From a virus, in the IMG/VR virus record IMGVR_UViG_3300027974_000023, positions 1 through 64,000 of that record: a stretch of DNA of 64,000 bases, one strand, 5' to 3'. This document shows positions 1 to 64,000 of this stretch, piece after piece (positions within the stretch are counted from its first letter, which is position 1; every line of letters begins with the position of its first letter). A model generated the notes under the pieces. That model was not told the origin of the DNA and did not search any database. It saw only the letters and a list, made by a program, of their open reading frames with translations. The position numbers and the translations under genes were made by a program.

Positions 1-1
1 C

Positions 2-244
2 AATAGTATTGAGCCTTATAAAGGCAAAAATGAAATTACTGTAAGGGGTAGGGGAGGCACAAGTTTTGAACCTGTACTTGACTATTATTCAGCTAATGGA
101 AAAAAGTTTACAAGTCTTGTGTATTTTACTGATGGTGAGTGTTACACCAGTCAGAGGCCAAAAGGAAATGTATTGTGGGTTATTTCTGAAAGATCACAAT
201 TAAACACAGCACTTCCTGGAAAAGTAATCAAGCTTGAGCTTTAA
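2..244 (+). CDS. 3' end of vWA-domain / DUF2201-like metallopeptidase (partial)
   Basis: Manual translation in frame 2: ...VRGRGGTSFEPVLDYY...LVYFTDGEC...VLWVIS...LPGKVIKLEL*. GGT and FTDG are vWA MIDAS-region motifs; lies upstream of a MoxR-like ATPase. Confidence 0.8.
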   Translation, partial: NSIEPYKGKNEITVRGRGGTSFEPVLDYYSANGKKFTSLVYFTDGECYTSQRPKGNVLWVISERSQLNTALPGKVIKLEL

Positions 245-279
245 TTCTAATTTAATTACTTGATCACATTTTTTGTGTT

Positions 280-287
280 TATATTTG
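280..287 (+). promoter_or_regulatory. Bacteroidota sigma70 -7 box (TATATTTG)
   Basis: Matches TAnnTTTG, 3 nt upstream of the ATG at 291. Confidence 0.55.
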
Positions 288-290
288 TAT

Positions 291-1031
291 ATGAAACTAT
301 TGACATTAAAAGAAGATTTAATTAAAAAATCTGGAATATATCTTATTGAGTGTAATTCTCATAAGTATATTGGAAGCAGTGTTAATTTATATGACAGATA
401 TAAACAACATGCTTATGCATTAAGGAAAGGAAAACATTATAATAGTTTTCTACAAAATCTGTATAATAAATATCCAGATAATATAAGTTTTAAGCTTATT
501 GAAATTTGCAGTAATTATATTGAAAGAGAGCTTTATTATATTGAATATTACAATTGTGATGTTAATGTAGAAAGAAATCCCGTAACTCAGGCAAAAAGCA
601 TTGAAACAAGAAAAAAATTAAGTATGGCTAACAGAAATAAAAGGTTAGGTAAAGAAAATCATGCTTCTGTAAAAGTATATCAATATACTTTAGAAGGTGT
701 CTATGTAAATGAATATAATACAATAAGAGAAGCTGCTTTAGCTGTTAATGGCAATGCTACATCTATAGGTGATGCAGCAAAAGGAGATACTAAATCTGCT
801 GGAGGATATCAATGGAGAAAAGAAAAATTAGATAAAATTCCTTGTATTTCCAAAAGACAAAGAAAGCCTTATAGTATTAAAAAAATAAGCATTTTTGATG
901 GTAAATCTTATTGTATTGTATCAAGTATTAAAGAAGCTGCTTTATTGTTAAATGCAAATGAAGGAGCTGTTAGAAAAGCCTTAACACATAATTTTAAGTG
1001 TAAAGGGAAAGTTATTAAGTTAGAATTATAA
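291..1031 (+). CDS. GIY-YIG homing endonuclease with NUMOD DNA-binding domains
   Basis: SGIYLIECNSHKYIGSS; NUMOD1-like KVYQYTLEG...TIREAA...SAGGYQWR. ATG at 291 preferred over TTG at 273. Confidence 0.9.
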   Translation: MKLLTLKEDLIKKSGIYLIECNSHKYIGSSVNLYDRYKQHAYALRKGKHYNSFLQNLYNKYPDNISFKLIEICSNYIERELYYIEYYNCDVNVERNPVTQAKSIETRKKLSMANRNKRLGKENHASVKVYQYTLEGVYVNEYNTIREAALAVNGNATSIGDAAKGDTKSAGGYQWRKEKLDKIPCISKRQRKPYSIKKISIFDGKSYCIVSSIKEAALLLNANEGAVRKALTHNFKCKGKVIKLEL

Positions 1032-1043
1032 AAAATTAAAGTT

Positions 1044-2216
1044 ATGAGTAAGTCAGTTCAATTAAATTTAGATGAGATTAAGGATTTTGTTAAATTCATG
1101 GTTAAGAATAACCAACACATTCAATCACAAGGTAAGGTTCCTGTAGCAATCAATATTGAGGGTGATGCAGGTTTGGGTAAAACATCTTCAGTTAAGCAAC
1201 TTTCTAAAGAGCTTAACATGGATGTAATTAGATTAAACTTAGCAGAGTTTGAGGAATTGGGTGATTTAGTAGGTTTTCCTGTTAAAGAATTTGAGATTCA
1301 AAATGCAGAGGGTAAGAAAACATGGATCAATGAGCACCAGATTGATGCTGCCATGAAGAAAGGTTACAAGGTAACAGACAAGAGAATGTCTCATGCTGCT
1401 CCAGATTGGATCCAAGGTAAAGGTGAAGGTGGATTCTTAATTCTTGATGACTACACCAGAGCTGACCATAGATTCATGCAAGCTACCATGACTCTTATTG
1501 ATGAGCAAGCATATGCTTCTTGGAAATTACCTAAGAACTGGCATATTTTGTTAACTACTAATCCAGACAATGGTGATTATAATGTAACTTCTCTAGATAT
1601 TGCTCAGAAAACAAGATTTATCTCAACTGAAGTTAAGTTTGATGTAAATGTTTGGGCAAGATGGGCAGAGACTGTTAGTATTGACGGTAGATGTATCAAC
1701 TTTTTGTTAATGCATCCTGAATTAGTATCTCAAAGTGTAAATCCAAGAGCAATTACAACTTTCTTTAACTCAATTAGTTCAATTGATGATTTTGGAAAAA
1801 ATTTACCAATAATTCAAATGATTGGTGAAGGTTCTGTAGGTCCTGAATTTGCATCTATGTTTACTATGTTTATTAATAATAAACTTGATAAGATCATTAG
1901 TCCTGAAACTATTATGACTAAGGATGAAACTTATGTTTTAGGAGCATTGAAAGGGGCTGTTGGAGAAGGAGATGATTTCCGTGCTGATATAGCAAGCGTT
2001 ATTTCAACAAGAATTGTCAATTATTCTTTAACTTTTGCTGATAAGAATACTGTTCCTAAAGAAATGGTACAAAGAATAGGCAAAATTGTTACTGATTGTG
2101 AATCTTTTACATCTGATTTAAAATATTATATGATCAAAGAGATTGTCAATGGTAACAAGAATAAATTTGGTTTGCTTATGATGCAACCAGAGATTGTTAA
2201 AATGGCTGTGAAATAA
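1044..2216 (+). CDS. MoxR-like AAA+ ATPase
   Basis: Walker A GDAGLGKT, Walker B FLILDD, sensor TTNP, LDIAQKTRF; partner vWA gene upstream. Confidence 0.85.
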   Translation: MSKSVQLNLDEIKDFVKFMVKNNQHIQSQGKVPVAINIEGDAGLGKTSSVKQLSKELNMDVIRLNLAEFEELGDLVGFPVKEFEIQNAEGKKTWINEHQIDAAMKKGYKVTDKRMSHAAPDWIQGKGEGGFLILDDYTRADHRFMQATMTLIDEQAYASWKLPKNWHILLTTNPDNGDYNVTSLDIAQKTRFISTEVKFDVNVWARWAETVSIDGRCINFLLMHPELVSQSVNPRAITTFFNSISSIDDFGKNLPIIQMIGEGSVGPEFASMFTMFINNKLDKIISPETIMTKDETYVLGALKGAVGEGDDFRADIASVISTRIVNYSLTFADKNTVPKEMVQRIGKIVTDCESFTSDLKYYMIKEIVNGNKNKFGLLMMQPEIVKMAVK

Positions 2217-2268
2217 ATCACAAGTGAGCATTTCACATAAAAAAACAATTTAATTATTATTAACCAAG

Positions 2269-2300
2269 ATAGGGGGTGATTACATCCCCTATTTTATTTT
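2269..2300 (+). terminator. intrinsic terminator
   Basis: Stem ATAGGGGGTG / CATCCCCTAT, loop ATTA, followed by a T-rich tract. Confidence 0.7.
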
Positions 2301-2309
2301 TAAAAGATT

Positions 2310-3680
2310 ATGATAAATATATTATATTTTAATTTGAATGGAAACAATAGAGATCCAAGAAATAGCAAATGGACTAGTTTTGATTTAAGTGACATCTCAC
2401 TTGAATGTGTTTCTGAAGAGTCTGACTTTTTTAATATAAGTAAAGATCCATATACACCAGTAAAAGGAGATAAATATTATTTTCTTGACAAAGTAAACAT
2501 TCCTAGAGTGAAATTAAAAGAATTTCATGATGAAAATGGTACTAAAACAGTGAGAGATATTACTCAAGCAACACATGTTTTTATTGGTGATGCTACTGAA
2601 GATTTTTATGTTGATAAAGCTTATAGATATTCTATACCTACAAGTTTATTTAAGAAGTTTGTTGAGTTGCATACTGAGTGTTTTGATACAATGCGTATTG
2701 AAGATATCAGACAAGCATTAGAGTTTTATAATGAAGACACAGTTTATCTTAATTATCAAGGTATAAAATTATTTGTTGATACATCATTACTTCACTATTC
2801 TGAATTAATTAAGGATCCTGCATATAATAATGATGATTTTCAATATTCTAAAACAGTGTATTATATTAAACCTGAGTATTTATCAATATACAACCAGATA
2901 AAAGATCTTACATTGTGTCATGAGTCTTGTTTAACTAGTGTACTTAATGGTACTAATGCTGCTGTTATTGATGAAGAAATGTTTGCTAGATTATCTGCTA
3001 TGTTTGACAGTAATGATAGAGATAACTGGGTTTTAGCAATGGAAATAATGGCAAATTCTAAATATGAAGAAAGTCTTTATTTCATAGAGTTGTTGTTTAA
3101 AGAACATTCCAGTAGAATGTATGACACACCAACTAAAAGACATGTTAATTTTAAATCATTAGTTACTTATCTTGGTAAAGGTTCTTATTTTAATACAGGT
3201 TTAGATAGTATAGTTAAAAGCTTGATTGATAAACAAGTTTTAACACATGACATACTTACTGATTTAATGCATAGATATAAGCAAGAAATTATCAGTGGAG
3301 GTGAGAGTACTTACTTTACAATTAAAGATATCAGTGTAACTGAAGAGATACATAATATTATCAATAAGAACTTTGCTTATAATCTAGTAGAAGATTTTGT
3401 TCCAGAGGTAGAAGAAGTTGTTGCTCCGGAAGAAGAAGTAATCTCTGATGATTTCTTAAACTACATTCCGACTGATGAAGAAGCAACTTTTACTCAATTA
3501 GGTGAAGAGCCTACAGATGAGATTGAAGAAGTAGTTGATGAAGTAATTGAAGAAGAACTTCCAGGAACAGAGATTGAAATAGAGATTGAATCTACATTTG
3601 AAATTGAAGAAGAAGTATTTGAAACACAAGTTGTTGAACCTAAAAAAGAAGAAGATGAGTCAAGCATTGATTGGTTCTAA
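2310..3680 (+). CDS. hypothetical protein with possible BRCT-like N-terminal region and long acidic tail
   Basis: 456-aa ORF; IPRVKLKEF...TVRDITQATHVFIG weakly resembles BRCT; Glu-rich C-terminus ending SIDWF. Confidence 0.6.
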   Translation: MINILYFNLNGNNRDPRNSKWTSFDLSDISLECVSEESDFFNISKDPYTPVKGDKYYFLDKVNIPRVKLKEFHDENGTKTVRDITQATHVFIGDATEDFYVDKAYRYSIPTSLFKKFVELHTECFDTMRIEDIRQALEFYNEDTVYLNYQGIKLFVDTSLLHYSELIKDPAYNNDDFQYSKTVYYIKPEYLSIYNQIKDLTLCHESCLTSVLNGTNAAVIDEEMFARLSAMFDSNDRDNWVLAMEIMANSKYEESLYFIELLFKEHSSRMYDTPTKRHVNFKSLVTYLGKGSYFNTGLDSIVKSLIDKQVLTHDILTDLMHRYKQEIISGGESTYFTIKDISVTEEIHNIINKNFAYNLVEDFVPEVEEVVAPEEEVISDDFLNYIPTDEEATFTQLGEEPTDEIEEVVDEVIEEELPGTEIEIEIESTFEIEEEVFETQVVEPKKEEDESSIDWF

Positions 3681-4674
3681 TGAGGAATTAGAACAGTTTT
3701 ACAAAAAAAAGTTTTACTTTAGCTACAGCGGGATAAATAAGTTGCTATTTTCTCCTGGCATGTTTTACAGCCACTATGTTCTTAACCAAAGAGAAGACTC
3801 AACAGACGCGCACCTGGTAGCAGGGCGCGTTCTGCATTGTCTACTATTTGAAGAAGATAAGTTTGAAGAACAATTTCTCACATTACCCGGCAAAGTGCCA
3901 ACAGATAGTCAGAAGAAAATTATTGATGGTATTTTTAAATATCATATGACAATTGGAAACAATACACTATCTTTGTTGGACTACTCTCAAGATATACTCT
4001 CCAATCTACTCTCAGCTAATCTCTATCAAACTCTCAAGACTGATCAACAAAGACTTGACAAAGTTTTAACTCCAGAAAACATAGAGTATTTTGATTTCTT
4101 AAAAGCTAGCCTAGGCAAAACAGTAGTAGATGAAGTGACTCTTAGCAATTGCAGAGCACAAGTTGAGGTCCTTAGAGCTAATCAAGATGTAAGAGCTTTA
4201 TTACAGTTAGATAGAAACTTGAATGATGATTCTATCAATACTGCAAGTGAGTTAAAACTAACCTATGACAATCCAGATTTATCATTTGGCTTACATGGTG
4301 TGCTTGACAATGTTGTTGTTGACAAAAACTCAAAGACCATTTTTATTAATGACTTAAAGACCACTGCAAAATCAATTCAAGATTTCCCGGAAAGTGTTGA
4401 GTATTATAGATACTGGCTCCAAGCTGTTATCTATTCTGTACTTGTAACAGACAAATTTTTAAAAGGAAGAGAGGATAAAGAAGATTGGAAAACTCAGATT
4501 ACTTTTATAGTAATAGATAAATACAATCAAGTTTATCCTTTTCAAGTGAGTGAAGAAACTCTAGTGAAATGGAAGGCAAACTTTAAAGAGTTAATTGTCA
4601 AAGTTAAATGGCATTATGACAACAGAAGATATGACTTACCATATGATCTAGCATTAGGTAATGTAAAATTGTAA
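3655..4674 (+). CDS. PD-(D/E)XK exonuclease (RecE/Cas4-like)
   Basis: FSYSGINKLL, GRVLHC, GVLDNVVVD...INDLKTT, YWLQAVIY. Start moved to ATG 3655 (MSQAL). Confidence 0.8.
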   Translation: MSQALIGSNEELEQFYKKKFYFSYSGINKLLFSPGMFYSHYVLNQREDSTDAHLVAGRVLHCLLFEEDKFEEQFLTLPGKVPTDSQKKIIDGIFKYHMTIGNNTLSLLDYSQDILSNLLSANLYQTLKTDQQRLDKVLTPENIEYFDFLKASLGKTVVDEVTLSNCRAQVEVLRANQDVRALLQLDRNLNDDSINTASELKLTYDNPDLSFGLHGVLDNVVVDKNSKTIFINDLKTTAKSIQDFPESVEYYRYWLQAVIYSVLVTDKFLKGREDKEDWKTQITFIVIDKYNQVYPFQVSEETLVKWKANFKELIVKVKWHYDNRRYDLPYDLALGNVKL

Positions 4675-4679
4675 AAATT

Positions 4680-5273
4680 ATGGCTTTAAGTTCAGTGTAT
4701 AGGAAATATTTCCAAAAATCCCAAGTATTTATATATCCGCTCTTGGGGATTCAAAGAGGTGCCCTTGTTATTCCAAAAACAACTTATTTAAGTTGGAATG
4801 ATAATGTTGCTCTTGAGGATATGAAACTAGTATGTGTTTATGAAATTGAGAACCAAGAGAAGTTTGATAACTTTTCTAAAGCAGTTCTTCTTAAACATCC
4901 TAGATTGTGTGGTTATGTTAAGACTGATAGCAAAACCAGTGTATTTACTTTTGACTTTAGTGACCTGGAAGAAAACTGGTGTCACTTTATAAATGGTAAG
5001 TACAGCAAAATCAGTATGAATTTAAAGCGTAAGATTTTAGATTTCTTTGACAAATCAAGTGGTAATTATGCCTATGTCAACAGTTATTTATTTCCTGAAA
5101 AACATTTTGATGAATATGCAGAATTATTAAATCATCCTGTAGAAGTTCTTAAAGAAGTTGGTGAGCTATGTAGTAAACCCAACTTTGAAAAAGAAAACTT
5201 AATACTAGATGTAGCAGATTTGGAAAATATATCAGAAACTACATTAAATTTGCAAAACAATGACAAAAACTAA
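4680..5273 (+). CDS. hypothetical phage protein
   Basis: 197-aa ORF in operon spacing. Confidence 0.7.
   Translation: MALSSVYRKYFQKSQVFIYPLLGIQRGALVIPKTTYLSWNDNVALEDMKLVCVYEIENQEKFDNFSKAVLLKHPRLCGYVKTDSKTSVFTFDFSDLEENWCHFINGKYSKISMNLKRKILDFFDKSSGNYAYVNSYLFPEKHFDEYAELLNHPVEVLKEVGELCSKPNFEKENLILDVADLENISETTLNLQNNDKN
5245..5252 (+). promoter_or_regulatory. possible sigma70 -7 box (TAAATTTG)
   Basis: TAnnTTTG match, with TTTG at 5219-5222 upstream. Confidence 0.4.
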
Positions 5274-5658
5274 ACCAATTTTTATGGAAAACAAAACAAT
5301 GATGATTGTTCAAGCTACATGGAATGAACAACAAACTTTTAGAATGATTCCTATTTCAGAATCATGTCCTTATGTAGAATGTATCTTTGACCCAGCTACA
5401 AAAGTATTTGTAATCATTTCTAAAATTACAAAAATGAGTCTTCACATGTTGCCTAAAATGGATGAGAATGGTGATCCAGTAGCATGCAAATCAGTAAGAC
5501 CTAATGGTAGAAACTTTAAAGAAGAGAGAAACAAAATTGAAGTTTTTCAAGAGTATTATGTTGAAGATAAAATTGCTACTGAAGATTTAATTAATCTTTT
5601 TGCAGTTAATGCTTCTACATTTGATTATAATGCATTCATGCAAGCAGAGGCAAAGTAA
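5260..5658 (+). CDS. hypothetical phage protein
   Basis: 132-aa ORF; true start may be ATG 5284; followed by a terminator. Confidence 0.7.
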   Translation: MTKTKPIFMENKTMMIVQATWNEQQTFRMIPISESCPYVECIFDPATKVFVIISKITKMSLHMLPKMDENGDPVACKSVRPNGRNFKEERNKIEVFQEYYVEDKIATEDLINLFAVNASTFDYNAFMQAEAK

Positions 5659-5666
5659 AATGATTT

Positions 5667-5700
5667 CACAGAGGGAAATCAACTTCCCTCTGTGCTTTTT
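5667..5700 (+). terminator. intrinsic terminator
   Basis: 11-bp perfect stem CACAGAGGGAA / TTCCCTCTGTG, 6-nt loop, then CTTTTT. Confidence 0.8.
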
Positions 5701-5787
5701 AACTAAAACGGGGAAACAGCTTAACTGAATTATGATATGAGGACACACATGAGGACATATTTATTTTGTTTCATAGTCAGAAATTAC

Positions 5788-5795
5788 TATCTTTG
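5788..5795 (+). promoter_or_regulatory. Bacteroidota sigma70 promoter (-33 TTTG 5765-5768, -7 TATCTTTG)
   Basis: Both boxes present with 19-nt spacing, upstream of the endonuclease ATG at 5814. Confidence 0.6.
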
Positions 5796-5813
5796 ATTAT
5801 TAAACTAATATTT

Positions 5814-6383
5814 ATGGAAACACAAATTTGTACTAAATGTAATACTGAACAGCTTATTACAGAATTTAGAAAAGACCAACATAATCCAACAGGTCATCAT
5901 GTTCATTGCCGAACTTGTTTCAATCTTTCTCAGAAAGAATATAGAACAAAAAATAAAGATTCATTTAATAATTATGCAAATAATTATTATAAAGAGAATG
6001 CTGAAAGAATTAAAGCAATGAGAAAGTTAAGAAGACAAGGCAAACCTACAACGGAATTTCATTCTAAAACTAAAATTTTTGATGAAACTTCTTATTATAA
6101 TAGAGGTGGTTGGAAAAAAAGAAGAGAAAAATCTTGGCGACAAAGAGGTATCATTGGAATGACTTATAATTTATATGAGCAAATGTTAATTGATCAGAAT
6201 AACAAATGTGCAATATGCAATTTAGAACATACTGATATTAAAAAACTACATGTGGATCATTGTCATAGTACTGGAAAAGTAAGAGGTCTTCTTTGCAGTA
6301 ATTGTAATAATGGTATGGGTAAATTAGGAGATTCTATTGAAAGATTACAATTAGCTATTAATTATTTAAAACAAAGTGTATGA
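5814..6383 (+). CDS. Endonuclease VII-family (HNH-like) homing endonuclease
   Basis: N-terminal CTKC...CRTC zinc finger; CAIC...LHVDHCHSTGKVRGLLCSNCNNGMG. Overlaps the polymerase start (ATGA). Confidence 0.9.
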   Translation: METQICTKCNTEQLITEFRKDQHNPTGHHVHCRTCFNLSQKEYRTKNKDSFNNYANNYYKENAERIKAMRKLRRQGKPTTEFHSKTKIFDETSYYNRGGWKKRREKSWRQRGIIGMTYNLYEQMLIDQNNKCAICNLEHTDIKKLHVDHCHSTGKVRGLLCSNCNNGMGKLGDSIERLQLAINYLKQSV

Positions 6384-8368
6384 GTCGTTGCCATTACGTG
6401 ATGGACTATGAGACTTTGAAAAATTGTTTTGTAGCCGTCTTTGAGGATGTAAGATCTGACAATAAAGAAATATTTGTTTGCCATGAGAGCAAGAATGATA
6501 TTGTAGATCTTGTTACCTTTCTAGAAAAAAATGTAGCATATAGAGAATGGCATGTTAGTTTTAATGGTTTGTCATTTGACAGTCAGATAACAGAGCATAT
6601 TCTTAGAAACAAGCAGCAATTGCTTTGGAGTAAAGGAGATTATATTGCTAGATTCCTATATGGTAAAGCCCAAGATGTTATTAGTAGACAAAATAGAGGA
6701 GAGTTCTCTGAATTTAGTCCAAAAGATTTAAGTATTCAACAGGTTGATGTATTTAAACTTAATCATTGGGATAATCCAGCTAAGAGAAGTTCATTAAAAT
6801 GGATTCAGTATAGCATGAACTGGGAGAATATCCAGGACATGCCTATTCATCATACTACTGAAATTGAAGATTATCAAATCAACCAAGTTATTACTTATTG
6901 CATTAATGATGTTAAGTCTACTAAGCAAATAATGTACTTAAGCAAGAGTCAGATTGATTTAAGAAGGACTTTGACCCAAGAGTATGGTATTGATCTTTAT
7001 AGTGCATCTGAGCCAAGAATTTCCAAAGAGTTGTTTTTATATTTTTTGAGTAAACAAACAGGTTATAAGAAGTATGACCTTAAACAGCTTAGAACTTATA
7101 GAACTGAGATTAGAGTAAAGGATATTATTCTTCCTTATACAAAATTTAAGACAGCAACCTTTCAGAATTTATTAGATAAGTTCAATGATATTGTTGTGTA
7201 TCCAGATAACACAAAAGGAGGGTTTAAATATTCTGTGCAGTATAAAGGCGTGAAGACAGACTTTGGTCTAGGTGGTGTACATGGAGCTAGGACAACAGGT
7301 ATTTATGAATCTGATGAAGAGATGGTAATTCTTTCTTCAGATGTTGTAAGTTACTATCCTAATCTTGCTATCAGAAATAAATGGGCACCAGCTCATCTTC
7401 CTAAAGCAGAATTTTGTGAGCTGTATGAATGGTTCTTTGATGAGAGAAAAAAGATTAGTAAGAAAGATCCTAAAAACTATGTGTATAAGATTATTCTTAA
7501 CTCAACTTATGGTTTGAGTAATGATGCTAATAGTTTTCTATATGATCCTGAGTTTACAATGAGGATTACTATCAATGGTCAATTGAGTTTGATGATGCTT
7601 CATGAAATGATTTGTGAAGAGATTCCAGATGTTATGCCGCTTATGCAAAATACAGATGGTTTGGAAACTCTTATACCAAGAAAGTACTATGATAGGTATA
7701 TGGAAATTTGTGAGAGATGGGAAAAGCTAACACAGCTTAAATTAGAGCATGGTACTTATCAAAAAATAGTACTGGGAGATGTAAATAACTATATTGCTGT
7801 CAATGAATTGTCTGAGGTTCCTAAAGATGTCTATGATAAGCTCAAGAAGGAACAATCTTATGATGTATTTGAAGAAAGAGATGGTAAATTTTATTATGCT
7901 AATGTAAAAGCAAAAGGTAGATTTGAGTTTAATAATTTAGCTCTGCACAAAAACAGATCATTTTTGATCATTCCTAAAGCAATTTATTATCATTTTGTAT
8001 TTGGTATTGAACCAGAAAATTATCTGCAACAAAATCAAGACATCTTTGATTATTGTGGAGGAGTAAAGATTAAAGGTAATTGGAAGTTTGTAGAGCACCA
8101 TGTTGAAATGGGATCTTATGTAAAAGATGAGCTCCAACATACTCTTAGGTATTATATATCTAAGACAGGTAGTAAAATTATTAAGACCAATCTTTCTGAC
8201 AACAGAGAGATTCAGGTTGAGGCCGGACCATGGATGCAAACAGTATTCATAAACTATGTAGAAAAACCTTTTGAGGAATATTTAATCCATAATGATTTCT
8301 ATTTACAAAAGATTAAGAAAGAGATTCATTCTCTTGAACAAGTCACAAACCAATTAAGTTTATTCTAA
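6380..8368 (+). CDS. polB: family B DNA polymerase with 3'-5' exonuclease
   Basis: ExoI DYE, ExoII FNGLSFD, ExoIII YCINDV; motif A SDVVSYYPN, motif B KIILNSTYG, motif C NTDG; C-terminal QLSLF. Confidence 0.93.
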   Translation: MSRCHYVMDYETLKNCFVAVFEDVRSDNKEIFVCHESKNDIVDLVTFLEKNVAYREWHVSFNGLSFDSQITEHILRNKQQLLWSKGDYIARFLYGKAQDVISRQNRGEFSEFSPKDLSIQQVDVFKLNHWDNPAKRSSLKWIQYSMNWENIQDMPIHHTTEIEDYQINQVITYCINDVKSTKQIMYLSKSQIDLRRTLTQEYGIDLYSASEPRISKELFLYFLSKQTGYKKYDLKQLRTYRTEIRVKDIILPYTKFKTATFQNLLDKFNDIVVYPDNTKGGFKYSVQYKGVKTDFGLGGVHGARTTGIYESDEEMVILSSDVVSYYPNLAIRNKWAPAHLPKAEFCELYEWFFDERKKISKKDPKNYVYKIILNSTYGLSNDANSFLYDPEFTMRITINGQLSLMMLHEMICEEIPDVMPLMQNTDGLETLIPRKYYDRYMEICERWEKLTQLKLEHGTYQKIVLGDVNNYIAVNELSEVPKDVYDKLKKEQSYDVFEERDGKFYYANVKAKGRFEFNNLALHKNRSFLIIPKAIYYHFVFGIEPENYLQQNQDIFDYCGGVKIKGNWKFVEHHVEMGSYVKDELQHTLRYYISKTGSKIIKTNLSDNREIQVEAGPWMQTVFINYVEKPFEEYLIHNDFYLQKIKKEIHSLEQVTNQLSLF

Positions 8369-9579
8369 TGCCAAAGAAAATACAAGAATGTACAATGGCG
8401 CACCTAGTTGGTGTGCCTTTGCCACAACATGCTGCTACTTATACAGTAATCAGCCACCAATTTGTTATTGATTATTCCAAACAGCAATTAACTGCTGCTG
8501 GATTTGTTATTGTAGATGAAGAGTACAGATGTACTGCTGACGGGCAAATTGCTCAAGGAGTTTATAGATTAAATTATAATCTAGACCCTGAATTATACAT
8601 GATGTTTGCTTGGACAAACAGTTACAACAAACAGGTTAAGTTTAAATGTTTGATTGGAGGTTATATTACAGCTACAGAAACTGTAATGACATCCGGTGAA
8701 ATTGGAACATGGACCAGAAAGCACACGGGAACTGCAGATGTAGAGACTAAAGCTACTATTGATGACCAGATTGCTAATGCACACATGTATTACTCTCAAT
8801 TAGTTTCTGATAAAGCTTTCATGGAAACAGTAACAATGACAAGAAGAAAACAAGCTCAGATGCTAGGTATTCTTTTTGCAGAGTATAGTATCCTAACTAC
8901 AGAGCAAGCTAGTATTATCCGTTCTCAGATGGATAGACCAAGTCATGTTTATAAAAACAATGATAGTTTATGGGCATTCTATAACTATGTTACTATTTCT
9001 CTTCAGATTTCACATCCTAGAACATGGATTGAGGACCAAAGAGTTCTTCACTATTTCTTGGATACTGTGAATAAGTTTCCAAAAGCTGGAGTAGCTGTTG
9101 TTCCTACGGTAGAAGCAGTAGAGGTGCCGGAATTTACGGATCCTAATCAAATAAACTTATTAGATCAAATTGCTGAAATTGAAGCAATTGAAGCTGTTGA
9201 AAGTTTAATAGAAAATTCTGAATCAAATAAAGAAGATGAAGAAGAAATAGCTGTATGCCCTCCACCTGTTGAAGAAATTGAAGAGCCTGAAGTAGAAAGT
9301 GAGTTTGCTTTAGAAGACAATGTTGAAGATATAATTACTTATACAGATCCTGTAGGTAATACATTTGAAGCACCAGTTATTGAAGAAGCACCAAAAATGA
9401 TTGACTTATCAGAACCTGAAAAATTATCATTAGATGATATTCTGATCAGAATTCCAAATGCAGAAAAAGCTAGAGAATTAGAAAAATCAGAAAATGATTT
9501 ATTTGACATGGAGCAAGATCTTGCTCTTGGTTCAGATGAAGATGATGAAGATCTGGATTCAATTCCAGACTTCTTTTAA
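8368..9579 (+). CDS. DUF932-like protein with acidic tail
   Basis: TYTVISHQFV...AWTNSYNKQ...RKHTG pattern typical of the DUF932 family; acidic C-terminus ending DSIPDFF. Confidence 0.65.
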   Translation: MPKKIQECTMAHLVGVPLPQHAATYTVISHQFVIDYSKQQLTAAGFVIVDEEYRCTADGQIAQGVYRLNYNLDPELYMMFAWTNSYNKQVKFKCLIGGYITATETVMTSGEIGTWTRKHTGTADVETKATIDDQIANAHMYYSQLVSDKAFMETVTMTRRKQAQMLGILFAEYSILTTEQASIIRSQMDRPSHVYKNNDSLWAFYNYVTISLQISHPRTWIEDQRVLHYFLDTVNKFPKAGVAVVPTVEAVEVPEFTDPNQINLLDQIAEIEAIEAVESLIENSESNKEDEEEIAVCPPPVEEIEEPEVESEFALEDNVEDIITYTDPVGNTFEAPVIEEAPKMIDLSEPEKLSLDDILIRIPNAEKARELEKSENDLFDMEQDLALGSDEDDEDLDSIPDFF

Positions 9580-9614
9580 TAGCTTGTTTGTGGTTAGACA
9601 AGTTTGTTATCATG

Positions 9615-9643
9615 AGGAGTAGTTTAGGCTACTCCTTTTTTTT
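9615..9643 (+). terminator. intrinsic terminator
   Basis: AGGAGTAGT-TTAG-GCTACTCCT followed by a T run. Confidence 0.8.
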
Positions 9644-9650
9644 ATATTTG
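9643..9650 (+). promoter_or_regulatory. sigma70 -7 box (TATATTTG)
   Basis: TAnnTTTG directly after the terminator, 16 nt before ATG 9667. Confidence 0.55.
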
Positions 9651-9666
9651 CATTTTAGAAATCATC

Positions 9667-9819
9667 ATGAGAATTTTATTATTCATTATCTTATTATCAT
9701 CTTGTGCAACTCACAGTAGTTTGAGGCAACAAGAAATTAGTTACAAGATTAAAAAAATGAAAAAAGAAGATAGTAAGATGTGGAAAAAAGTCCACAAAAC
9801 TAGAAGATTCAACAAGTAA
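9667..9819 (+). CDS. small lipoprotein (50 aa, not in ORF track)
   Basis: MRILLFIILLSSC-ATHSSLRQQEISYKIKKMKKEDSKMWKKVHKTRRFNK: basic residue, hydrophobic core, LSSC lipobox. Confidence 0.7.
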   Translation: MRILLFIILLSSCATHSSLRQQEISYKIKKMKKEDSKMWKKVHKTRRFNK

Positions 9820-9831
9820 ATCAAATATATT

Positions 9832-10011
9832 ATGAGTGAAGAACAAATTAGACAGCAAATTGCTGAGTACAAGAATGTGCTTACAGGTAACATATTCCAA
9901 GATGGAGAAGTTATGCAAAAAATTTATGAACTTAAAAAACAACTCAATCCTAGAATTGAACTTCACCCAGAGGAAGATGATGATGAGGGTTGTATAAATT
10001 GCAGTGGATAA
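9832..10011 (+). CDS. small protein with C-terminal CxxC (59 aa, not in ORF track)
   Basis: MSEEQIRQQIAEYKNVLTGNIFQDGEVMQKIYELKKQLNPRIELHPEEDDDEGCINCSG*; its stop overlaps the next ATG (TAATG). Confidence 0.75.
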   Translation: MSEEQIRQQIAEYKNVLTGNIFQDGEVMQKIYELKKQLNPRIELHPEEDDDEGCINCSG

Positions 10012-10529
10012 TGGAAAAAACAGTAAGTCCTAAAGACACAATTAGAGTTGTTAGAATAGCTCTAAAATGTGCAGATGCATTAGTAGACTTTGATGTCATT
10101 AATGATCTTATAGAAGATAAGAAAGCAAAGTATGTTAAGCATGATCTAAAAGATCCTTTCATTAAGTCTGGCTCTACTGTTGAGTTATTCAGCTCAGAAT
10201 TCTTAAAACATTTTGTTCAAGAAGATGAGAATACTCAAATGGAATTGCAACAAATATTTAGAGATTTTTCTAATAAGATTAAATTTATAAATGAAGAGTT
10301 AACAGCTCTCATACTATACTATGCAAAACTAAAATCAATCATTAATGATATTAGTGAGTTGAAGTATAATGACCAGTACATAGATTATTTATTAAAAATC
10401 TGTTTACTTTTTACAAGTAAAGTAGATTCTAAATACAAAGCTATATTAGAACGCACTGATGCCAAAGGGCATGGTGTACAAGATATCATAAATGGGTTAA
10501 ACAAACTAGGTAAAACAATAATGTATTAA
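10011..10529 (+). CDS. hypothetical helical protein
   Basis: ORF starting MEKTVSP, coupled to the upstream stop codon. Confidence 0.65.
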   Translation: MEKTVSPKDTIRVVRIALKCADALVDFDVINDLIEDKKAKYVKHDLKDPFIKSGSTVELFSSEFLKHFVQEDENTQMELQQIFRDFSNKIKFINEELTALILYYAKLKSIINDISELKYNDQYIDYLLKICLLFTSKVDSKYKAILERTDAKGHGVQDIINGLNKLGKTIMY

Positions 10530-10531
10530 TT

Positions 10532-10909
10532 ATGAAAAAACAATTAGACAGTGTACAAGTATTTCATGAAACTTTTAAACAAGTAAATGGAACTGAACCA
10601 AGATTGATAGAACATCATGAGTGGATGTTAAGACATAAACTTATGGCTGAAGAGAATGATGAGTATTTTGATGCTTGTGATAAAAGAGATATGGTAGAAA
10701 TAGCAGATGCTCTTGGAGATCAGTTATATATCTTATGCGGAACCATACTTAAACACGGTATGCAGGATATCATTGAGAAAGTATTTGATGAAATTCATTC
10801 AAGCAACATGAGCAAGGTTGGTGAAGATGGAGAAGCTATCATCAGAGAAGATGGTAAAATCTTAAAAGGAAAAAACTATTTTAAACCAAATTTACAACAG
10901 TTTTTATGA
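10532..10909 (+). CDS. MazG-like NTP pyrophosphohydrolase (PRA-PH / DR2231-like)
   Basis: EENDEY...EIADALGDQLY...FDEIHSSNMSK...REDGKILKG. Confidence 0.88.
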   Translation: MKKQLDSVQVFHETFKQVNGTEPRLIEHHEWMLRHKLMAEENDEYFDACDKRDMVEIADALGDQLYILCGTILKHGMQDIIEKVFDEIHSSNMSKVGEDGEAIIREDGKILKGKNYFKPNLQQFL

Positions 10910-11106
10910 AAGCAAAATGGAACGGAACATCAGTTTTTGTTACTATGGTTTCTTCAGACTGTAGTTATGCAATAGTAACAAAAAACAAAGACAAAGTTTC
11001 TGGTCAATTTAAAGTTGAGCTTGTAAACTTAGAAGGTTTAAACACTAATGACATACTTAAACTACAAAAGTTTAAATATGATAATACATGTAACACAGAA
11101 ATTTAG
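10906..11106 (+). CDS. hypothetical protein
   Basis: 66-aa ORF, ATGA overlap with the upstream gene. Confidence 0.55.
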   Translation: MKAKWNGTSVFVTMVSSDCSYAIVTKNKDKVSGQFKVELVNLEGLNTNDILKLQKFKYDNTCNTEI

Positions 11107-11110
11107 AAAC

Positions 11111-11138
11111 GGGAGAGCTTAGGCTCTCCCTTTTTTTT
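11111..11138. terminator. terminator between convergent modules
   Basis: GGGAGAGC-TTAG-GCTCTCCC plus T8 on the + strand; sits between the convergent + and - gene blocks. Confidence 0.85.
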
Positions 11139-11148
11139 CTCCTGAGCT

Positions 11149-14100
11149 TTATCTTACTCTACCAGCACCTTTAGATAAGTTTTTCAATACAGATTCAGGA
11201 TCTCCTGTACCAGCTGTGAAACCAACTGCAGAAAATAATCTTTTCCATATTTTTAACTCATCTTTTTGTTGCCACCAGTATGGTCCAGTATCTTTTTTAA
11301 ATCTTGCTGCTTCATTGAAAGTTAATACATTTAGTATATCACCAAAGATTTCAGTGTATAGTAACAATGTATTTCCAAAAGCAGTAGTAGTAGATGTTAA
11401 CATTTTACCATAATCATCTGCTCCTAAGTTTAAACCAAATACTTTAGGAAGTGGAACAAAGGCTCCTGTTTCAGCTTGTAACCCTAATAATAATAAGAGA
11501 GCATGATTAGCAAGGAATCCATAAGTATTATACTCATCTGTACCAAAAGCACCAGATCTAGCTTTTACTTTTTTCCATTTGTCATCATCATCATCTGTGT
11601 ATCCAAATAACATAGAAGCAAGTAATGCAGTAAACACAATCATCATTCCTTCAGCAGCAAATCTTCTAAAGTCTGCTTTTTCTTGATCGGTCATATACTG
11701 ATAGTTAGCTCCTTTAGATTTTAATATACCCCACATTGTTTGGAATGCAGATATATAAAACCCTTTTGTTGTTTTACCAAGAGCCCAATCATATCTATCA
11801 CCACCAAAGTTTTGTTTAGAAACATCCATACCAAAACGGTTAGCAAACATTGGAGTAAACCATTTTCTCATGAAGAAGAACATACGGTACATAATGTACT
11901 TGTTACCCTCTGGTTGACCAAACTTATCATAAACCCCAAATAGTCTTCTAGAAGTTCCTTGCAATCTATTTTTAAAAAGTTTAAATTTTTCAGATTTAGC
12001 AATTACAATTTCTTGACCATCTTCAAGCTGTTCAACAACTTTTATACTATTTTTTGCTTTTAATTCTTCCAGAGTGATTCCATATTTATCTGCAATTTCT
12101 TGCAAGCTTTCACCTTTAGCATAAGTATGATATACAGATTTGTAATCCCAACCTGGATGAATACCCTTTTTTAACTGAAGAACACCTTCTGCATCTTTTT
12201 CCCATGCATCAGCATATCTTATAAGAGTAGATTTACCATCCGCTCCAACCATATCTATTTTTTGACCATGCAAGAAACTACCAAATAATTTCATAGCAAC
12301 TTCCATCTCACCAAACTTACGGTGCATGAACATCCACTCACCATTTACTAAGTCTTTGTATAAACTTCTTGTAATAGATCTACCAAATTCATCTTCCATT
12401 TTAAATACTGGATCAAATACTTGTACAAGTTGTGTACTTACTGCTCCAGGACCAATCTGATAGATTCCTTTTGTAGTCCACTCTAACATAGCTTTAGTAG
12501 CCCAAGGTGTAGCAATAGCAATATCCTTTAATGTAATAAAGTCACCACCTGCTCCTTCAATAAGAGTTTGGACATAACCAGAATATTTATTTTTTAAATC
12601 TGAAGGAATATTAAGCGTTAATGCAGATTTACTTGATAGCTTAGTAAGTGTGTTTAACCATTTACCTAGTCTTGGGTAGTTTTCTTCAAGACCAATTACA
12701 TTAACACCGTAGTATTCTCTTTCTATTAAAGATCTTACTTGACCTAATCTATTGTTAGCAGCTCCTTTTTTATTTATGTTTTGCAATTGATTTCTTACAT
12801 TAAACTGACCTTTAGAGAACTTCTCTAAATTCTTTGGTTGGTTAGCTGGATCTTCTAAGGTAGAAAGTAAACTTTGCACCAATGGTAATGATTCATTCAG
12901 CTTCCCTTGTGTTTGCAAAGAAAGAGCATACTTAAACATACTTTGTATGATATCAGCATCCGTATCTTTTATATCTAAGTTATAAAGACCTGTTACGGGA
13001 ATGTATGAAACTTCATCTCCTCTTAAATCTGTATTAACCAAGTTGTTTTCCGGATTGTAATTTAAATCATTTTCAAAATCCACTACTGAAGTACCAAACT
13101 GTTGTTTCAACATTGATTTAATACTACCCCAAGCTTCTTTATATCTTTCACCATAAGCACCTCTATTTAAAGCCTGATAGATATCTCCTTTATTTACAGC
13201 AAATCTTGGAACATCTAAATATAACTTACCAAATGTACTTTGACTTTTTTGCATTTCAAGGTGATGTTCTTTCATTGCTTCTAGCAATTGATACTCTGCA
13301 GAATTAGATGCTTTTAAAGCAGCATATCTTTTATCCATGAATTTGTCATCCCTTGCAGAATTTTTTACACCTGGTTGAAAGCTTCTTGGTAAGAAATTAC
13401 CTTTATTGTCTATGTATTTACCAACATAGTTTTCTCTTACATCTTCTCTAGGAATTGTTCTGTATTTATCTTTTACTTCTAATCTAGAATGTCTTGCACC
13501 AGGAACACCAAAGATTTCTATTTTCTCTCCTGTTTCTGTATTATTGATGTATGTCTTAATAAAATGATCAGGATTACTTGGTTTAGTAAATGAATTGGCT
13601 GCAGTTCTTTGAAAAACATTAACCCAATCCTTTGCATCTTTATCATATCTTGTATTCTCAACATGATTCAAATTAAACCAGTCAGCTAATTTTTCATCTT
13701 TTTCTAATAAATCTTGAAAAGTTTCACTGTTTATAAAATCATCAACTGTTAATTCATCTACTTCTTTAATGTTGTACTTAGATAAATGCATATTGATTGC
13801 ATCCAAGTAATATTCTGTAGGAATTTTATTTGACATATCTCTAAGCTCAGCAAATAAAGCATCAAGTTCTACTAATAACTTAGGATCAATCCCACTATCT
13901 TTTTGTTTTTGTAAGAGTCTCATGTACTCTTTACTATCTTCTGGAGTTAATGTTCTTTTCTTAGCTTTATCTGCATAAGAGTTTAACAATTCTGTATCTG
14001 CTTTAGAAAGACCTGACTTACTATCTACATTATTTCTAAAGTTAATAATAGCTTGTTCCATGTCTTTGATTTTTTTTAACCTCTCAACTCCTAATTGACT

Positions 14101-17100
14101 TGTATCAGGTTGTCCAAAATCATCTCGGTAACTATAAATTAAATCACTGATTGTTTTATAAGCAGCACTTACATCAAACTCTGATTTAAATGCATCATTC
14201 ATTTTAGATTGAATTTTAGCTAATCTTGTAAATAATTTAGCTCTTTGTTCATAAAAAGCTGTATCATAAACTACTTTAACATTTTGTTTAAGCCATTCAT
14301 TATACTTTTTATTAAACTCAACTGTTCCGTTTTCAATACCAAGTGTTTTAAGACCAATTATGAATTGATTATAAGAAGTCTCAAGGGATCCCTCAAGGGG
14401 AATAAACTCATAGAAACCGCTTGTAGCTTGTCTATGTTGCTGAAGTACTTTAGAAATAGATAAATCATAAATACCTTTAGAAGGATCATCAAATTTAGCA
14501 GTTCCATCTTCATATAAACTAGAATATAACTGTTTGTATTCTCTGTAAGCGGCTTCAATTTCTCCATAATGTTCAAATCTATCAAGTTCTTTTGTAAACT
14601 GATTGTTCAAGTTATTAAATTTATCAAGAGCTTGTTTTCTTGCTAAGTATGCCAAGTTACCAGCTTCAGACTCTTTAAAGATATCATCTTTTTTATAGTA
14701 CTCTGGAGTGTATTCTTGCCACATATAGTCAGTATTAAACTGTCTTAATGCAGATAATGCTTGAGCCGTTTTTTCTTTATCACCTGATTCTTTTGCTTGA
14801 TCATAGTTGTATTCAAGAATATCTAACTGATATCTCCAACCATTACCAAATTCATTTAAGAAAGTGTAGATTTCTTTTTCTGTTGTCTTACCAGTTTTTT
14901 TATCATAAGTCATTATGGTATCTACACCAGCAACCATATCTCTTACCTGAGTAGAATTTAATTTATTAAAGTTTACTTTTGGTAAAAGCTCTTCTAGTTT
15001 TTTCTGAAACTTAGCTGACTTATGCCATACTTCTGTTTCAACTTCAGTCTTTTGATTCTGAATAAAGTTAGCAAGAGGTCCTGCAATGATATCATTACTT
15101 GAACTATATGTCTCTAACCATCTGTTGAACCAAGAGACATCCTTAGCATGTCCTGTTAAAGCTTTTGTAATTCTGTCTTCATCAACAATGTAATCATTAT
15201 ACTTTTTGATGAACTCATTAAGTCTATCAACAGGAACACCATCTTTTGCTAAAGCTTCAATATCTTCTGTTGTTAATGATTGTGTGGTAACTTTATCTAC
15301 AATGCCTGTAATAACATTCTCAAGATCTTCTGGAGCATAAGCTTTTTGTAATGCAGCTTTTAAGTCTGTGTTTAATTGTTTAATAACAAAGTCATTCATA
15401 TAACTGGTTGCTTCAACAAAAAATTGAACATTGTTCTTCTTGTATATATTAGCAATCTGAGTTTGAATTATGCTTACATTATTTTTAAGCTTATTAAGTG
15501 TTATATAGAATTCACTTGATGTATCAATTTCATCAACATTCAAGATATTGTTAATCTCATCTATGATTGAATCCCAGGCATAAGCAGTGTTTTTATACAA
15601 ATTAACTAAACTAACAATCTGTCTATTATTAATATTGCTTTGAGATAAAATTTTGTTTAAGTCTTTGATAATTAAATCACTAGACATGTCCATCTTATTT
15701 AAACTGTTAACTAAAGCATCAGCTTTAAGTTTAGTTTCAATCATTCTTTTTTCTTCAGCATCTAATACATTATCAATAATTGCAGCTGTATCAAGTATAT
15801 TATCTGTTTCAATATTTTGGTATCCTTTAAGAGTACTTACTACTTCTGGTAATAAACTTGTAGTACCTTCTTTAAAAAGAGTTTGTTTAAGTCTTTCATA
15901 AGTAGGTTTATCTGCACGGAAGTTTCTTGCTTGGTTAAGTAAGATTCTGTTTTGTGCATATACTTCATTTACTACTTTTTGTAAAGACTCTGGTGAAGTT
16001 TTACTTACTAACTCATTAGCTCTTTCAGTAACAAATCTCCCGTACATGACCAAGTCATCCTCAGATATCATGTCTGTAGCAAATTCAAAGTCTTTTTCCA
16101 ATAGCATTTCAGCAAGTTCATCTAATGTAGTATCTACATCTAAGTTTTTTACATTGACTTTTTCACCAAAAATATTACGGAGAAATTGCTTCATTGCTGC
16201 TAAAAGCTTAGTGATAAAAGCATCAAAACCTTTTGACTCTATTTCATTATTAACTCTGTTGGTAGCTTTTAATTGTAAAGCAAATGATAATACTTCTTCT
16301 TTAAAAAGATCATTGCCTACTTCTAACTCTGGATATTCTTTTTCTACATGTGCAAAAAGTGTTTTTCCCTCATCTGTCATCATAAGTTGATTAAACAGAT
16401 TGTTAAACAAAGCAGGGTTGCTTTTTCTTATACCTCCTAATAAAGGGTGAGAAAACTCATGAAGAACAGTTCTAACATTTACATTATCCCCTACTACATA
16501 TACAGTTCCAGCATAATAAAATGCAGCTTCTCCATTATATGGCACCGGTGAGCTTTTCAAGGTTTTCACTGCTTCCTCAGCACTAATGTTAAAATAATTC
16601 ACATTTAATCCTTGTGAAAGCCTTTGAGCTAAAACATCAGCAACTTCTTTTGTTCTTGCACTATTTATAATATCAACATTAATGTCAACTAATGGAATTT
16701 CTTCATTGAAACTTATTTCAAATACTTTTTTTATTAATGCTTCATCTTTAAGATCTTCTAAAGCTCTTTTGTTAATTTCACTTTCATAATCACCTTTTCT
16801 TCTGTTAGGAAAATCTTTATCAAAATCTTCTCTAGAATACAAAGAATGCTGATACTCATGATTAATTACAAAATGTTCCCACTCAATATAATTTTTAAAT
16901 ATATCTTCTGGTAACGCTTGTGCAGAACTTTCAACAATTTCACCATGCAAATTTTCTTTTAATTTTCTTGGTTTAGTCCAAGCTTTTTCTTCAAATTTTT
17001 GCTTTAATAAATTTCTGTTTACTTTTATTATATTATTTGCTCTATTATAACTAGCTGCACCTTTACCACCCTCATAAGAAATAATATCTTCAGTATCTAC

Positions 17101-17430
17101 TACAGGAATTCCTTTATAAGTATTAGAGTTTTCTGTAGTTGCTGGTTTATAATTATTGATCTTATCTTGAAGCTCATTAAACAAATAATCATTTGTATAG
17201 ACCTTTTCAGCATTACTGATAATACTTTTTCTGGTAAACAACAGATTTTTACCTCCTGTTATTAAACCATATTTCTTTTCAGCAAGTTCTGTAAGTTTAT
17301 TTATTTGTTCAAGTAATGTACCTTTTTTTGCTATTTGAGCTCTATCAAGTTCAATTACATTGTTATCAGAATCAATAAAACCTTCATCGGTTAAATACTG
17401 CAGTGTTTTTGCTGTTACTTCACAAGTCAT
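11149..17430 (-). CDS. giant virion cargo protein with two zincin motifs, LysM domain and C-terminal hydrophobic helices
   Basis: 2093 aa; HEYQH (aa 191), HEFSH (aa 324); LysM-like HTYAKGESLQEIADKYGITLEELKAKN; hydrophobic MMIVFTALLASMLFG; adjacent to vRNAP as in crAss-like phages. Confidence 0.8.
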   Translation of the reverse strand: MTCEVTAKTLQYLTDEGFIDSDNNVIELDRAQIAKKGTLLEQINKLTELAEKKYGLITGGKNLLFTRKSIISNAEKVYTNDYLFNELQDKINNYKPATTENSNTYKGIPVVDTEDIISYEGGKGAASYNRANNIIKVNRNLLKQKFEEKAWTKPRKLKENLHGEIVESSAQALPEDIFKNYIEWEHFVINHEYQHSLYSREDFDKDFPNRRKGDYESEINKRALEDLKDEALIKKVFEISFNEEIPLVDINVDIINSARTKEVADVLAQRLSQGLNVNYFNISAEEAVKTLKSSPVPYNGEAAFYYAGTVYVVGDNVNVRTVLHEFSHPLLGGIRKSNPALFNNLFNQLMMTDEGKTLFAHVEKEYPELEVGNDLFKEEVLSFALQLKATNRVNNEIESKGFDAFITKLLAAMKQFLRNIFGEKVNVKNLDVDTTLDELAEMLLEKDFEFATDMISEDDLVMYGRFVTERANELVSKTSPESLQKVVNEVYAQNRILLNQARNFRADKPTYERLKQTLFKEGTTSLLPEVVSTLKGYQNIETDNILDTAAIIDNVLDAEEKRMIETKLKADALVNSLNKMDMSSDLIIKDLNKILSQSNINNRQIVSLVNLYKNTAYAWDSIIDEINNILNVDEIDTSSEFYITLNKLKNNVSIIQTQIANIYKKNNVQFFVEATSYMNDFVIKQLNTDLKAALQKAYAPEDLENVITGIVDKVTTQSLTTEDIEALAKDGVPVDRLNEFIKKYNDYIVDEDRITKALTGHAKDVSWFNRWLETYSSSNDIIAGPLANFIQNQKTEVETEVWHKSAKFQKKLEELLPKVNFNKLNSTQVRDMVAGVDTIMTYDKKTGKTTEKEIYTFLNEFGNGWRYQLDILEYNYDQAKESGDKEKTAQALSALRQFNTDYMWQEYTPEYYKKDDIFKESEAGNLAYLARKQALDKFNNLNNQFTKELDRFEHYGEIEAAYREYKQLYSSLYEDGTAKFDDPSKGIYDLSISKVLQQHRQATSGFYEFIPLEGSLETSYNQFIIGLKTLGIENGTVEFNKKYNEWLKQNVKVVYDTAFYEQRAKLFTRLAKIQSKMNDAFKSEFDVSAAYKTISDLIYSYRDDFGQPDTSQLGVERLKKIKDMEQAIINFRNNVDSKSGLSKADTELLNSYADKAKKRTLTPEDSKEYMRLLQKQKDSGIDPKLLVELDALFAELRDMSNKIPTEYYLDAINMHLSKYNIKEVDELTVDDFINSETFQDLLEKDEKLADWFNLNHVENTRYDKDAKDWVNVFQRTAANSFTKPSNPDHFIKTYINNTETGEKIEIFGVPGARHSRLEVKDKYRTIPREDVRENYVGKYIDNKGNFLPRSFQPGVKNSARDDKFMDKRYAALKASNSAEYQLLEAMKEHHLEMQKSQSTFGKLYLDVPRFAVNKGDIYQALNRGAYGERYKEAWGSIKSMLKQQFGTSVVDFENDLNYNPENNLVNTDLRGDEVSYIPVTGLYNLDIKDTDADIIQSMFKYALSLQTQGKLNESLPLVQSLLSTLEDPANQPKNLEKFSKGQFNVRNQLQNINKKGAANNRLGQVRSLIEREYYGVNVIGLEENYPRLGKWLNTLTKLSSKSALTLNIPSDLKNKYSGYVQTLIEGAGGDFITLKDIAIATPWATKAMLEWTTKGIYQIGPGAVSTQLVQVFDPVFKMEDEFGRSITRSLYKDLVNGEWMFMHRKFGEMEVAMKLFGSFLHGQKIDMVGADGKSTLIRYADAWEKDAEGVLQLKKGIHPGWDYKSVYHTYAKGESLQEIADKYGITLEELKAKNSIKVVEQLEDGQEIVIAKSEKFKLFKNRLQGTSRRLFGVYDKFGQPEGNKYIMYRMFFFMRKWFTPMFANRFGMDVSKQNFGGDRYDWALGKTTKGFYISAFQTMWGILKSKGANYQYMTDQEKADFRRFAAEGMMIVFTALLASMLFGYTDDDDDKWKKVKARSGAFGTDEYNTYGFLANHALLLLLGLQAETGAFVPLPKVFGLNLGADDYGKMLTSTTTAFGNTLLLYTEIFGDILNVLTFNEAARFKKDTGPYWWQQKDELKIWKRLFSAVGFTAGTGDPESVLKNLSKGAGRVR

Positions 17431-17433
17431 TTC

Positions 17434-20400
17434 TTAACATTTAAATGGATCACTTTCAAAACCTAATGCTTGCAGTATTTCTGCATCACTTATATCTTGA
17501 TCACTTAGTTCATTATCTATAGCTGAACCTGGATTTACATATCCAAATTCTTCATACAACCTCTTACTTAAATATACAAATAATTCTTGAGGCATTGAGT
17601 ATGCATTTCCATAACCAGCTTTAGAAAAAGCTACTGATTGATTTTGCATTGCCGTTTTAATGTCTGCAATCTTTCTTTCAACCATTTTTTTGTAGTCATC
17701 ATACTTATCAACAGGGAAAGTTTTCATATTATCACCTGGTTTTAAATCTGTAGGAATTGTTATACTCATTTCACCTGCTAATTTAGCAAATTCAGCTTGA
17801 TTAGTCTCAGGTTTTGCAAACTTAGTTTGTATATCTGTTACAGCAGGATTAGTAATATAGATAACATCTGGATGTTGTTTCAACATATTTCTGTAGTAAT
17901 TAACATCAGCATCTTGATCATTAAAAGTCATCATGTTTTCTACAGAAGTTTCTTCTAGATAATCTTGTTCTTCTACAGCTTCAGTAGCTGGTTGAGTAGC
18001 TTTTTCAAGTCTAACATTTGAATCTATTAAATTACTGTTGTCACTTAACTTAAAAGTTTTAAAATCTAAATTGCTGATATAGTCTTTAAGTCTTCCTTTT
18101 TCAGAACCTCTAGAAATGTTGTTTTGAGTTAGGAATAGGTTATTGAAATCATTTAATACTACCTCACTTGTTGAAGAATCTAACACTTTGATAAATGCTT
18201 CAGATTCTTCTTTTAAGATATTAGCAAAATCTGTGTAATCAACAATACTTGTCAAACTGTATGGAGTTTTATTCAATCCGGATTGGATATAAGCATACAT
18301 TGGAAGTTTGTTAAAGAATTGAGAAATCTCAGTTGCTGCTCCATCTTTGTATCCAAGTTTTCTTAAGTATATCACATCACTTAAGTTTTTAATGTTAGTT
18401 GTGTATAAGTTAGCTTTACTGCTATTTACATCTCTATCATTAAGCTTTAAGTTAGCAATCTTAAGCGTATTCTTATCTCTCAATTCATCATATCCAATTT
18501 TCTTAAGAACTTCAAATCTGTTTGCTAGTCTAGGGTATTTCTCTAAAAGCTCAGTGTATCTTTTTGCATAGTTATTATTCTCATCTTTAAACAAGTGAAA
18601 CAAGTTAAAAGTATTGTCCAAAGCTCTCTCAGCTAAGAATTTTTCATATTCAGCTTTAGTTTCATCTTCTCTTTGAGGGAAGGCACTTCTTAAGTATTCT
18701 CTTTCAGCAACAAATTTTGTATATTCAGATAAGTTACCATTTTTGTTACCAGTGAATGTTCCTGCAGGTAATGGATGAAGACCTAGTTTTTCATAACTGT
18801 TTTCTGCTTCAGATTTAATAGCCCAAGCTTTATCAAGAAACTCTTGTTTTATTCTTGCTTCATCAATGTAAAGAGTACCTTTTTTAACAAAGGCTCCAAT
18901 TACATTTGATTTCATATCCGCTGCAGTCATTTTTGTAGAGTTCAGAGACATGTAGCTATCAGACTTAGTATATTTTCTAATAGCATTTTGCAACAAATAC
19001 ATAACTAAGTCATTTCTGAAAGTAGAGCTAAACAAATCTCTTTTGTTTTCACCTACAGTTTCTTTCATTTCTTGAATGATACTCATTTCTTTGTCCATTA
19101 GATATCTACTGATTGCCTTATGGTATCTTAATTTAAATAAAGGTCTGCCTATTGCAAGGGCCAAAGGACCATTAAAGAAAGAAGATATTACAGAATCTTT
19201 TAAAAACTTTTCTACAAGGTAATTAAGATCTTCATTTTCTGCTAAATTTTCTAAGTTAGATTCAGTTTGTTCAACACCCGCAATTACAGATTTTAAACTT
19301 GTATCAGGATTAGTATTCATTTTAACCTGAGCTATTCCTTTTATCTGATCTTCTATCTGTAAGAAATGTAAGAACATTGCTTTAGAAAGTTCACTGTTTG
19401 CCACAGAAGGATCTTTTTTGTAATCCTTAATCAATTTATACATCTCATCTTGAGAAAATTGTTTATCTCCTACAGCTTCCACTGCTGCTTGATAAATTTT
19501 ATCAGATGCATTTTTGTTAAATGAATATCCAAAACGTCTGCTTAATATGTTTTTAGCTGCATTTATTTTAACACCACCAAATTTTGGAACTTTGTGTAAC
19601 ACTTCAGCATAAGCAGAAGTAATTTCTCTTTGTTCTTTTACATACTCTCTTACTAAAGGTTGTGACACAAAGTAAATAGCTTCTTTGATTGGAACACCTG
19701 CTTTTGCTAAATAAGTAAGTATAGGAGCAACTTCATAGTTACCCTGGATAAAGAATATCCATGCATCTTTTTCAACATCTACCCAGCCATTCATTGCTTG
19801 AGAAAAGATATCTGCAATTTTATTATAGTTATCTGCATCATATCTGTTAGAAAGAGAAATTCTTTTTTCTCCATTAACATCCATTGAATTATGTCTCAAA
19901 GCAAGATTAACTTTTTTAATTATCTCAGCACCTTTGTATTGAGCTGGCATGTAAGCTCCAATTGAATTAAAGAGTACATTGAATGTGTTTTCAATAGCAC
20001 CTAGACCAAGGGTTTTCTTACCTACAATGTTTGACTCATGCTTAAAGATATTATAAGCATTCTCTAATACTCTTGTTGGACTGATCATATCCTTATTTTT
20101 CTTGTTTTTTTGACCTTCAGTCATAAAAGTTTCAAAACGGTTATAATCCATTACATATTGAGATAAATCATCAGCAATCTCTTTAAGTAAGAAAGTACCA
20201 TTTGGTGTAATTAGAGATACATAATTACTTGGTAGCTCAAGAATTTCTTTGATGTCTTTAATTAATTCATTCTCTAAACCAGCTTTTTGAGTTTTGAATA
20301 AAGCTTCAGTTGATTCACCTTTAGCATTAAGCTCAGCTATTTGTTTTTTAATCCATTCATTGCTTTCATAGGTTTTTTCTTTAAGCTTACCAGTCTTGTC

Positions 20401-23400
20401 TATGTTAGTCATAAAGATTGTAAGTTTATCAATATCAAAGTCACCTCCGGACTTAGCAACTATCTCTGCTGGAGGAATGATGATATTACCTGCTTGTGGA
20501 GGTAAGAATTCATACACTTCCATAAACTCCATAGAGTTCAAACCTTGAACTGGAATACGTACACCAACAAGTGTTATTGCTTTTCTGTTAGCACCATCAT
20601 TTGCATCTAACCATGTATCATCTTTGACAGCTCTGTTTAATGTCTTGATATCACCAATGATTTGTCCATTATACTCAAGATTCAACAAGTTAGCATAGTC
20701 CCCCTGTAATGCAATCATAACCTTCATTGCTGCGGTTTTACCATCAGCTCTTTTATGATAGGTAGGAAGACCATTGGTACCTAACCATTTTTTCTTCTCT
20801 TCATCTGTAGGATTTTCAAAAGTAGGCATTCCCGTGAAATTGTTCTCATACAGTGCAGATGAAACTTGAATCAATGGTTCACCTTTTACTTTCTGTTTAA
20901 TCACTCTTTTATTGATAAGAGATAATAACAACTTCTCAATCTTACCTGCTTCCGGGTGGAATGAAAGATCATTTACTAATTCACCTGTCTTAGTTGCATC
21001 AATGAATGAAATGATATCATCACTTAATGCATCTTCTCTTTCCAAATTATCTCTGATTAACATCAATAATTTACCAATACTTTCAGCATCTTTTGGAGTA
21101 TATTCTCCAGGAGTAGTCTCATTATAACCAATTTCATTAAGCAACTCAAGTTTTAATAGCTCAGTATATTCAGATACATCATTTAAATACTTATTTACAA
21201 TATCACTTGTTATTGCTTTGTCATTTTTAGTAGTAATTACTCCTTGCTCATAAAGACCATCCAGTATAAGCTTTCTCATCTGAGTAGAAAAAATTGACTT
21301 ACCCTTATATGACTCATTCATTTCTGTTTGATTCTTCAAGTATTCAGCAAATATTGTATTCTTAGTAAATACAGCATCTTTATTAATTGAGTTGTCTGCA
21401 TTAAAGATATTATCACCTGTTCCAATATGGCCAACTTTTGATCCTGACTCAAATAATACATAATCTATACCATCAACCAACATCTTTTCATGTAAGTCAT
21501 ATAAAGGTGTACCTTCTTTAGCCACCCCTGGTACTATTGGAGCAAGGGAGAATTTATGAAAAGATGTTAAAGTAAGACCCTCAGTTTTCATATTACCAAA
21601 ATACTGTAACTTATATGGGGGAAAGTATTTTATTACATCTTCTATAGTTACATCTTCACCTCTAGAAACTTTCTTGTAAAGTTCTTCTTGTTCATCAGAC
21701 CATTTACCTTCTAAGTTTTTAAGATTTCTATATGCTTCAATAGTAATATGACCTTGACCATCACCAATCTTCATTCCATTGTATTCTCCTAATGCAATAT
21801 CAGCTAGTTTTTCAGCTTGTCTAGCATCTTTTAATCTATCTGTGTAATCAGCAATAAGAGCTTCTCTATATTCATTGAAGTATATAGAATTTTCTTCTCT
21901 TTCTTTTATGATAGCTGTATCCAGTGTACCAGTATAGTCTCTTGGAATAATTAGATCAAGACCTTTGTCTTTTCTTTTTTGATTAAGGGTATTGACATAA
22001 ACTTTTTCTAATGCATTTACATATTGCTGATCTTTAAGATCAACACCAAACCCGCCTCCACCGGAACCTAAACCAGCATTACGCTTGTGGAACTCTTCTT
22101 TCTCATGATTGTATTGAGCAAAGTCACCATAAGCAATTATTGCTGTTTCAAATTTATGAATCCATGAATTATAGTTGTATGCTTTTAGTAAAGCTGTTTC
22201 TTTTTCAGAAGGTTTTAGTTTACTGTCTACTCTTGAAAGTAAACCATTATCAATATACTTAGCTTCATCAAGCATAGATTGACTTTGCTTAGTAAGTGCA
22301 TTAAAGTATTTAACTACATCAGCTTTTACCTTCAATCTTAAATCAACATTGTCTGACAATATATCAAACATATTGAATTTAGCATCTTTTGATTTAGAAG
22401 CTTTGTCTATTATAGCATATAAGTCTGCTTGTGTATCTTCTGTAAGAACATCATCAAATGCAGTAAATGCTGCTCCGGCCATTGTTTCTGTACCTTTGCC
22501 ATCTTTTCTTTTTACAGGTCTATTGTACCCAGCCCAGTTTTCAAATTTAGAATCTGATTGAAATCTAAAAATTCTATTTGCTTCACCAGATAAATAACCT
22601 ACTAAAATATCAAATGCTTTTGATTCACCATAAGTTGGGTTTCCTTCAAAAGCTTCAATATCTACATAAAGTTTAGATGCTTTTTTATCAGCATATGTTT
22701 GAATACCATTCTTAGCAGTTAAACCCATTGCACTTTGTTTAGAAGCATGTCTCATGAACTCTTCTAAACCTTGCAATAACATTGTATGCATTTCTTGTAA
22801 GAACTTGCTTGTTGCATCCATAGAAGCAGTAGATACACCTGTAGTACTGGAATCATTTTCACCAATTACTTGTGTACCCGCCATGTTGTAGATACTTAAT
22901 GCATTCTTCTTTTTCTCTCCTGTTTTAATATCATACATTGAATTAATTAACTTGGAGAATTGTGTATAAGTATTGTTATCTACTGACAACCATCTCATAT
23001 GCTGAAACTTGTTATTTGGATCAGCGTCATCTCTAGTTAATTCTTGCCAGTTTTTACCATAATTTAATGAGGTTACTACTCTTGTAATTGTATTATCAAC
23101 AAAATGTTCCCACACTCTATTTTTTTCAGGACTAAGAGCAGCAAAATTTGAATATGCATCAGAGTTTTGTACTTGTAATTCAGCAAGTTTTTTAATTCTT
23201 GATCTTACATCACCAGCTTTTGTTTTATCCATTTTTAATGACTCATCTAAGCCATCTAATAAATTTTTAACTGGATTTAAAGCAAATTCATAAGCTTTAG
23301 GTTCCGCACGGTTAATATAAACTTGTTGCAATGCATCAAATATATATTGTAAACCATACTCCCTACTGAAATTTTTATCTGCTGTAAGTTCTTTTATAAC

Positions 23401-26400
23401 AGGACTTCCTTGATCTAATTTAATTCCAATTGCATTTAAGAATTTTAATGGTACATCTTTACCTGTTTTTAAACCTTTTGTTTGTGGGTCATAGAATGCT
23501 TTTATAACTGCTTCCACGTTAAGAAGGTTTCTACCAAATTTAGTTTCTTTATCAATGAAGTCACTTACACCTGCATCAGCTAATGTAAAAGAATATTGCC
23601 AGTCTTTTACAACAGATTGTATATCAAATGCACTTGTAGATACTCTTGCTTCATTAGTTATGTTACCTTTTTCATCAGTAACTCTATTAATATTTAACTG
23701 ATTGTAACGGATTCTTGGTTTTTTAAGGTCTTGCCAGAATTTAGTAATTGTATTAAAAGCAATTTTATCAGAGTACTTCTCACTGTCTTTAGCAGGAAGT
23801 AATGTCAATAGTTGAATAAACTCAGGATAATTTTCTTTGTTTGCTTCAATTCTATCATACATTTCATTTTTATCAAATGAACCTTCAAGTACTTTTGCTA
23901 GTCTGTTCCAATTATTATTATAATCTTCTAATTGTTTAAACCCAAACTCATCAACTTCATATACATAACCATTATCATTTGTAATAATCTTGTTATTTTC
24001 ATTTCTTGCTATTTTGAATAAACTACTCAAAACAGTTACAGTCTCAATACTTGCTAAGTCTTTTGAATTAATAGTATTACCACTGTCTGACTTGATGATT
24101 GTTGGGTCTTCTAATGATTCTGTGAAAGTATCATTAAGCAGTTTAAATTTTGAGTTTGCTAAATGGAAAGCTATTACACCTGTTTTTTGTTGCCCAGTAA
24201 CAGATAATTCAGGATCACCAAAACTTTCTATTGTTTTGTTTAACAATTCAATTTTAGCTAATGCATTTTCTTCAGTTATTATATCTTCATCACTAAGCTC
24301 ATCTTTAGCTAGGTTAGAATTTACAATACTTTCAAACTGTGCTACTTTAAGTTTCCATAAATTATCCAACTCAGCTTTAACATTTTTGTACAGTATAACT
24401 CTGTTATTAGTACTACGTAAAAATTTAACAGGACCTGTGGAAGTTTGTCTATCTAAATTGTAATTTTCAAAAACATCTGCTATGATATTATCAATTGTAT
24501 TTGTCATTAATACTGATTCATCAATTGTAAATGGAGCAAAGTCTTTTGCTGCAGTTTTTACAGGAACAATATTATCTTTTAATCTGTTAAGCTGAGTAAA
24601 CATCATGTTCTCAGCATTTGCTTTTAGATTTTGGAATATGTCAGGAGTTGCAGAAGCTCTGTACAACATGTCATACAACTCCCTAACGGATTCAATATCC
24701 CTAGGTCTAGTAGCCATTTCAGTTGTCTTAACTTTTGCAAACATGTTGCGCAAAAAAGCATAAATCCTTTTAAACACTTCTCCAAGAAAACCTTTAGGTG
24801 CTTCTTTCTTGCCTTTACTTTTTGCATAAGATCTGAAATCTTCAGCAATTGCTTCTTCAATATCAATGTAATCTGCTTTAGCCCATTTCTTGTTTGTACG
24901 GAGCTCATTATATAATTTTATTTTTTCATCTTTTGTTAAGAACAACTGTGAGAATGCATGCCAAGATTCATGATACAAATCTACTGCAGTACCTCCATCA
25001 GCTTGATAAAGAGTAATACCTGAACCAGTAAATGTTGCAAATGCATCTGAGTTCACTACTTCAGTAATTCTTTTAAGACTGATTAAATTTTTAGTACTAC
25101 CTGGAGAAAGTCTTTCTTTTTCTTTATTTGCTTCACTGTCTTTATTTAATGGAGAATTTTTCCACCATTTCTCAGCTCTTTCTCTGTCAGCTTTATTTGT
25201 AAACACTCTATCTAAGAAATTAGATACAGATTTTTTTCTGTCTAATTTATCAAAATCAATTTTCTCAGAAGTTTTTGTTGATGGAGTATTTATAATTGCA
25301 CTTCTTGTTTGTATATCTGGTATACCTGGTGTTCTATCTTCTATTATAACTTTATCTGCTGCAGGTTTTGTTATAGTTCTACTTACAGAAGGTTTAGCTG
25401 GTAAATCAGTTTTAGGTTCTTCTGTTTTAATTGGAGTTTTGATTTTATCTGCTGGCTTAAATACTGAGATTCCAAAGTTAGGAACATTAGGGAAGTCAGC
25501 CGGTAAATCAGCAGGTAGACTAAATCCTAAGTAAGCATTTAATCCATTGTAATATGCATTTGTATCACCTGTATACTGAATTTTCATGTATGGTTTAATT
25601 GCATCAAAATGACTCATTTCTTTTGCAATTACTTTATCACCATTAATTTCATAGTCAGTAAAAGGTTTATCTTTATAAGTTTTATTATAATGCACATTTA
25701 ATGGATAAGTTCCAGTAATATTTCCTTGCTTATTCTTTTTTACTTTTCCTTTAAGAAGTGCTTCTTTTATAATTTGTTTTCCTTCTTCACTATATAATAC
25801 ATTTTCTGGTATTGCTTTACCTTTGATTTTAACAACAAGTTCTTTGTTACTATTAAGAACCACTTCAATACTACTTGGTTCACCATCTGTAATAGTAGTA
25901 TTGTAAACAAATACTTCAAAGAATGTTCTTTTATCAGCACCACTAAATTCTTCACCATTAAGCTTACCCTTACTTGTTAAAACATCAGCAATTTTAGCAG
26001 CAAGTGTCTCATCCATATCTGATTTTAGATATACTGTTTGATCTATTTTACCACCTGGTGTTTCAGTACTATAATCAAAAGAAACATATCCTGTTTTAGG
26101 ATGGTATTCATAAGATTTAAGATCTGCTTCTGATAGCTCTGTAAAACTTTTTATTGACTTAGGTGCAGGTACTTTCTCATATGCTCCAAAAGATCCACCT
26201 GTTATAGGAGTAACAATAGCTTTACCTGTTTCACTAACATATTTTCTTAATGCAAATAATTGATTCATCTGCATTTGTTGAGCTTTCTTTATTTCATTAA
26301 CTCTAGTATCAAAAGCAGCTTTTGAATAGTCAGTACCTAACTCTTTTTGCTCTCTTTCAACTATTGATTCAGCATCAAGCAATTGATAAGCATAACCAGA

Positions 26401-27261
26401 CTTATTTTTAAAAAGAAGTCTATTAGTGTCACTTAACTGAGGTTTTCTTATAGTTTGATAGATTATTCTACCATCTTGTGGATTTTCAGTAATCTCACCA
26501 TTTTCTTTAAAATAAACTGGTGAACCATCTGTGTATGTTACAACTCCATAAAGTTCAGTATCTTCTCCTTTATAATATGCTTTATCAGATTCCAATCTAT
26601 AATCATCTGGAAACTGATTAGCTCTCATTATAGTAAGACCAAGTTCTTTACCAGCATAAGTAACAGTATCATCTTCATTTCTGTTCTTAGCAAAATAAAC
26701 TATGTCTCTAATTACTTTGTAAAATAAAGCTTTCTCAGGATCTTTTACATTTTTTTCTGATGTAGTTGATGGATTTACTGCAATTGCTTCTTGACCTGTT
26801 GTAAACATTGGAAATAAAATCCTTGCTGCAGATTTTTGATATTCAGCAACTTTTTCTTCAGGAAGTTCTTCATATGAAACATCTTCCTTATGGTTTAAAA
26901 TATCAGTAACTGTGTCTTCAATTTCATCAGGTGTTATAGGAGCAGGATTTACATAAGTATTTACAGTTTCTAAATTTTCAAAATCTGAACTTAAATCTGC
27001 TAAGGCATCAAAACTAAACTTACTTTGTCTTAGTTTTTTTCTTATTTCTGAATCATTTCCAACCAAATAAAAAATATCAGGAACAGCTTGTGCATATTGT
27101 AAAGCTTTACCTGTATCTTCTGTAGCTTCTAGAACTATTTTATAAAGTTGTTTTATCAATCCCTCTAAATCAAAACTTTCCAAAGTATCAGCTCCAGAAA
27201 GTTTTTTATAAATTAATTGATAAACATCACCAATTTGCTCTTGGGTAAGTGAACATGCCAT
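17434..27261 (-). CDS. virion-associated two-barrel RNA polymerase (crAss-like vRNAP) with zincin domain
   Basis: 3275 aa; catalytic GGDFDIDKL (nt 20428-20442) preceded by VRIPVQGLNSM; HESWH...EEAIAEDF zincin at aa 764. DFDID is the motif known from phi14:2 gp66-type polymerases. Confidence 0.9.
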   Translation of the reverse strand: MACSLTQEQIGDVYQLIYKKLSGADTLESFDLEGLIKQLYKIVLEATEDTGKALQYAQAVPDIFYLVGNDSEIRKKLRQSKFSFDALADLSSDFENLETVNTYVNPAPITPDEIEDTVTDILNHKEDVSYEELPEEKVAEYQKSAARILFPMFTTGQEAIAVNPSTTSEKNVKDPEKALFYKVIRDIVYFAKNRNEDDTVTYAGKELGLTIMRANQFPDDYRLESDKAYYKGEDTELYGVVTYTDGSPVYFKENGEITENPQDGRIIYQTIRKPQLSDTNRLLFKNKSGYAYQLLDAESIVEREQKELGTDYSKAAFDTRVNEIKKAQQMQMNQLFALRKYVSETGKAIVTPITGGSFGAYEKVPAPKSIKSFTELSEADLKSYEYHPKTGYVSFDYSTETPGGKIDQTVYLKSDMDETLAAKIADVLTSKGKLNGEEFSGADKRTFFEVFVYNTTITDGEPSSIEVVLNSNKELVVKIKGKAIPENVLYSEEGKQIIKEALLKGKVKKNKQGNITGTYPLNVHYNKTYKDKPFTDYEINGDKVIAKEMSHFDAIKPYMKIQYTGDTNAYYNGLNAYLGFSLPADLPADFPNVPNFGISVFKPADKIKTPIKTEEPKTDLPAKPSVSRTITKPAADKVIIEDRTPGIPDIQTRSAIINTPSTKTSEKIDFDKLDRKKSVSNFLDRVFTNKADRERAEKWWKNSPLNKDSEANKEKERLSPGSTKNLISLKRITEVVNSDAFATFTGSGITLYQADGGTAVDLYHESWHAFSQLFLTKDEKIKLYNELRTNKKWAKADYIDIEEAIAEDFRSYAKSKGKKEAPKGFLGEVFKRIYAFLRNMFAKVKTTEMATRPRDIESVRELYDMLYRASATPDIFQNLKANAENMMFTQLNRLKDNIVPVKTAAKDFAPFTIDESVLMTNTIDNIIADVFENYNLDRQTSTGPVKFLRSTNNRVILYKNVKAELDNLWKLKVAQFESIVNSNLAKDELSDEDIITEENALAKIELLNKTIESFGDPELSVTGQQKTGVIAFHLANSKFKLLNDTFTESLEDPTIIKSDSGNTINSKDLASIETVTVLSSLFKIARNENNKIITNDNGYVYEVDEFGFKQLEDYNNNWNRLAKVLEGSFDKNEMYDRIEANKENYPEFIQLLTLLPAKDSEKYSDKIAFNTITKFWQDLKKPRIRYNQLNINRVTDEKGNITNEARVSTSAFDIQSVVKDWQYSFTLADAGVSDFIDKETKFGRNLLNVEAVIKAFYDPQTKGLKTGKDVPLKFLNAIGIKLDQGSPVIKELTADKNFSREYGLQYIFDALQQVYINRAEPKAYEFALNPVKNLLDGLDESLKMDKTKAGDVRSRIKKLAELQVQNSDAYSNFAALSPEKNRVWEHFVDNTITRVVTSLNYGKNWQELTRDDADPNNKFQHMRWLSVDNNTYTQFSKLINSMYDIKTGEKKKNALSIYNMAGTQVIGENDSSTTGVSTASMDATSKFLQEMHTMLLQGLEEFMRHASKQSAMGLTAKNGIQTYADKKASKLYVDIEAFEGNPTYGESKAFDILVGYLSGEANRIFRFQSDSKFENWAGYNRPVKRKDGKGTETMAGAAFTAFDDVLTEDTQADLYAIIDKASKSKDAKFNMFDILSDNVDLRLKVKADVVKYFNALTKQSQSMLDEAKYIDNGLLSRVDSKLKPSEKETALLKAYNYNSWIHKFETAIIAYGDFAQYNHEKEEFHKRNAGLGSGGGGFGVDLKDQQYVNALEKVYVNTLNQKRKDKGLDLIIPRDYTGTLDTAIIKEREENSIYFNEYREALIADYTDRLKDARQAEKLADIALGEYNGMKIGDGQGHITIEAYRNLKNLEGKWSDEQEELYKKVSRGEDVTIEDVIKYFPPYKLQYFGNMKTEGLTLTSFHKFSLAPIVPGVAKEGTPLYDLHEKMLVDGIDYVLFESGSKVGHIGTGDNIFNADNSINKDAVFTKNTIFAEYLKNQTEMNESYKGKSIFSTQMRKLILDGLYEQGVITTKNDKAITSDIVNKYLNDVSEYTELLKLELLNEIGYNETTPGEYTPKDAESIGKLLMLIRDNLEREDALSDDIISFIDATKTGELVNDLSFHPEAGKIEKLLLSLINKRVIKQKVKGEPLIQVSSALYENNFTGMPTFENPTDEEKKKWLGTNGLPTYHKRADGKTAAMKVMIALQGDYANLLNLEYNGQIIGDIKTLNRAVKDDTWLDANDGANRKAITLVGVRIPVQGLNSMEFMEVYEFLPPQAGNIIIPPAEIVAKSGGDFDIDKLTIFMTNIDKTGKLKEKTYESNEWIKKQIAELNAKGESTEALFKTQKAGLENELIKDIKEILELPSNYVSLITPNGTFLLKEIADDLSQYVMDYNRFETFMTEGQKNKKNKDMISPTRVLENAYNIFKHESNIVGKKTLGLGAIENTFNVLFNSIGAYMPAQYKGAEIIKKVNLALRHNSMDVNGEKRISLSNRYDADNYNKIADIFSQAMNGWVDVEKDAWIFFIQGNYEVAPILTYLAKAGVPIKEAIYFVSQPLVREYVKEQREITSAYAEVLHKVPKFGGVKINAAKNILSRRFGYSFNKNASDKIYQAAVEAVGDKQFSQDEMYKLIKDYKKDPSVANSELSKAMFLHFLQIEDQIKGIAQVKMNTNPDTSLKSVIAGVEQTESNLENLAENEDLNYLVEKFLKDSVISSFFNGPLALAIGRPLFKLRYHKAISRYLMDKEMSIIQEMKETVGENKRDLFSSTFRNDLVMYLLQNAIRKYTKSDSYMSLNSTKMTAADMKSNVIGAFVKKGTLYIDEARIKQEFLDKAWAIKSEAENSYEKLGLHPLPAGTFTGNKNGNLSEYTKFVAEREYLRSAFPQREDETKAEYEKFLAERALDNTFNLFHLFKDENNNYAKRYTELLEKYPRLANRFEVLKKIGYDELRDKNTLKIANLKLNDRDVNSSKANLYTTNIKNLSDVIYLRKLGYKDGAATEISQFFNKLPMYAYIQSGLNKTPYSLTSIVDYTDFANILKEESEAFIKVLDSSTSEVVLNDFNNLFLTQNNISRGSEKGRLKDYISNLDFKTFKLSDNSNLIDSNVRLEKATQPATEAVEEQDYLEETSVENMMTFNDQDADVNYYRNMLKQHPDVIYITNPAVTDIQTKFAKPETNQAEFAKLAGEMSITIPTDLKPGDNMKTFPVDKYDDYKKMVERKIADIKTAMQNQSVAFSKAGYGNAYSMPQELFVYLSKRLYEEFGYVNPGSAIDNELSDQDISDAEILQALGFESDPFKC

Positions 27262-27264
27262 ATC

Positions 27265-30200
27265 TTAACAGTATTTAGCGTTAGTTTGAATCTTACTGAT
27301 TATCTCATCTTCTGATTTGTTATCAGTCTCTTTTTTTAATTTACTAATTTCTTCAGTATTTTCTGAGAATTTTAAAAAATTCTCATGAGATTCTTTAGAA
27401 TTTGCTACATCTTCTTGTGTAACTATTGGTGCATTCATGTTTTCCACAGCTTCTTTAGTTGTTTTAATGAACATTTCTTTCATTTCCTCTTCTGTAAATG
27501 TTTTTGTTTCATCTGTCATTGAGTCCTTAACAATCACATTGTTGCCTTTGACTTGTGTTACAAAAACAAATTCATTTTCATAGTTTGTAAAGATAGGAAC
27601 TTTAGCCATCAATAACTCACCAACTTCAAGATTATCAACAGAAATTTTTGTTTTTAATTCATATTGTTTAGCTGCATATGCATCAGCAATTTCTGATGCT
27701 AATTCGGGATTATCAATAAGAGCTTCTGCTGTTAATTTACCAAGTTCAGTCATGTTTTTAGCTTTACTGAAATCCATTATAGGATTTTTAGCAGTTTCTT
27801 CATCTAACAATTCTTCATCAGTAACTTTTGTAGAATTGATTATTTCTCCAAGTTCTTCTTCTGTTGCGGGTTTAACCTCAGGTGAGCTTTCCCCCATTGA
27901 AGAACTTGTTGTCATTGAAATAGCAGAATCTACTCTAACTATACCAGCGTTTTCAATCTCTGGTAAATATTCTAAATCATAAACATTTTGATCTTCAGCA
28001 AGTAATGAAGATTTTTTAATACTAGTTATTTTACCATCAAGATTTGCTTCAAATTCAATTGGTAATATAGATATGTCAGGAGTAATACCAGTCATGTTAT
28101 ACACCAATGTTTGATAAATAGATTGCTGAGCTCTATGCTCTAGTTTTCTACGGTTATTTTCTTTTTCATAAGATTTCCAAGTAGAACCAGAAGAAAGTTT
28201 GATATCAATAATCTTTAATTTACCATCAGTTGTTAATGCAAGTAAATCTAACTCACCTGTAATACCATTTTCTCTTAAGGATTTGTCAAACACAAGAACA
28301 TTGTTAGATAGTATTCTAAGTTTGTTATCAAATATGTCATTTAACAGTGGAGCAATGATACCAGTATTTGCATCAAACAATGCATCATATGCATCCTTAG
28401 TCATTATATCTGATACCCTAACTCTTTGCCCATTAATATCAATTGAGTCTGTATATGGTACTGCTTTAAATTTAATTTCATCATTAGAAATAGAAAGTGA
28501 TTCTCTAATTAAAGCATCTGCATTTGTTCCTGCTGTGCTTCTGTGATTAAAAGCAATATTATCAAGAGCTTTTAAAAATTCTTCTTTTGGTAAGTCTAAA
28601 GCTTTTTCTACCTGATCTAATTTTGTTGCATTAGTACCAAAGGTTCCTCTAAATTCTGCTGCTCTTTTTTGAAATGCTAACATGAATTGGTTAATAGGAT
28701 CTGTTACAGTAGGGTCATTAAAAATCCTATCATACATTTCTATTATTGTTTCATATTTACTTTCATTGATAGGAGTAAAGAAATAATCTGGTTTACCAAC
28801 CATTTTAGTTACAACCTCATCAGATACTTGAGTAGCTCTTAAAGGTGTGTTTTCAGAATCAACAAATTTTCTACCTGTCTTAACACCTTCTTCATTAAAT
28901 ACATCTTCTACTTCTCCTCTTCTATTTACAATGTTTTGTTCTACATTGTTATAAGTTTCTTGAGCAATATTTTGTGGTTTATAAACTTGTTTTCTGCTGT
29001 TTATATAACCTTTTAAAGCCTCAATGTCTTCTTTAATAAGGGCAAGTTCATCAGCTGTAGCTTCAATAGTTTTAGATTTTGAATTTAAAAACTTACCAGT
29101 GTCAACAATTTTCTGAAGATTTTTTAAATAGTCTGTTAAAGTATTTAGAGCATCTTTTCCTGATACTTGTAATTTGAAAAATTTTAAGAATGGTGGTCTG
29201 GCAAGTTCCTTAGCGCGTTCAACTGCCTCAGCTCTTGCCTTCTCACCATAAGCTTTAAATAATTTAGTTTGACTTTGCAACCAGTTAGCTCTTGTACGTT
29301 CAAAATTTTCTGGATTAGTTTGTTGTAAATTTGGATCTTCTAATTGTTCAGTAAGAAACTTTGCAAACTCTTCATCAACCATGGCTTTTAACCCTTCTGG
29401 TAAATTTTCATAAGGAGTAGCTGTAGTTACTTCTTCATAAGTATTTTCATCAACACCTTGTTCTTTAAATTCATCTTTTACTTCTTGAACAAAACCATCA
29501 TATTTTTCATTGATCTGGTTTACATCACTTTGGTATGCTAAATACTCTGGAAAAGCTTCAATATCAAAAGTCTCAGGAGACTTAACATTTTTAATTTGCT
29601 CCTCAAGATCTTTAATGTTGTTCTCAAGGATGTTTTTATATACTTCAATTGTAAATGCATTATTTATAGCATCAGCTTTTTCCTGTGGTGTTTGAGCATC
29701 AGGATTAAAAATAGGACCTCTTTTTCTTGCTTTTTCAATTATAGTTTTATCAGAAGCTGCTATAGTCTGAGCATCATTGAAGCTTTCTTCAGATACAAGC
29801 TCTTCCAATTTAGGATAGATGTCAATCATTCCTTGAACAGTGTCTCCATTCAGGATGTTCAAATAAACTTCTTGTTCTTCTTTTTGAATTTCTAATGCAA
29901 CTATTTCTTCTCTTGAAGTATCTTCATTTAAAGTTTTTCTTATATCATCAAATATACCTGCCTCATCTTTACCATAAGCTTTTACTAATTCTCTATTATA
30001 ATTTTCATTAGCATCTTCTAAGTCTTTACTTCTTCTTTCTTCAATATCATCAAGTCTATCTTGCATTTTTTCTTTCTCAGATACCGGATTACCCGCAGCT
30101 GGAATTGCATTCATATTTGTTGCATCAATGAAAAGATCTAAGTAGTCAGCATAAAGAGGGCTGTTTTGGTTGATGATCATACCTCTTGTTTCATCAATAA

Positions 30201-33200
30201 AGTATTCTGGATAATTATTATTATCCTGAGCCCAATTTGCAAACTGCTCTAAATCAACATATATACCTTGATCAGCTAAAGCATTAAGTAAAGCATTTCT
30301 TTCAATAGCTGCCATTTGCTCATTTACAATAGACTGAAAATATTCTTTTCTGTTATTGTAAAGATTTTGCATCCATTCATAGTTTTTATCTACATGCTCT
30401 AAGAAATCTTTTGGATCACTTAATAAGTTAACATATTTAGCAAGACCTGCAGCTTGATTCTTTAACATGTCAGTATCTAAAAGCTCATCAAATAAAACAT
30501 CAATACCACCCTTTGCACTTATATCATTATCAAGATTCATTTGCTTCTCAGGAGTACCTGCTAAACCTTTTAATAAATCATGATAACTAGCTTTGTAATC
30601 CTCAATTGGATCACTTGCATATCTTTTATATAATTCTTCTTCCGGTAAGAGAGCTGTATCTAATACATATTGTCTTAATACTTTTTGCTTTTTTTGAAAG
30701 TCCTCCACAAGTTTCATTGTCTTCAAGTCCTTTCTCACATTATCCATGATTTGTGGATCATTTGATTCTTTAGCAAATGTAATTTGAGAAGCCAACATTT
30801 GAATTTGGTTATTCAATCTTGACGGATCAGTTAGTAAAGCAACATCAGCAAAAGCATTTCCTGTAATTGAAGATATGTCAGCTAAACCACTGTATAGTTT
30901 ATTACTTCTTTTTAAAGTATCATCAAAAGCAGATTGCATAAAAGTCAGGTTGTTTATACCTATACTGATTGCTTTGTTATAAAACTCAGCTCTTTGTCTT
31001 TCTATAGTTCCTTCTTTATACTCTGCAGGATTTACTCTGTATTTACCAAACTTATCTTGAGCAAACTGAAATCTTTTTGCAATAACTTTTGCATTATCAA
31101 TTGCTTTGTCTAGTTTTTGTAATGCTTTTGCACCTTGACCAGGCTCTAAGCTCCAAGCTTCTTCTAACTCTTCAGGTGTTGCAGATTTGTAATCAGCAAA
31201 GTTTTTAATAAAAGTATCAAAGGTTCCTGTTTGTAATGCTGTTAAGACAGATGAAGTAAAAGCTTGATGACCTGCATCTTTTATTTCTGCAGTAGTTTTA
31301 TCATCTGAATTATCAACAACTTTACCAACCAGCATTTGATCTGAATAATTATTCAGTTTAGGATCAAAAAAGTATTTACCATTTTGATGCATTGTATTTA
31401 ATGCTTCAACAATCTGTGTACCTTGTGCTTGTTTATTTGCTATGTATTCATTGTAATTATCTTTATGCTTAAAGTATTTATTATAACCAACACTACCAAA
31501 TTTTTGTACAGTATTTATTGGACCAGAAATTAAACTACCCATTAAGAAACCAGAAGCAAATACTTCTGCTCCTTGAGCACTTAATTGATCTTTAATACCT
31601 GCTCCAATAGCACCTAATGCATATCTATAGTTCTTTAATGCTGGGTTGTTATAACTACTTACATAGTAATCTTCTGTTGCTTTTGATAAAGCTTCTTGAC
31701 CAACTTCTTGAAAACCTTCAACTAAATTAGCTTTGAAATAATTACCTGCAAGTTTTCCCCATTGTTTTGGGCTCTTTAAAGCTTTCAGTGAGTTTTTAAT
31801 ACTAACATCTTCTAGAGTATAAGCAGCCTCTGCAGCTTTCTTACCTGGATTAAATATGATTTGTTTCTCTCTACCTACAGTTCCAATAACTCCTCCAAAC
31901 TTAGGGATACCTTTTAAGAAACCAGCTCTTGTAATAGAAGGAAAAGCAATTTTATTTGAATAGAATACTAATCCAGTATTCCACATTGTATTAGCAAAAC
32001 CATTATCTTTTGCTTGTTGCATCATTCTTACCTGCTCATCATCAGAAGGAACTTCTCCAGTTTTTGCATAATGTTCATCATACAGTTTTTTGTAAGTTGC
32101 TTGTTCTGAAAAACCACCTTCAAGCCTACCTTCAGATAAAGCCATGTTAATATTTTTAACATCATGCCAGAAAGCACCAACAGATCTAGCAGAACGTGCT
32201 AAACTTGTTATGTCTCCCATATCTTTCCAACCTCTGATTAAATCAGTTGTATTATCTAAAGGATTTAATCCATTTGCTAATTTACTACCAGCATTTGTCC
32301 AAAAACTTTTTGCACTACTTATGTTAGACAAACTTTTCAAAGAACTTGCAATTTTACCCATGTTCTTAGCTGTGTTAAACAAAGCTCCTGGTAATTTTGC
32401 TAAACTTTTTACTGTACCTGTAATACCACCAATTGCCGCTCCTGGAATAGCTCCAAAACCACCTTCAGCAAAACCCACAGCTCCTCCAATAATTGCACCT
32501 TCAACTAATCCTTCTGCAAGAATACCTACAGAATAAGCAGCTGAATTTTGCAAGTTAGTCATGAATCCTCCAAGACCACCTTTGGTAGAATTACCAATAG
32601 CATTAAAGTACTCATAATCTCTTGCTTCTTGCTGATTAGCTCCAACATCACCATGACCTAGCATTTTAGCATATGAATTAACAGGACTCATAAATCCTAA
32701 TTTAATCATTGGCCAAGCAGCATGAGTCATCATTCTTTTCCAGTCATCAAACTGAGTTGTATTTTGATTATACCATGTTTCTGTATCTGAAGTTGGATCA
32801 AAACCTAGTTTATTATATGTCTTTTCTCCATATCCACTATATCTTGCTTTGAAGGAACCACTACCAGGAGAGTTATCAAATGAATACATTTTACCATATG
32901 CATTTGGATCATGAGAATTATTAAATAAATTCTGCATGAAATCTGCTTGAGCTTTACTACTTGTACCAGGTGTAGCAACTCTTTGATTTAATTTTGCAGA
33001 ATATGTGGGAGATGAACCTACAGTAAAATCCTTAGTAGCATAAGTTCTATTTGGAATACTTGATCCACCAGGTAATTGTTGTATATCTGTTGGTAATGGA
33101 GCTAAAGGTGTATATTCTGTAAGTCCTGATTTTACTGGTCCTGTAAATGTATTAATATCCGTTAACCCATTTAATCCATCTTGTGGTATAGTGTTTTCTG

Positions 33201-33204
33201 CCAT
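27265..33204 (-). CDS. giant virion cargo protein with Gly-rich membrane segment and PD-(D/E)XK nuclease-like domain
   Basis: About 1979 aa from MAENT; GAIIGGAVGFAEGGFGAIPGAAIGG hydrophobic stretch; GITGELDLLALTTDGKLKIIDIK...HRAQQSIY. Confidence 0.78.
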   Translation of the reverse strand: MAENTIPQDGLNGLTDINTFTGPVKSGLTEYTPLAPLPTDIQQLPGGSSIPNRTYATKDFTVGSSPTYSAKLNQRVATPGTSSKAQADFMQNLFNNSHDPNAYGKMYSFDNSPGSGSFKARYSGYGEKTYNKLGFDPTSDTETWYNQNTTQFDDWKRMMTHAAWPMIKLGFMSPVNSYAKMLGHGDVGANQQEARDYEYFNAIGNSTKGGLGGFMTNLQNSAAYSVGILAEGLVEGAIIGGAVGFAEGGFGAIPGAAIGGITGTVKSLAKLPGALFNTAKNMGKIASSLKSLSNISSAKSFWTNAGSKLANGLNPLDNTTDLIRGWKDMGDITSLARSARSVGAFWHDVKNINMALSEGRLEGGFSEQATYKKLYDEHYAKTGEVPSDDEQVRMMQQAKDNGFANTMWNTGLVFYSNKIAFPSITRAGFLKGIPKFGGVIGTVGREKQIIFNPGKKAAEAAYTLEDVSIKNSLKALKSPKQWGKLAGNYFKANLVEGFQEVGQEALSKATEDYYVSSYNNPALKNYRYALGAIGAGIKDQLSAQGAEVFASGFLMGSLISGPINTVQKFGSVGYNKYFKHKDNYNEYIANKQAQGTQIVEALNTMHQNGKYFFDPKLNNYSDQMLVGKVVDNSDDKTTAEIKDAGHQAFTSSVLTALQTGTFDTFIKNFADYKSATPEELEEAWSLEPGQGAKALQKLDKAIDNAKVIAKRFQFAQDKFGKYRVNPAEYKEGTIERQRAEFYNKAISIGINNLTFMQSAFDDTLKRSNKLYSGLADISSITGNAFADVALLTDPSRLNNQIQMLASQITFAKESNDPQIMDNVRKDLKTMKLVEDFQKKQKVLRQYVLDTALLPEEELYKRYASDPIEDYKASYHDLLKGLAGTPEKQMNLDNDISAKGGIDVLFDELLDTDMLKNQAAGLAKYVNLLSDPKDFLEHVDKNYEWMQNLYNNRKEYFQSIVNEQMAAIERNALLNALADQGIYVDLEQFANWAQDNNNYPEYFIDETRGMIINQNSPLYADYLDLFIDATNMNAIPAAGNPVSEKEKMQDRLDDIEERRSKDLEDANENYNRELVKAYGKDEAGIFDDIRKTLNEDTSREEIVALEIQKEEQEVYLNILNGDTVQGMIDIYPKLEELVSEESFNDAQTIAASDKTIIEKARKRGPIFNPDAQTPQEKADAINNAFTIEVYKNILENNIKDLEEQIKNVKSPETFDIEAFPEYLAYQSDVNQINEKYDGFVQEVKDEFKEQGVDENTYEEVTTATPYENLPEGLKAMVDEEFAKFLTEQLEDPNLQQTNPENFERTRANWLQSQTKLFKAYGEKARAEAVERAKELARPPFLKFFKLQVSGKDALNTLTDYLKNLQKIVDTGKFLNSKSKTIEATADELALIKEDIEALKGYINSRKQVYKPQNIAQETYNNVEQNIVNRRGEVEDVFNEEGVKTGRKFVDSENTPLRATQVSDEVVTKMVGKPDYFFTPINESKYETIIEMYDRIFNDPTVTDPINQFMLAFQKRAAEFRGTFGTNATKLDQVEKALDLPKEEFLKALDNIAFNHRSTAGTNADALIRESLSISNDEIKFKAVPYTDSIDINGQRVRVSDIMTKDAYDALFDANTGIIAPLLNDIFDNKLRILSNNVLVFDKSLRENGITGELDLLALTTDGKLKIIDIKLSSGSTWKSYEKENNRRKLEHRAQQSIYQTLVYNMTGITPDISILPIEFEANLDGKITSIKKSSLLAEDQNVYDLEYLPEIENAGIVRVDSAISMTTSSSMGESSPEVKPATEEELGEIINSTKVTDEELLDEETAKNPIMDFSKAKNMTELGKLTAEALIDNPELASEIADAYAAKQYELKTKISVDNLEVGELLMAKVPIFTNYENEFVFVTQVKGNNVIVKDSMTDETKTFTEEEMKEMFIKTTKEAVENMNAPIVTQEDVANSKESHENFLKFSENTEEISKLKKETDNKSEDEIISKIQTNAKYC

Positions 33205-33209
33205 AATTA

Positions 33210-36200
33210 TTAATGTTTCCAACCAAAGTTTTTAGGTATATATCCAAGTGCTTTTTCAGCATTTCTCATTGCATCAGTATTACCAGTTGCATGAAACTCT
33301 TTATATTTTGCTAAATTTTTTTGAATTCTTATTGCCATTTGTTGATTTGCTTGATATACAAGTTGATCAACATTATTTCCTAATTGTTCTGAACTAAGTA
33401 TAGAACTATTAGATATCAATCTACCATCTGGACCAAGTTCATTAAATGTAATATTAGCTCTGTATGACTCATCACCCATTTTCTCTATAGTGTAGCGTCC
33501 TGCATTACTTGGATCTTTATAGTTAAGTCTTCCATCAGGAGAACTGTTTATAATAGATTGAACAGGTGTTGTTATATTACCTTTAAACAAACTATTTTTC
33601 CATTCATGTCTAGGAGCAACAAAAGTAATTCCTTCACCAACAATTTTGTTTACAATTTCATTATCAACTTTACCCTTGTCATCTTTAAAGAATTTTTCAG
33701 CAAAACTTCTAGGAACTTTAACAGTCATTGAACCAAGATTTTTATTTTCTAAGGCAATTTGACTTTGAGCTAACATAAAGTCTTCAGGTTTAGTTTTATC
33801 TCTTATAGTATAAGACAAGGCTCTTAACATGTCTTTGTATTTTTGAGCATCTACATTTAAGTTTTCTGCTTCACCAAGAGTTTTATTACCAATAGTTACT
33901 CTATACTTAGTATTATCATTTTTAAAATTGATACGCTCCAAGTCATTTAAGAATTCAAAATAAGCAGTATTACCATATGTTCCTACTGCTCCTATATTTA
34001 CAACAGCAGCTGTTTGATTTGCAGCCATAGTAGCTCTACCATCTTTTCCATTTATAAGAGTTGGAAAAGGAGATAATAATCCTGATTTTTTATCTGCATT
34101 AGAGACAATGTTATAGTATGCATTGTCCATATCTGTTATTAAACTTTTTAATGTACCTTTTGCAGCTATCTTTGGAGATGTATAACCAGCTTTACTTTCA
34201 AATTGCTGTGCATATTGCTTTACTTCACTATTTGTTAAATTATTAAATCTAACATCATGCATTTGTCCAGGAGTTTTACGACCTTTTGCTTTATCTTTTT
34301 GTTGTAGATAAGCAAATAGTTTTTTATCATAATCAGCAGATTCTTTAGCACTACCTGTTGGCCCAGTTTTTAATGGCTCTTTATTTTTAAAATCAGGTTC
34401 ATATTTTTCCAGTATGTACTTAGTTGCAATATTAACAAAGTCATCATCATCATATTGATGTGTTACAACTTTTCTTTTATATAAATCAACAAGAGCTTTT
34501 TTAGTTTGTTCACTATAACCAGAGTTTGCAATGTTTTTCATCAATGCATTATCTATTCTTTCATCATTTGTAGCTTTAGTTTTATAGTATTGTTTTGCAT
34601 ACCATTCAAATTGCTGAACATCTACATCATGATTAGCCAATCTATCAGTAGCCTGATCTGGTGCTAATATTAAAGCAGCTTCCTCTTTACCACTATTTTT
34701 AACAGCCCATTTTTTTAACTGATCTCTGTATTTAAAAAGTTTACCTGATGTTGCTAAATAATTTGTACCAGCAGCTTCATCTTTTTTAAATTTGCTATAT
34801 TCTTTATAAAACTCACCTTTTGCTTGACTAAAGTCTTGATTAGCTTTAAGAGTTTCATTAGGATGCATAATTGCCCAAAGTTCATCATTTTGCAATTGTC
34901 CTGTTTCATAAAGATTAGCTACAGTAGAATACATATTTTTAGCATAACCACTTGTTAAGCTAGATACTTTTTCAAAGTAATCACCAGCCATCAATGTTGG
35001 AATATTTTCAATTTTAGTTTCAGTACCATCTGGGTTTACACCTAGATTAATTGTTCTTGTATATGCAGGATTAGGTTTAATATCACCGTTTATGTCATAT
35101 ACATAAGCACCACTTGTTACTAAACTTTTGTTACGTTCAATTAACTTAGCAGCATTAGCTGTTTTTTCAGCTCTTTGATCAGCTCTTTGATCACTTATTG
35201 CTTGTCTCTGCATTGCATGTTGATGACTAACATTCTCCATGTAAAGTTTACTGAAGTCTTGTTTAAACACCATGTCTTGACGTGCATGAATATCAGCTGC
35301 ACCCATAACATCTTGTTCAGCATCAAAAGCAGCAATACCAGAATCTATCTTTAATCTAGCAAGCTCCATGTTAGTAAGATCTAAACCAGCAGCATTAGTC
35401 GGTCCTTGTGTAGTTAAAGTTCTTGATTCACCATTAAGTTTTTCATTAAGACTAGAACTATGAGCACTTACTTTTGTGTTTATCTCATAAAGCTCATTAA
35501 GCTTTCTTAAGTATTCATTTTGAGATGGGTTTACATCACCTTTTTCAACAGCTACTTCAACATTATTTTTCTTAGTTTCTGTCACCTTAACAGCCTCAGC
35601 ATGATTCTGAGCTCTCTTAGCTGAATACGCACTTAGTTCATTGTACTTAGTTTGTAAGTATTCTTTTTCAGCAGCTAGTTTATCACCTTTAAATCTTTCA
35701 GCATTTTGGTTAACATAATCATTTCTGTTTACATATGCTTGTGTTGCATATACTTTTTGAAGAGCTGGGTTGCTAGTGTATTCTGCTAAGAATAGTTTTT
35801 GTAAGGTAGGAAGTATTAAGTCTCCGTTCTTTTGTCTTACCATGTACATACCTGAAGCATCTGGCTTTTCAATATCTACTGATAAGTTCATTTCTTTTGC
35901 AAGTTCTCTATATACTTTAGCAGCATTCACATAAGGAGTATATTGAGCAGTACCAATATTTAAAGTTTTTTCTAAATCAGAATTTCTAAACTCTTCTTTT
36001 TTATACTGTAATTCTTTAATACCAGTATCCCAGTATTGACCGCTCATTTTTTCATCAGGATTATTTTGTAAAGCCTGAGCACTACCTAAAGTACTATTCC
36101 AATTTTTTGTCCAAGCCATATCTTTCATCAAATACTTATCTTCATAGAAAGGTTTGAATACTTGTTTTGCTTGGTTTACATTTTGATCCAATGACAAATC

Positions 36201-36443
36201 TAGACCAGAAACTCTTTTAAGTTCAAAATCTAAATTCTTTAAAAGTTGATCTTTCTTCTGAATGTTTTTATCATGAGTCAAATCAGAATCATATAGTTCA
36301 CCATATAAGTTATTAATCGCCTTATAATTAGTATCATACTGATTTTGCTTTGTCTGCATTGCATTAGCATAAAAGTTTAAGTCAGGTTGGAATGGTTGTA
36401 GTTCCGGAATAAAGTCTGTGACACCTTGAAGATAAGTACTCAT
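33210..36443 (-). CDS. virion cargo / internal protein
   Basis: 1077-aa Cys-free helical ORF; N-terminal FQPDLNFY...QNQYD; position upstream of the giant cargo genes. Confidence 0.65.
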   Translation of the reverse strand: MSTYLQGVTDFIPELQPFQPDLNFYANAMQTKQNQYDTNYKAINNLYGELYDSDLTHDKNIQKKDQLLKNLDFELKRVSGLDLSLDQNVNQAKQVFKPFYEDKYLMKDMAWTKNWNSTLGSAQALQNNPDEKMSGQYWDTGIKELQYKKEEFRNSDLEKTLNIGTAQYTPYVNAAKVYRELAKEMNLSVDIEKPDASGMYMVRQKNGDLILPTLQKLFLAEYTSNPALQKVYATQAYVNRNDYVNQNAERFKGDKLAAEKEYLQTKYNELSAYSAKRAQNHAEAVKVTETKKNNVEVAVEKGDVNPSQNEYLRKLNELYEINTKVSAHSSSLNEKLNGESRTLTTQGPTNAAGLDLTNMELARLKIDSGIAAFDAEQDVMGAADIHARQDMVFKQDFSKLYMENVSHQHAMQRQAISDQRADQRAEKTANAAKLIERNKSLVTSGAYVYDINGDIKPNPAYTRTINLGVNPDGTETKIENIPTLMAGDYFEKVSSLTSGYAKNMYSTVANLYETGQLQNDELWAIMHPNETLKANQDFSQAKGEFYKEYSKFKKDEAAGTNYLATSGKLFKYRDQLKKWAVKNSGKEEAALILAPDQATDRLANHDVDVQQFEWYAKQYYKTKATNDERIDNALMKNIANSGYSEQTKKALVDLYKRKVVTHQYDDDDFVNIATKYILEKYEPDFKNKEPLKTGPTGSAKESADYDKKLFAYLQQKDKAKGRKTPGQMHDVRFNNLTNSEVKQYAQQFESKAGYTSPKIAAKGTLKSLITDMDNAYYNIVSNADKKSGLLSPFPTLINGKDGRATMAANQTAAVVNIGAVGTYGNTAYFEFLNDLERINFKNDNTKYRVTIGNKTLGEAENLNVDAQKYKDMLRALSYTIRDKTKPEDFMLAQSQIALENKNLGSMTVKVPRSFAEKFFKDDKGKVDNEIVNKIVGEGITFVAPRHEWKNSLFKGNITTPVQSIINSSPDGRLNYKDPSNAGRYTIEKMGDESYRANITFNELGPDGRLISNSSILSSEQLGNNVDQLVYQANQQMAIRIQKNLAKYKEFHATGNTDAMRNAEKALGYIPKNFGWKH

Positions 36444-37084
36444 TATAAATATATTAAGTTTGTATTATTTTTTCTCTTACCTAAGAGTCTTCTAGATAAT
36501 TCATATTTTGGTATATTCAATATATCAGAAGCAACTCTAAGTGATTCATATATTTCTCCAGTAATTGTATTTTTTACCTGTTTTCTTTTAATACTATGTA
36601 CTTTATAGAAATCTACATTTTTTAATTTTTCTCTAGCTTTAGCTAAATTTATTTTGCATTCTTCTGAATGATTATATTTTTTACCTGCTTCATAACAGTT
36701 AGGATGTAATTTTTTACCTTTAAAATGTTGTCTAAGTTTTTCTTTTGTTTCTTCTGAATGTAAAGAACAACCGTCTGGATCAGTAGGTTTTAAGTTATAA
36801 CCTATTTCTCTATCTAAACAACTATAATAGTCAACCCAAAAATGTTCTTTTTCATGTAAAAGATCTGTGTCACATAACTCAACAACTTCAAACTTAAAAT
36901 TTAATTCTCCATATTTATTCCAAGCATGTTGTAAGTAATCATTCTTGTGAACACCTTTTCTTAAATCATATAAATGACCATTTTTTCTTGTTCTGATATT
37001 TGAAGCACATCCAATATAAATCTTATTATTAACAAGATTAGTAATCTTGTATATACCAGGTGAAGATTGTAAGTACGTTGCCAT
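36443..37084 (-). CDS. GIY-YIG homing endonuclease (NUMOD3)
   Basis: PGIYKITNLVNNKIYIGCA; GYNL; HSEETKEKLR. Confidence 0.92.
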   Translation of the reverse strand: MATYLQSSPGIYKITNLVNNKIYIGCASNIRTRKNGHLYDLRKGVHKNDYLQHAWNKYGELNFKFEVVELCDTDLLHEKEHFWVDYYSCLDREIGYNLKPTDPDGCSLHSEETKEKLRQHFKGKKLHPNCYEAGKKYNHSEECKINLAKAREKLKNVDFYKVHSIKRKQVKNTITGEIYESLRVASDILNIPKYELSRRLLGKRKNNTNLIYL

Positions 37085-37143
37085 AGTTTAAATGTATAAT
37101 GTAAAACTATTAAATTTTTATAATTTAACTAAACCTCAAAAGT

Positions 37144-40041
37144 TTAGTATATGAATGGATATGTATTATCACCATATATGAAACCTCCTGATTGACCTTT
37201 TACTGCTCCAGGATAACCATTAGGGTTTTGTACAGCTTCTTTACTGTTATCACCATATAGTTCTTTATAAGCTGCAGCATGAGCTTTATCAGGATCCATT
37301 TTGTAAGTTTTAATATAATCATCCATCTTCTGTCTCATTGATGCAGCTTGTTCAGGCTTATTTGACTTACCCTGTGTAAAGCTCATTTTACCTCCAGAAG
37401 CAGCAGATGTATTATATTGTGGAAACATTTGGTTTAATGCATCTGTCTTCCATTTATTAGTGATAGAGTTTGCATATTGATTTCTTAAGTTACCTCTTAA
37501 TGCCATTTTTGAATTATCATACTGTTGGTTAGCCATAGTATTTTGATCATATAATCTAGACTTAATACCTTGATTAGCAGCAGCTTCTTGATTCTGAATA
37601 TTTGCATTATTAGTTTCAAACTGATTAGCAATATTTACATTGGCATTATTATATTTACCTAGAACATCAGCAGCATTTTTAGCAGCTTGTCCTTGAATAC
37701 CAGAAGATCTAGCAGACAATGCTTGAGGTCCAGCAAACTGCGCCATACCTGCGGTTTGTATATTTGCTTGTTCAGCATTAGCAGCAAGCTCTCTAGTTGG
37801 ATCTAAGAATGTAGGTTTAGGTGTTTGAAGATCTACAGAAGGAGCCCAAGGCATGTATTTTTTAACTTTCATTAAATCACCAAGTGCACCTGTAGTTTTA
37901 ATAGTATCTTGTAACCAAGTTTCTGCAGGTTTTTCAACATCAACAGTTACATCTTCTGTACATTCATTACATTCTCCTGTATTAGGATCAGTACCAGTAT
38001 CAGTTTTTGTACCATCAGATTTTTGACAAGGACATTTTTTTTCTACTTTAGTATCTTCTTCAGGTACTTCTTCATAAGTATCTTCAGCAGCAATTGAACC
38101 ATGTTTTTGTTCTAAGAAAGTATTACCCGCATCTCCTTCAACAGGAGATATAACAGCACCTTTACCATTACCATAGATATCTTTTTCATCTGCTCTACCA
38201 GTGTTCATTTCACTATTTTGAGTAAATGTGCGAAGTCTATCTTGTTCTTCTGGTGAATAATCTTTATAAGTTCCATTAGAAATAGCTTCACCTACTCTTC
38301 TATAAGCATGTGTTGAAATTTGTTGTTGAGCAACTTTAACTTTATCCACTTTTCCATCAGGTCTAAGCGGTAATGCTGGAGCTCCAACATCCTTAATCAT
38401 TTTTTCTCTACTTGTCCAACCTTTTGTTTTGTACTCTTCAAGTTTCTTTTTAGCACTAGCTAAATTAAAAGGTTGACCAGTATCAGGATTAATAGTACCT
38501 TGAGCAACAATATGAGCTGGTGTATCAAGACTAAAACCATCATTAGTTAACATTCTAGGATTAGCACCATTTGCACTTAACATAATATTTCTTTTATTGC
38601 TTTCTAACAAAGCATTTATTTTATCATCTGCTGATAAATTAGCTTCTGTAAGTTTACCTTTAAAATAATCACCAGTCTTTTCAGTAAAAGCTTTTGGATC
38701 ATTTATAGTTTTATCATATTGTTCAAGATATGCTTTTCTAACTGGTGACTTTGGATCTTTATATTCTTTTTCAAGAAGTCCTATTTGAGCAGCAGCAATT
38801 CTATTAGCTTGAGTATCTTTTTCTATTCCTAAACCTTTAAGTTGCTCAGGAGTAATACCTTTTGCTTGTTCTTCTGGTGTTAATGCTTTACGCTCTTTTG
38901 CTTTTAAAGGTTTACCATTTCTAGTAATATTAAATTTAGCATTAGGATCAGTCTGTTTTTTAATTCTCATTTGTTGATTAATCCATGCATCATCTTTATC
39001 AGATGCATCTAAAGTAATTGGTTCAGCACCACCAGTAGGTGCTACAGTACTTGCACCTTTATCACCTTGATATTCATTTAATCCACCACCTCTTGCATAT
39101 CTTGGAGTATGAGGTCTTCCAACATAGTTACCAGAGTTAATACCCATTGGCATACTATATTGTGCTTGCTCTAGAAAATCTCCTGTTTCTACATCAGTAT
39201 ACGGAACATCATAACCACCCATGCTCATACCAAACTGAGCCATTGGTTCAGCAACTGGTTGACCTTGGTTTAATTCTTGAGCCTCTTCAAAACTTGGTTG
39301 TTGACTTTCAGCAGCTTCATTCTCTTGGTTTTCTGCCATGTCAGTTTCATCACCATTCATTTGTTGAGCTCTTTTTAATTGCCCATCAACTTGAGAACTT
39401 AATTGTTTTATTTCAGGAGAGATTAATGCATCTTCCTTAATTCCATTAACTTCCATGTATGGTTTAGCTGCAGCTGGAATACCTTGCGGGAATCCTTTCT
39501 TAGCTTCTTGTGCTAATGCTAGAGCTCCAAGTTTTTGAGTATAATTTTTTATCATTAACTCAGCAGTCTTTCTATCTATTACATCAGAATTTGGATCTTC
39601 AAGAAGTTTTCTGTATTTCTCAATATCATATTGTTTAGCTAATTCTGCAGGAGTATAACTTTTCTTACCTGTAGAACCTTTACCAAACTTATTTAAGATA
39701 TTAGGATCTTTCATATTCATCCCTCTGAAGTCACTATATATAAAAGTATCATCAGGAAGACTAAGTGGAACACCTCCGCCTGAGTGTCTAGGACCTTTGA
39801 TAGTTTTATATTCTGGCATTCCATCACCATTAAGATCACCCCAAACACCTTCACCTCCTTCAGCTTCTAGATTAGCGTCTTCTCTAGGAACAGCTGTGAT
39901 ATACTTACTAGTTTTTAGTTTTGGTTGACCAGTATAGGTATTGTAATCTGCACCACCCATAGCTGGTACATCATTAGCTAAAGAACCTTGTACTTGGTAA
40001 CCTGTTCTAGCTTGTGGTACTTTTGTAATTCTTACTTTCAT
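37144..40041 (-). CDS. virion cargo protein (crAss cargo protein 1-like)
   Basis: 965 aa; ANLEAEGGE...GPRHSGGGVP...IYSD motif seen in crAss-like internal proteins; Q/N/A-rich coiled C-terminus. Confidence 0.6.
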   Translation of the reverse strand: MKVRITKVPQARTGYQVQGSLANDVPAMGGADYNTYTGQPKLKTSKYITAVPREDANLEAEGGEGVWGDLNGDGMPEYKTIKGPRHSGGGVPLSLPDDTFIYSDFRGMNMKDPNILNKFGKGSTGKKSYTPAELAKQYDIEKYRKLLEDPNSDVIDRKTAELMIKNYTQKLGALALAQEAKKGFPQGIPAAAKPYMEVNGIKEDALISPEIKQLSSQVDGQLKRAQQMNGDETDMAENQENEAAESQQPSFEEAQELNQGQPVAEPMAQFGMSMGGYDVPYTDVETGDFLEQAQYSMPMGINSGNYVGRPHTPRYARGGGLNEYQGDKGASTVAPTGGAEPITLDASDKDDAWINQQMRIKKQTDPNAKFNITRNGKPLKAKERKALTPEEQAKGITPEQLKGLGIEKDTQANRIAAAQIGLLEKEYKDPKSPVRKAYLEQYDKTINDPKAFTEKTGDYFKGKLTEANLSADDKINALLESNKRNIMLSANGANPRMLTNDGFSLDTPAHIVAQGTINPDTGQPFNLASAKKKLEEYKTKGWTSREKMIKDVGAPALPLRPDGKVDKVKVAQQQISTHAYRRVGEAISNGTYKDYSPEEQDRLRTFTQNSEMNTGRADEKDIYGNGKGAVISPVEGDAGNTFLEQKHGSIAAEDTYEEVPEEDTKVEKKCPCQKSDGTKTDTGTDPNTGECNECTEDVTVDVEKPAETWLQDTIKTTGALGDLMKVKKYMPWAPSVDLQTPKPTFLDPTRELAANAEQANIQTAGMAQFAGPQALSARSSGIQGQAAKNAADVLGKYNNANVNIANQFETNNANIQNQEAAANQGIKSRLYDQNTMANQQYDNSKMALRGNLRNQYANSITNKWKTDALNQMFPQYNTSAASGGKMSFTQGKSNKPEQAASMRQKMDDYIKTYKMDPDKAHAAAYKELYGDNSKEAVQNPNGYPGAVKGQSGGFIYGDNTYPFIY

Positions 40042-40051
40042 CTTATCAAGA

Positions 40052-42082
40052 TTATAAATATTCTACTTCACCTCCATTAGCAAAGAAATCAGCTAATTCT
40101 TCTTCAGTCATTTCAACTTCATCCCCTTCAGTCATTCCACCTTCTTGCATATAACCTCCATATTGACCATATGCAAATCTACCAGCTGTTTGTTGACCTG
40201 TTTGATCTGGTCTAAACATTCCTGTTTGTTGACCGTATGCTACATAGTCACCTTTATCTTTATCTGATGAAGCATCATAAATGTTATCTGAATTAAAGTT
40301 ATTTTTTAAAAAATCAGAATTTTGTTTTGCTTGATCAATTCCAGCAAGAGCTCCTGTTAAAGTATCTGCTCCCGCATTAAATACATTTACAGCTTTTTCA
40401 CCATTAAAATTCATAGCTCTTTTTCTTTTATTATCAACACCAATAGTATTATACTCAGGAGTTTTTGCTTCTGTTTCAGGAGTTTGCCCAACTGCTTCTA
40501 CAGCTCCAGCTAAACTCTGAAAACTTTTTGGTATTGATGAAGGTGCTGGTGCTAAAATTGGTCCTAACGATGCTGTTGCATCAGATGCTGCATTTAATTT
40601 ATTTGTAGGAGATTTGACTGCTCCTGCAATTTGATACTCACCTAAAGCACCACCATATGCAAACTCAACTGGCGTATATTCAACCGGTGTAGGTTGATTA
40701 TACCAGTTTGGATTATCCATACTTAAATTTGAGGGCTTTGATTTTTGATATTTTGCGTTTAAGTCAAGTTGTTCTTTTTCTTTTTCTTTGTCTAAGTCAA
40801 CAAATTGGTGAACACCTTTATCAAAAGCTGCATTATCTCTTTTATATCTAGCCTCTCTTCTATCATACATTTTATCACGCATTCTTTGTACTAAAGAAAC
40901 ATCATAATCTTTCTTAGACCCTGTATCTTTTTTAGACTCAGTGTCTTTTTTACTTGCATTATCTGTTTGAGGAGCATTAGAATAAATATCAGTCCATTCT
41001 TTCGGTCTACCAAAGATTCCTGTTTTAGTTACTCTTCTTTCAATAGGATGATAACCTTCCATACTGCCTTCATATTTTTTATGATCAGCAACATGATAAG
41101 GATTGGATTGTAGTAATTGTTTTTCTGAACTAACAAGTCTATTCCAAGGTATAAAGTTTCTTAAACCACCATCCGTTGTAACATATTTAGGAACATAGTT
41201 AATTCTAGCTTTTCTTACCTCAGCACCTTTTTGAGCATATTGTTCATCATAACCACCTTCTTGTGCTACTGGAGCAAATGGAATTGGTTTTGCATTATCT
41301 CCTTGACCTAATGTATCTGCTATTTGCATTAAAGAAGGATCACCAGACTGCATCATCTTTCCATGCAATTCTTCAGTTTTAGCTGTGTCAGCTTGATTCT
41401 TTAATGTAGCTAAGAAATCAGATTTTCTTTTACTTACAGTATCTGTATCTGTATCTTGTAAATTTCCTCTACCTAATGGTTGATTCGGATCTACTTCTGC
41501 AGCATCACCTTCACCACCAGTTTGTTGTTTTTTAAGGTAATTCAATACATTTTTAGCAAAAGATTTTTTAGTTCCTCCTCTTTCAAATGTAACATTTCCA
41601 TAAGCATCAACATTAGTTTGATCCCATCCTATAGGAGTATAGCTTGGTACATATTCTTCAAGACCAGGAAATTCAAATGTTTGAGTACCTGGGGTATTTG
41701 CTATCATATTATCTATATCATAAGACTCAGGATCTTCTTGACCTTGATCAGTCAGTGTAGCATATTGATCTAATGCTTCTTGTTCACCACCATCTTGATA
41801 TTGAGCAGGTTCTGCTTCTTGTGGTTGAGACATACTTTGCATGATTTGTTGAATCAAGCTTTGTGCATTCTCTTCAGGTAAACCTGCTTCAACAAGCTTT
41901 TGATATATCTCTTCTGGAGCAGTTTGATTTTGTAATTCAGATTGTATATACTGAACATATTGATCCATACCACCATCAACTTGTGCACCTTCTTGAGCTC
42001 TGTGCAAAAATTGATTTGTTTTGTTTATGTATCTACCTTTACCGTCTGGTGCTTTGTAAATTCTTACAGTTCTTTTTTCCAT
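40052..42082 (-). CDS. internal virion protein, low complexity, multiple xQxGG motifs
   Basis: 676 aa; YQDGG, QQTGG, AQEGG, FAYGG, MQEGG. Confidence 0.6.
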   Translation of the reverse strand: MEKRTVRIYKAPDGKGRYINKTNQFLHRAQEGAQVDGGMDQYVQYIQSELQNQTAPEEIYQKLVEAGLPEENAQSLIQQIMQSMSQPQEAEPAQYQDGGEQEALDQYATLTDQGQEDPESYDIDNMIANTPGTQTFEFPGLEEYVPSYTPIGWDQTNVDAYGNVTFERGGTKKSFAKNVLNYLKKQQTGGEGDAAEVDPNQPLGRGNLQDTDTDTVSKRKSDFLATLKNQADTAKTEELHGKMMQSGDPSLMQIADTLGQGDNAKPIPFAPVAQEGGYDEQYAQKGAEVRKARINYVPKYVTTDGGLRNFIPWNRLVSSEKQLLQSNPYHVADHKKYEGSMEGYHPIERRVTKTGIFGRPKEWTDIYSNAPQTDNASKKDTESKKDTGSKKDYDVSLVQRMRDKMYDRREARYKRDNAAFDKGVHQFVDLDKEKEKEQLDLNAKYQKSKPSNLSMDNPNWYNQPTPVEYTPVEFAYGGALGEYQIAGAVKSPTNKLNAASDATASLGPILAPAPSSIPKSFQSLAGAVEAVGQTPETEAKTPEYNTIGVDNKRKRAMNFNGEKAVNVFNAGADTLTGALAGIDQAKQNSDFLKNNFNSDNIYDASSDKDKGDYVAYGQQTGMFRPDQTGQQTAGRFAYGQYGGYMQEGGMTEGDEVEMTEEELADFFANGGEVEYL

Positions 42083-42098
42083 ATTTTGGGTATATAAC

Positions 42099-42110
42099 TA
42101 ATATACTAAA
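42099..42110 (-). promoter_or_regulatory. putative late promoter motif TTTAGTATATTA
   Basis: Same motif recurs upstream of - strand genes at 51435, 58104 and 62183. Confidence 0.5.
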
Positions 42111-42139
42111 TTTTAATTTATTATGTAAACTTCAAAAGT

Positions 42140-43633
42140 TTAGTGTTCTTCAACAATATAACCTTGGTTAATGTACTCTTGTATTTCTTTAGGAGTGAGT
42201 TTTGCAACCATTCCGCCTTTTTGTTTTTTCCATGGATATTGACCAGACTTTCTGTATGTATCCATTTTTGCTTTGTGTCCATAAGTATCAGCAAACTGAG
42301 ATACCTGTACAGGTTTGCCATTAAGTGATTCAGCATAACCATATACTTCAGGATCTAGTACTTTACCATATAAAGAGTATGGTTGATAACCTTGAGGATA
42401 CTGTGCATTATTAACTTTAACTGATTTTGCTGTATTATTTGGTTTATCAACTATAACATCTTTTGGTTTAGATGTTTGTGAACCTTTAGGTTTTATATAG
42501 TCTTCTAAAGAAATTATTGATTCACCCTTAGGGTATACAAATTGTTTTTTTATTGACTTTGTTTTTGCAGCCAATGATGGATTAGTAGGATATTTTAAAT
42601 TTTCTTTGTTTAAGAACTCATCAAGTTCTTTTTTTGATTTAAACTGATCTTTTTTTAAATTAGCTAATATATCTTTTCTTTGCACATAGTTATTATATGC
42701 AGTAAGACTATCTTCATAAGAATTAACAGAATTTCTTGTTTCTATATTAGGAATTTTTTTTGTTTTTTCTACAGATTTTTTATTACCAGATTTAAAATCT
42801 ATTGGCTCAACTTCTGGCTTATAAGGTTTGATTATAGTTTGTGCAGGTTTAGTTTGTTTACCATACACATCTCCAAATTTTGTAAGTGCTTGTGATTTGA
42901 TTTTTTTCATTTTTTGAATGTAAGTATCATTCTTTTTTGCATAGTCCATTTGTTCTTTTTCTGAAACATTAGGATCTTTTTCATAGTTATTTGCAAGCAT
43001 ATTATTCAATGTACTTAAATTATACATTGATAAACTATCATCATAAGCTTTTTTTCTAAATGCATAATCTTTATCATTTTTTGCTGTATATACGCTTGGT
43101 TTTGGTGATTTGCTTGTATTAACACTTTTACCTTTCTTAGCTTGATTAAGTTCTGGTACAGATATGTCTTCTACAATGAATCCACCTTTTACATATTGGT
43201 CAATTTCATCTTGTGTAAGATCTGCTTCTACATCACCACCATCTTGAAAGTGTTTTGCTTTAGGATCAAATTCTCTATGCTTATAATTCTTAAATAAAGG
43301 ATGAACCTTAAGTAATTTGTTAGTTCCAGAAATACTTTTAGTTTTCTTTTTGCTACCTCCTTTTTTCATTTGTGGATATTCATCTACATAGTCTGCTCCT
43401 GGAAAAGTATAGTCTGCTCCAGGAAGCATAATTTGTCTTTGACCTGTATCAGTTACACCAACAACAGGATAACCCACACCTTTCATGGTAATATCATTAC
43501 CAGGAATTCTAGTAGGTAAACCAGGATATTTCCACTGACCCATTGGATCAGTGATTATATCTTTAGGTTTTGCAGGAGCTTTAGCTTTGTCCAACTCAGC
43601 TGTAGCTTTAGATAGAGCTTTTTTATTGTACAT
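42140..43633 (-). CDS. basic internal virion protein
   Basis: 497 aa; N-terminal DPMGQWKYPG...ITMKGV...YTFPGADYVDEYP domain; MKKGG, FQDGG, KQKGG motifs. Confidence 0.6.
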   Translation of the reverse strand: MYNKKALSKATAELDKAKAPAKPKDIITDPMGQWKYPGLPTRIPGNDITMKGVGYPVVGVTDTGQRQIMLPGADYTFPGADYVDEYPQMKKGGSKKKTKSISGTNKLLKVHPLFKNYKHREFDPKAKHFQDGGDVEADLTQDEIDQYVKGGFIVEDISVPELNQAKKGKSVNTSKSPKPSVYTAKNDKDYAFRKKAYDDSLSMYNLSTLNNMLANNYEKDPNVSEKEQMDYAKKNDTYIQKMKKIKSQALTKFGDVYGKQTKPAQTIIKPYKPEVEPIDFKSGNKKSVEKTKKIPNIETRNSVNSYEDSLTAYNNYVQRKDILANLKKDQFKSKKELDEFLNKENLKYPTNPSLAAKTKSIKKQFVYPKGESIISLEDYIKPKGSQTSKPKDVIVDKPNNTAKSVKVNNAQYPQGYQPYSLYGKVLDPEVYGYAESLNGKPVQVSQFADTYGHKAKMDTYRKSGQYPWKKQKGGMVAKLTPKEIQEYINQGYIVEEH

Positions 43634-46600
43634 TATCTTTGAGATATTTCATTTTTACTATCACTAATTTTCAAAATGATATTAGTGTTACCTGATATTT
43701 TTTTCTTTAAGTTAATAAAACTCATGTAATGTCTGAATTTTTTTCTTTCTAATTCTGGTTTTGTATAGTCAAGATTATTTGAATTAAGTACTCTTCTGAA
43801 TCCATCAGGTTCTGTAACCCATGTGCTTTCATTTGAATAGTTACCAATCAAAGTTGTAGTTCCTGGTATATACTGACCTTGTCCAGCAGGATAAGGAGAA
43901 CCAATTGGGAACTCACCTCTATTATTAGTTATATCCCAAAACTGATTAAATCTATATTTGTTTTCTTCTTTTGTAAATAAAATATCAAATGAAGTTCCTG
44001 TAGCTGGATTTAATCTTGGAAATTGTCTTGTAAGAGGTAGGTCATTCTTAGGATATATATTAAGATTTAAGTAACCAGATACTTGCTCTGAATTATATAT
44101 CACAGCACTATCAAAGTTATAATCTAATACATGATAAGAGTCAACACAGTTATCAGTTTTTCTGTATGCTTCCATGATATATTCAATGGATCTTGTAGTA
44201 GTAACTGTCTGACCTGTTGTGATTGGAATATCAATTTCACATGCATAATCAACACCATAGTAATTACAGTAGTTATCACAAATCCAGTTATGTCTCCATC
44301 CACCAGTACCTTTTGTAGATATGAATACATCTTTTGTAGGCAATAATAGATCAGGATGCCAGTCATGGAAACTAATCCAGAACTGATTCTTAGGGTCATA
44401 ACTTACAGTCCATGAGGCATCTCTAAATAAAATAGGATCACCTAATTTAAACTTAGCTGATATGTTACCATTAATCATAAAGTAATCACCTGTATTATCT
44501 CCTTTAAGCGGTACATAGGTTACTTGTCCTTTATACTCATCTTTAAGTTGATAATCCTTTTTACAGAAATATAAAATAGTATTTGTATTATCAAATACAG
44601 ATTGACATCCAATACCTGCTACAGGATTATCTTGATAAGGATATAATGGGAAATCTTGTAAAAGCTTGTAAGGTAAGAACAGGGTGAACCACCATTTCAT
44701 ACCTTGCTGAGAAATTTCTTGTAATCCGTCTCCAATTGAGAATATCTTACCTGCCGCTTGAGACATATAGTATATACCTACTGGTGTAGATATAACGGAT
44801 AGTCTATTTTGAGATGCTCCATACTCATATGGTTTATCAGCATTAGTTAATTGTTGAGGTGGTTGACTAAATAAACCTCCATCACCTAATGTAACTTTAG
44901 TACCTAAATCAGTTTGAAGAGTATCTACACCCTGATACATTATAGGACTATCATTTTTAAATGTAATTACAATACCAGATTTGTTTATTGCTTTAACTCC
45001 ACTTACTTTAGATTTAAAAGTTTTATAGTTGTTTACTAAATAAATAAACCAACTATCTTTTACCATCTCATCTTGTTGTGGCAATGAATAAATAATTCTG
45101 TTTGGGTAATAAGTATAACATAAGTCAGCTACATTTGGATTGTAATATCTACTTTGTATAGTACTTAATGAAAAGTATTGATTATATAACTTAGATACAC
45201 TTAATGAATAGTCATATTGATTATAACTATTTACACCAAGTATAGTTGGGTTAGTATCAAACATTGAATTATAATCTGTGAAATTATACGGGTTATAATA
45301 TTTTCTTGCTATTTCTTCTGGTTGTGTTCTAAAATCTACAAGAACTTCAGATTCTACAAAGAAGTCTTTTATAGAAGAAACAGCTAAATAAAATGCTGAT
45401 TGTTTACAAACAAATAATCCAGGATAATTTGATGCTACATCATTAGAATAATTATATTTTTGACCATCGTCTACATAGTAATCAAGATTGTAAAAATCAG
45501 AAGGTGTAACACCTTCTCCAGGAGGAGCTGTTATACTACTACCAGAAAGAATAGTAACAATGTTTTTAAAATCTACAGCCCCTGCTAAATCTTGAATATC
45601 ATATTTTCTACTATTCAATCTGAATCTTGGATTAGGAATCATACTTCTTAAATAATAGTTATATTCAAAACCATCAGGTTGATCATATAACCAATCATAA
45701 AAAAAACACATGCTGTCTTTTTCAGTATATCTATTAATATATGTATCACCTCCAAACATTAAAGGAGATCTGTAAATTGTATTCTTAGTTTTGTTTACAC
45801 CATTACAAACTACAGTTGATGGATTAACTATAGTATTAGCAATCTTTTGCTCACATGTACCAACCGGTAATTGTTTAATAGAATCTAATTGACCATACTG
45901 GTTTCTCACTCTACCTCTTATAGCACCATAGTGACTTTGAATAGGTAATGAAAAAGTACGATCAAGATGTGTAAAATCTGGTTTGACTGTACCTGTAGGT
46001 AAGTAATTATTAAAATCAGATGCTTGTAACAAAGTACCTAATGTTGTTAATGACTTATCACCAGATAATAACTTAGGACCTATATTTTGATTATTACCAG
46101 CTTTTGTTCTTACAACTACTTTAGGTGATCTTTTTATATTATTAAGACTATAAGATCTCCACGCACCTGTGTTATCTTGATATCTAGAAACAGTTTGTAT
46201 ATTATCTCTTAAATAAAAACCATCTTCCATTTTAAATCTTGTGATATCTGTATTTAAGTTTTTATCCATATTTGAATAAAAACCGTATGCTTTTTGCTGT
46301 AATGCAAATTGTTTATATCCTACTACAGCATAAATCAAATCTAATGTTACTCTTGCTCCTTCAGAAAAGTAAAAAGCAATTTTTGCAAGATTATTAAGAA
46401 CAGCAAGAGCTGTTGGTAAATATTGTGAAGGTGCAAATTCTGTATTTAATTGTGAACCTGTGTACACACCACCATCGGCCGATAGTCCAAGTGCTGCATT
46501 GGTACTGTATATAGTTTCTAAACCACCACCACCAGCCATTGCATCTGCAATTATTACACCACCTACTCCATAAATTGTTTTTGATTTTGTAAAGTCAGCA

Positions 46601-49122
46601 AGTATATTAGCAAATATACCAGGCTCAGATGCTTGTTTAGGTTTAGTTGTTATTTTACCACTTTCAGCACCCGGAAGTGAGTAATTAACATTAACATTAT
46701 AAGAAGTAGCTGTACCAGCACCATTTATACTTTCTTGTCCTGATGCACCGCCCGTAATTGCCTCACCTGTCATATCAGGTATCTGAATATCTTGATAAGC
46801 AGGCCCTGGAGACACAGAACTTCTTTTACCTACCATTGATATTATAGCTTCAGCTAAACCACCAAATATCATTGGTACTATAACTGCATCTGATAATAGT
46901 TTGAATTTAGGATGATCAGATGGAGTATTAAAATTTTGCTGACTATATCCTGATAACGGACCATATGTTTTAAATTCTGTTGTAGATAAAAATGGTGTTG
47001 TCATCATAGTATCCGGTGAATGGAAACTAAAAATATCACTAGGTACAGTTTGATTATATAATGAATTTATACCAGCTTTAATAAATGGATCATTATATCC
47101 AGCTACATTTGTACCCAGTGTATTACTCAAAGGTTCAATTGTATTAAATGGATAATTTGCATATAAACCAGTAGCACTAAGATTACCTGTTCCAGGAATT
47201 TCATATGTTCTAAAGTTATTTACCATACCTTTAGCAACAATGGTTTTGTTTCCTTCTCTTGATCCTCTTAGAATTTCATAACCTACAATACCAGCAATAT
47301 CATCACCATCATTATCTTTCGGTAATGCAATGTTTTCAAAGTAAACCCCCATCAATCTAATAAAGTAATCATTAGAGTTATTTTGAGGATTTGTATTTCT
47401 TCTAAAGTGTGTTACTGTATCTGCGGCACTTCCTGCAGTATAGTCTTCAGGAAATTTATGATGTCTGATATGCTTACCACATAAATCATAAGTAGTACTT
47501 GTCTCTCCTGTCCAACAATGAGCAGAAGTATTCCATATATCATCACGGTTATCTGGATACTTTTCAGTTGATTCCCAGTATCCCATGTCTCCTGTTGCAA
47601 TAACTTTTCCACCATCATCACTAAAAGTACCAACTACAGCAGATGCATTATCTATTGTAGCAGTATTATACACTTCAAATACTTTGTCATCTGAGTATAG
47701 TGTATTTTGGTTACCTACTAATAGAGCATCTTCTAGTAGAGATCCTCCATTAGGAACGTTAAAGCTTCTAGGAGGTCTTCCTGGAATATGATATGTAGAA
47801 GTTTTATCTCCAGTGTCATAAGCCCATCTAATGAAAAAAGAATATACTTCATCTCTCATGTAGTTAGTTTTATTACCACCTTTCATATAATACTCAGCAG
47901 GGTATTCTACAGAAGCCCACTTAGTTTTAATTAAGTTAGCTAAAGGTTGATAATTAAAATCAAACTTACTTCTTGGACCAACTCTTAATAAATAATTATT
48001 AACCTCTGCCATTTGATCAGAAGTTTCAAATACTGGAGTTTGTAAAGGTAATTGTTCAAGAGGTATAGTTATATTACCTCCATTATCAATTTGATCAATA
48101 CTTATAGTTGATGTATTAGTAGAGTATATACCCATTAACTGAGCCACAGTCTGTTGATTAACACACTTTACAATAACTAATTGAAACTCATCAAAGTTTT
48201 TATTATCTGCTGATACATTTAAAGTAAGAGATCCTTGAAGATCTTGTGGAGAATAAATAAATTGGTAGTTACTTTGAGCAAAGTAATCAGTTACTTTTTG
48301 ACCTTTTATTGTATAAGCAATAAGAGCAAAATAAGTTCCGTTTGCTAAAGTACCACCTTGTTGTCCTCTTGTTAAATTTAAACAAGGAGTGGTCATAAGT
48401 CTTGCTAGTCTTATATGCTCACAATCTAATTTGTTTGTATTTGTGCATGTAATACAACCTATTGGTGTATAACCAGTTTTTGGAACAATTACATCAGCTT
48501 CATCTTTACATTTTTTTATCCACTGTACATTTGGCCAAAGCATTTTAGTTCCTCCAGGTCCTTGGTAGTAATTTGCATTTGTTCCAATTGAAGTTACGTA
48601 AAAATATTCAGGACCAGGCCATGTTTGAGGATCTCCAATATTTAAGTATCTATCAGGGTTTAAACCATCTGACCAATATACTTGCCAAGTACAATCCTCT
48701 TTTAATCTTGATACACCAGATATTAAATATCTTTTATCAAAAGCTAAACATACATCAATAACAATTGGTTTGTAACTACAATTTTCTTCTTCAAACAAAC
48801 CAATTTCAGATGATACTGGTTGACCATTTGTATTATGACCAGCTGTAAAAATTAACCATTTATCTGAAAAAAGATATATAGCGCCTATTACTAATTTTTC
48901 AGTAGCGTTAACAGGCATAAAATTACCTGCATTAAAACATAAGTAATTAGCTGATTCATTAGATATAGAACCTACTTTACCTGTCTTAGAGTTATTAACC
49001 ATGTTGACAGCATGGGTCCACATTCCTTCTGTTACATATGATGGATCAGAATCTTTATTTAGACCCTTTATGAAACTATCATTTATAACTTGAGAGCTAT
49101 TTTGCATATTGTTATCAGCCAT
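43633..49122 (-). CDS. tail stabilization / muzzle protein (P22 gp10-like)
   Basis: 1829 aa beta-rich; N-terminal FIKGLNKDSDP...AVN, FGGDTYINR, WTVSYD...WISFHDW; position after ring-protein genes. Confidence 0.75.
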   Translation of the reverse strand: MADNNMQNSSQVINDSFIKGLNKDSDPSYVTEGMWTHAVNMVNNSKTGKVGSISNESANYLCFNAGNFMPVNATEKLVIGAIYLFSDKWLIFTAGHNTNGQPVSSEIGLFEEENCSYKPIVIDVCLAFDKRYLISGVSRLKEDCTWQVYWSDGLNPDRYLNIGDPQTWPGPEYFYVTSIGTNANYYQGPGGTKMLWPNVQWIKKCKDEADVIVPKTGYTPIGCITCTNTNKLDCEHIRLARLMTTPCLNLTRGQQGGTLANGTYFALIAYTIKGQKVTDYFAQSNYQFIYSPQDLQGSLTLNVSADNKNFDEFQLVIVKCVNQQTVAQLMGIYSTNTSTISIDQIDNGGNITIPLEQLPLQTPVFETSDQMAEVNNYLLRVGPRSKFDFNYQPLANLIKTKWASVEYPAEYYMKGGNKTNYMRDEVYSFFIRWAYDTGDKTSTYHIPGRPPRSFNVPNGGSLLEDALLVGNQNTLYSDDKVFEVYNTATIDNASAVVGTFSDDGGKVIATGDMGYWESTEKYPDNRDDIWNTSAHCWTGETSTTYDLCGKHIRHHKFPEDYTAGSAADTVTHFRRNTNPQNNSNDYFIRLMGVYFENIALPKDNDGDDIAGIVGYEILRGSREGNKTIVAKGMVNNFRTYEIPGTGNLSATGLYANYPFNTIEPLSNTLGTNVAGYNDPFIKAGINSLYNQTVPSDIFSFHSPDTMMTTPFLSTTEFKTYGPLSGYSQQNFNTPSDHPKFKLLSDAVIVPMIFGGLAEAIISMVGKRSSVSPGPAYQDIQIPDMTGEAITGGASGQESINGAGTATSYNVNVNYSLPGAESGKITTKPKQASEPGIFANILADFTKSKTIYGVGGVIIADAMAGGGGLETIYSTNAALGLSADGGVYTGSQLNTEFAPSQYLPTALAVLNNLAKIAFYFSEGARVTLDLIYAVVGYKQFALQQKAYGFYSNMDKNLNTDITRFKMEDGFYLRDNIQTVSRYQDNTGAWRSYSLNNIKRSPKVVVRTKAGNNQNIGPKLLSGDKSLTTLGTLLQASDFNNYLPTGTVKPDFTHLDRTFSLPIQSHYGAIRGRVRNQYGQLDSIKQLPVGTCEQKIANTIVNPSTVVCNGVNKTKNTIYRSPLMFGGDTYINRYTEKDSMCFFYDWLYDQPDGFEYNYYLRSMIPNPRFRLNSRKYDIQDLAGAVDFKNIVTILSGSSITAPPGEGVTPSDFYNLDYYVDDGQKYNYSNDVASNYPGLFVCKQSAFYLAVSSIKDFFVESEVLVDFRTQPEEIARKYYNPYNFTDYNSMFDTNPTILGVNSYNQYDYSLSVSKLYNQYFSLSTIQSRYYNPNVADLCYTYYPNRIIYSLPQQDEMVKDSWFIYLVNNYKTFKSKVSGVKAINKSGIVITFKNDSPIMYQGVDTLQTDLGTKVTLGDGGLFSQPPQQLTNADKPYEYGASQNRLSVISTPVGIYYMSQAAGKIFSIGDGLQEISQQGMKWWFTLFLPYKLLQDFPLYPYQDNPVAGIGCQSVFDNTNTILYFCKKDYQLKDEYKGQVTYVPLKGDNTGDYFMINGNISAKFKLGDPILFRDASWTVSYDPKNQFWISFHDWHPDLLLPTKDVFISTKGTGGWRHNWICDNYCNYYGVDYACEIDIPITTGQTVTTTRSIEYIMEAYRKTDNCVDSYHVLDYNFDSAVIYNSEQVSGYLNLNIYPKNDLPLTRQFPRLNPATGTSFDILFTKEENKYRFNQFWDITNNRGEFPIGSPYPAGQGQYIPGTTTLIGNYSNESTWVTEPDGFRRVLNSNNLDYTKPELERKKFRHYMSFINLKKKISGNTNIILKISDSKNEISQR

Positions 49123-49124
49123 AA

Positions 49125-50183
49125 TTATATAACTTTAGTATTATAATTTAATCTTGTATAGTTACCAACTGTTGGAGCCTTGAACATATCATAGTATTTA
49201 GAATACTGTGCTCTTCTGTTAGTCCACCATAGTTGCTCCATCTCTTTAAAGTTTGGAGTATTAACTAAACTTAATGCATTCACTCTAGATTCTTTTAACT
49301 CAGGTAGGATGACCTGCAGTCTTTGAGCTACATCCTCACCATTTAAATATAAATTCTCAAGAATTCTTTTCTTGAAAGCATACTCATAGTAATCATTAAG
49401 TCTTGGATGATCAGGAACCATTAAGTTTCCATTCTCATCTTGTAATTCTCCTTGGTAGTTTACATACACATGACCATCTTGGAAAGTAGTAAAAAGAAAT
49501 CCATCTTTAAGCCATCCTTCATCTGGACCATTATGATATAAATTTGGACAATCACCATCAATGTTCTGACTAGCTTTCATTCTTAACTGAGTCATCACAG
49601 TATATTTTCTTGTAAGTCCTGGATGTACTACTTGTATTAGCTCATAAGATTCTCCTTTACAATTCATAAATACTCTTGGAGCAATACATGTATCACCATA
49701 AGGATTATTAGGATCATATTCTGTCGGAATAGAATTTGTAACTGGAGTATTTAATTCACAACCTGCTGTATGATTACATGGATTTGAATTACATGTTCTA
49801 CAGTTTACTGTTTCTGGTGTGCATAAATCTATACCTCCTGGGAATTCTTTGTATTTTGCAGGAGCAGGAAATGGTCTTTCTTGTATATTAGTACCACCCA
49901 TTCTACCATCATAACCAACATGCTCGGTTCTTTCATGACAAGACATACCATAATTCCACACATAGAAGTCATCTGGAAGCTTAACTCTTCCATGACAGAT
50001 ATCTAGTACAACTTCTTTAGTTTGATTGATTCTAAGGCCTAAATCATAATTAATCTTTCTAGCAAGTTTGATTAATTGTTGAGGCTCTATCATGTTTTCT
50101 AAAGCAAAACTTGATAAGTCAATTTGAACATCTTCCATCAATTGGTCAAATGTTCGGAAGCGGAGTGTGTAATTAAAATCCAT
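49125..50183 (-). CDS. tail ring / tubular protein
   Basis: VKLPDDF...VYVNYQG...DENGNLMVPD...YYEY pattern; adjacent to the muzzle gene. Confidence 0.65.
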   Translation of the reverse strand: MDFNYTLRFRTFDQLMEDVQIDLSSFALENMIEPQQLIKLARKINYDLGLRINQTKEVVLDICHGRVKLPDDFYVWNYGMSCHERTEHVGYDGRMGGTNIQERPFPAPAKYKEFPGGIDLCTPETVNCRTCNSNPCNHTAGCELNTPVTNSIPTEYDPNNPYGDTCIAPRVFMNCKGESYELIQVVHPGLTRKYTVMTQLRMKASQNIDGDCPNLYHNGPDEGWLKDGFLFTTFQDGHVYVNYQGELQDENGNLMVPDHPRLNDYYEYAFKKRILENLYLNGEDVAQRLQVILPELKESRVNALSLVNTPNFKEMEQLWWTNRRAQYSKYYDMFKAPTVGNYTRLNYNTKVI

Positions 50184-50854
50184 TATCTTAAGATATTTTG
50201 ACCATCATCAGAACCATCTGTTGGAATCTGTGCAGCCATGGTTAATTCTTTAACAACATATTGTTCTATTTCAGAAAATAAATATTCTGGAAATGGTAAT
50301 GCATTATCTTGTCTAAGTTTACATTGATCTTCTTTAGAACATAAGTAAGCACTTTTATCAGCATCAAATATTGCTTCAACTCTGATAGCATCCCAATCAA
50401 TATTAGGACAATATAAGTAACCTTCTGAAAACCAGAAGTATCTTCTTTTATTATATTTAAAAGTAGTTGATTTTGTAATAGATACCCATGTACCTGGTTG
50501 AGTTCTGTACATAATATCTGTACCATCAATAGAAGACACAGTACGGATAATAGGACCCATTATACCAGATAGTATTCCAGGGATTTTTTCTTTACTTCTC
50601 TTAAAGTAACATCCTGAATATACACCAGTACAGCCAGCCTCTATCTTATCTACATCAATAAGTTCTACATATGGTAATACAGTGAATATAGAACTTATTT
50701 TCATAAGTCTATACTGGTTGTCCTCTCTCTTTAAGAGAGTCTGCCCATACTTCAGTAAAGAATAATATATAGTTCTGTCAGTTAAGAAAGGATCCTCCTT
50801 AACAGCTTTTAATGTATTTCTTACTCTTGATATAGCTTCTCCAATTGTTGTCAT
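50183..50854 (-). CDS. tail ring protein
   Basis: 223 aa; ISRVRN...LTDRTI...GYLY...IRVEAIF...FP...IP.DGSDD; synteny with crAss ring genes. Confidence 0.6.
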   Translation of the reverse strand: MTTIGEAISRVRNTLKAVKEDPFLTDRTIYYSLLKYGQTLLKREDNQYRLMKISSIFTVLPYVELIDVDKIEAGCTGVYSGCYFKRSKEKIPGILSGIMGPIIRTVSSIDGTDIMYRTQPGTWVSITKSTTFKYNKRRYFWFSEGYLYCPNIDWDAIRVEAIFDADKSAYLCSKEDQCKLRQDNALPFPEYLFSEIEQYVVKELTMAAQIPTDGSDDGQNILR

Positions 50855-51432
50855 AGGTCAAATTCATTATATGTTTTTAAAGCTTCAGACTGCTCTTTAG
50901 TTTTTCTATCTTTATATACTTCTTTATTATAAGTAAGCTTAACTTGTCTTCCATTTTCAACTACAACATATATGTTCCAGTTCTCAGGATATGTTTTTGC
51001 TACACTTCTTTTAAAATCTCTACAAGCAACAAAAGTCCAAAACTCTCTATTCTTTATCTTATGTTTTGGTGCAAAATTGCTATAGAATATCTTTGCTAAT
51101 TTTCCATCAGTGGCAAAGTTGTTATTGGAAACTTGCACACCATATGTTTTGGATTTATTAAAGTCAACATTATATTTCTTACTTTGCTGACAGGTTCCAA
51201 TAAAAAGCCATCCTATTTGTTCCGGTAACTGAACACCATCTCTGGTATCTATTACTGTATTATATACATATTGATTAAATGTTTTAGCTATTTTCTTTAA
51301 AGCTGCATTTGTCAACTTAGCATATTTAGGATGCTTCTTTCTAAAATTATCAAAGAACTTTTCATTTAAAACATTGTAAACTTCTGGTCTAAATCTTGGA
51401 GCTGTTAAATCTGGTTTCTTAAATTCCTTCAT
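50851..51432 (-). CDS. IHF/HU-like DNA-binding protein
   Basis: Basic; KKIAKTFN...GVQLPEQIGWLFI...VDFNKS; crAss-like phages carry IHF homologs at this position. Start moved to MKEFK. Confidence 0.6.
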   Translation of the reverse strand: MKEFKKPDLTAPRFRPEVYNVLNEKFFDNFRKKHPKYAKLTNAALKKIAKTFNQYVYNTVIDTRDGVQLPEQIGWLFIGTCQQSKKYNVDFNKSKTYGVQVSNNNFATDGKLAKIFYSNFAPKHKIKNREFWTFVACRDFKRSVAKTYPENWNIYVVVENGRQVKLTYNKEVYKDRKTKEQSEALKTYNEFDL

Positions 51433-51434
51433 AA

Positions 51435-51446
51435 TAATATAGTAAA
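51435..51446 (-). promoter_or_regulatory. putative late promoter motif TTTACTATATTA
   Basis: Identical 12-mer at 62183-62194. Confidence 0.5.
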
Positions 51447-51475
51447 AATATGTGATATTAGCAAATATAGCTATA

Positions 51476-51503
51476 AAACAAAACCCCCGCAAGTGCAGGG
51501 GTC
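51476..51503 (-). terminator. probable intrinsic terminator
   Basis: GC hairpin ACCCCTGCACTTGCGGGGGT followed by a T-rich tract on the - strand, downstream of the 51553 gene. Confidence 0.55.
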
Positions 51504-51552
51504 TGTCCGTAGTTGTAGAATAAACCAACAAACTTCAACTAACTAATTATAT

Positions 51553-53382
51553 TTAATCTTTAACAAGTCTGACAGAGTGACCCCAGTTTTTTCCATAGGA
51601 GCCTCTAAATAAATTAGGATTTGTATTATCTAAATCATAACTTCCTGCATCAAGAGTATCAACTTCTGTAGAAGTCCACCAACGAGTAACTTTCCCAATA
51701 TTTGAAAAATTTCCACCATTTACACGGTAACCTGCTGGAAGTGCTGTAAATCCTGATTCATTTGTGGCAGCGGTATTGGGAGCAATCCAATAACTTAAAC
51801 CTATTTCTTTCATCTTACCTCCTGCTACTGAATCGCCACCTAAATAAGTTGATAATGTAGCAACTTCACCATCGGTAGGAATATGATAACCTACTGGTGA
51901 AAGACCTCTAGGATCGTTTACAGCATACCAGTTATATAATTTACCATATAAAGGTTCAGTTAAAGGATCATTATTATAGTAACACCAAGCACCTGTTGTT
52001 AATGATGCCCACGCAGTAGGATCAGTAACCTGAGGAATTACATCTCCGTTTCTGTATGTTGTTATACCTAAATTACATCTAGTCCATACTTGAGATCCAA
52101 TAGTAACATCATCAGCACATGTTGGATCTTTTACAGCTCTAACTGATAAACCAAATTTTTTAGAATTATTAGTGCTATAAGCTTCATTTGTATTATAATT
52201 CAAATTACCATACCATGCATTATTTACACTTTCTTCTGCAGTAGTCCACCAATAAGCAAGATAACCAGAATAAAGATAATCACCATTTTGTGTACGTTCT
52301 CCAGCCGGTAATGCTGTGAAAAAACTTGAATTAGTTGGAGGATCAATAGAAGCATATTGCCAATATGAAGCATTTATTTCTGTAACACAAGTTCTATCCA
52401 ATGAACCAATTTGTTTCAATGCTATTCCTGCAGTTGCATTTCCACCTACTGTATCAATTAAAGTTTGCCATTCATAACGTGTTGGTATATGATATCCTTC
52501 TGGAGTTAAACCTCTAGAATCATTAATTGCATACCAATTGTATAACTTACCAAATGCAGGTTCAGTATCTGGATTATTGTCATAGTAACACCAAGCACCC
52601 GTAGTCAAAGCAGCCCATTCAACCGGATCTTCCACATAAGGAATAGGATCACCATTCTTATATGTTGTTACACCTAAATTACATTGATTCCAAGTTTGAT
52701 CACCAATAACTACATCACCTGAACACATTGGAGGAATCTCAAAAGGTGTTAAAGGATGATCAGCTGTAGCAGTCATAAGTTTTTTAACAAGTTGCATTAG
52801 ATCCCCTAAAACAGTTCTATATTCTAAATAGTGATTATAATCAGGTGCTTGATAATCTGTAAAATCTACTGTATATGTATATATTATACCTGTTGATTGC
52901 GGTGAAGTTTCAATAAGTTGAGTAAAAGAATGAATACCTGTAAGTTTATTAGGATCAGTATTAAGTTTAAATGAGTTTCTAATTTGCATTTTCTTTGCTT
53001 GAAATGCAATATCTTTCATGTAAAACCCATCAGTTTGATTATAGAATAAATTACATAATTTATTGTATTCATCACGTGGAATACACCTTTCATTTAAAAC
53101 TTGTGGAATAATTATTTCTCCAGTTACAGGATCTTGATAATCAGCTTCTCTATAAAAAGCAATTGAAGCTGTAAAATATTCTATAACTGCTTTTGCCCAT
53201 ACATCATGTGTTGCATTAGCAGTTGTAAACATATCACCATTTCCTGTCATATCTGGAGCTGCTGTATTTTCAGTACAAGTGTTTCCTACAGCACCATAAT
53301 AATAACAATAATCATCTAAATCAAAAGAACAAACTCTTGGTCTTTGATTATTCCAAATTTCTATATTCTTAATAAATCCCAT
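51553..53382 (-). CDS. fibre / receptor-binding protein with two Fib_succ_major (FISUMP) domains
   Basis: Two copies of IG.Q.W...NL...Y.NGD.IP...GKLYNWYA...P.GYHIPT..E...FTALPAG.R...WW...G.SVR.VKD. Confidence 0.8.
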   Translation of the reverse strand: MGFIKNIEIWNNQRPRVCSFDLDDYCYYYGAVGNTCTENTAAPDMTGNGDMFTTANATHDVWAKAVIEYFTASIAFYREADYQDPVTGEIIIPQVLNERCIPRDEYNKLCNLFYNQTDGFYMKDIAFQAKKMQIRNSFKLNTDPNKLTGIHSFTQLIETSPQSTGIIYTYTVDFTDYQAPDYNHYLEYRTVLGDLMQLVKKLMTATADHPLTPFEIPPMCSGDVVIGDQTWNQCNLGVTTYKNGDPIPYVEDPVEWAALTTGAWCYYDNNPDTEPAFGKLYNWYAINDSRGLTPEGYHIPTRYEWQTLIDTVGGNATAGIALKQIGSLDRTCVTEINASYWQYASIDPPTNSSFFTALPAGERTQNGDYLYSGYLAYWWTTAEESVNNAWYGNLNYNTNEAYSTNNSKKFGLSVRAVKDPTCADDVTIGSQVWTRCNLGITTYRNGDVIPQVTDPTAWASLTTGAWCYYNNDPLTEPLYGKLYNWYAVNDPRGLSPVGYHIPTDGEVATLSTYLGGDSVAGGKMKEIGLSYWIAPNTAATNESGFTALPAGYRVNGGNFSNIGKVTRWWTSTEVDTLDAGSYDLDNTNPNLFRGSYGKNWGHSVRLVKD

Positions 53383-53383
53383 C

Positions 53384-54736
53384 TTAAACTGTAAATTTTA
53401 ATTCATATTTGTATCTGTGAAATAGTGCATAATCATTAGCCCATACAAAAGGTGTATTTGCTAAAATAAATTCATCAAGTGCTTTGTACCATGCATCTCT
53501 TCTTGCTCTAGTATCAACATTTAAGTCACTTATTATACCACCTAATGTTGCACTCCACATATTTGTGACTGGATCCCATGCATATTCACTAAAGTATGTT
53601 GGATCTAACGGGTCAGTTGCCCATTTTACTAATTGACCAGGTTGTCCAGTAGGGGGTGTATTACCAAAAGGTACTGCAAGAATCCAATAAAACTTAGCTC
53701 CTGTATTTACATTAATAGTAGGAAATCTTTGTGCTAATGTTTGATTATTCAATTGAGGCCAAGGAATTTCTGACCAAATTCTAAATGAACATTCCGGACA
53801 TCCCCATAAAACATTATAATTTTGTAAACCACCTTTGTATAGCACTAATTGATCACCTATATTACCTTGTTGCCATTGTGTGTAATTTAGAGCTTCATCA
53901 GGTACAGGAGTACCTACATACTCATTCATTAAGTTTTCATTTGTGTTTTTAAGAAACTCATCTCTATTTCTTCTATAATTTGAAGCAGCACCTTCATAAC
54001 CCGGTTCAAAACATTCCATACAACACATGTTTTTTATTTCAGTACATGTTGGCATATATAATGGATCATCCATAAAGTCTAGTGGTGTATTGGCAAATTT
54101 AGTTTTTTTACCATTATTTTTAAAATTTCTTCCTCCTAAAAATGCTTGTCTTGGTTGAGGTGTATCAACTATCATTGAATAACAATCTGATGCATATACA
54201 AAATGAACTACTTCTTTACATCCATTTGCATCTATAACTGTTAATTGAACATTGGTTACTTTTATATTTTTATCTATATTACCTGTCATAATAGAGTTAG
54301 CGGCAATACATGTTAATGTTAAAGTAGGTAATGTTGTAGAACCAGAAATGAAATGACCAACAAATTCTCCTTGAGCAATGTCCCATTGATAAGTATACGG
54401 TGCTAGTCCATTTGTAATTTCTGTTGATAAAGATGGACCATCTACTTCTTCATCATTTGTAATTATATTTACATTTAATTCACATTTTTTGCATATTAAA
54501 TCTAACACACTTTGTAATGCATTTTCTAAACTTTCAGAATTATCTACTACGCTAAATGTAGTACCGCAGTACATAATATCTCCAGCAGTATATTGTATAC
54601 ATGCTGTGTCAAGTATCTCAGAACAAATATAATCTTCTGGACAAGTTCCAGGATCAGGACATATTGTATATGATTTAGGTGTATAGTTTAAAACTACTTT
54701 TTTATTACTACCACCACAGTTTCTACAAATTGGCAT
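53384..54736 (-). CDS. Cys-rich tail fibre-associated protein with Ig/SprB-like repeat
   Basis: N-terminal C.E...ACIQYT...LICK module; GLAPYTYQW...VIDANGC. Confidence 0.55.
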   Translation of the reverse strand: MPICRNCGGSNKKVVLNYTPKSYTICPDPGTCPEDYICSEILDTACIQYTAGDIMYCGTTFSVVDNSESLENALQSVLDLICKKCELNVNIITNDEEVDGPSLSTEITNGLAPYTYQWDIAQGEFVGHFISGSTTLPTLTLTCIAANSIMTGNIDKNIKVTNVQLTVIDANGCKEVVHFVYASDCYSMIVDTPQPRQAFLGGRNFKNNGKKTKFANTPLDFMDDPLYMPTCTEIKNMCCMECFEPGYEGAASNYRRNRDEFLKNTNENLMNEYVGTPVPDEALNYTQWQQGNIGDQLVLYKGGLQNYNVLWGCPECSFRIWSEIPWPQLNNQTLAQRFPTINVNTGAKFYWILAVPFGNTPPTGQPGQLVKWATDPLDPTYFSEYAWDPVTNMWSATLGGIISDLNVDTRARRDAWYKALDEFILANTPFVWANDYALFHRYKYELKFTV

Positions 54737-54738
54737 AG

Positions 54739-55290
54739 TTAATCTAAATTAGTAAGTGTATAATATATTGTTTTCTTAATACCATTAGCATCAGTAACAT
54801 CTAATCTTATATGTGACATATACACAGCTCCCGTAGCACCACTGATACCACCTACTTGTAAAGAGTTACCAGGTATAGGAAGTAAAGTAACACTTGAAAA
54901 AGTATATTCATTATTTTGTATTTCATGGCAAACAAAGGCACCTTGTGATATTGACCATAAATATTGATATGGGCCTTGACCACCTGATACTGTTGCAGAT
55001 AAACCGTAACCCTGATTATTAATTATAATATTTATACCATCTCCTTTTAAAGAACAAACTTCATCAACAAGGTTTTGTAATATATCTTGTAAATTTGTAT
55101 TAGTAGCAACAACAGTAGTGTTACCACATTTAAGATCTAGTCCTGTATATATAACACATGAGGAATCAAATGTGTCTTCACATTTTTGAGGTGAAGGACA
55201 TATAGCAGGATCTGAGCATGGTGCTACCGGTAAGAAAGTATCCTTGCATCCGCAATCTTGGCATCCACAATCTTTACATTTATTTTCCAT
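54739..55290 (-). CDS. Cys-rich fibre-associated protein, paralog of 53384-54736
   Basis: CEDTFDSSCVIYTG...LVDEVC; GGQGPYQYLW...VTDANG. Confidence 0.55.
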   Translation of the reverse strand: MENKCKDCGCQDCGCKDTFLPVAPCSDPAICPSPQKCEDTFDSSCVIYTGLDLKCGNTTVVATNTNLQDILQNLVDEVCSLKGDGINIIINNQGYGLSATVSGGQGPYQYLWSISQGAFVCHEIQNNEYTFSSVTLLPIPGNSLQVGGISGATGAVYMSHIRLDVTDANGIKKTIYYTLTNLD

Positions 55291-55322
55291 TATGTTTAAT
55301 TATTTATATTATACAATTTCAT

Positions 55323-56963
55323 CTAATCTTTTATAAGTCTTACAGAAAATCCAGCTGTTTTAAGATAGGGGCTTCTGTTTATCTGACCACTGTAACTGTA
55401 AATGAAGTGGCTCCAAGCACTGACCGTATTTAAACTGTAATTTGTAGAAGTCCACCACATACCGACTTCATTCATGTTACTATTAAAATTTCCAGTATCA
55501 AAACGGAGTGAACCCCCAAGAGCAGTAAAACACACGCTATTTATTGCACCTGTATTAGGAGAATTCCAATGTGTATTTCCAATCTCTTTCAATTCGCCCC
55601 CTGCAACAGTTGTTCCACCTACATAATTTATTAAAACCGTCCATTCATCATCTGTCGCTACGTGATAACCAGTAGGGGCTAATCCGCGAGGATCATTAAC
55701 AGCATACCAGTTATATAATTTTCCATATACGGCATTATTTGCAGGATCATTATCGTAGTAACACCATGCACCAGTAGTTAAAGCAGCCCACGCAGTAGGA
55801 TCCGTCACTTCAGGTATGGGGTCTCCATTTCTGTAAGTTGTAACATCTAAGTTTTTACAAGTCCAAGTTTGTGTTCCAATAACAACTTCTCCAGTAATAC
55901 AAGCACAAGGATCTGGTGTACCGCCACAAGGATAACTAAGATCAAGTGTACATTGTGGTGCTCCATAACATTCTGTAAACGTATAACCGCTTGGACAGGA
56001 ATAGGTTATTCCTGTACTACCTGCCTGAGGTAATCTAATTGGAGGATCTACAATTAAATCTTTTGTTTTGAACATTATATAAGGCTCAAGATCATCAACA
56101 GTTGCTGTACTTGAAGCCATTAAATTTTGTAAATCTAAAACAGGTATATCATAAACTTCAGCAGCAAACCCGTATAAATCAAAAAAGTTATAACCAGATA
56201 ATTCAAAAACATGATCCCCTACAGGTAGATTTATAGGAAACATATGCCAATAATTAAAAGGTCCTGTATTTGATGGATCTGGAGGAGTTCCTGAAGAACT
56301 AGGTGAAGCCCAAAGATTAACTAAATTTAAACTTGTTACACCTCCCTGAAATGTTGTTGATGTTATACCAGCCTTTACTTGATTATCTCCAGCTAATGCA
56401 AAAATATAAGTTTTATCTTGTGTAATTGTAATACAAAATCTAAGAGTAAACCATGTATTAAATGGATAATCAGTTCCCCATAGTGAATTATAATTCAATC
56501 TACCTCCTGTAGTTGTACCATTTGAATTAAATATTTGGTTACCAGCTACAGATAATGTAGGCGAATATGTTAGACCAGTACCTGCAGCATCTTTAACTAT
56601 ATATGTAGGACTACTGTAGCCATTGATTGGAAACGTAGCTCCTGTAATATTTGGATATAGTGCTCCACCAAGATTTCCATATACAACGGCTTTATTACCT
56701 ACAATAATAGGATAAAATGTACCACCACTTGCTGTAGCAGGAATTCTTTCTACTTTTTCACATATATTAGTTAATGTGTTTAATGTATAACCTTCTGCAC
56801 AGCTACAGCATACAATTTCACACCATTCAGTACCTGTCCAATATTTTGTTACACAATTTGCAGGATCAAGTAATTGCCAATTATCATTTGCATTTCTTAT
56901 ATGAACATTGCAATCACATATATCTACCCAATTAGAACCATTAAATACTTTATATTTTCCCAT
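55323..56963 (-). CDS. fibre / receptor-binding protein with C-terminal Fib_succ_major domain
   Basis: Cys-rich N-terminus, central beta-sandwich-like region, IGTQTWTCKNL...YGKLYNWYA...GFSVRLIKD. Confidence 0.75.
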   Translation of the reverse strand: MGKYKVFNGSNWVDICDCNVHIRNANDNWQLLDPANCVTKYWTGTEWCEIVCCSCAEGYTLNTLTNICEKVERIPATASGGTFYPIIVGNKAVVYGNLGGALYPNITGATFPINGYSSPTYIVKDAAGTGLTYSPTLSVAGNQIFNSNGTTTGGRLNYNSLWGTDYPFNTWFTLRFCITITQDKTYIFALAGDNQVKAGITSTTFQGGVTSLNLVNLWASPSSSGTPPDPSNTGPFNYWHMFPINLPVGDHVFELSGYNFFDLYGFAAEVYDIPVLDLQNLMASSTATVDDLEPYIMFKTKDLIVDPPIRLPQAGSTGITYSCPSGYTFTECYGAPQCTLDLSYPCGGTPDPCACITGEVVIGTQTWTCKNLDVTTYRNGDPIPEVTDPTAWAALTTGAWCYYDNDPANNAVYGKLYNWYAVNDPRGLAPTGYHVATDDEWTVLINYVGGTTVAGGELKEIGNTHWNSPNTGAINSVCFTALGGSLRFDTGNFNSNMNEVGMWWTSTNYSLNTVSAWSHFIYSYSGQINRSPYLKTAGFSVRLIKD

Positions 56964-56976
56964 TTTTAGTTATTTA

Positions 56977-58086
56977 TTACACACATGGTTCAATCCAAAT
57001 ATCACCAGGTAATATTTGATTGTTTCCAGGTATAAAGTTAACAGTAAATCCTTCTTTACCTGCATAATTAGCATCAAAATTTGCTTGAGTTGGTGCAATT
57101 GATTGTGAAAATACAGCAATACCTCTACCTGATTTACCAGCTCCTGGATCAACACTTATTGAAAATGAAATTTCAGGACCGCATGTTCCAGGAGTTGTTG
57201 TTGGTGTAACAGTAACATTAGAACTACCAGAAACTACGTTATATCTTTTATAGGCATCTCTGATATCTTTAACAGTGAACCATAAATCAATAAAACTCTG
57301 ACTTAAATTTTGTGGTGTATTAACCCATATTGTACTAAACAATTGATTTAATGTTAATGCACAATTAGATAAAGAACCATCCGTACCATTAATTGGTTGT
57401 AAATTGTAAGCCTGTTGAATAACTGCAGGTTGTCCTGTAGAAGAAACTAATGCACAGTATCCATGATCAAGATCATTAATAAGTGCGTCAAGAACAAAAT
57501 TTAATGGAGCTGAAACACCTCCAGGAATACTAGGAGATAAAGTACAAATAGGTGTAACTGGAGGAAGTACATATGGAGGATTAGGAGGAACAGATTCTAA
57601 TTCAATCACTCTATTTGTTAAATTTGTAATTGAATTATTAATTGTTGCAATACTACTTAAGATTGAACAAACTGTGTTACCAATTAATTGAACATAGTCC
57701 AACAATTTCATTGTTGTTTGGCCACCTGTTTGTAAACAAGTAGCAACCGGTACAATACAATTTGTAGGACATGAACTATTTCCACGAGTAGGAAATGCAC
57801 TAGGTGTTGGTACATTATTTAACTCACATATCTTATCAATTAATATTTGAAGTAATTGATTAATATTAGTTGGTGTACCAGTTGTAATATCTAAACAAGA
57901 TAAATCAAGTGTAGAAATATTAACTTGATCAAGAATAGTACACAATTGTGTTGCTAATGCATATACTACATCTGTAACAGTATCACCTGTACATAACTTT
58001 ATACAAGAAATATTTGGGCCTTGCCAAATAATACAGTTACTTGATACTGGACTGCAAGGACTATTATCTAAATTAAGTGGTTTCAT
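56977..58086 (-). CDS. Cys-rich tail fibre / adaptor protein
   Basis: CSPVSSNCIIWQG module, short coiled coil INNSITNLTNRVIELE, C-terminal GDIWI. Start at MKPLN. Confidence 0.6.
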   Translation of the reverse strand: MKPLNLDNSPCSPVSSNCIIWQGPNISCIKLCTGDTVTDVVYALATQLCTILDQVNISTLDLSCLDITTGTPTNINQLLQILIDKICELNNVPTPSAFPTRGNSSCPTNCIVPVATCLQTGGQTTMKLLDYVQLIGNTVCSILSSIATINNSITNLTNRVIELESVPPNPPYVLPPVTPICTLSPSIPGGVSAPLNFVLDALINDLDHGYCALVSSTGQPAVIQQAYNLQPINGTDGSLSNCALTLNQLFSTIWVNTPQNLSQSFIDLWFTVKDIRDAYKRYNVVSGSSNVTVTPTTTPGTCGPEISFSISVDPGAGKSGRGIAVFSQSIAPTQANFDANYAGKEGFTVNFIPGNNQILPGDIWIEPCV

Positions 58087-58103
58087 ATCTTTACTTCTTA
58101 GTT

Positions 58104-58115
58104 TAATATACAAAA
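58104..58115 (-). promoter_or_regulatory. putative late promoter motif TTTTGTATATTA
   Basis: Variant of the recurring motif, 17 nt upstream of ATG 58086. Confidence 0.45.
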
Positions 58116-58117
58116 TA

Positions 58118-59692
58118 TTATTGACTTATACAATTTCCACAACTACATTGTGAAGGTGTACAACAAGACAAAGGCTCAGTACAATTGAAATTTGGATCAT
58201 GTAATGATTGCAAATCAATTACTTCTTTTTTAAGGATTAAGTTTTCATCATCTTCCGAACAACAGTTGCTTATACCATATCTTTGTTGTAAAACTTGTTT
58301 GTATAATACTTCTGCTGTTGCACATGTAATTCTTTCAAATTTTTCAGTATTACAATTAGGTGTGGTATAACCTGGTTTCATCATTCTACCAGTTATATCT
58401 ATTGGACATACTTTATCTGAAATATTGTTAGGATCTTCTATACATTCACCATACTCATTTACTATATCTGTGGCAGGATGTTTTAAAATCCATTGATTAA
58501 CACAATTCTTAGTACTTGATGCTCCGGAAGCTAATGTAAAAGATTGTTGCATGCCTGAACAATCTTTATATGTATAATTTAATGTTTCTGTTGTTGTATT
58601 TTTAATTTTTGTACAAATACATCCTGAAACAGTTAAACATGTTGGACAATCTTCAAACTGTTTACTTATAGATACCCCTACAGCATTTTCATAATCTGGA
58701 GTAGGAGAGCTTTGAATTGACCAACAACTTGAAAATCCTGCAAGTTTTACAATACTGTTTTCATATACTGTTAAATCTGTATATGTAGTAATTGGTGCTA
58801 AGTCACCAGCACAATCATATAATACCCAGTATGCTCTTGAACATTGATCACATGAATCATATACATGTTCAATTACAAAAGGTTGTGTTTGTGGTGGCTT
58901 AAAATCTATTTCTTCAAGATACCAACAGTCTCCACAATCAAGTGAAACTGTTTTACCAACATATGCTGATAAATCTTCTTCAGAATATTTTTTTAATGAT
59001 TCATTTTCACAATTTGTAAGGGTATAAGCTACAATAGGTAAACATGTTTCACAACTACTGTATATAAGATTTATACTTACATCTTCAAAACATATACATT
59101 CAATACCTACTGCTACGGTCCAGCACCCATCAAATTCATTTAATGTTATTGTACTTTGATTAGCATATGCTGAAAATAAACTTTGATTATTAGAATTGAT
59201 AATTTGACCTGTTGCACAGTTCGTCAATACATAACATGAAATTTCACAACCAATTCCTGATGAACAGTTAGGATTAATTTCAGTTATTACCGGAGTAGCT
59301 ATTGAAGTAAATGGTTTTGACTTAGTACATATTTTAGCTGGTAAAGATGTAGTATCTTCTATGTTATCATAGTTAATGTATGTTACATAACCATTTCCAC
59401 CACCAACAGCAATACAATGTGTTTCACAGTCACCACATGCAGTTCCTATATAAAAAGCATTATTATGTACTATTCCATAAGCAGGAGGAGTACCTGAAAA
59501 TAACTGTACGTTAAAGCAACCTAAGTAATCAGTTCCTCCATTATCAAGTGCTACTTCAATTACTGTGTTTACATATTGACCAAATAAATCTACCTGTGTA
59601 AAAAATACAGATTGTGAAATATCATTAATACAAGGATATAAAATATACCACTGATTACCTATTGGCTCAACTGTATTTACATTATCATTCAT
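58118..59692 (-). CDS. Cys-rich repeat structural protein (tail hub-like)
   Basis: Four repeats of Y.L..C...L..Y....(V/I).L...C(W/F)...C..C; C-terminal RYGISNCC. Confidence 0.6.
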   Translation of the reverse strand: MNDNVNTVEPIGNQWYILYPCINDISQSVFFTQVDLFGQYVNTVIEVALDNGGTDYLGCFNVQLFSGTPPAYGIVHNNAFYIGTACGDCETHCIAVGGGNGYVTYINYDNIEDTTSLPAKICTKSKPFTSIATPVITEINPNCSSGIGCEISCYVLTNCATGQIINSNNQSLFSAYANQSTITLNEFDGCWTVAVGIECICFEDVSINLIYSSCETCLPIVAYTLTNCENESLKKYSEEDLSAYVGKTVSLDCGDCWYLEEIDFKPPQTQPFVIEHVYDSCDQCSRAYWVLYDCAGDLAPITTYTDLTVYENSIVKLAGFSSCWSIQSSPTPDYENAVGVSISKQFEDCPTCLTVSGCICTKIKNTTTETLNYTYKDCSGMQQSFTLASGASSTKNCVNQWILKHPATDIVNEYGECIEDPNNISDKVCPIDITGRMMKPGYTTPNCNTEKFERITCATAEVLYKQVLQQRYGISNCCSEDDENLILKKEVIDLQSLHDPNFNCTEPLSCCTPSQCSCGNCISQ

Positions 59693-59702
59693 AGTTTAAT
59701 AT

Positions 59703-59897
59703 TTATTTATTAGCTGTAAATCTATCTGATCCCCAGATATTTTTATTTGTAGTGTTTGTTGCAGAACTAACAGGTTTATTATTTCTTAAACCTTTTTCAT
59801 AAAGACTTAAACAATTTGCACAACATGATTTTCCATCACTTGCTGTTTTCTTTTGACATCCACAAGATAGTCTTGCATTACAATTATTACAATTCAT
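59703..59897 (-). CDS. small Cys-rich protein
   Basis: MNCNNC...SCGC...SCCANC; fits operon spacing. Confidence 0.65.
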   Translation of the reverse strand: MNCNNCNARLSCGCQKKTASDGKSCCANCLSLYEKGLRNNKPVSSATNTTNKNIWGSDRFTANK

Positions 59898-59915
59898 TTT
59901 GGTTGGTTTTTAAGG

Positions 59916-60485
59916 TTAACAATTATTACATTCAAATTTATTCAAAAGTTTTAATGCATAGTTATATAAACTCATTCCTTTTTGAGATTCATGACAAAAT
60001 TCTACTTTTGATTTTGCAGATTCTAAATACATCTTTATTAATCTTAGCTTCTCTAATTTCTCCTTAATCTTTGCTGGAGGATCACATGCTGCTAAATCAA
60101 CATTACATAAAATCTTATAATACTTATTCAATGCTTGAGAAATTCTTAAATGATTATACTCAGCAAATACTAAATTATTTGGTGAAACACTATATTTAAT
60201 TGCATAAATACCATCAGGTATATTTGCTAACTGTGTACCACAATTTTCTTTTTGTAATCCTAGATCACATGCTGTTATATTAATATGCCCAGTTTCAACA
60301 AAGTCTAACATTCTGTTTCCAATAAGTTCTACTGAGGTACTGAAGCCAGGAACTGTAATTGTTAATGTAGGACATACAATAGGGATATTAGGAGATGATG
60401 TTTGATACACACTAGTATCAAATATTTTCATTACACAGGTATTTGTTACTGTAGGTACTTCTAAACTTAATACATGATTTGCCAT
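59916..60485 (-). CDS. structural protein (tail hub-like)
   Basis: IFDTSVY...ITVPGF...IPDGIYAIKYSV; synteny with crAss hub genes (inference). Confidence 0.55.
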   Translation of the reverse strand: MANHVLSLEVPTVTNTCVMKIFDTSVYQTSSPNIPIVCPTLTITVPGFSTSVELIGNRMLDFVETGHINITACDLGLQKENCGTQLANIPDGIYAIKYSVSPNNLVFAEYNHLRISQALNKYYKILCNVDLAACDPPAKIKEKLEKLRLIKMYLESAKSKVEFCHESQKGMSLYNYALKLLNKFECNNC

Positions 60486-60503
60486 AGCTTTATTAAAATA
60501 AAA

Positions 60504-60539
60504 AAAGGAGAGAAGAGTTTGAAACTCTCACTCTCCTTT
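60504..60539 (-). terminator. intrinsic terminator
   Basis: AAAGGAGAG..GAGTTT-G-AAACTC...CTCTCCTTT hairpin with a T tract on the - strand, after the 60561 gene. Confidence 0.7.
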
Positions 60540-60560
60540 AAAGTTATTAAATTTTTGTTA

Positions 60561-62147
60561 TTAAACTGTTTCTGGAATCTCAATAACTGGAGTACAATCA
60601 GTACCACAAGCAAAAGTTTCTAGATCACCACAGTTACCACCACAACCATTCAACCAGTCATTTACAAATTCTGCAAATAATTGTCCTTGTCCACCATCTG
60701 TTGGAGTAACATCAGATGCAACGATAACTTCTAATAAGTATTGATCATTGTCAAAAGTACTAGATGCATTGTTGAAACGTGGAACATGGTGTTGAATGTA
60801 GAATCTGTTGTAAGAAGCAGATCTGTCAATTGCATTCAAAACTTGGTTTCCTTGAGTGATCTCACGGATACGGAAGTCAGAATGGAAGAAGTTTTGGCTG
60901 TAACGCTCAGAAAGAATCACATCTCTAAGAACTGTTTCACCTAAACCATTTGCTTGTCTTCCTTGACACTCAGTAATCACACACAATCCTTGGAATGCAC
61001 ATGGGTCACCGTTTAAGTCAGTTTCAGAAGCATACAATCTTACTGGCTCTTTTTCATAGAAATCAGAAACTTGGAATGTACAATCACCAAATTTAGTATC
61101 TACATAAGCACCAAATAATGTGATACCTGCATATTGATTAGCAGTATGTCCTGGAGATACATATTTATCCCAAGTACCACCAATTGTGTAACCAGCAGGA
61201 GCAGCTAAAGCAGATGTATCAGTTCCTGGTTTGTACCATAATGTATTATCTTCAGCAGTAACTACTGGATAGATAAATGGAGCAATTAATGGAGAGTCAA
61301 TAATTTGTTGAGCCCATTTGATGTATACTTCAGTAGCATCTACTGCAGTTGGAACAATTGTTCCTTCTGGACAACATCCTGTGTTAGCAGTTAATGTCAA
61401 GTAAGCATTGTGATTCAAGAATCTTAATGCAGGAGAACCTTTAACATCTAAACGTAAGTTATAAGTTTCACCACATAAGAAGTCTTTTTTACAACCATCT
61501 TTAGCACCAGCTGTAGCAACAGTTAATTGAACTTGTGTAACAGGAGATCCATTAGATAATAATTGACCAGCAATAGAAGTTAATACATCACTAGCTAAAT
61601 ATCCAGTACCACCGTTAGCAATTTCTACTACAGTAGCAACACCACCAACAACAGTAACTTTAGCAATAAAACCTGCACCAGCACCACCAGAAAAAGCAAC
61701 ATCATTATAAACACCATCAACGATGTTTGCACCATCATTAGTGATTGTAAGTGTTAATACTTGGTCATCAGTGTATGGAGTATATCCAACATGAATAACA
61801 TTGTTTGATGGAGCACAAGCAGGAGCAAAATAAAATTTGCTTACATACTTAGGATTAATTTCTTTAGACTTGTTAGACTCTTTGTATCCTCCGTGGAAAG
61901 GTCCAATTTTATCTTTTGCATATAATGATCCAGCAGCCAAAATTAATGGGCAACATGCTTGACCAGAATAAGAAGTAGATTGGATTTTCCAATCTTTAGG
62001 GTTTACAAATGCAAATTGACCAGTAGCCAAAATGTTACCTGTAGTTCCCAATACACCTTGATTTAATTCAGTGTAACCTTGCCCCATTGGAGCTGCAGCA
62101 TTTACACCAACAAAGGCTTTTTGAAAGGCATGATTAAAATAACTCAT
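60561..62147 (-). CDS. abundant structural protein (putative auxiliary capsid protein) with Gly-rich inserted domain
   Basis: 528 aa; has its own promoter motif and terminator; insert GVYNDVAFSGGAGAG...IANGGTGY; synteny. Confidence 0.55.
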   Translation of the reverse strand: MSYFNHAFQKAFVGVNAAAPMGQGYTELNQGVLGTTGNILATGQFAFVNPKDWKIQSTSYSGQACCPLILAAGSLYAKDKIGPFHGGYKESNKSKEINPKYVSKFYFAPACAPSNNVIHVGYTPYTDDQVLTLTITNDGANIVDGVYNDVAFSGGAGAGFIAKVTVVGGVATVVEIANGGTGYLASDVLTSIAGQLLSNGSPVTQVQLTVATAGAKDGCKKDFLCGETYNLRLDVKGSPALRFLNHNAYLTLTANTGCCPEGTIVPTAVDATEVYIKWAQQIIDSPLIAPFIYPVVTAEDNTLWYKPGTDTSALAAPAGYTIGGTWDKYVSPGHTANQYAGITLFGAYVDTKFGDCTFQVSDFYEKEPVRLYASETDLNGDPCAFQGLCVITECQGRQANGLGETVLRDVILSERYSQNFFHSDFRIREITQGNQVLNAIDRSASYNRFYIQHHVPRFNNASSTFDNDQYLLEVIVASDVTPTDGGQGQLFAEFVNDWLNGCGGNCGDLETFACGTDCTPVIEIPETV

Positions 62148-62182
62148 TTTGTTTTTGTTTTAGTTAATAAATAAATACTATA

Positions 62183-62194
62183 TAATATAGTAAA
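62183..62194 (-). promoter_or_regulatory. putative late promoter motif TTTACTATATTA
   Basis: Intergenic, upstream of ATG 62147; identical to 51435-51446. Confidence 0.5.
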
Positions 62195-62213
62195 AGTTTT
62201 TATAATATCAAAA

Positions 62214-62672
62214 TTATTTAAGGAAAAGTAACTTGTACTTGGTTGAATTAAGTGTAGACTTAATTGTGTCAAGATCATTTACAATTTCTGAATATGGCAT
62301 CTTATCTTGTAATCCACAAACCATATCACAAATATCACGGATGTATTTTAATGCATCATCTACACTGTTTAATACTCTTGGTGATGACTCACTGTATGAT
62401 AATAGTTTCTCACTTGCTCCTTGGTAACCTTCTGCTAAATCATCAGCGTGTCCAGGTAAAGCATCATACAATTCATTTAATGCTTTATGAGCTGCATAGG
62501 AGCCTGCTCCTGTAATCTTTAAGTGTAGCTTATGAATACTAGTAGCAGCATTCATTAATTCACTTACACAAGCTGCGGTCATAGTATCTACTGATGCACC
62601 TGCTTCTACAGTAGGATAACTTGCTGCTGGCTTACTTGTTCCAGGATTTCTTTTTAACATTCTTGGTTCCAT
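62214..62672 (-). CDS. Dps / ferritin-like protein
   Basis: IHKLHLKITGAGSYAAHKALNELYDAL...DDLAEGYQG ferroxidase-type pattern. Confidence 0.82.
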   Translation of the reverse strand: MEPRMLKRNPGTSKPAASYPTVEAGASVDTMTAACVSELMNAATSIHKLHLKITGAGSYAAHKALNELYDALPGHADDLAEGYQGASEKLLSYSESSPRVLNSVDDALKYIRDICDMVCGLQDKMPYSEIVNDLDTIKSTLNSTKYKLLFLK

Positions 62673-62677
62673 TATTT

Positions 62678-63376
62678 TTAGTTGTTACGTTCAGCACCTT
62701 GAGTACCTCTAGAGAATTGGTTTCCTGACTCAATATCTCCAGCAAGTAATGAAACTGCTTCATCAATTATTAATTCAATTATATCATCTTTCAACTCACA
62801 CTCAATATCAGCTGTTGATGCAACTCCTGTATAAGGATCAGAACAATTTAAAAATTGTACTTTTCTTGGTTGTCTGTAATAAACAAGTGAAGCACTTTCA
62901 ACATCAAATTCATCATTAGTATAAATATGAATTGTATTGTTTATTAATGTTGCAAATGTTTCTCCCCACTCAAAACTGGGTTGTTTAGATTTATCTCTTA
63001 GAAGTTGAGTAAGGTTACCTTCTTCTGCAAGATATACAGCCATTCTTCTTTTATCACAACAATCCTTTTTTGCAAAAGTATCTATCCTTTTCCATTGTAG
63101 ATAATCACCTGGAATATTACATTGGAAATAAGATTCTCTTTTTAAAGGATTCAAAGTAAGTAGGGAAAGTAATACTTGAAGATCATCTTTTCTTCTTGTA
63201 GATTGCTCATCCCCTTCTTTAACCAAGTTAATACCATGCAATTGTCTTCTTACCCATTCTACCTGAGCTTTATTAAATACCTCAACAATCTGCCAACATT
63301 GAATGTTGTCATAGTCTTGAGAATCTAATTTATTGATACGCTGCTTAATTTTTATTTCAATTGCACTGTTTAACAT
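62678..63376 (-). CDS. tail ring / tubular protein
   Basis: INKLDS...FNKAQ..WV...P.DY...YYRQP...CEL...IIDEAV pattern of crAss ring proteins. Confidence 0.7.
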   Translation of the reverse strand: MLNSAIEIKIKQRINKLDSQDYDNIQCWQIVEVFNKAQVEWVRRQLHGINLVKEGDEQSTRRKDDLQVLLSLLTLNPLKRESYFQCNIPGDYLQWKRIDTFAKKDCCDKRRMAVYLAEEGNLTQLLRDKSKQPSFEWGETFATLINNTIHIYTNDEFDVESASLVYYRQPRKVQFLNCSDPYTGVASTADIECELKDDIIELIIDEAVSLLAGDIESGNQFSRGTQGAERNN

Positions 63377-63379
63377 ATC

Positions 63380-63775
63380 TTATTTTTTTCTTTTTACAAC
63401 GCCTCCTTTTTTCTTACTATTATTATAAGAATTCAAAATATCTGAAGCAGATTTGCCAGATTTTGTTGAAATTGATTTTGGCCCTTCAAACTGTGAAGAA
63501 GCAGGAGGGTTTGAATTATAATTTGGATCCATTCTAGGATCAGCATATTTTCTAGTAGGTTTTAAATAATCAGGTGTTTCTTCTTTAACAGTTGGTGTTT
63601 TAAGTTTAACATTTCCTTTCCAAGGATAATATTTATTGACAGGTTGTTGTGCAGCAGTTGTATCTTGTGCAATACCCGCCTGAGCTTTTTTCAAAGACTT
63701 CATGACTACAGCTTTTCTAGCTTCATTAGCTTTTCTAAAAGCAGTAATAGGATTAAGTGTTTCTTTCTTTGCCAT
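63380..63775 (-). CDS. small basic protein
   Basis: 131 aa, Lys-rich; KKAQAG and KKKGG motifs. Confidence 0.65.
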   Translation of the reverse strand: MAKKETLNPITAFRKANEARKAVVMKSLKKAQAGIAQDTTAAQQPVNKYYPWKGNVKLKTPTVKEETPDYLKPTRKYADPRMDPNYNSNPPASSQFEGPKSISTKSGKSASDILNSYNNSKKKGGVVKRKK

Positions 63776-63777
63776 AA

Positions 63778-63936
63778 TTATTTCTTTTTAGCCATTGCTT
63801 TAAATGTCTTAGCTAACTGCTTAGCTTTACCTTTACAACCAGGTTTAGTTATAGGGGTGCATTTACCTTTTGTACCCCTTTTCTTAATATCAGCTGTAGC
63901 TTTTTGAATCCAGTTTTTATCTTTTTTCTCAGCCAT
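63778..63936 (-). CDS. small very basic protein (52 aa, not in ORF track)
   Basis: MAEKKDKNWIQKATADIKKRGTKGKCTPITKPGCKGKAKQLAKTFKAMAKKK*; 2-nt spacing to both neighbours. Confidence 0.75.
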   Translation of the reverse strand: MAEKKDKNWIQKATADIKKRGTKGKCTPITKPGCKGKAKQLAKTFKAMAKKK

Positions 63937-63938
63937 GA

Positions 63939-64000
63939 TTAGCACTTCTTTTTAGTTGCACCACCCATTTTTTTCTTGCTCATTTTAGCACCAGCAATTC
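63939..64000 (-). CDS. 3' end of small basic protein (partial)
   Basis: ...IAGAKMSKKKMGGATKKKC*. Confidence 0.6.
   Translation of the reverse strand, partial: IAGAKMSKKKMGGATKKKC

Follow-up and report, generated by a model that had tools for sequence, protein, structure and literature searches.

A GIY-YIG endonuclease gene at the 3' end of a conserved phage vWA-like gene: a very probable homing cassette carrying a respelled copy of the host gene's last codons

Why does a phage endonuclease gene end in the same eight amino acids as the gene before it, spelled with other codons? The question is raised by the beginning of a 64,000-nucleotide stretch of DNA from an uncultured phage (positions 1 to 64,000 of IMG/VR record IMGVR_UViG_3300027974_000023; the whole stretch is hereafter called the window). 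The peptide GKVIKLEL followed by a stop is encoded twice, at 218-244 (GGAAAAGTAATCAAGCTTGAGCTTTAA) and at 1005-1031 (GGGAAAGTTATTAAGTTAGAATTATAA), and these are the ends of two ORFs (2-244, open at the window start, and 273/291-1031). As the initial annotation had noted, the two copies differ in 6 of 8 codons (8 of 24 bases) and all of the differences are silent. It had attributed them to an element inserted within the last codons of the upstream gene, which supplied a recoded replacement end and a promoter and was fused in frame to the original end, with the spacing to the following ATPase gene preserved. In a comparison of all same-strand ORF pairs within 2.5 kb, in the window and 90 loci, exactly one pair of the window had 6 or more identical C-terminal residues and every match was an endonuclease case; the shared GKVIKLEL end is not a product of chance. 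In the reading favoured here, the features of the locus are:

2-244, plus strand: vWA-like (DUF2201) host gene in its present form, 3' part only (PF09967 match; cut by the window start)
218-1004, plus strand: inserted cassette, 787 bp (L011, an endonuclease-free relative, joins its two flanks directly)
218-244, plus strand: introduced, silently recoded tail (8 codons and stop) that completes the host gene; 8 of 24 bases differ from L011 and L002, a second such relative
245-290, plus strand: cassette spacer of 46 bases with TATATTTG (280-287, fitting TAnnTTTG), a candidate promoter
291-1031, plus strand: putative GIY-YIG/NUMOD1 homing endonuclease gene of 246 codons (Pfam matches), without a stop of its own before the displaced tail
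1005-1031, plus strand: displaced native host tail (now the final 8 codons of the endonuclease) and original stop; the same letters as the vWA end of L011 and L002
1032-2216, plus strand: native 12-base spacer and MoxR-like ATPase gene (1044-2216), the right-hand homology

The locus and its empty alleles

The upstream ORF matches the DUF2201 'VWA-like domain' (PF09967, E = 2.1e-07), and the match reaches the last profile position (123 of 123) at residue 79 of 80, with the upstream copy of the tail in frame with this gene. The vWA end LPG-K-V-I-K-L-E-L is kept across 80 relatives, the LPG in 80/80. The ORF downstream of the endonuclease gene gave a weak AAA match and a match to PHROG 1297 'ATPase' (1.9e-32), and a terminator-like hairpin lies at 2266-2295. 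Among phage records, a nucleotide search with window 1-2300 gave no match, and a protein search found only MoxR-like ATPases, 21-25% identical (best ATPase match 25%).

The interval from the vWA stop to the ATPase start holds an endonuclease gene in 0/80 ATPase-relative loci, as expected if the element had inserted inside the last codons. Window 1005-1046 is matched letter for letter by L011 and L002, from the vWA end across the 12-base spacer to the ATPase start; these relatives end their vWA gene with the downstream spelling and run directly into the ATPase gene, as the initial annotation had predicted. The third closest endonuclease-free relative (L001) has the downstream spelling with one silent base change and a 19-base spacer. 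L011 is identical to window 90-217 and 1005-1123 (128 and 119 bases), joined directly, and the first difference on the right side is at 1124. By these alignments the cassette lies in a conserved phage vWA-like gene, 24 bases ahead of its original stop. The cassette ends are ambiguous by 2 bases, since GG is present at both junctions and 220-1006 is equally good; the long identical flanks also point to a recent insertion in the window. The cassette comprises, in this order, the recoded tail, the stop, the 46-base spacer with TAnnTTTG and the stopless GIY-YIG/NUMOD1 gene. The endonuclease frame crosses the original tail and uses the original stop, and because it ends there the ATPase start remains at its original distance; the in-frame fusion and the preserved spacing were thus both seen. 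Gaps of 163-184 bases between the vWA and ATPase genes (L026, L027, L028 and L063) were considered as endonuclease remnants and rejected, as L026, L027 and L063 hold small unrelated ORFs.

Which copy of the tail is the newcomer was judged from the nearest empty allele of each occupied locus (19 loci, of which 3 were left out for too little flank). The window differs from L011 (flank 97% identical) by 8 bases in the upstream copy and 0 in the downstream copy; the corresponding values are 6 and 1 for L092/L020 (flank 99.7% identical) and 7 and 2 for L082/L067 (flank 95% identical). The downstream copy was nearer to the closest empty allele in 16/16 comparable occupied loci, which agrees with the claim that the cassette supplied the replacement end. 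On this comparison the upstream tail arrived with the cassette, and the downstream tail is the resident original. No empty allele carried the codons of 218-244, and no homologous endonuclease at an unrelated locus ended in GKVIKLEL. The exact 27-base upstream tail had 0 matches in viral contigs, and the donor of the window's cassette is therefore absent from this collection. The two tail copies within a genome differ on average in 7.7 of 24 bases (19 loci), and 31 distinct empty tails, compared pairwise, in 4.3 of 24.

Two bases, C at -11 and T at -9 (counted from the stop end), are tied to occupancy, being present in 16/16 distinct occupied and 1/60 distinct empty alleles, and bases linked to occupancy are confined to -32 to +12 of the vWA stop. 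This restriction to the tail and its immediate downstream bases is indirect evidence that the upstream copy may confer resistance. A cluster of differences at window 45-89 was examined as the cassette's recoded cleavage site and discarded, as it has no link to occupancy, and occupied contigs in runs X4 and X5 have L011-type letters there. This cluster straddles the insertion point of a different element. Joints from 144 to 1004-1010 in sequencing runs had sides under 30 letters at 90% likeness and were not counted. In the RNA run X18 positions 232-1001 had no cover, which bears on expression in neither direction.

The octamer TAnnTTTG, for which the initial annotation had proposed a promoter role, is separated from the endonuclease ATG by 3 bases. 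All occupied alleles examined have it, among them that of a relative with 46% identity, and in the distant L089 the same octamer and the ATG are 4 bases apart. Conservation of the spacer extends to 8/8 viral-contig relatives and 13/14 vWA-tail matches, the 14th being L318, which is without a cassette. This conservation makes TAnnTTTG a candidate promoter. In the window it is not enriched before genes (3/54 plus-strand matches within 40 bases of an ORF start), and a sigma-70 scan was uninformative in this AT-rich DNA. A regulatory hairpin was considered and rejected, the fold of 205-330 being no better than shuffles (z 0.72). No RNA family was found with Rfam up to E = 1 within window 1-2200. 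The same tool detected, as a positive control, a group I intron (RF00028, 79.3 bits) in the ATPase gene of L002, which carries a GIY-YIG gene 40% identical to the one described here; at the gathering score no intron was found in L020, L061, L089 and L090.

Spread of the cassette and origin of the respelled end

The same layout is present in 25 further occupied loci (26 in all, with the fusion intact in each), namely 8/8 viral-contig relatives, 15/15 close metagenome relatives (L091-L105), L089 and L090; with near-duplicates among them (L086/L099, L093-L095), independent counts are below these raw counts. The last residues of the endonuclease track the host tail, which falls into GKVIKLEL, GQ/KQ, KH, GLKIKLN and G-P/Y-QIKLN classes. 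The intron-borne relative in L002 (40% identical) and the remote homologues P0037-P0044 have other endings. Full-length relatives with at least 65% identity were all 246 aa long with the same ending (32/32), and the fusion is intact in 35/35 full-length protein clusters, down to 38-43% identity, including a different host tail. For one of the proteins, P0035, no locus was found in viral contigs.

Cassettes of L093 and L098 are 97.1% identical, with flanks of 80-82% identity, and the point at which the shared block begins on its left side differs from pair to pair, in the manner of co-conversion tracts of variable length. One lake sample held occupied-allele contigs (depth 10.5) beside contigs ending in the empty-type tail (depth 49-63). 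All 80 empty and 26 occupied loci concern one fixed site, and the history of the cassette is discordant with that of its flanks. The comparisons show a cassette that related phages either carry or lack at this single site and that differs less between phages than the flanking DNA does.

We consider it highly probable that the insert is a free-standing GIY-YIG homing endonuclease cassette of the 3'-end-replacement type, whose mobile unit would consist of the respelled last 8 codons and stop, the short TAnnTTTG spacer and the stopless endonuclease gene. The enzyme is presumed to cut endonuclease-free alleles at or near the vWA end, and the break would be repaired from an occupied genome during mixed infection, with the vWA gene as left homology and the displaced tail and ATPase gene as right homology. 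The full target would be rebuilt at neither junction of the occupied allele: at the upstream junction the left flank is kept, the tail respelled and the right flank new, and at the downstream junction the tail and right flank are kept and the left flank is new. The carrier, we propose, would therefore be immune. The cassette may first have become established when a break at the junction was repaired from one side only, the 3' end of the enzyme gene being joined to the right end of the break, which had not been resected.

Not every feature of the tails follows from a rule in which the upstream copy comes from the donor and the downstream copy from the recipient. Tail residue 2 agrees between both copies in 19/19 loci of this class (K/K in 13, Q/Q in 5, H/H in 1); the agreement uses different codons in Q and H hosts and persists even between K-type and Q-type hosts whose cassettes are 97% identical. 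On the sequences compared, this rule does not explain the residue-2 agreement.

A somewhat unlikely alternative keeps the same layout and history and regards the respelling as a natural allele of a diverged donor lineage, acquired by co-conversion, unrelated to escape from cleavage and retained since identical 24-base repeats would delete the cassette. It draws support from L318, a distant endonuclease-free lineage (ATPase 64% identical) in which a CTT GAA CTT end is native and stands directly before the ATPase gene. Because the CTT..CTT spelling occurs there natively, the respelling need not have arisen for immunity, and the 'recoded' end may be a captured foreign allele rather than a purpose-made one. 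The variable length of the co-conversion tracts fits the same explanation, and the inserted C-terminus was likewise read as foreign DNA in the account of fungal mitochondria (PMC3630166). On the other hand, the signature bases are fixed in 16/16 distinct occupied alleles whose cassettes are only about 73% identical in DNA, which is too constant for a neutral hitch-hiker. A donor-allele origin and the homing cassette with a protected end can both hold.

The endonuclease and its last eight codons

The middle ORF matches GIY-YIG (PF01541, E = 8.6e-06, above the cut-off) and NUMOD1 (E = 1.3e-07), with a weak I-HmuI NUMOD-like match (E = 0.0011) below the cut-off. In an AlphaFold model of the protein (mean pLDDT 85.1) the N-terminal domain resembles the I-TevI catalytic domain 1ln0_B (Foldseek; target-normalised TM 0.81, E = 4.0e-05, 29% identity), and matches to 1ln0_B, 1mk0 and 1ln0_A had E-values of 3.8e-05 to 1.4e-04 and target-normalised TM of 0.71-0.81. 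Residues G15, Y17, Y26, G28, R36, E80 and N92 are invariant in 35 sequences and are putative catalytic residues.

The C-terminal region is modelled as two strand-strand-helix-helix-strand modules, and in the second of these the third strand is predicted to be residues 240-245, which belong to the displaced tail; residues 173-176 are their parallel in the first module. We infer from the model that the displaced tail is not a dead relic but supplies the C-terminal DNA-binding module of the endonuclease with its last beta-strand. The first tail residue is an invariant G in the vWA protein and may be G, K, S, D or E in the endonuclease copy, in which the following residues remain conserved; because the first residue is free and the next ones are kept, the endonuclease copy appears to have evolved in place under a constraint of its own.

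That the displaced tail is a functionless relic, in frame only through a recent or refreshed insertion, so that any short C-terminal extension would do, is improbable. The identity of the window to L011 over 128 and 119 bases would allow for it, the displaced fragment of yeast WHO elements need not stay open (PMC7282813), and BLAST did not align the last domain with the intron-borne relative in L002, the tblastn match stopping at residue 203. Against this, the fusion is intact in the 26 occupied loci and the 35/35 protein clusters, to 38-43% identity, the tail's variable first and conserved next residues indicate its own constraint, and the model makes the tail a strand of a domain, with a G-x-hydrophobic-hydrophobic-basic pattern that it shares with the ends of remote homologues.

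It is very hard to maintain that 218-244 is the resident end and that the endonuclease gene brought in a tail copy as its 3' terminus. The upstream copy in Q-type hosts shares CAG with Q-type empty alleles and the downstream copy has CAA, and in L093/L098 codons 1-5 of the upstream copy differ according to the host, as this reversed order would have it; it is contradicted for the window by the three closest pairs (0, 1 and 2 differences downstream vs 8, 6 and 7 upstream) and by the 16/16 result overall. The idea that the 787 bases are an intron or intein, whose removal joins the host protein to the downstream tail, can be set aside despite the GIY-YIG gene in the L002 intron, since no RNA family was found up to E = 1 in 1-2200, the 46-base spacer (the rest being ORF) leaves no room for an intron core, and the upstream copy has its own stop (242-244) and the endonuclease its own start (291), with no in-frame protein-splicing domain across the insert.

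The cassette at the vWA end is not the only insertion of this form. A second lineage has an HNH gene with the same layout at the 3' end of the ATPase gene, and the window itself has another GIY-YIG gene in a mirror-image layout at the 5' end of a gene; one phage group thus holds three unrelated cassettes, two of them at 3' ends (one GIY-YIG, one HNH) and a GIY-YIG one at a 5' end. We tentatively suggest, with somewhat less than even confidence, that phage homing endonucleases have a general means, unrecognised until now, of occupying genes without introns or inteins, namely by nesting in the gene termini, and that in the case described here the displaced host codons form the last beta-strand of the DNA-binding module, such that the enzyme is complete only when in frame at its own target.

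Relation to known systems

Phage homing endonucleases could, by this route, occupy conserved genes splicing-free by means of a spare, differently spelled gene end. For annotation, short terminal duplications beside nuclease genes would flag insertion sites and native gene ends, and would also account for odd C-terminal or N-terminal peptides on endonucleases. Gene ends swapped at each invasion would lead to local mosaicism and discordant trees in phage evolution. The downstream copy would give the empty-allele junction, so that sequence alone would be enough to guess the target of an uncharacterised enzyme. If the displaced tail does work in the enzyme, a selfish gene completes its own protein with host codons.

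The literature searched (including PMC10448857, PMC2988022 and PMC2248197) yielded no account of a phage endonuclease next to a duplicated, recoded gene end, the nearest thing being a remark on spanin genes (PMC6139136); in the sources covered, the layout is known from fungal mitochondria and yeast, not from phages. The remark concerns the T5-like phages Shivani and phiR201, in which a GIY-YIG gene lies between the spanin genes (Kongari et al. 2018, PMC6139136). As here, a phage GIY-YIG gene is found where two genes formerly shared sequence, and the insertion had to leave both ends coding; in the text covered this is a passing comment on architecture, without a duplicated recoded terminus, a homing model or a use of the displaced end.

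The Seg-type GIY-YIG endonucleases of T4-like phages, known for intronless homing (PMC2988022; SegB, PMC2330249), are also free-standing phage enzymes encoded between or beside conserved genes (PMC2988022). Their spread relies on the repair of double-strand breaks, during which flanks are co-converted, and differences in the target sequence protect the carrier (PMC2988022). Their genes are described between genes, not in a coding end with a duplicated recoded terminus, and the words 'duplicat', 'fusion' and 'in-frame' are absent from the T4 review (PMC2988022). With intron-encoded enzymes of the I-TevI type the present endonuclease shares the catalytic fold and modular NUMOD-type DNA-binding parts; unlike them it has no intron, and the host gene is kept whole by duplication, not by splicing.

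The WHO elements of Torulaspora and Lachancea yeasts replace the 3' end of FBA1 at each integration, and their allele-specific cleavage has been shown (Coughlan et al. 2020, PMC7282813). Both systems are splicing-free, have as a unit a nuclease gene with an upstream 3' region (resistance-conferring in WHO) and use the displaced 3' fragment as homology for repair (PMC7282813). WHO elements reside in a nuclear genome, home in meiosis, encode an intein-like/zinc-finger nuclease and replace about 400 bases, and their displaced fragment is untranslated, decays and builds tandem clusters (PMC7282813), whereas here 8 codons are replaced by a single-copy cassette with a GIY-YIG enzyme, and the displaced tail lies in the enzyme's frame.

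The known systems nearest to the present one are the WHO elements and the 'gene hybrids' formed by mobile endonuclease ORFs (mORFs) in fungal mitochondria, the latter reported in atp6 of Allomyces macrogynus, atp6, atp9, cox2 and nad3 of Glomus sp., atp9 of Rhizopus oryzae and cox2 of Mortierella verticillata (PMC3630166). There too, an endonuclease ORF (LAGLIDADG, or GIY-YIG in atp9) brings a diverged C-terminal part of the host gene in place of the native one, which is found downstream and agrees with close relatives; most of the differences are synonymous, and some of the ORFs are in phase with the host coding sequence (PMC3630166). Those insertions are organellar, with duplications of about 50-280 bases (PMC3630166), and the present one is in a phage, with 24 bases; here, moreover, the host gene stops first and the enzyme starts independently, in phase with the native tail downstream. 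The present enzyme is proposed to use the displaced tail; for the mORFs no such use is described in the parts of that report covered (PMC3630166). A common logic would tie phage biology to the WHO/HO and mitochondrial mORF systems.

Two copies of one gene end and the insertion between them

Window 218-244 (GGAAAAGTAATCAAGCTTGAGCTTTAA) and 1005-1031 (GGGAAAGTTATTAAGTTAGAATTATAA) each encode GKVIKLEL followed by a stop codon, and differ in six codons (8 bases), all of them silently. Direct reading of both stretches thus upholds the duplicated, recoded gene end described in the initial annotation, and domain and PHROG matches agree with the gene identities named there (vWA-like, GIY-YIG endonuclease and ATPase):

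Open at the window start to 244, plus strand: vWA-like gene (ORF 1), DUF2201 VWA-like domain match
ATG at 291, 246 codons, plus strand: GIY-YIG endonuclease gene (ORF 2), GIY-YIG domain and NUMOD1 module
1044-2216, plus strand: MoxR-like ATPase gene (ORF 3), PHROG 1297, E-value 1.9e-32

The DUF2201 match reaches the last profile position, so the GKVIKLEL residues belong to that domain. When the window and 90 relative loci were scanned for same-strand neighbouring ORFs with at least six common C-terminal residues, only endonuclease cases were found, exactly one of them in the window.

A search of viral contigs with the ATPase yielded 595 relatives, of which the best 80 were kept. In none of these 80 is the vWA stop separated from the ATPase start by an endonuclease gene, and in all of them the vWA protein ends with LPG followed by [KQR][VI]IKLE[LI]. 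The gap between the two genes is 6-30 bases in 76 and 163-184 bases in four (for locus L002 it is 12 bases by direct reading, a figure of 1095 being an artefact of an intron). In the three closest relatives (L011, L002 and L001, with ATPases 95-98% identical) the tail is spelled as in the downstream copy of the window: window 1005-1046, covering the 27-base tail, a 12-base spacer and the beginning of the ATPase gene, recurs without a change in L011 and L002, while L001 has one silent base difference in the tail and a spacer of 19 bases. As the initial annotation had predicted, the vWA end of endonuclease-free relatives (exactly so in L011 and L002) matches 1005-1031 and runs directly into the ATPase gene; the closest empty alleles (those without the endonuclease cassette) carry this spelling and not that of 218-244. 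Since window 90-217 and 1005-1123 show zero differences from empty L011, the window carries a 787-bp insertion, the ends of which are ambiguous owing to a GG at both junctions. These alignments identify the downstream tail as resident and the upstream tail as a newcomer brought in by the insertion.

The layout recurs. A search with the endonuclease protein found eight viral-contig loci (67-85% identity), all of which lie between a vWA-like gene and an ATPase gene and have a 246-codon ORF reading into a host-type tail. An alignment of 35 homologues used as query returned 26 metagenome loci. In 11 of these the match is limited to a portion of the catalytic domain; the other 15 (L091-L105), at 39-82% identity, all show the same layout. 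Occupied loci total 26, including the window, L089 and L090, with near-duplicates among them (L086/L099 and L093-L095). For each occupied locus the nearest empty allele was chosen by flank identity; in this class of 19 loci, three had too little flank for a comparison. The downstream copy was closer than the upstream copy to that allele in 16 of 16 comparisons, which sustains the proposal that the cassette brought the replacement vWA end.

Base differences of the two tail copies from the nearest empty allele (the three closest pairs)
Occupied / empty locus; flank identity; upstream copy; downstream copy
Window / L011; 97%; 8; 0
L092 / L020; 99.7%; 6; 1
L082 / L067; 95%; 7; 2

For the deeply diverged L089, the closest relatives without the cassette are L199-L201, with ATPases 82% identical; a count by eye from the codons gives three base differences for the downstream copy and six for the upstream one.

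Small unrelated ORFs of about 50-58 codons also occupy the gap between the vWA-like and ATPase genes in some loci (L026 2421-2606, L063 3810-3989 and L027/L028 3825-3989; L026, L027 and L063 were inspected), and the vWA/ATPase junction is a hot spot for several kinds of insertion. The tails of three empty loci (L048, L050 and L061) consist of codons 1-5 of the window's upstream copy and the last three codons of the downstream copy of L085. Cassette loss via recombination between both tail copies could have left this pattern; coincidence is the alternative.

Respelling and mobility of the cassette

Comparison of 16 distinct occupied and 60 distinct empty sequences (the last 240 gene bases plus 12 bases) confined the discriminating positions to -32 to +12 of the vWA stop. 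C at -11 and T at -9 mark 16/16 occupied versus 1/60 empty sequences, A at -24 marks 16/16 versus 8/60, and T at -3 marks 16/16 versus 9/60. Tail copies within one genome differ on average at 7.7 of 24 bases (19 loci); the mean pairwise difference among 31 distinct empty tails is 4.3 bases. The occupancy-linked bases fit, but do not prove, a role of the respelled tail in preventing the upstream junction from rebuilding the enzyme target. At the downstream junction the tail and right flank are retained and the left flank is lost; with the upstream tail respelled as well, a target spanning the junction would be broken at both junctions of the occupied allele. This reasoning follows the analogy of I-TevI-type enzymes, which are described as binding at the insertion site and cutting upstream (PMC2988022).

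Across all viral contigs the degenerate ending was found 47 times, 14 of these in vWA-tail context. The cassette spacer comes next in 13 of these 14, and the remaining one is L318 (reverse strand), an endonuclease-free locus with a native CTT GAA CTT ending and an ATPase gene (64% identical to that of the window) directly after it. There is therefore a lineage in which this spelling is the natural allele. The cassette tail could stem from it, as in the fungal cases, or the lineage could carry a naturally resistant allele.

At all 19 loci of the class compared above, the second tail residue is the same in both copies: K/K in 13 loci, Q/Q in five (L086, L093-L095 and L099) and H/H in one (L087). 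Hosts with Q or H use a different codon for it in each copy (CAG/CAA and CAT/CAC), and the agreement persists although the cassettes of L093 (Q) and L098 (K) are 97% identical. Mixed pairs, expected if the upstream copy came from the donor and the downstream copy from the recipient, were seen in none of these genomes. Candidate explanations are crossovers inside the tail together with circulation inside host clades, short gene-conversion events that link the two copies, or selection acting on both proteins.

The window cassette shares 80.7-84% DNA identity with those of L081-L085, L088, L091 and L092, as against 66-73% for the vWA flank and 71-78% (86% for L092) for the ATPase flank in the same loci; no cassette is present in the closest relatives of the window. 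Likewise, the cassettes of L093 and L098 are 97.1% identical and their flanks 80% and 82%. The common block of this pair begins between tail codon 5 and the CTT GAA CTT ending, that of L098/L100 about 30 bases further left, and in L092/L020 the changes reach about 110 bases left of the stop. Such variable tract limits fit those that double-strand-break repair with co-conversion would give. Lake sequencing run X2 (another sample) contains occupied-allele contigs at depth 10.5 and contigs of depth 49-63 that break off at 231 and 1031 into an empty-type tail, so that both states coexist in one sample, the empty-type contigs deriving from a relative of about 92% identity.

The host-derived enzyme end and the spacer motif

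Every one of the 32 full-length homologues with at least 65% identity ends in x[KQRH][VI]IKLE[LI]. Homologues at 38-43% identity (across the alignment) have GLKIKLN-like ends, and the vWA-like gene of L089 and L090 also ends in GLKIKLN; the tail pairs of L103-L105 are GPQIKLN / GYQIKLN and GPQIKLN / GYIIKLN. The initial annotation had considered that homologues at unrelated loci might also end in GKVIKLEL, but the intron-borne relative in L002 (40% identical) has a quite different end, and those of the remote homologues (protein clusters P0037-P0044) also differ. By these comparisons, the last residues of the endonuclease are host-derived.

The AlphaFold model of the endonuclease has a mean pLDDT of 85.1 (82 and 78 for the last two blocks) and contains two predicted modules:

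Residues 129-132 and 137-142 (strands), 145-151 and 156-164 (helices), 173-176 (strand): module 1
Residues 198-202 and 207-210 (strands), 213-220 and 224-233 (helices), 240-245 (strand): module 2

Strand 240-245 ends module 2, and the host-derived residues are thus predicted to form its closing strand. Remote homologues end in G-x-aromatic/hydrophobic-x-basic-aromatic strands, a pattern that the vWA tail happens to fit. The first tail residue is G, K, S, D or E in the endonuclease copy, the following ones being conserved there, and an invariant G in the vWA gene (80/80 empty and all occupied loci). Neither a stop nor a frameshift precedes the tail in any occupied locus, and the frame is open into the tail at every one, as the proposed in-frame fusion to the original end implies. 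Together with the predicted structure, this suggests that the displaced tail was exapted by the enzyme.

The octamer TATATTTG (280-287), 3 bases before the endonuclease ATG, fits TAnnTTTG, the Bacteroidota -7 element; at this distance a leaderless message would result. Every occupied locus inspected for it has kept the spacer, and the same octamer stands 4 bases before the ATG in L089. TAnnTTTG is not enriched before ORFs within the window, where only three plus-strand copies, including that of the cassette, lie at most 40 bases before an ORF start. The sequence at 280-287 is a plausible candidate promoter. Another of the three TAnnTTTG copies (5788-5795) is found 18 bases before an HNH/Endo VII-type gene (5766-6383).

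Related insertions and known systems

Downstream of its ATPase gene, L089 has an HNH-type ORF whose last residues are LNADVVKIAMK (L089 3755-5563, compared with L090 3755-4939). HNH-free ATPases end in LNADVVKMAMK (L090) or LNADVVKIAMK (L199-L201), after which the same bases follow, and the ATPase of L089 itself ends in LNSEVVKIAMK. On this sequence evidence, it is the same 3'-end replacement with a different nuclease family. A further case lies elsewhere in the window:

37084-36443, minus strand: second GIY-YIG gene, starts MATYLQ
33210-36443, minus strand: next gene, starts MSTYLQ; its start overlaps the stop of the GIY-YIG gene

Endonuclease-free L121, L124, L127, L130 and L160 share the upstream region and start that next gene with the endonuclease's spelling; the minus-strand endonuclease is present in 8 of 80 loci. 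The GIY-YIG gene at 36443-37084 is the mirror image of the vWA-tail case, at a 5' end.

In L002, a group I intron (1615-2715; RF00028, 79.3 bits) splits the Walker A codons of the ATPase gene and carries the GIY-YIG gene 40% identical to that of the window; adjacent exon codons are spelled differently from those of the window. A single lake contig (run X4, ending at window 1168) combines the vWA-tail cassette with the start of an L002-type intron. In window 45-89, ten bases differ from all three close relatives, largely in third codon positions, and 128 identical bases adjoin this stretch. It straddles the site (after the GRGG codons, 58/59) where the vWA-like gene of L020 is split by a LAGLIDADG-ORF element (L020 2858-3787), at which Rfam detected no intron at the gathering score. 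This cluster is probably a scar or a resistant allele of another homing site, and no link was found between its differences and occupancy by the GIY-YIG cassette. The 5' part of the vWA-like gene also contains or follows LAGLIDADG-type ORFs in L090 (931-2017) and L089 (1019-1858), L090 having one more than L089, and in L207 and L208 an endonuclease-like ORF precedes ATPase residue 75.

Overall, the observation in the initial annotation is confirmed and its interpretation, in the testable parts, is supported. In the phage literature searched, as far as its accessible text goes, no description of a duplicated, recoded gene end with an endonuclease was found; a single brief mention concerns a GIY-YIG gene located between the spanin genes of T5-like phages. 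The mORF gene hybrids of fungal mitochondria are described as a nuclease gene travelling with a replacement 3' end, the resident end being pushed downstream (PMC3630166), and in the WHO elements of yeast a nuclease gene and a replacement 3' end are likewise reported to move together and displace the resident end downstream, with cleavage that is allele-specific by experiment (PMC7282813). As described, both share the logic of the window cassette. This type of element is thus already on record in fungi and yeast; the window cassette, for which enzyme activity, immunity and the promoter are putative, is a clear-cut phage version that adds a twist. Unlike the mORF and WHO systems as presented in these sources, the window cassette has a phage host, replaces only eight codons of the host gene, provides the enzyme with its own start, and has the displaced end translated as part of the enzyme.

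What the first reader, a model, noticed from the sequence alone, without database searches (positions are those of the whole stretch)
11149..33204. Three giant cargo proteins have cysteines only at their adjoining ends: candidate head-to-tail linked ejection chain
Seen: on a manual read of about 7350 aa across the three giant ORFs I find only four Cys. They are the last residue of protein A (27265-33204, ...AKYC*), residue 3 and the last residue of protein B/vRNAP (MAC... and ...PFKC*), and residue 3 of protein C (MTC...). The free ends (A N-terminus, C C-terminus) have none. The termini also resemble each other: C-ends KSEDEIISKI...KYC and ISDAEILQAL...FKC; N-ends MACSLT and MTCEVT. Known: crAss-like giant proteins including vRNAP are packaged in the head and are thought to be ejected unfolded through the tail. 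Inference: short terminal docking peptides joined by disulfides (or shared metal) concatenate A-B-C in gene order, fixing stoichiometry and ejection order, with release on reduction in the host cytoplasm. I am not aware of this having been described.
Basis: partly seen in the sequence, partly recalled or inferred. Interest (0 to 1): 0.9.

Follow-up and report, generated by a model that had tools for sequence, protein, structure and literature searches.

The report
Cysteine-tipped seams chain crAss-like cargo proteins
Three giant proteins of this crAss-like phage, with its particle-borne RNA polymerase in the middle, have no cysteine except one at each end that faces the next protein; relatives keep such a pair at every gene break and lack it where the genes are fused, which points to untested end-to-end disulfide links.

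Summary
The three ORFs (1979, 3275 and 2093 aa) hold four Cys in 7347 residues: the last residue of A, residues 3 and 3275 (last) of B, and residue 3 of C.

B is a crAss-type virion RNA polymerase. It has a GDFDID motif, and a profile of its clade hits only PDB 6VR4 (E 6.9e-50).

The rule holds widely:
- In 60 non-redundant relatives, 98 of 108 ORF junctions have Cys on both sides. None of the other ten is a true exception.
- In 44 Crassvirales-wide clusters, the polymerase/next-protein seam has both Cys in 37 of 37.
- It also holds in phi14:2, crAss001 (where one partner gene lies on the opposite strand), Fpv2, Lbo-JY46 and a Carjivirus.

Fusions lack the pairs. Two homology-confirmed A-B-C fusions and a third judged by length have zero Cys, and seven A+B-type fusions keep only the B/C pair. 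A newly split gene has gained a pair.

A disulfide of this kind is published for cyanophage A4, gp27 Cys1715 to gp26 Cys5 (PMC12002296). My literature searches found no description of it for crAss-like phages.

The chemistry, ejection order and release are untested. This scan noted the same pattern before on other genomes.

The parts
27265..33204 (-). Protein A, 1979 aa. It takes the position of phi14:2 gp67 and crAss001 gp47. Its single Cys is its last residue.
   Evidence: The equivalents in cultured phages also have a single Cys at or near the C-terminus.
17434..27261 (-). Protein B, 3275 aa, a crAss-type virion RNA polymerase. Cys at residue 3 and at the last residue only.
   Evidence: A clade profile hits phi14:2 gp66 and crAss001 gp50, and hits only PDB 6vr4_A, E 6.9e-50.
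11149..17430 (-). Protein C, 2093 aa. It takes the position of phi14:2 gp65 and crAss001 gp49. Cys at residue 3 only. It has HExxH motifs and a LysM domain.
   Evidence: Window-clade C proteins and gp49-like proteins hit the same part of the fused polyprotein in L177.
27253..27270 (-). A/B seam: TGT TAA GAT ATG GCA TGT (Cys, stop, 3-nt spacer, Met-Ala-Cys).
17422..17439 (-). B/C seam: TGT TAA GAA ATG ACT TGT (Cys, stop, 3-nt spacer, Met-Thr-Cys).
20428..20442 (-). DFDID catalytic motif of B (residues 2274-2278).
   Evidence: The surrounding motif is kept in every B homologue listed.
16447..16461 (-). HEFSH (HExxH) motif of C, residues 324-328. A second one, HEYQH, lies at residue 191.
   Evidence: motif only. 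The phi14:2 preprint says gp65 orthologues carry a zincin-like domain.
12001..12117 (-). LysM domain of C (residues 1772-1810).
   Evidence: PF01476, E 2.1e-05, 24.8 bits against a cut-off of 20.9.
33210..36443 (-). Upstream 1077-aa protein with no Cys. Probably further cargo; it is not part of the Cys-tipped chain.
   Evidence: Its homologue in G001 has one internal Cys and none at its ends.

Best explanation
A, B and C form the RNA-polymerase cargo block of a crAss-like phage. A matches gp67/gp47, B is the virion RNA polymerase matching gp66/gp50, and C matches the zincin/LysM protein gp65/gp49.

Proposed mechanism:
1. The C-terminal tail of each protein docks on the N-terminal part of the next (inferred).
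2. The two facing cysteines then form an inter-protein disulfide, A-S-S-B-S-S-C (inferred).
3. Three polypeptides therefore behave as one thread of about 7350 residues. This thread is the equivalent of the single Cys-free polyproteins of 5000-5600 residues that fused lineages encode.
4. All other cysteines are purged, as in N4-type ejection proteins, so that no wrong pair can form (inferred).
5. The link most likely serves co-packaging and coupled ejection. Release by reduction in the cytoplasm is speculation.

Shown here: the pattern itself, its conservation, the joint presence or absence of the two partners, the contrast between fused and split genes, and the identity of B. Everything about the bond itself and its function is inferred.
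For: 1. Only four Cys in 7347 residues, all at facing ends.
2. In 60 non-redundant loci of the window's clade, 98 of 108 junctions between consecutive ORFs of 300 aa or more have Cys on both sides. The single 'upstream only' case (L084) is a start-codon artefact; the real start reads MPC.
3. In those loci, 119 proteins or fragments of 1000 aa or more hold 187 Cys in 321,806 residues. Of these, 153 are terminal and 34 internal.
4. In alignments of 42 sequences, the only invariant column of B's last 200 residues is the Cys, and the only invariant column of C's first 200 residues is the Cys.
5. Across 44 Crassvirales-wide clusters, the B/C seam has both Cys in 37 of 37. B carries an N-terminal Cys in 33 clusters, and a partner ending in Cys was found in 26 of these. 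In the 10 clusters where B has no N-terminal Cys, no Cys-ended partner was found in any.
6. L177 (5636 aa) and L178 (5542 aa) carry A-, B- and C-type homology and have zero Cys. Five of the A+B-type fusions show A-type homology and no Cys at the seam.
7. In L025 the C gene is split, and a new Cys pair sits at the break. The unsplit relative has none there.
8. In crAss001, gp47 lies on the opposite strand to gp50 and gp49, yet it ends ..RCNS while gp50 begins MSKRC. phi14:2, Lbo-JY46, Fpv2 and a Carjivirus follow the rule too.
9. Precedent: in cyanophage A4, cryo-EM shows the C-terminal helix of gp27 inserted in a cleft of gp26 and a Cys1715-Cys5 disulfide (passages of PMC12002296). In the A-4L record each of the two proteins has only that one Cys.
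10. crAss001 virions contain gp47, gp49 and gp50, and other disulfides stabilise the particle (passages of PMC10172136).
11. Complex prediction on B's last 200 residues with C's first 200 gave weak support: score 0.48, best of 3 controls 0.00. The mark was reached by 58 of 80 solved complexes and 2 of 110 mismatched pairs, but at 0.60 or under by only 7 of those 80 and by both mismatches that passed. The runs agree in at least 46% of contacts, and the partner's pLDDT is at least 73.
Against: - No experiment shows a link in any crAss-like phage.
- The bacterial cytoplasm is reducing, and gut phages live without oxygen, so when and whether the thiols oxidise is open.
- The complex prediction is only weak support and reported no contacts.
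- B carries a Cys at both ends, so it could in principle cyclise or polymerise. Nothing here shows that the seams are specific.
- In 7 of the 33 clusters where B has an N-terminal Cys, no Cys-ended partner was found in the locus. In L147 the ORF directly upstream does not end in Cys.
- Some gut lineages carry many internal Cys (23 in L139, 19 in L147), which does not fit a strict 'purge to avoid mispairing' argument.
- A4 gp27 and gp26 show no sequence similarity to A, B or C, so that precedent is an analogy.
- The loci are related to one another, so the counts are not independent events.
Confidence: 0.65

Rival explanations
1. The facing cysteines are joined by a shared metal ion (Zn, Cu(I) or Fe) rather than by a disulfide. 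The chain would then be coordinate rather than covalent.
For: The comparative evidence fits any link between the two thiols. A metal bridge could form in the reducing cytoplasm during assembly.
Against: Only one Cys per end is conserved, and no His, Asp or second Cys column is invariant next to it. The one solved example of such a seam is a disulfide.
Confidence: 0.12
2. The ends dock without any bond. The cysteines have another role at the seam, such as a redox or metal sensor that times release or activation, or a site of thiol modification.
For: Terminal peptides beyond the Cys are conserved within clades. The complex prediction has weak support (score 0.48 against 0.00 for the best control, with the counts given under the best explanation).
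Against: The Cys are the only residues kept across all clades. A4 shows a true S-S bond.
Confidence: 0.1
3. Each terminal cysteine binds a third partner (portal, capsid interior, another cargo protein or a host factor), not the neighbouring giant protein.
For: No partner has been seen directly. In 7 of 33 clusters no Cys-ended A-type partner was found in the locus.
Against: The free ends (A's N-terminus, C's C-terminus) never carry Cys in the complete proteins seen. The two partners are present or absent together: 26 clusters with both, 0 with a Cys-ended partner but no N-terminal Cys on B, and 10 with neither. Extra chain members carry a Cys at both ends (L025, L063, L065).
Confidence: 0.07
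4. The pattern is a nucleotide-level signal. Either the TGT-TAA-GAN-ATG-NCN-TGT junction is a translational coupling or read-through motif, or the three in-frame ORFs are read as one polyprotein.
For: The two junctions of the window are nearly identical and in frame.
Against: Spacers at the Cys/Cys seams range from -17 to +757 nt, and only 24 of 98 are in frame, below the one third expected by chance (my count from its gap table). The Cys offsets vary: 1-8 residues from the C-end and positions 3-7 from the N-end. In crAss001 one partner gene is on the other strand.
Confidence: 0.02

Closest known systems
Cyanopodophage A4 (Anabaena phage A-4L, Saffermanviridae) pre-ejectosome proteins gp27 and gp26 (PNAS 2025, PMC12002296; passages read)
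   Same: Consecutive ejection-protein genes. gp27 (1717 aa) has a single Cys three residues from its end, and gp26 (1114 aa) has a single Cys at residue 5. Cryo-EM shows the C-terminal helix of gp27 in a cleft of gp26, with a Cys1715-Cys5 disulfide.
   Different: It has one seam, not a chain of two or more, and no RNA polymerase is involved. There is no detectable sequence similarity to A, B or C. In the passages I read, the paper reports the bond as a structural detail of one phage, not as a rule tied to gene splits and fusions.
Crassvirales RNA-polymerase cargo block: phi14:2 gp67-gp66-gp65 and crAss001 gp47-gp50-gp49
   Same: The order is the same, with the polymerase in the middle. B's clade profile hits gp66 and gp50. 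The Cys pattern is the same. These proteins are found in virions.
   Different: A, B and C give no pairwise phmmer hit to the phi14:2, crAss001 or Lbo-JY46 proteins. The window's portal is only 22-34% identical to portals of crAss-like phages. The passages I searched in these papers do not mention cysteines in these proteins.
Schitoviridae (N4-like) vRNAP and ejection proteins
   Same: A giant virion RNA polymerase is ejected into the host. Suppression of cysteine in the ejection operon is a described feature (passages of PMC11445570).
   Different: The N4-type vRNAP is a single polypeptide described as lacking Cys. It has no seams and so no terminal pairs. The polymerase fold is different (passages of PMC13434306).

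Membership tests
crAss-type virion RNA polymerase (phi14:2 gp66 family) | DFDxD catalytic motif | tested here: met
   GDFDID at B residues 2273-2278. The motif is kept in every homologue listed.
crAss-type virion RNA polymerase (phi14:2 gp66 family) | Sequence homology to the solved enzyme | tested here: met
   A profile of 13 window-clade sequences hits only 6vr4_A, E 6.9e-50. A local profile hits gp66 at 4.5e-57 and crAss001 gp50 at 1.9e-49. B alone gives no PDB hit.
crAss-type virion RNA polymerase (phi14:2 gp66 family) | Packaged in the virion and ejected | not testable with these tools
   Known for phi14:2 and crAss001 from papers. Inferred here.
gp65/gp49-type RNAP-associated zincin-like protein (for C) | HExxH motif, and homology to gp49-like proteins | tested here: met
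   HEYQH at residue 191 and HEFSH at residue 324. A window-clade C protein (L075) and gp49-like proteins (L144, L101) hit the same C-terminal part of the polyproteins L177 and L178. There is no direct hit of C to gp65 or gp49 and no Pfam peptidase hit.
A4-type disulfide-tethered ejection-protein pair | Upstream protein with a C-terminal Cys and downstream protein with an N-terminal Cys, in otherwise Cys-poor proteins | tested here: met
A4-type disulfide-tethered ejection-protein pair | The S-S bond seen physically | not testable with these tools
   Seen only for A4. The PDB copy holds no relative of crAss001 gp47 or gp49, and only 6VR4 for gp50.
A4-type disulfide-tethered ejection-protein pair | Sequence homology to gp27 and gp26 | tested here: not met
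   phmmer of A-4L gp25 to gp29 against all the A, B and C family sequences collected here gave 0 hits.
Cys-suppressed phage ejection proteins (described for Schitoviridae) | Cys frequency far below that of the proteome | tested here: met
   Internal Cys make up 34 of 321,806 residues, or 0.0106%. The rest of the window has about 1.85% (my arithmetic).

The most novel reading that the evidence does not exclude
Across Crassvirales and their relatives, the polymerase cargo is a 'virtual polyprotein'. Disulfide seams stand in for peptide bonds wherever evolution has cut the gene, so one covalent thread of 5000-8000 residues is packed and pulled through the tail. Reduction of the seams in the host cytoplasm then acts as the switch that frees and activates the virion RNA polymerase.
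Probability: 0.3. Interest if true: 0.9.

Novelty: new variant of a known kind. Interest (0 to 1): 0.8.

Why it matters
Crassvirales are the most abundant viruses of the human gut. [quoted passage not shown]

A simple sequence rule, a Cys pair at every protein boundary and none in fusions, makes a concrete prediction for cultured phages (phi14:2, crAss001, Fpv2, Lbo-JY46). It can be tested with a non-reducing gel and disulfide-peptide mass spectrometry.

If the rule holds, it would:
- explain why the three genes split and fuse so freely;
- link the crAss block to the single-chain N4 polymerase in concept;
- extend the single disulfide seen in cyanophage A4 to a general way of building ejection trains.

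It also gives a practical annotation rule for finding true protein boundaries and start codons in these fast-evolving genes. Three apparent oddities here (L084, L130, L037) turned out to be wrongly assumed starts.

Tried and rejected
Searches that gave nothing:
- Pfam and PHROGs on A, B and C gave only a LysM domain in C.
- PDB sequence searches with A and B alone gave nothing, and C gave only weak LysM-type rows.
- tblastn of B's last 900 residues against GenBank phages found no match.
- phmmer of A, B and C against the phi14:2, crAss001 and Lbo-JY46 proteins found no hit. Homology had to be shown with profiles.
- Profiles of A's C-terminal 500 residues and B's N-terminal 500 residues found nothing in the distant clade L081-L094. 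Whether its 4000-4700-aa proteins are A+B fusions is therefore shown only for the other fusion group.
- L180 (5005 aa, 0 Cys) gave no A-type or C-type phmmer hit. I call it a fusion by length only.

Readings rejected:
- A DNA-level or read-through reading of the in-frame junctions (see rivals).
- Chance.
- Intein-like or native-ligation chemistry. A has no Cys other than its last residue, and B's Cys is never residue 1. This is my reasoning; no test was run.

Rows and data left out:
- Each of the two locus searches kept 80 loci, of 164 and of 460 confirmed stretches.
- Seven of the second 80 (L132, L140, L149, L159, L160, L162, L163) have no DFD[IV]D[KA] ORF under table 11 and were left out of the 44 clusters. 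By eye, L132, L149, L159, L160 and L162 follow the rule. L140 and L163 have broken ORFs and give no reading.
- The published Nature version of the phi14:2 paper is not held. I searched passages of its bioRxiv version only.
Full report
**The observation.** The region holds three consecutive minus-strand ORFs: A (27265-33204, 1979 aa), B (17434-27261, 3275 aa) and C (11149-17430, 2093 aa). Translation gives four cysteines in 7347 residues: the last residue of A, residue 3 and the last residue of B, and residue 3 of C. The outer ends have none. The other ORFs of the window carry about 1.85% Cys (245 of 13,249 residues, my arithmetic). In the whole 128,825-base record, 7 of 104 ORFs have a Cys at residues 3-6 and 9 of 104 have one in the last 8 residues, the giant proteins included.

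The two junctions read TGT TAA GAT ATG GCA TGT and TGT TAA GAA ATG ACT TGT, so the three ORFs share one frame.

**What the proteins are.** Pfam, PHROGs and single-sequence PDB searches give nothing for A and B, and only a LysM domain for C. B carries GDFDID at residue 2273.
- A profile built from 59 sequences of the window's clade hits phi14:2 gp66 (4.5e-57) and crAss001 gp50 (1.9e-49).
- A 13-sequence profile hits only PDB 6vr4_A, the phi14:2 virion RNA polymerase, at 6.9e-50.
- C has two HExxH motifs. The phi14:2 preprint says gp65 orthologues carry a zincin-like domain (passages).
- The record's portal matches portals of crAss-like phages at 22-34% identity. The best match is Leptolyngbya phage Lbo-JY46. 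The major capsid protein, portal and terminase were found by PHROGs.

So this is a distant crAss-like phage, and A-B-C corresponds to gp67-gp66-gp65 of phi14:2 and gp47-gp50-gp49 of crAss001.

**Conservation in the window's clade.** A search with the last 900 residues of B, using an alignment of five sequences, returned 80 IMG/VR loci of 164 confirmed. They fall into 60 clusters at 90% identity.

Among 108 junctions between consecutive ORFs of 300 aa or more in the 60 representatives:
- 98 have a Cys in the last 10 residues upstream and in the first 8 residues downstream.
- 1 has only the upstream Cys (L084). The true start there reads MPC.
- 6 have only the downstream Cys. In all six, a different Cys-rich ORF follows C in a distant clade.
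- 3 have neither. One is a break inside B in L019. The other two are the gene after C.

The C-terminal Cys is the last residue in 43 cases, the second from last in 41 and further in for 14. The N-terminal Cys is at position 3 in 62 cases, 4 in 19, 5 in 12, 6 in 4 and 7 in 1.

In 119 proteins or fragments of 1000 aa or more there are 187 Cys in 321,806 residues. Of these, 153 are terminal and 34 internal, and 95 of the 119 have no internal Cys. In 42-sequence alignments of B's last 200 residues and C's first 200 residues, the Cys is the only invariant column in each. Extra chain members carry a Cys at both ends: a 396-aa protein in L025, proteins of 1325 aa and 318 aa in L063, and a 574-aa protein in L065.

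**Conservation across Crassvirales.** A search with the catalytic region (crAss001, phi14:2 and the window) returned 80 loci of 460 confirmed. Of these, 73 have a polymerase ORF under table 11, and they form 44 clusters.
- The polymerase/next-protein seam has both Cys in 37 of 37 clusters where both ends are present. L130 counts after correction of its start to MAKKC.
- The polymerase has an N-terminal Cys in 33 clusters. An ORF ending in Cys, either upstream or convergent, was found in 26 of them and not in 7.
- In the 10 clusters without an N-terminal Cys, no Cys-ended partner was found in any.
- Polymerase genes interrupted by inserts of about 1 kb (L129, L133, L150, L164) show no Cys at the break.

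Named phages follow the rule:

| Phage | Upstream partner | Polymerase or middle protein | Downstream partner |
|---|---|---|---|
| phi14:2 | g067 ends ..TIC | g066: Cys 3 and 2179 of 2180 | g065: Cys 3 |
| crAss001 | gp47: single Cys 2339 of 2341 | gp50: Cys 5, 1334, 2404 of 2412 | gp49: single Cys 5 |
| Lbo-JY46 | 1552 aa, single Cys is the last residue | none identified | 2748 aa, single Cys 4 |
| Fpv2 | none seen | gp33: single Cys 4400 of 4401 | gp34 begins MAC |
| Carjivirus | ends ..FSCM | first Met reads MSC | not present |

In crAss001, gp47 is encoded on the strand opposite to gp50 and gp49.

**Fusions and splits.** L177 (5636 aa) and L178 (5542 aa) contain gp47-type, DFDxD and gp49-type homology in that order and have no Cys at all. 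L180 (5005 aa) also has none. Five of the A+B-type fusions (L143, L146, L169, L173, L179) show A-type homology upstream of the catalytic motif. Where their 3' end is present they keep a Cys near the C-end: L146, L173 and L179 have only that one, L143 has one more at residue 1104, and L169 is open at its 3' end. The ORF upstream does not end in Cys.

The reverse also occurs. In L025 the C gene is cut into a 396-aa piece (matching residues 1-352 of the unsplit C of L019) and a 2232-aa piece (matching residues 378-2446). A new Cys pair sits at the break, and L019's C has only its Cys 3. In L065, a 574-aa module that lies inside C in other lineages stands alone with a Cys at both ends.

The pairs therefore track protein boundaries, not positions in the sequence.

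**Nucleotide-level readings.** Spacers at Cys/Cys seams range from -17 to +757 nt. Only 24 of 98 are in frame (my count). The Cys offsets vary, and one partner gene can lie on the other strand. The identical in-frame junctions of this window are a feature of its lineage. They may reflect translational coupling, but they do not explain the cysteines.

**Literature.**
- Suppression of Cys in ejected proteins is described for N4-like phages (passages of PMC11445570).
- crAss001 virions contain gp47, gp49 and gp50, and other disulfides hold the tail and a portal-vertex protein together. 'Cysteine' occurs 0 times in that text.
- The phi14:2 preprint has 0 occurrences of cysteine, disulfide or Cys. 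It notes that the three proteins are fused in some phages.
- The 2021 crAss-like genome survey and the 2026 N4 paper do not mention it.
- Searches for 'crAss-like' with 'terminal cysteine' (0 papers), for Crassvirales with disulfide, RNA polymerase and ejected (1 paper, the atlas), and the searches found no description of it.
- A lead from earlier notes of this scan took me to PMC12002296. In cyanophage A4 the C-terminal helix of gp27 inserts into a cleft of gp26 and is held by a Cys1715-Cys5 disulfide (passages). In the A-4L record, gp27 (1717 aa) and gp26 (1114 aa) each have only that one Cys. They show no similarity to A, B or C.
- The PDB copy holds no relative of gp47 or gp49.

**Structure prediction.** One job, B's last 200 residues with C's first 200 and using 42-row alignments, gave weak support: score 0.48 (runs 0.49, 0.44, 0.48), best of 3 controls 0.00. 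The mark was reached by 58 of 80 solved complexes and 2 of 110 mismatched pairs, but at 0.60 or under by only 7 of those 80 and by both mismatches that passed. The runs agree in at least 46% of contacts, the partner's pLDDT is at least 73, and no contacts were reported.

**Reading.** The best explanation is that facing ends dock and their thiols form a disulfide, so that the separate proteins act as one thread equivalent to the fused, Cys-free polyproteins. I put this at 0.65. Its rivals are a metal bridge (0.12), docking with another role for the thiols (0.10), a third partner (0.07) and a nucleotide-level signal (0.02). The purpose of the link (co-packaging, ordered ejection, redox release) is inference.

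**Points against.**
- There is no experiment in any crAss-like phage.
- It is uncertain when the thiols would oxidise.
- Partners are missing in 7 of 33 clusters.
- Some gut lineages are rich in internal Cys.
- The counts rest on related sequences.

**Novelty.** The principle has one published example (A4), and Cys suppression in ejection proteins is known. Three things appear new in the literature I could search: the generality across Crassvirales, the multi-seam chain with the polymerase in the middle, and the fusion/split rule. This scan's own earlier notes report the same pattern on many other genomes (166 findings in at least 149 genomes). I tested the claims independently here.

Noticed in passing
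window 36443-37084 (-): A 213-aa ORF with 6 Cys sits between the Cys-free 1077-aa gene and the 965-aa gene. It begins MATYLQ, and the next gene begins MSTYLQ.
   Followed up: no
window 1044-2216 and G000 125171-126343: Two 390-aa ORFs have the same first and last residues (MSKSVQLN...VKMAVK). Neighbouring ORFs also recur at both ends of the 128,825-base record. The record probably repeats its ends, so the real genome would be a few kb shorter.
   Followed up: no
window 11111-11130 (-): A G+C-rich hairpin (GGGAGAGC..GCTCTCCC) followed by GTTTC lies about 20 nt after the stop codon of C. It looks like the terminator of the cargo operon.
   Followed up: no
window 37144-40041 (-): A 965-aa protein whose only four Cys form a CxC...CxxC cluster at residues 670-694. 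Its G001 homologue has at least eight Cys in the same place. This may be a metal site in a virion protein.
   Followed up: no
G000 75664-78939 (L095:11664-14939, -): The large terminase ORF is 1091 aa. Terminase hits are split into two parts (58-490 and 490-866), and primase and DnaC-like P-loop families hit the second part. The length is unusual, and an insertion is possible.
   Followed up: no
L004:3622-4476; L025:13983-14631: Some seams hold extra DNA. In G003 a 284-aa ORF with 4 Cys lies between the polymerase and the next protein. In L025 about 650 nt, plus 172 extra N-terminal residues, lie at the new split of C. These may be mobile elements landing at seams.
   Followed up: partly
L081-L094 (for example L081 residue 3073): In the distant clade, many of the 4000-4700-aa polymerase proteins carry one internal Cys about 72-83 residues before the DFDID motif. 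Four do not: L083, L089, L090 and L092.
   Followed up: no
L129, L133, L150, L164: Polymerase genes of crAss001-like phages are interrupted by 0.9-1.3 kb, with no Cys at the break. This fits introns or other inserts rather than separate proteins.
   Followed up: no
L183:25358-26625: The Carjivirus record annotates two thioredoxin genes a few kb from the polymerase block. Whether phage thioredoxins act on the seams is an open thought.
   Followed up: no
L097 (Lbo-JY46) 17354-30260: In this cultured cyanophage the Cys-tipped pair is a 1552-aa protein followed by a 2748-aa HExxH protein. No DFDxD motif was found in either, so its chain may lack a recognisable polymerase.
   Followed up: partly

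What the first reader, a model, noticed from the sequence alone, without database searches (positions are those of the whole stretch)
17422..27270. Two near-identical in-frame gene junctions make a 22-kb single frame with only two internal stops
Seen on the - strand: junction 27253-27270 reads TGT TAA GAT ATG GCA TGT and junction 17422-17439 reads TGT TAA GAA ATG ACT TGT. They are 15/18 nt identical and each has a 3-nt spacer, so 33204 to 11149 is one frame of 7352 codons. Readthrough would give C-x-[D/E]-M-[A/T]-C and a polyprotein of about 7350 aa. Inference: this is either a translational-coupling signal giving equimolar co-translational assembly, occasional readthrough, or the trace of an ancestral polyprotein or junction duplication. 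TAA is usually an efficient stop, so coupling is more likely than readthrough.
Basis: partly seen in the sequence, partly recalled or inferred. Interest (0 to 1): 0.7.

Follow-up and report, generated by a model that had tools for sequence, protein, structure and literature searches.

The report
Terminal cysteine pairs link phage cargo
The two look-alike gene junctions are alike because three giant proteins that this crAss-like phage packs into its particle have no cysteine at all except one at each end that faces the next protein, which most likely lets disulfide bonds tie them end to end; the shared reading frame itself is chance.

Summary
In detail: three minus-strand genes (A 27265-33204, B 17434-27261, C 11149-17430) lie in one frame, separated by TAA plus 3 nt, and the junctions match at 15 of 18 nt.

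The frame is chance. Among 50 relatives with both junctions tight, 5 have both in frame, about 1 in 9. Spacers run from -10 to +36 nt. The phage genome has no tRNA gene, and TAA is its main stop. Readthrough is not supported, and tight spacing is generic here (12 of 21 junctions are 5 nt or less).

The junctions look alike because of cysteine codons. A, B and C hold 4 Cys in 7,353 residues, all at the junctions: A's last residue, B's residue 3 and last residue, and C's residue 3.

In 135 non-duplicate related loci, 122 of 124 B|C and 60 of 63 A|B junctions carry both Cys. All five exceptions are called-frame artefacts. Where A and B are fused (51 loci) the pair is absent. Two independent new splits each carry a new pair. 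The pattern also holds in phi14:2, crAss001, DAC15 and IAS virus.

Cryo-EM of cyanophage A4 shows the same signature forming a disulfide (gp27 Cys1715 with gp26 Cys5).

Best reading: a disulfide-linked A-B-C cargo chain with the virion RNA polymerase in the middle. It is untested. This scan has noted the same pattern before in other genomes.

The parts
27265..33204 (-). Gene A, giant cargo protein (1,979 aa from the ATG at 33204). Its only Cys is the last residue. It has a Gly-rich hydrophobic stretch near the N-terminus.
   Evidence: Alignment A3 of 15 A proteins has the last-residue Cys invariant. An A-family HMM hits crAss001 gp47, E 1.9e-30.
27253..27270 (-). A|B junction: Cys codon (27268-27270), TAA, 3-nt spacer, ATG, GCA, Cys codon (27253-27255).
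   Evidence: In related split loci, 60 of 63 A|B junctions have Cys on both sides. The 3 exceptions were resolved.
17434..27261 (-). Gene B, 3,275 aa: virion RNA polymerase of the crAss type with an N-terminal zincin-like module. It has two Cys only, residue 3 and the last residue.
   Evidence: tblastn to crAss001 'putative RNA polymerase' (6e-18) and phi14:2 g066 (5e-16). In alignment A1, C3 is invariant and C3275 is in at least 90% of rows.
24958..24972 (-). HExxH motif of B (H764, E765, H768): zincin-like metallopeptidase signature.
   Evidence: Invariant in 20 B homologues. The motif name is from general knowledge; no Pfam hit.
20428..20442 (-). DFDID motif of B (D2274, D2276, D2278): catalytic aspartates of the two-barrel RNA polymerase.
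   Evidence: Invariant in A1. The DFDxD motif is described for crAss-like virion RNAPs in the abstract of 10.1101/2020.03.07.982082.
17437..17526 (-). B tail: the last 30 residues, predicted flexible with one short helix (SDAEILQ), ending in Cys3275.
   Evidence: AF2 on alignment A5: blocks of the last 30 residues have pLDDT 55, 60, 50; helix at 244-250 of the 260-aa piece; last 3 residues below 50.
17422..17439 (-). B|C junction: Cys codon (17437-17439), TAA, 3-nt spacer, ATG, ACT, Cys codon (17422-17424).
   Evidence: In relatives, 122 of 124 B|C junctions have Cys on both sides. The 2 exceptions were resolved.
17146..17430 (-). C head: a conserved N-terminal domain of about 95 residues, starting M-T-C.
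   Evidence: Alignment A4 (M1 and C3 invariant). AF2 gives pLDDT 89-96 over residues 1-90, with a helix at 4-15 right after Cys3. No significant fold match; best E 0.1, winged-helix-like proteins.
11149..17430 (-). Gene C, 2,093 aa: cargo protein with two HExxH motifs, a LysM domain and hydrophobic C-terminal segments. Its only Cys is residue 3.
   Evidence: Of 120 homologues, 111 have a Cys in the first 12 residues, and it is the sole Cys in 107. A C-family HMM hits crAss001 gp49, IAS gp057, DAC15 gp077 and phi14:2 g065.
12001..12117 (-). LysM domain of C (residues 1772-1810).
   Evidence: Pfam PF01476, E 2.1e-5, 24.8 bits against a cut-off of 20.9.
33210..36443 (-). Gene Z, 1,077 aa with 0 Cys, just upstream of A (5-nt spacer). 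It serves as an internal control: an equally tight junction without cysteines.
   Evidence: In relatives, 0 of 51 Z|A junctions have a Cys on either side although 50 of 51 are tight.

Best explanation
The window is part of a 129-kb crAss-like phage. A, B and C are its giant virion cargo proteins, with the virion RNA polymerase (B) in the middle. Like ejected proteins of other podophages they are kept free of cysteine, with four exceptions: the last residue of A, residue 3 and the last residue of B, and residue 3 of C.

I read these as two clasps. The flexible C-terminal tail of one protein docks on the folded N-terminal head of the next. The two cysteines then form an interchain disulfide, giving one thread A-S-S-B-S-S-C of uniform N-to-C polarity inside the particle.

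Such a thread would keep the three proteins together at 1:1:1 for packaging and for passage through the tail. It would fall apart in the reducing cytoplasm of the next host.

Shown here:
- the sequence rule itself;
- its conservation across the order;
- its loss where genes are fused and its gain where genes are newly split;
- the predicted tail and head anatomy.

Inferred: the disulfide itself (by analogy with the solved A4 gp27-gp26 bond), the order of events and the purpose.

The near-identity of the two junctions follows from Cys codon, TAA, short A-rich spacer, ATG, small residue, Cys codon. The common frame is accidental.
For: (1) Cysteine placement. There are 4 Cys in 7,353 aa, all at the junctions, against 1.87% in the window's other listed ORFs.

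(2) Protein-level conservation.
- C homologues: 111 of 120 have an N-terminal Cys, and it is the sole Cys in 107.
- B homologues: 45 of 46 have a C-terminal Cys and 31 of 46 an N-terminal one.
- The Cys codon is TGT or TGC. The Cys sits 0-6 residues from the C-end and at position 3-7 from the N-end.

(3) Tallies in 135 non-duplicate loci.
- B|C: both Cys in 122 of 124.
- A|B: both Cys in 60 of 63.
- The outer ends are never Cys: 0 of 118 C-ends of C, and 0 of 51 N-ends of A.
- Z|A control: 0 of 51.

(4) Fusions. The N-terminal part of the 3,750-5,400-aa proteins is A-like (hhalign 96.6%, E 5.6e-10). In these, 0 of 51 have an N-terminal Cys and no Cys pair sits at the fused boundary.

(5) Independent new splits inside the fused clade (tree).
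- L126 is split at another place. Its new junction copies its own B|C junction: head 27 of 44 identical, E 7e-19.
- L146 is split with a GIY-YIG-like ORF in between. The upstream protein ends ..QCS and the downstream one starts MSC.

(6) The rule survives gene rearrangement. In crAss001, DAC15 and IAS virus the A gene is on the other strand and the Cys is kept.

(7) Anatomy. A flexible tail with a short helix meets a confidently folded head.

(8) Precedent. Cryo-EM of cyanopodophage A4 shows the gp27 C-terminal helix in a cleft of gp26, fixed by a Cys1715-Cys5 disulfide (PMC12002296, passages). I checked that these are the sole Cys of a 1,717-aa and a 1,114-aa protein encoded 5 nt apart.

(9) crAss001 virions do carry disulfides, in tail and portal-vertex proteins (PMC10172136, passages).
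Against: - No experiment or structure shows the bond in any crAss-like phage. The only solved relative is phi14:2 gp66 alone (6VR4).
- Particles assemble in a reducing cytoplasm, so the bond could form only after docking or after lysis. Gut crAss phages live without oxygen.
- Apart from the cysteines, heads of B and C, and tails of A and B, are not significantly alike across the family (hhalign probability 2% and 1%). A common docking module is therefore not shown.
- A4 proteins share no detectable sequence similarity with A, B or C (best E 0.096), so the precedent is an analogy.
- The split-versus-fused contrast rests on few independent events: 2 changes on the tree plus L126.
- Unresolved rows: P0146 lacks a C-terminal Cys, and 9 of 120 C homologues have other N-termini and no Cys, probably miscalled starts that I could not check.
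- In the Intestiviridae (crAssphage LMMB, crAss002) orthology was not confirmed by my HMMs.
Confidence: 0.68

Rival explanations
1. The junction is a nucleotide-level signal for translational coupling (termination and re-initiation), giving equimolar synthesis. On this view the cysteine codons are part of, or incidental to, that signal.
For: Spacers are short in most relatives. For A|B, 53 of 61 lie between -1 and +4. For B|C, 84 of 116 lie between -1 and +4. The stop is TAA in 116 of 124 B|C junctions.
Against: - Tight spacing is generic: 12 of 21 window junctions are 5 nt or less, and Z|A is tight in 50 of 51 loci without any Cys.
- The Cys stays when the genes are not adjacent: 8 loci with gaps of 0.6-2.2 kb, and the A gene on the opposite strand in crAss001, DAC15 and IAS virus.
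- The position of the Cys relative to stop and start varies, and TGC occurs.

Coupling may well happen, but it does not explain the conserved feature.
Confidence: 0.1
2. Occasional readthrough of TAA yields an A-B-C polyprotein of about 7,350 aa, which the in-built zincin protease might then cut.
For: The window has one frame with only two internal TAA. Natural A-B fusions exist. [quoted passage not shown]
Against: - Both junctions are in frame in only 5 of 50 relatives, the chance value.
- Overlapping stop-start forms such as TAATG are common: a spacer of -1 occurs in 22 of 116.
- ARAGORN finds no tRNA gene in the whole genome, and TAA closes 60 of 82 long frames.
- Rfam finds nothing in the window.
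Confidence: 0.02
3. The paired terminal cysteines do join neighbouring proteins, but through a bridging metal ion or another thiol chemistry rather than a disulfide.
For: The pairing logic is the same as in the best explanation. Assembly takes place in a reducing cytoplasm, where a metal bridge could form earlier than a disulfide.
Against: Each side offers a single Cys, and no conserved His or second Cys lies beside it (alignments A4 and A5). The only solved example of this signature is a disulfide (PMC12002296).
Confidence: 0.12
4. Each terminal cysteine acts on its own, for example by anchoring its protein to a cysteine of the portal or capsid or by carrying a modification. They are not partners.
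For: Structural proteins of the window are Cys-rich (up to 7.6%). crAss001 tail and portal-vertex proteins form disulfides.
Against: The cysteines appear and vanish in pairs. Both are absent in 51 of 51 A-B fusions, and both are present at the two new splits. The outer ends of the chain never have one (0 of 118 and 0 of 51).
Confidence: 0.06

Closest known systems
Cyanopodophage A4 (Anabaena phage A-4L) ejection proteins gp27 and gp26: disulfide Cys1715-Cys5 in the pre-ejectosome (PNAS 2025, PMC12002296; passages read)
   Same: The sole Cys of a giant ejection protein lies 2 residues from its C-end, and the sole Cys of the next-encoded protein is at position 5. The genes are adjacent, 5 nt apart. 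A C-terminal helix docks on the next protein and the bond fixes it. This matches the predicted tail helix and folded head here.
   Different: There is no detectable sequence similarity, and A4 belongs to another phage family (Saffermanviridae). A4 has one link, not two, and no RNA polymerase in the chain. In A4 the bond sits in a fivefold ring on the portal, whereas crAss001 cargo showed no ordered density. The gain and loss with gene fission and fusion is shown only here.
crAss-like virion RNA polymerase module: phi14:2 gp67-gp66-gp65 (gp66 structure 6VR4) and crAss001 gp47-gp50-gp49 cargo proteins (PMC10172136; 10.1101/2020.03.07.982082)
   Same: B is homologous to gp66 and gp50, C to gp65 and gp49, and A to gp47. 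The same terminal-Cys rule holds in them. They are found in virions and must partly unfold to leave through the tail.
   Different: Neither paper mentions these cysteines: 'cysteine' has 0 occurrences in both texts, and 'disulfide' appears only for tail and portal-vertex proteins. The window's proteins are larger, and B carries an extra N-terminal zincin-like module.
Cysteine suppression in ejection proteins of N4-like phages (Schitoviridae; PMC11445570, passages)
   Same: Giant ejected proteins, including a virion RNA polymerase, are almost free of Cys. N4 gp50, gp51 and gp52 have 0 Cys. Here the rate is 0.051% over 824,464 residues.
   Different: N4-like proteins have no terminal cysteines at all, and their polymerase is unrelated (single-subunit T7-like, from general knowledge). 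Here the only cysteines left are the paired terminal ones.
Interchain disulfides of AB-type protein toxins, reduced after translocation (general knowledge, not tested here)
   Same: The functional logic: a covalent link holds two chains together outside the cell and is released by the reducing cytoplasm.
   Different: There is no homology. In toxins the two chains come from one nicked polypeptide, whereas here they are separate gene products. This is a resemblance of mechanism only.

Membership tests
crAss-like (Crassvirales) virion RNA polymerase, gp66/gp50 family | Sequence homology to phi14:2 gp66 and crAss001 gp50 | tested here: met
   tblastn gave 109 phage records, nearly all crAss-like. 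crAss001 RNAP E 6e-18, phi14:2 g066 E 5e-16, about 25% identity.
crAss-like (Crassvirales) virion RNA polymerase, gp66/gp50 family | DFDxD catalytic motif | tested here: met
   DFDID at B 2274-2278, invariant in 20 homologues.
crAss-like (Crassvirales) virion RNA polymerase, gp66/gp50 family | Packaged in the virion and ejected | not testable with these tools
   Known for phi14:2 and crAss001 from papers. Inferred here by orthology.
Head-to-tail disulfide between ejection proteins (A4 gp27-gp26 type) | Sole or nearly sole Cys within a few residues of the C-end of the upstream protein and of the N-end of the next | tested here: met
   Window. Relatives: 122 of 124 and 60 of 63. A4 itself.
Head-to-tail disulfide between ejection proteins (A4 gp27-gp26 type) | Disulfide bond seen in the particle | not testable with these tools
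   No structure of a crAss cargo complex exists; the PDB holds only 6VR4.
Head-to-tail disulfide between ejection proteins (A4 gp27-gp26 type) | Sequence homology to A4 gp27 or gp26 | tested here: not met
   blastp best E 0.096. The window therefore works like this system but is not a member of the same protein family.
Programmed stop-codon readthrough or recoding | In-frame arrangement conserved among relatives | tested here: not met
   Both junctions are in frame in 5 of 50; all three frame relations occur.
Programmed stop-codon readthrough or recoding | Suppressor tRNA or a known recoding RNA element | tested here: not met
   No tRNA genes in 128,825 bp. No Rfam match in the window.
Translational coupling by termination and re-initiation | Stop and start within a few nucleotides, conserved | tested here: inconclusive
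   Spacers are mostly -1 to +4, but the same holds for Cys-free junctions (Z|A 50 of 51; window 12 of 21). The effect itself cannot be measured here.
Cysteine-suppressed ejection proteins (as in Schitoviridae) | Cys frequency far below that of the proteome | tested here: met
   0.05% in A, B and C against 1.87% in the other listed ORFs. In relatives, 418 Cys in 824,464 residues.
Split intein or protein trans-splicing | Intein (Hint) halves flanking the junction | tested here: not met
   Pfam finds nothing in A or B and only LysM in C. The head domain has no significant fold match.

The most novel reading that the evidence does not exclude
The tail-plus-head clasp is a portable 'split and relink' device. 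Wherever the giant cargo gene is broken, whether by a homing-endonuclease insertion (L146) or by copying an existing junction into a new place (L126), the two products are re-joined after translation by a docked tail helix and a disulfide. The whole RNA-polymerase module then still travels as one thread. Reduction of the links in the new host's cytoplasm would be the switch that releases, and perhaps activates, the self-inhibited virion RNA polymerase.
Probability: 0.3. Interest if true: 0.8.

Novelty: new variant of a known kind. Interest (0 to 1): 0.6.

Why it matters
crAss-like phages are the most abundant viruses of the human gut. How they pack and deliver close to a megadalton of protein, including the polymerase that starts infection, is still open. 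The crAss001 atlas saw no ordered density for these proteins, and the phi14:2 work left open how the polymerase is activated (passages).

A rule that places the only cysteines exactly where one cargo protein must meet the next gives a simple, testable model: one disulfide-linked thread with a defined order and polarity, released by the host's reducing cytoplasm. Existing cultured phages and standard gels or mass spectrometry could test it.

It also gives annotators a practical marker for true starts and ends, and for fusion or fission of these giant genes.

For the finding as written, the lesson is negative. A 22-kb single frame with two stops is not evidence of readthrough here.

Tried and rejected
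- **Near-identical DNA in the phage collection.** megablast of the region found nothing.
- **Pfam and PHROGs on A, B, C.** Only LysM in C. PHROGs on nine neighbouring ORFs gave a homing endonuclease and some 'virion structural protein' hits, but nothing for Z or the other Cys-free proteins.
- **B-C or A-B-C fusions.** The 'longer' search with C (3,664-5,000 aa only) gave 3 hits covering 5-6% of C, a shared small domain and not fusions. The B-C fusion of p-crAssphage-type phages therefore rests on the GenBank product name and on lengths. My A and C HMMs did not reach those proteins.
- **Common origin of the two clasp types.** hhalign of B heads against C heads, and of A tails against B tails, was not significant at probability 2% and 1%. 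'Junction duplication' is shown only for L126.
- **Fold searches.** The C head and the last B domain gave no significant match, best E 0.1 and 0.064.
- **PDB by sequence.** Nothing for A, B or C. Only 6VR4 for phi14:2 gp66.
- **Co-folding tail and head.** I considered reading TAA as a residue to co-fold them, and did not do it. It would use a code to build a convenient chain, and the two Cys would be neighbours trivially.
- **Literature.** Searches found no paper describing terminal cysteines in crAss cargo proteins. Extended Data Table 3 of PMC10172136, and its reduced versus untreated mass-spectrometry samples, may bear on the claim.
- **Rows dropped before counts.** Of 160 loci, 4 had no recognisable B frame (L001, L097, L113, L155) and 21 were duplicates by the polymerase core. 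For the tree, 134 rows were used.

Full report
**1. The observation**

On the minus strand, 27270-27253 reads TGT TAA GAT ATG GCA TGT and 17439-17422 reads TGT TAA GAA ATG ACT TGT. Read directly, 15 of 18 positions are identical.

The ORF list gives three giant minus-strand genes:
- A, 27265..33222. The likely start is the ATG at 33204, giving MAEN.. as in relatives.
- B, 17434..27261, 3,275 aa.
- C, 11149..17430, 2,093 aa.

Translating 33222-11149 in one frame gives stops only at the two junctions and at the end, all TAA. The description is correct.

**2. What the genes are**

B's second half matches the 'putative RNA polymerase' of crAss001 (E 6e-18) and g066 of Cellulophaga phage phi14:2 (E 5e-16). 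In all, 109 phage records match, nearly all crAss-like.

An alignment of 20 B homologues has DFDID (D2274, D2276, D2278) and an HExxH (H764, E765, H768) invariant.

C has a LysM domain. By HMM it is the counterpart of crAss001 gp49, IAS gp057, DAC15 gp077 and phi14:2 g065. A is the counterpart of crAss001 gp47 (16 known proteins scanned, and other A-like candidates were not reached).

The window lies in a 128,825-bp virus record rated complete.

From passages of PMC10172136: gp47, gp49 and gp50 are found in crAss001 virions, are thought to be stored in the capsid, and must partly unfold to pass the tail. From a passage of 10.1101/2020.03.07.982082: the three proteins are in virions, and in some phages they are fused into one polyprotein.

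**3. The feature behind the look-alike junctions**

A, B and C contain 4 cysteines in 7,353 residues. The other ORFs listed have 242 in 12,955 residues (1.87%). The four are A's last residue, B's residue 3 and last residue, and C's residue 3.

The 18-nt words are alike because 12 of the 18 nt are two Cys codons, the stop and the start. The remaining 6 nt match at 3.

**4. Is the single frame meaningful? No.**

I fetched 160 related loci from IMG/VR and called frames with a script. After removing 4 loci without a recognisable polymerase frame and 21 duplicates, 135 remained.

| Junction | Spacer range | In frame |
|---|---|---|
| B\|C | -10 to +36 nt (116 tight cases) | 32 of 116 |
| A\|B | -4 to +17 nt, plus one artefact at -41 | 16 of 61 |
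| Both junctions | both spacers equal 3 in 4 of 50 | 5 of 50 |

That is the 1-in-9 expected by chance. TAG and TGA also occur as the stop.

The whole genome has no tRNA gene, and TAA closes 60 of 82 long frames. Rfam finds nothing in the window.

Short spacers are the norm in this genome: 12 of 21 minus-strand junctions are 5 nt or less. Coupling is possible but not specific.

**5. The cysteine rule is conserved at the protein level**

- C homologues (46-97% identity): 111 of 120 have a Cys in the first 12 residues, and it is the only Cys in 107. The 9 others have no Cys at all and unrelated N-termini, probably miscalled starts, which I could not check. One has a C-terminal Cys.
- B homologues (23-98% identity): 45 of 46 have a C-terminal Cys and 31 of 46 an N-terminal one.

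Tallies in the loci:

| Test | Result |
|---|---|
| B\|C with Cys on both sides | 122 of 124 |
| A\|B with Cys on both sides | 60 of 63 |
| C-terminus of C with a Cys | 0 of 118 |
| N-terminus of A with a Cys | 0 of 51 |
| Z\|A junction with a Cys on either side | 0 of 51 (tight in 50 of 51) |
| Overall Cys content | 418 in 824,464 residues (0.051%) |

The five exceptions dissolve on inspection:
- L062 has an M-A-C head ORF right after B, then a frame break.
- In L129 the true C follows inserted genes and starts M-S-C.
- L067 has its M-V-N-C head followed by a frame break.
- L120 and L130 are fused genes with a frameshift.

The codon is TGT or TGC. The Cys lies 0-6 residues from the C-end and at position 3-7 from the N-end. 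So the residue is selected, not a DNA word.

**6. Natural experiments**

(a) Fusions. In 51 of the 135 loci, A and B are one protein of 3,750-5,400 aa. Its N-terminal part is A-like (hhalign 96.6%, E 5.6e-10 over 305 columns). None of the 51 has an N-terminal Cys. None of the upstream Z-like proteins has a C-terminal Cys. The fused proteins hold 1 to 3 Cys in all (28, 18 and 2 of 48 complete ones), with one of them at the C-end.

(b) New splits. On a FastTree of the polymerase core (134 rows), split and fused forms need 2 changes.
- L126, which I left out of that count, lies inside a fused clade. It is split about 1,269 residues before DFDID, not at the usual 2,100-2,660. Its A' aligns to residues 1-1745 and its B' (from residue 62) to residues 2065-4218 of the fused relative L117. 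The new tail and the 61-residue head are extra. They copy L126's own B|C junction: head 27 of 44 identical, E 7e-19; tail 9 of 17.
- L146, also inside the fused clade, is split 1,478 residues before DFDID. A 221-aa GIY-YIG-like ORF lies between the halves. The upstream half ends ..QCS and the downstream half starts MSC.

(c) Rearrangement. In crAss001, DAC15 and IAS virus the A gene lies on the opposite strand, yet it ends in Cys (positions -2, -2 and last). B and C start with Cys at position 4-5.
- phi14:2 shows the pure pattern: g067 has 1 Cys, the last residue; g066 has C3 and C2179 of 2,180; g065 has C3.
- In crAssphage LMMB a 1,957-aa protein has Cys at -1, and the next, a 4,070-aa protein annotated as a fusion, starts M-S-C and has no C-terminal Cys.
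- In crAss002, gp32 has its only Cys at -1. gp33 has an internal Met33 followed by S-C, probably the real start.

(d) Distance. The pair persists in 6 of the 8 loci where B and C are 0.6-2.2 kb apart. The other two are L062 and L129, explained above.

Cysteines thus come and go in pairs, exactly at chain breaks and never at the outer ends. In every two-protein architecture the pair is a C-end with the next N-end.

**7. Anatomy**

AF2 on 38-row alignments gives two pictures.
- C's first ~95 residues form a confident domain (pLDDT 89-96), with Cys3 just before helix 4-15.
- B's last folded domain ends about 30 residues before the end. The rest is flexible (pLDDT 50-60), with one short helix and the Cys at the very tip.

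Neither part has a significant fold match.

**8. What is known**

A look-up in this scan's earlier notes showed that the same cysteine pattern was noted before on at least eight other crAss-like genomes. It also pointed to a paper, which I then read in passages: the cryo-EM of cyanopodophage A4 (PMC12002296). [quoted passage not shown]

I checked the genome record. gp27 has 1,717 aa and one Cys, at 1715. gp26 has 1,114 aa and one Cys, at 5. The genes are 5 nt apart. That is the same signature, seen as a real bond. There is no sequence similarity to A, B or C.

For N4-like phages the near-absence of cysteine in ejection proteins is published (PMC11445570, passages). N4 gp50, gp51 and gp52 have none.

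In the two crAss papers, 'cysteine' does not occur, and disulfides are reported only for tail and portal-vertex proteins. Five literature searches found no description of terminal cysteines in crAss cargo proteins. Supplements and subscription-only papers were not seen.

**9. Reading**

Most likely (0.68) the two pairs form interchain disulfides, making a thread A-B-C with uniform polarity and the polymerase in the middle.

The purpose is inferred: keeping the three together at equal numbers for packaging and ejection, with release by reduction in the host.

Alternatives are a metal bridge (0.12), a coupling signal as the cause of the likeness (0.10), independent roles of each Cys (0.06) and readthrough (0.02).

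**10. Verdict**

The single frame is chance.

What is there is a new variant of a known kind, an A4-type head-to-tail disulfide between cysteine-suppressed ejection proteins. Here it is doubled, flanks a virion RNA polymerase, and tracks gene fission and fusion across the crAss-like phages.

Noticed in passing
L146:1-1140 (IMG/VR locus): A 221-aa GIY-YIG-like ORF sits exactly between the two halves of a newly split polymerase gene. This suggests that homing-endonuclease insertion can create such splits.
   Followed up: partly
L126:15640-15820 and 22090-22270: The two junctions of this relative share a tail (..EQ..EI...KCKG) and a 44-residue head (61% identical). The overlap TAATG is the same at both. 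It looks like a junction cassette copied into the middle of a fused gene.
   Followed up: yes
window 36443-37084 (-): A GIY-YIG homing endonuclease (PHROG 314, E 3e-35) lies between Z and the next cargo-region gene, overlapping Z's start by one base. Another first-stage note on this genome says the same.
   Followed up: partly
window 33210-36443, 40052-42082, 42140-43633 (-): Three further proteins next to the giants (1,077, 676 and 497 aa) have no cysteine at all and no PHROG or Pfam family. They are probably further ejected cargo.
   Followed up: partly
whole genome G000 (128,825 bp): ARAGORN finds no tRNA gene, which is unusual for a phage genome of this size. TAA closes 60 of 82 long frames.
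   Followed up: no
window 16651-17145 (-) and homologues (alignment A4, columns about 120-480): Right after the conserved 95-residue head, C homologues diverge completely and carry different inserted modules. Precomputed Pfam lists GNAT acetyltransferase and AAA_33 kinase in some. This is a hot spot for accessory domains.
   Followed up: no
B homologues P0128-P0168: The polymerase giants carry varied extra domains by precomputed Pfam: zeta-toxin/AAA_33 kinase, SF1 helicase domains, DUF1768 (PF08719), MoCo-carrier-like (PF12694) and PF25176.
   Followed up: no
L165:15951-16050 (crAss002 gp33) and 9 C homologues: Annotated or called starts that lack the M-x-C head are probably wrong. In crAss002 an internal Met33-Ser-Cys fits the rule. 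The rule could serve to correct starts.
   Followed up: partly
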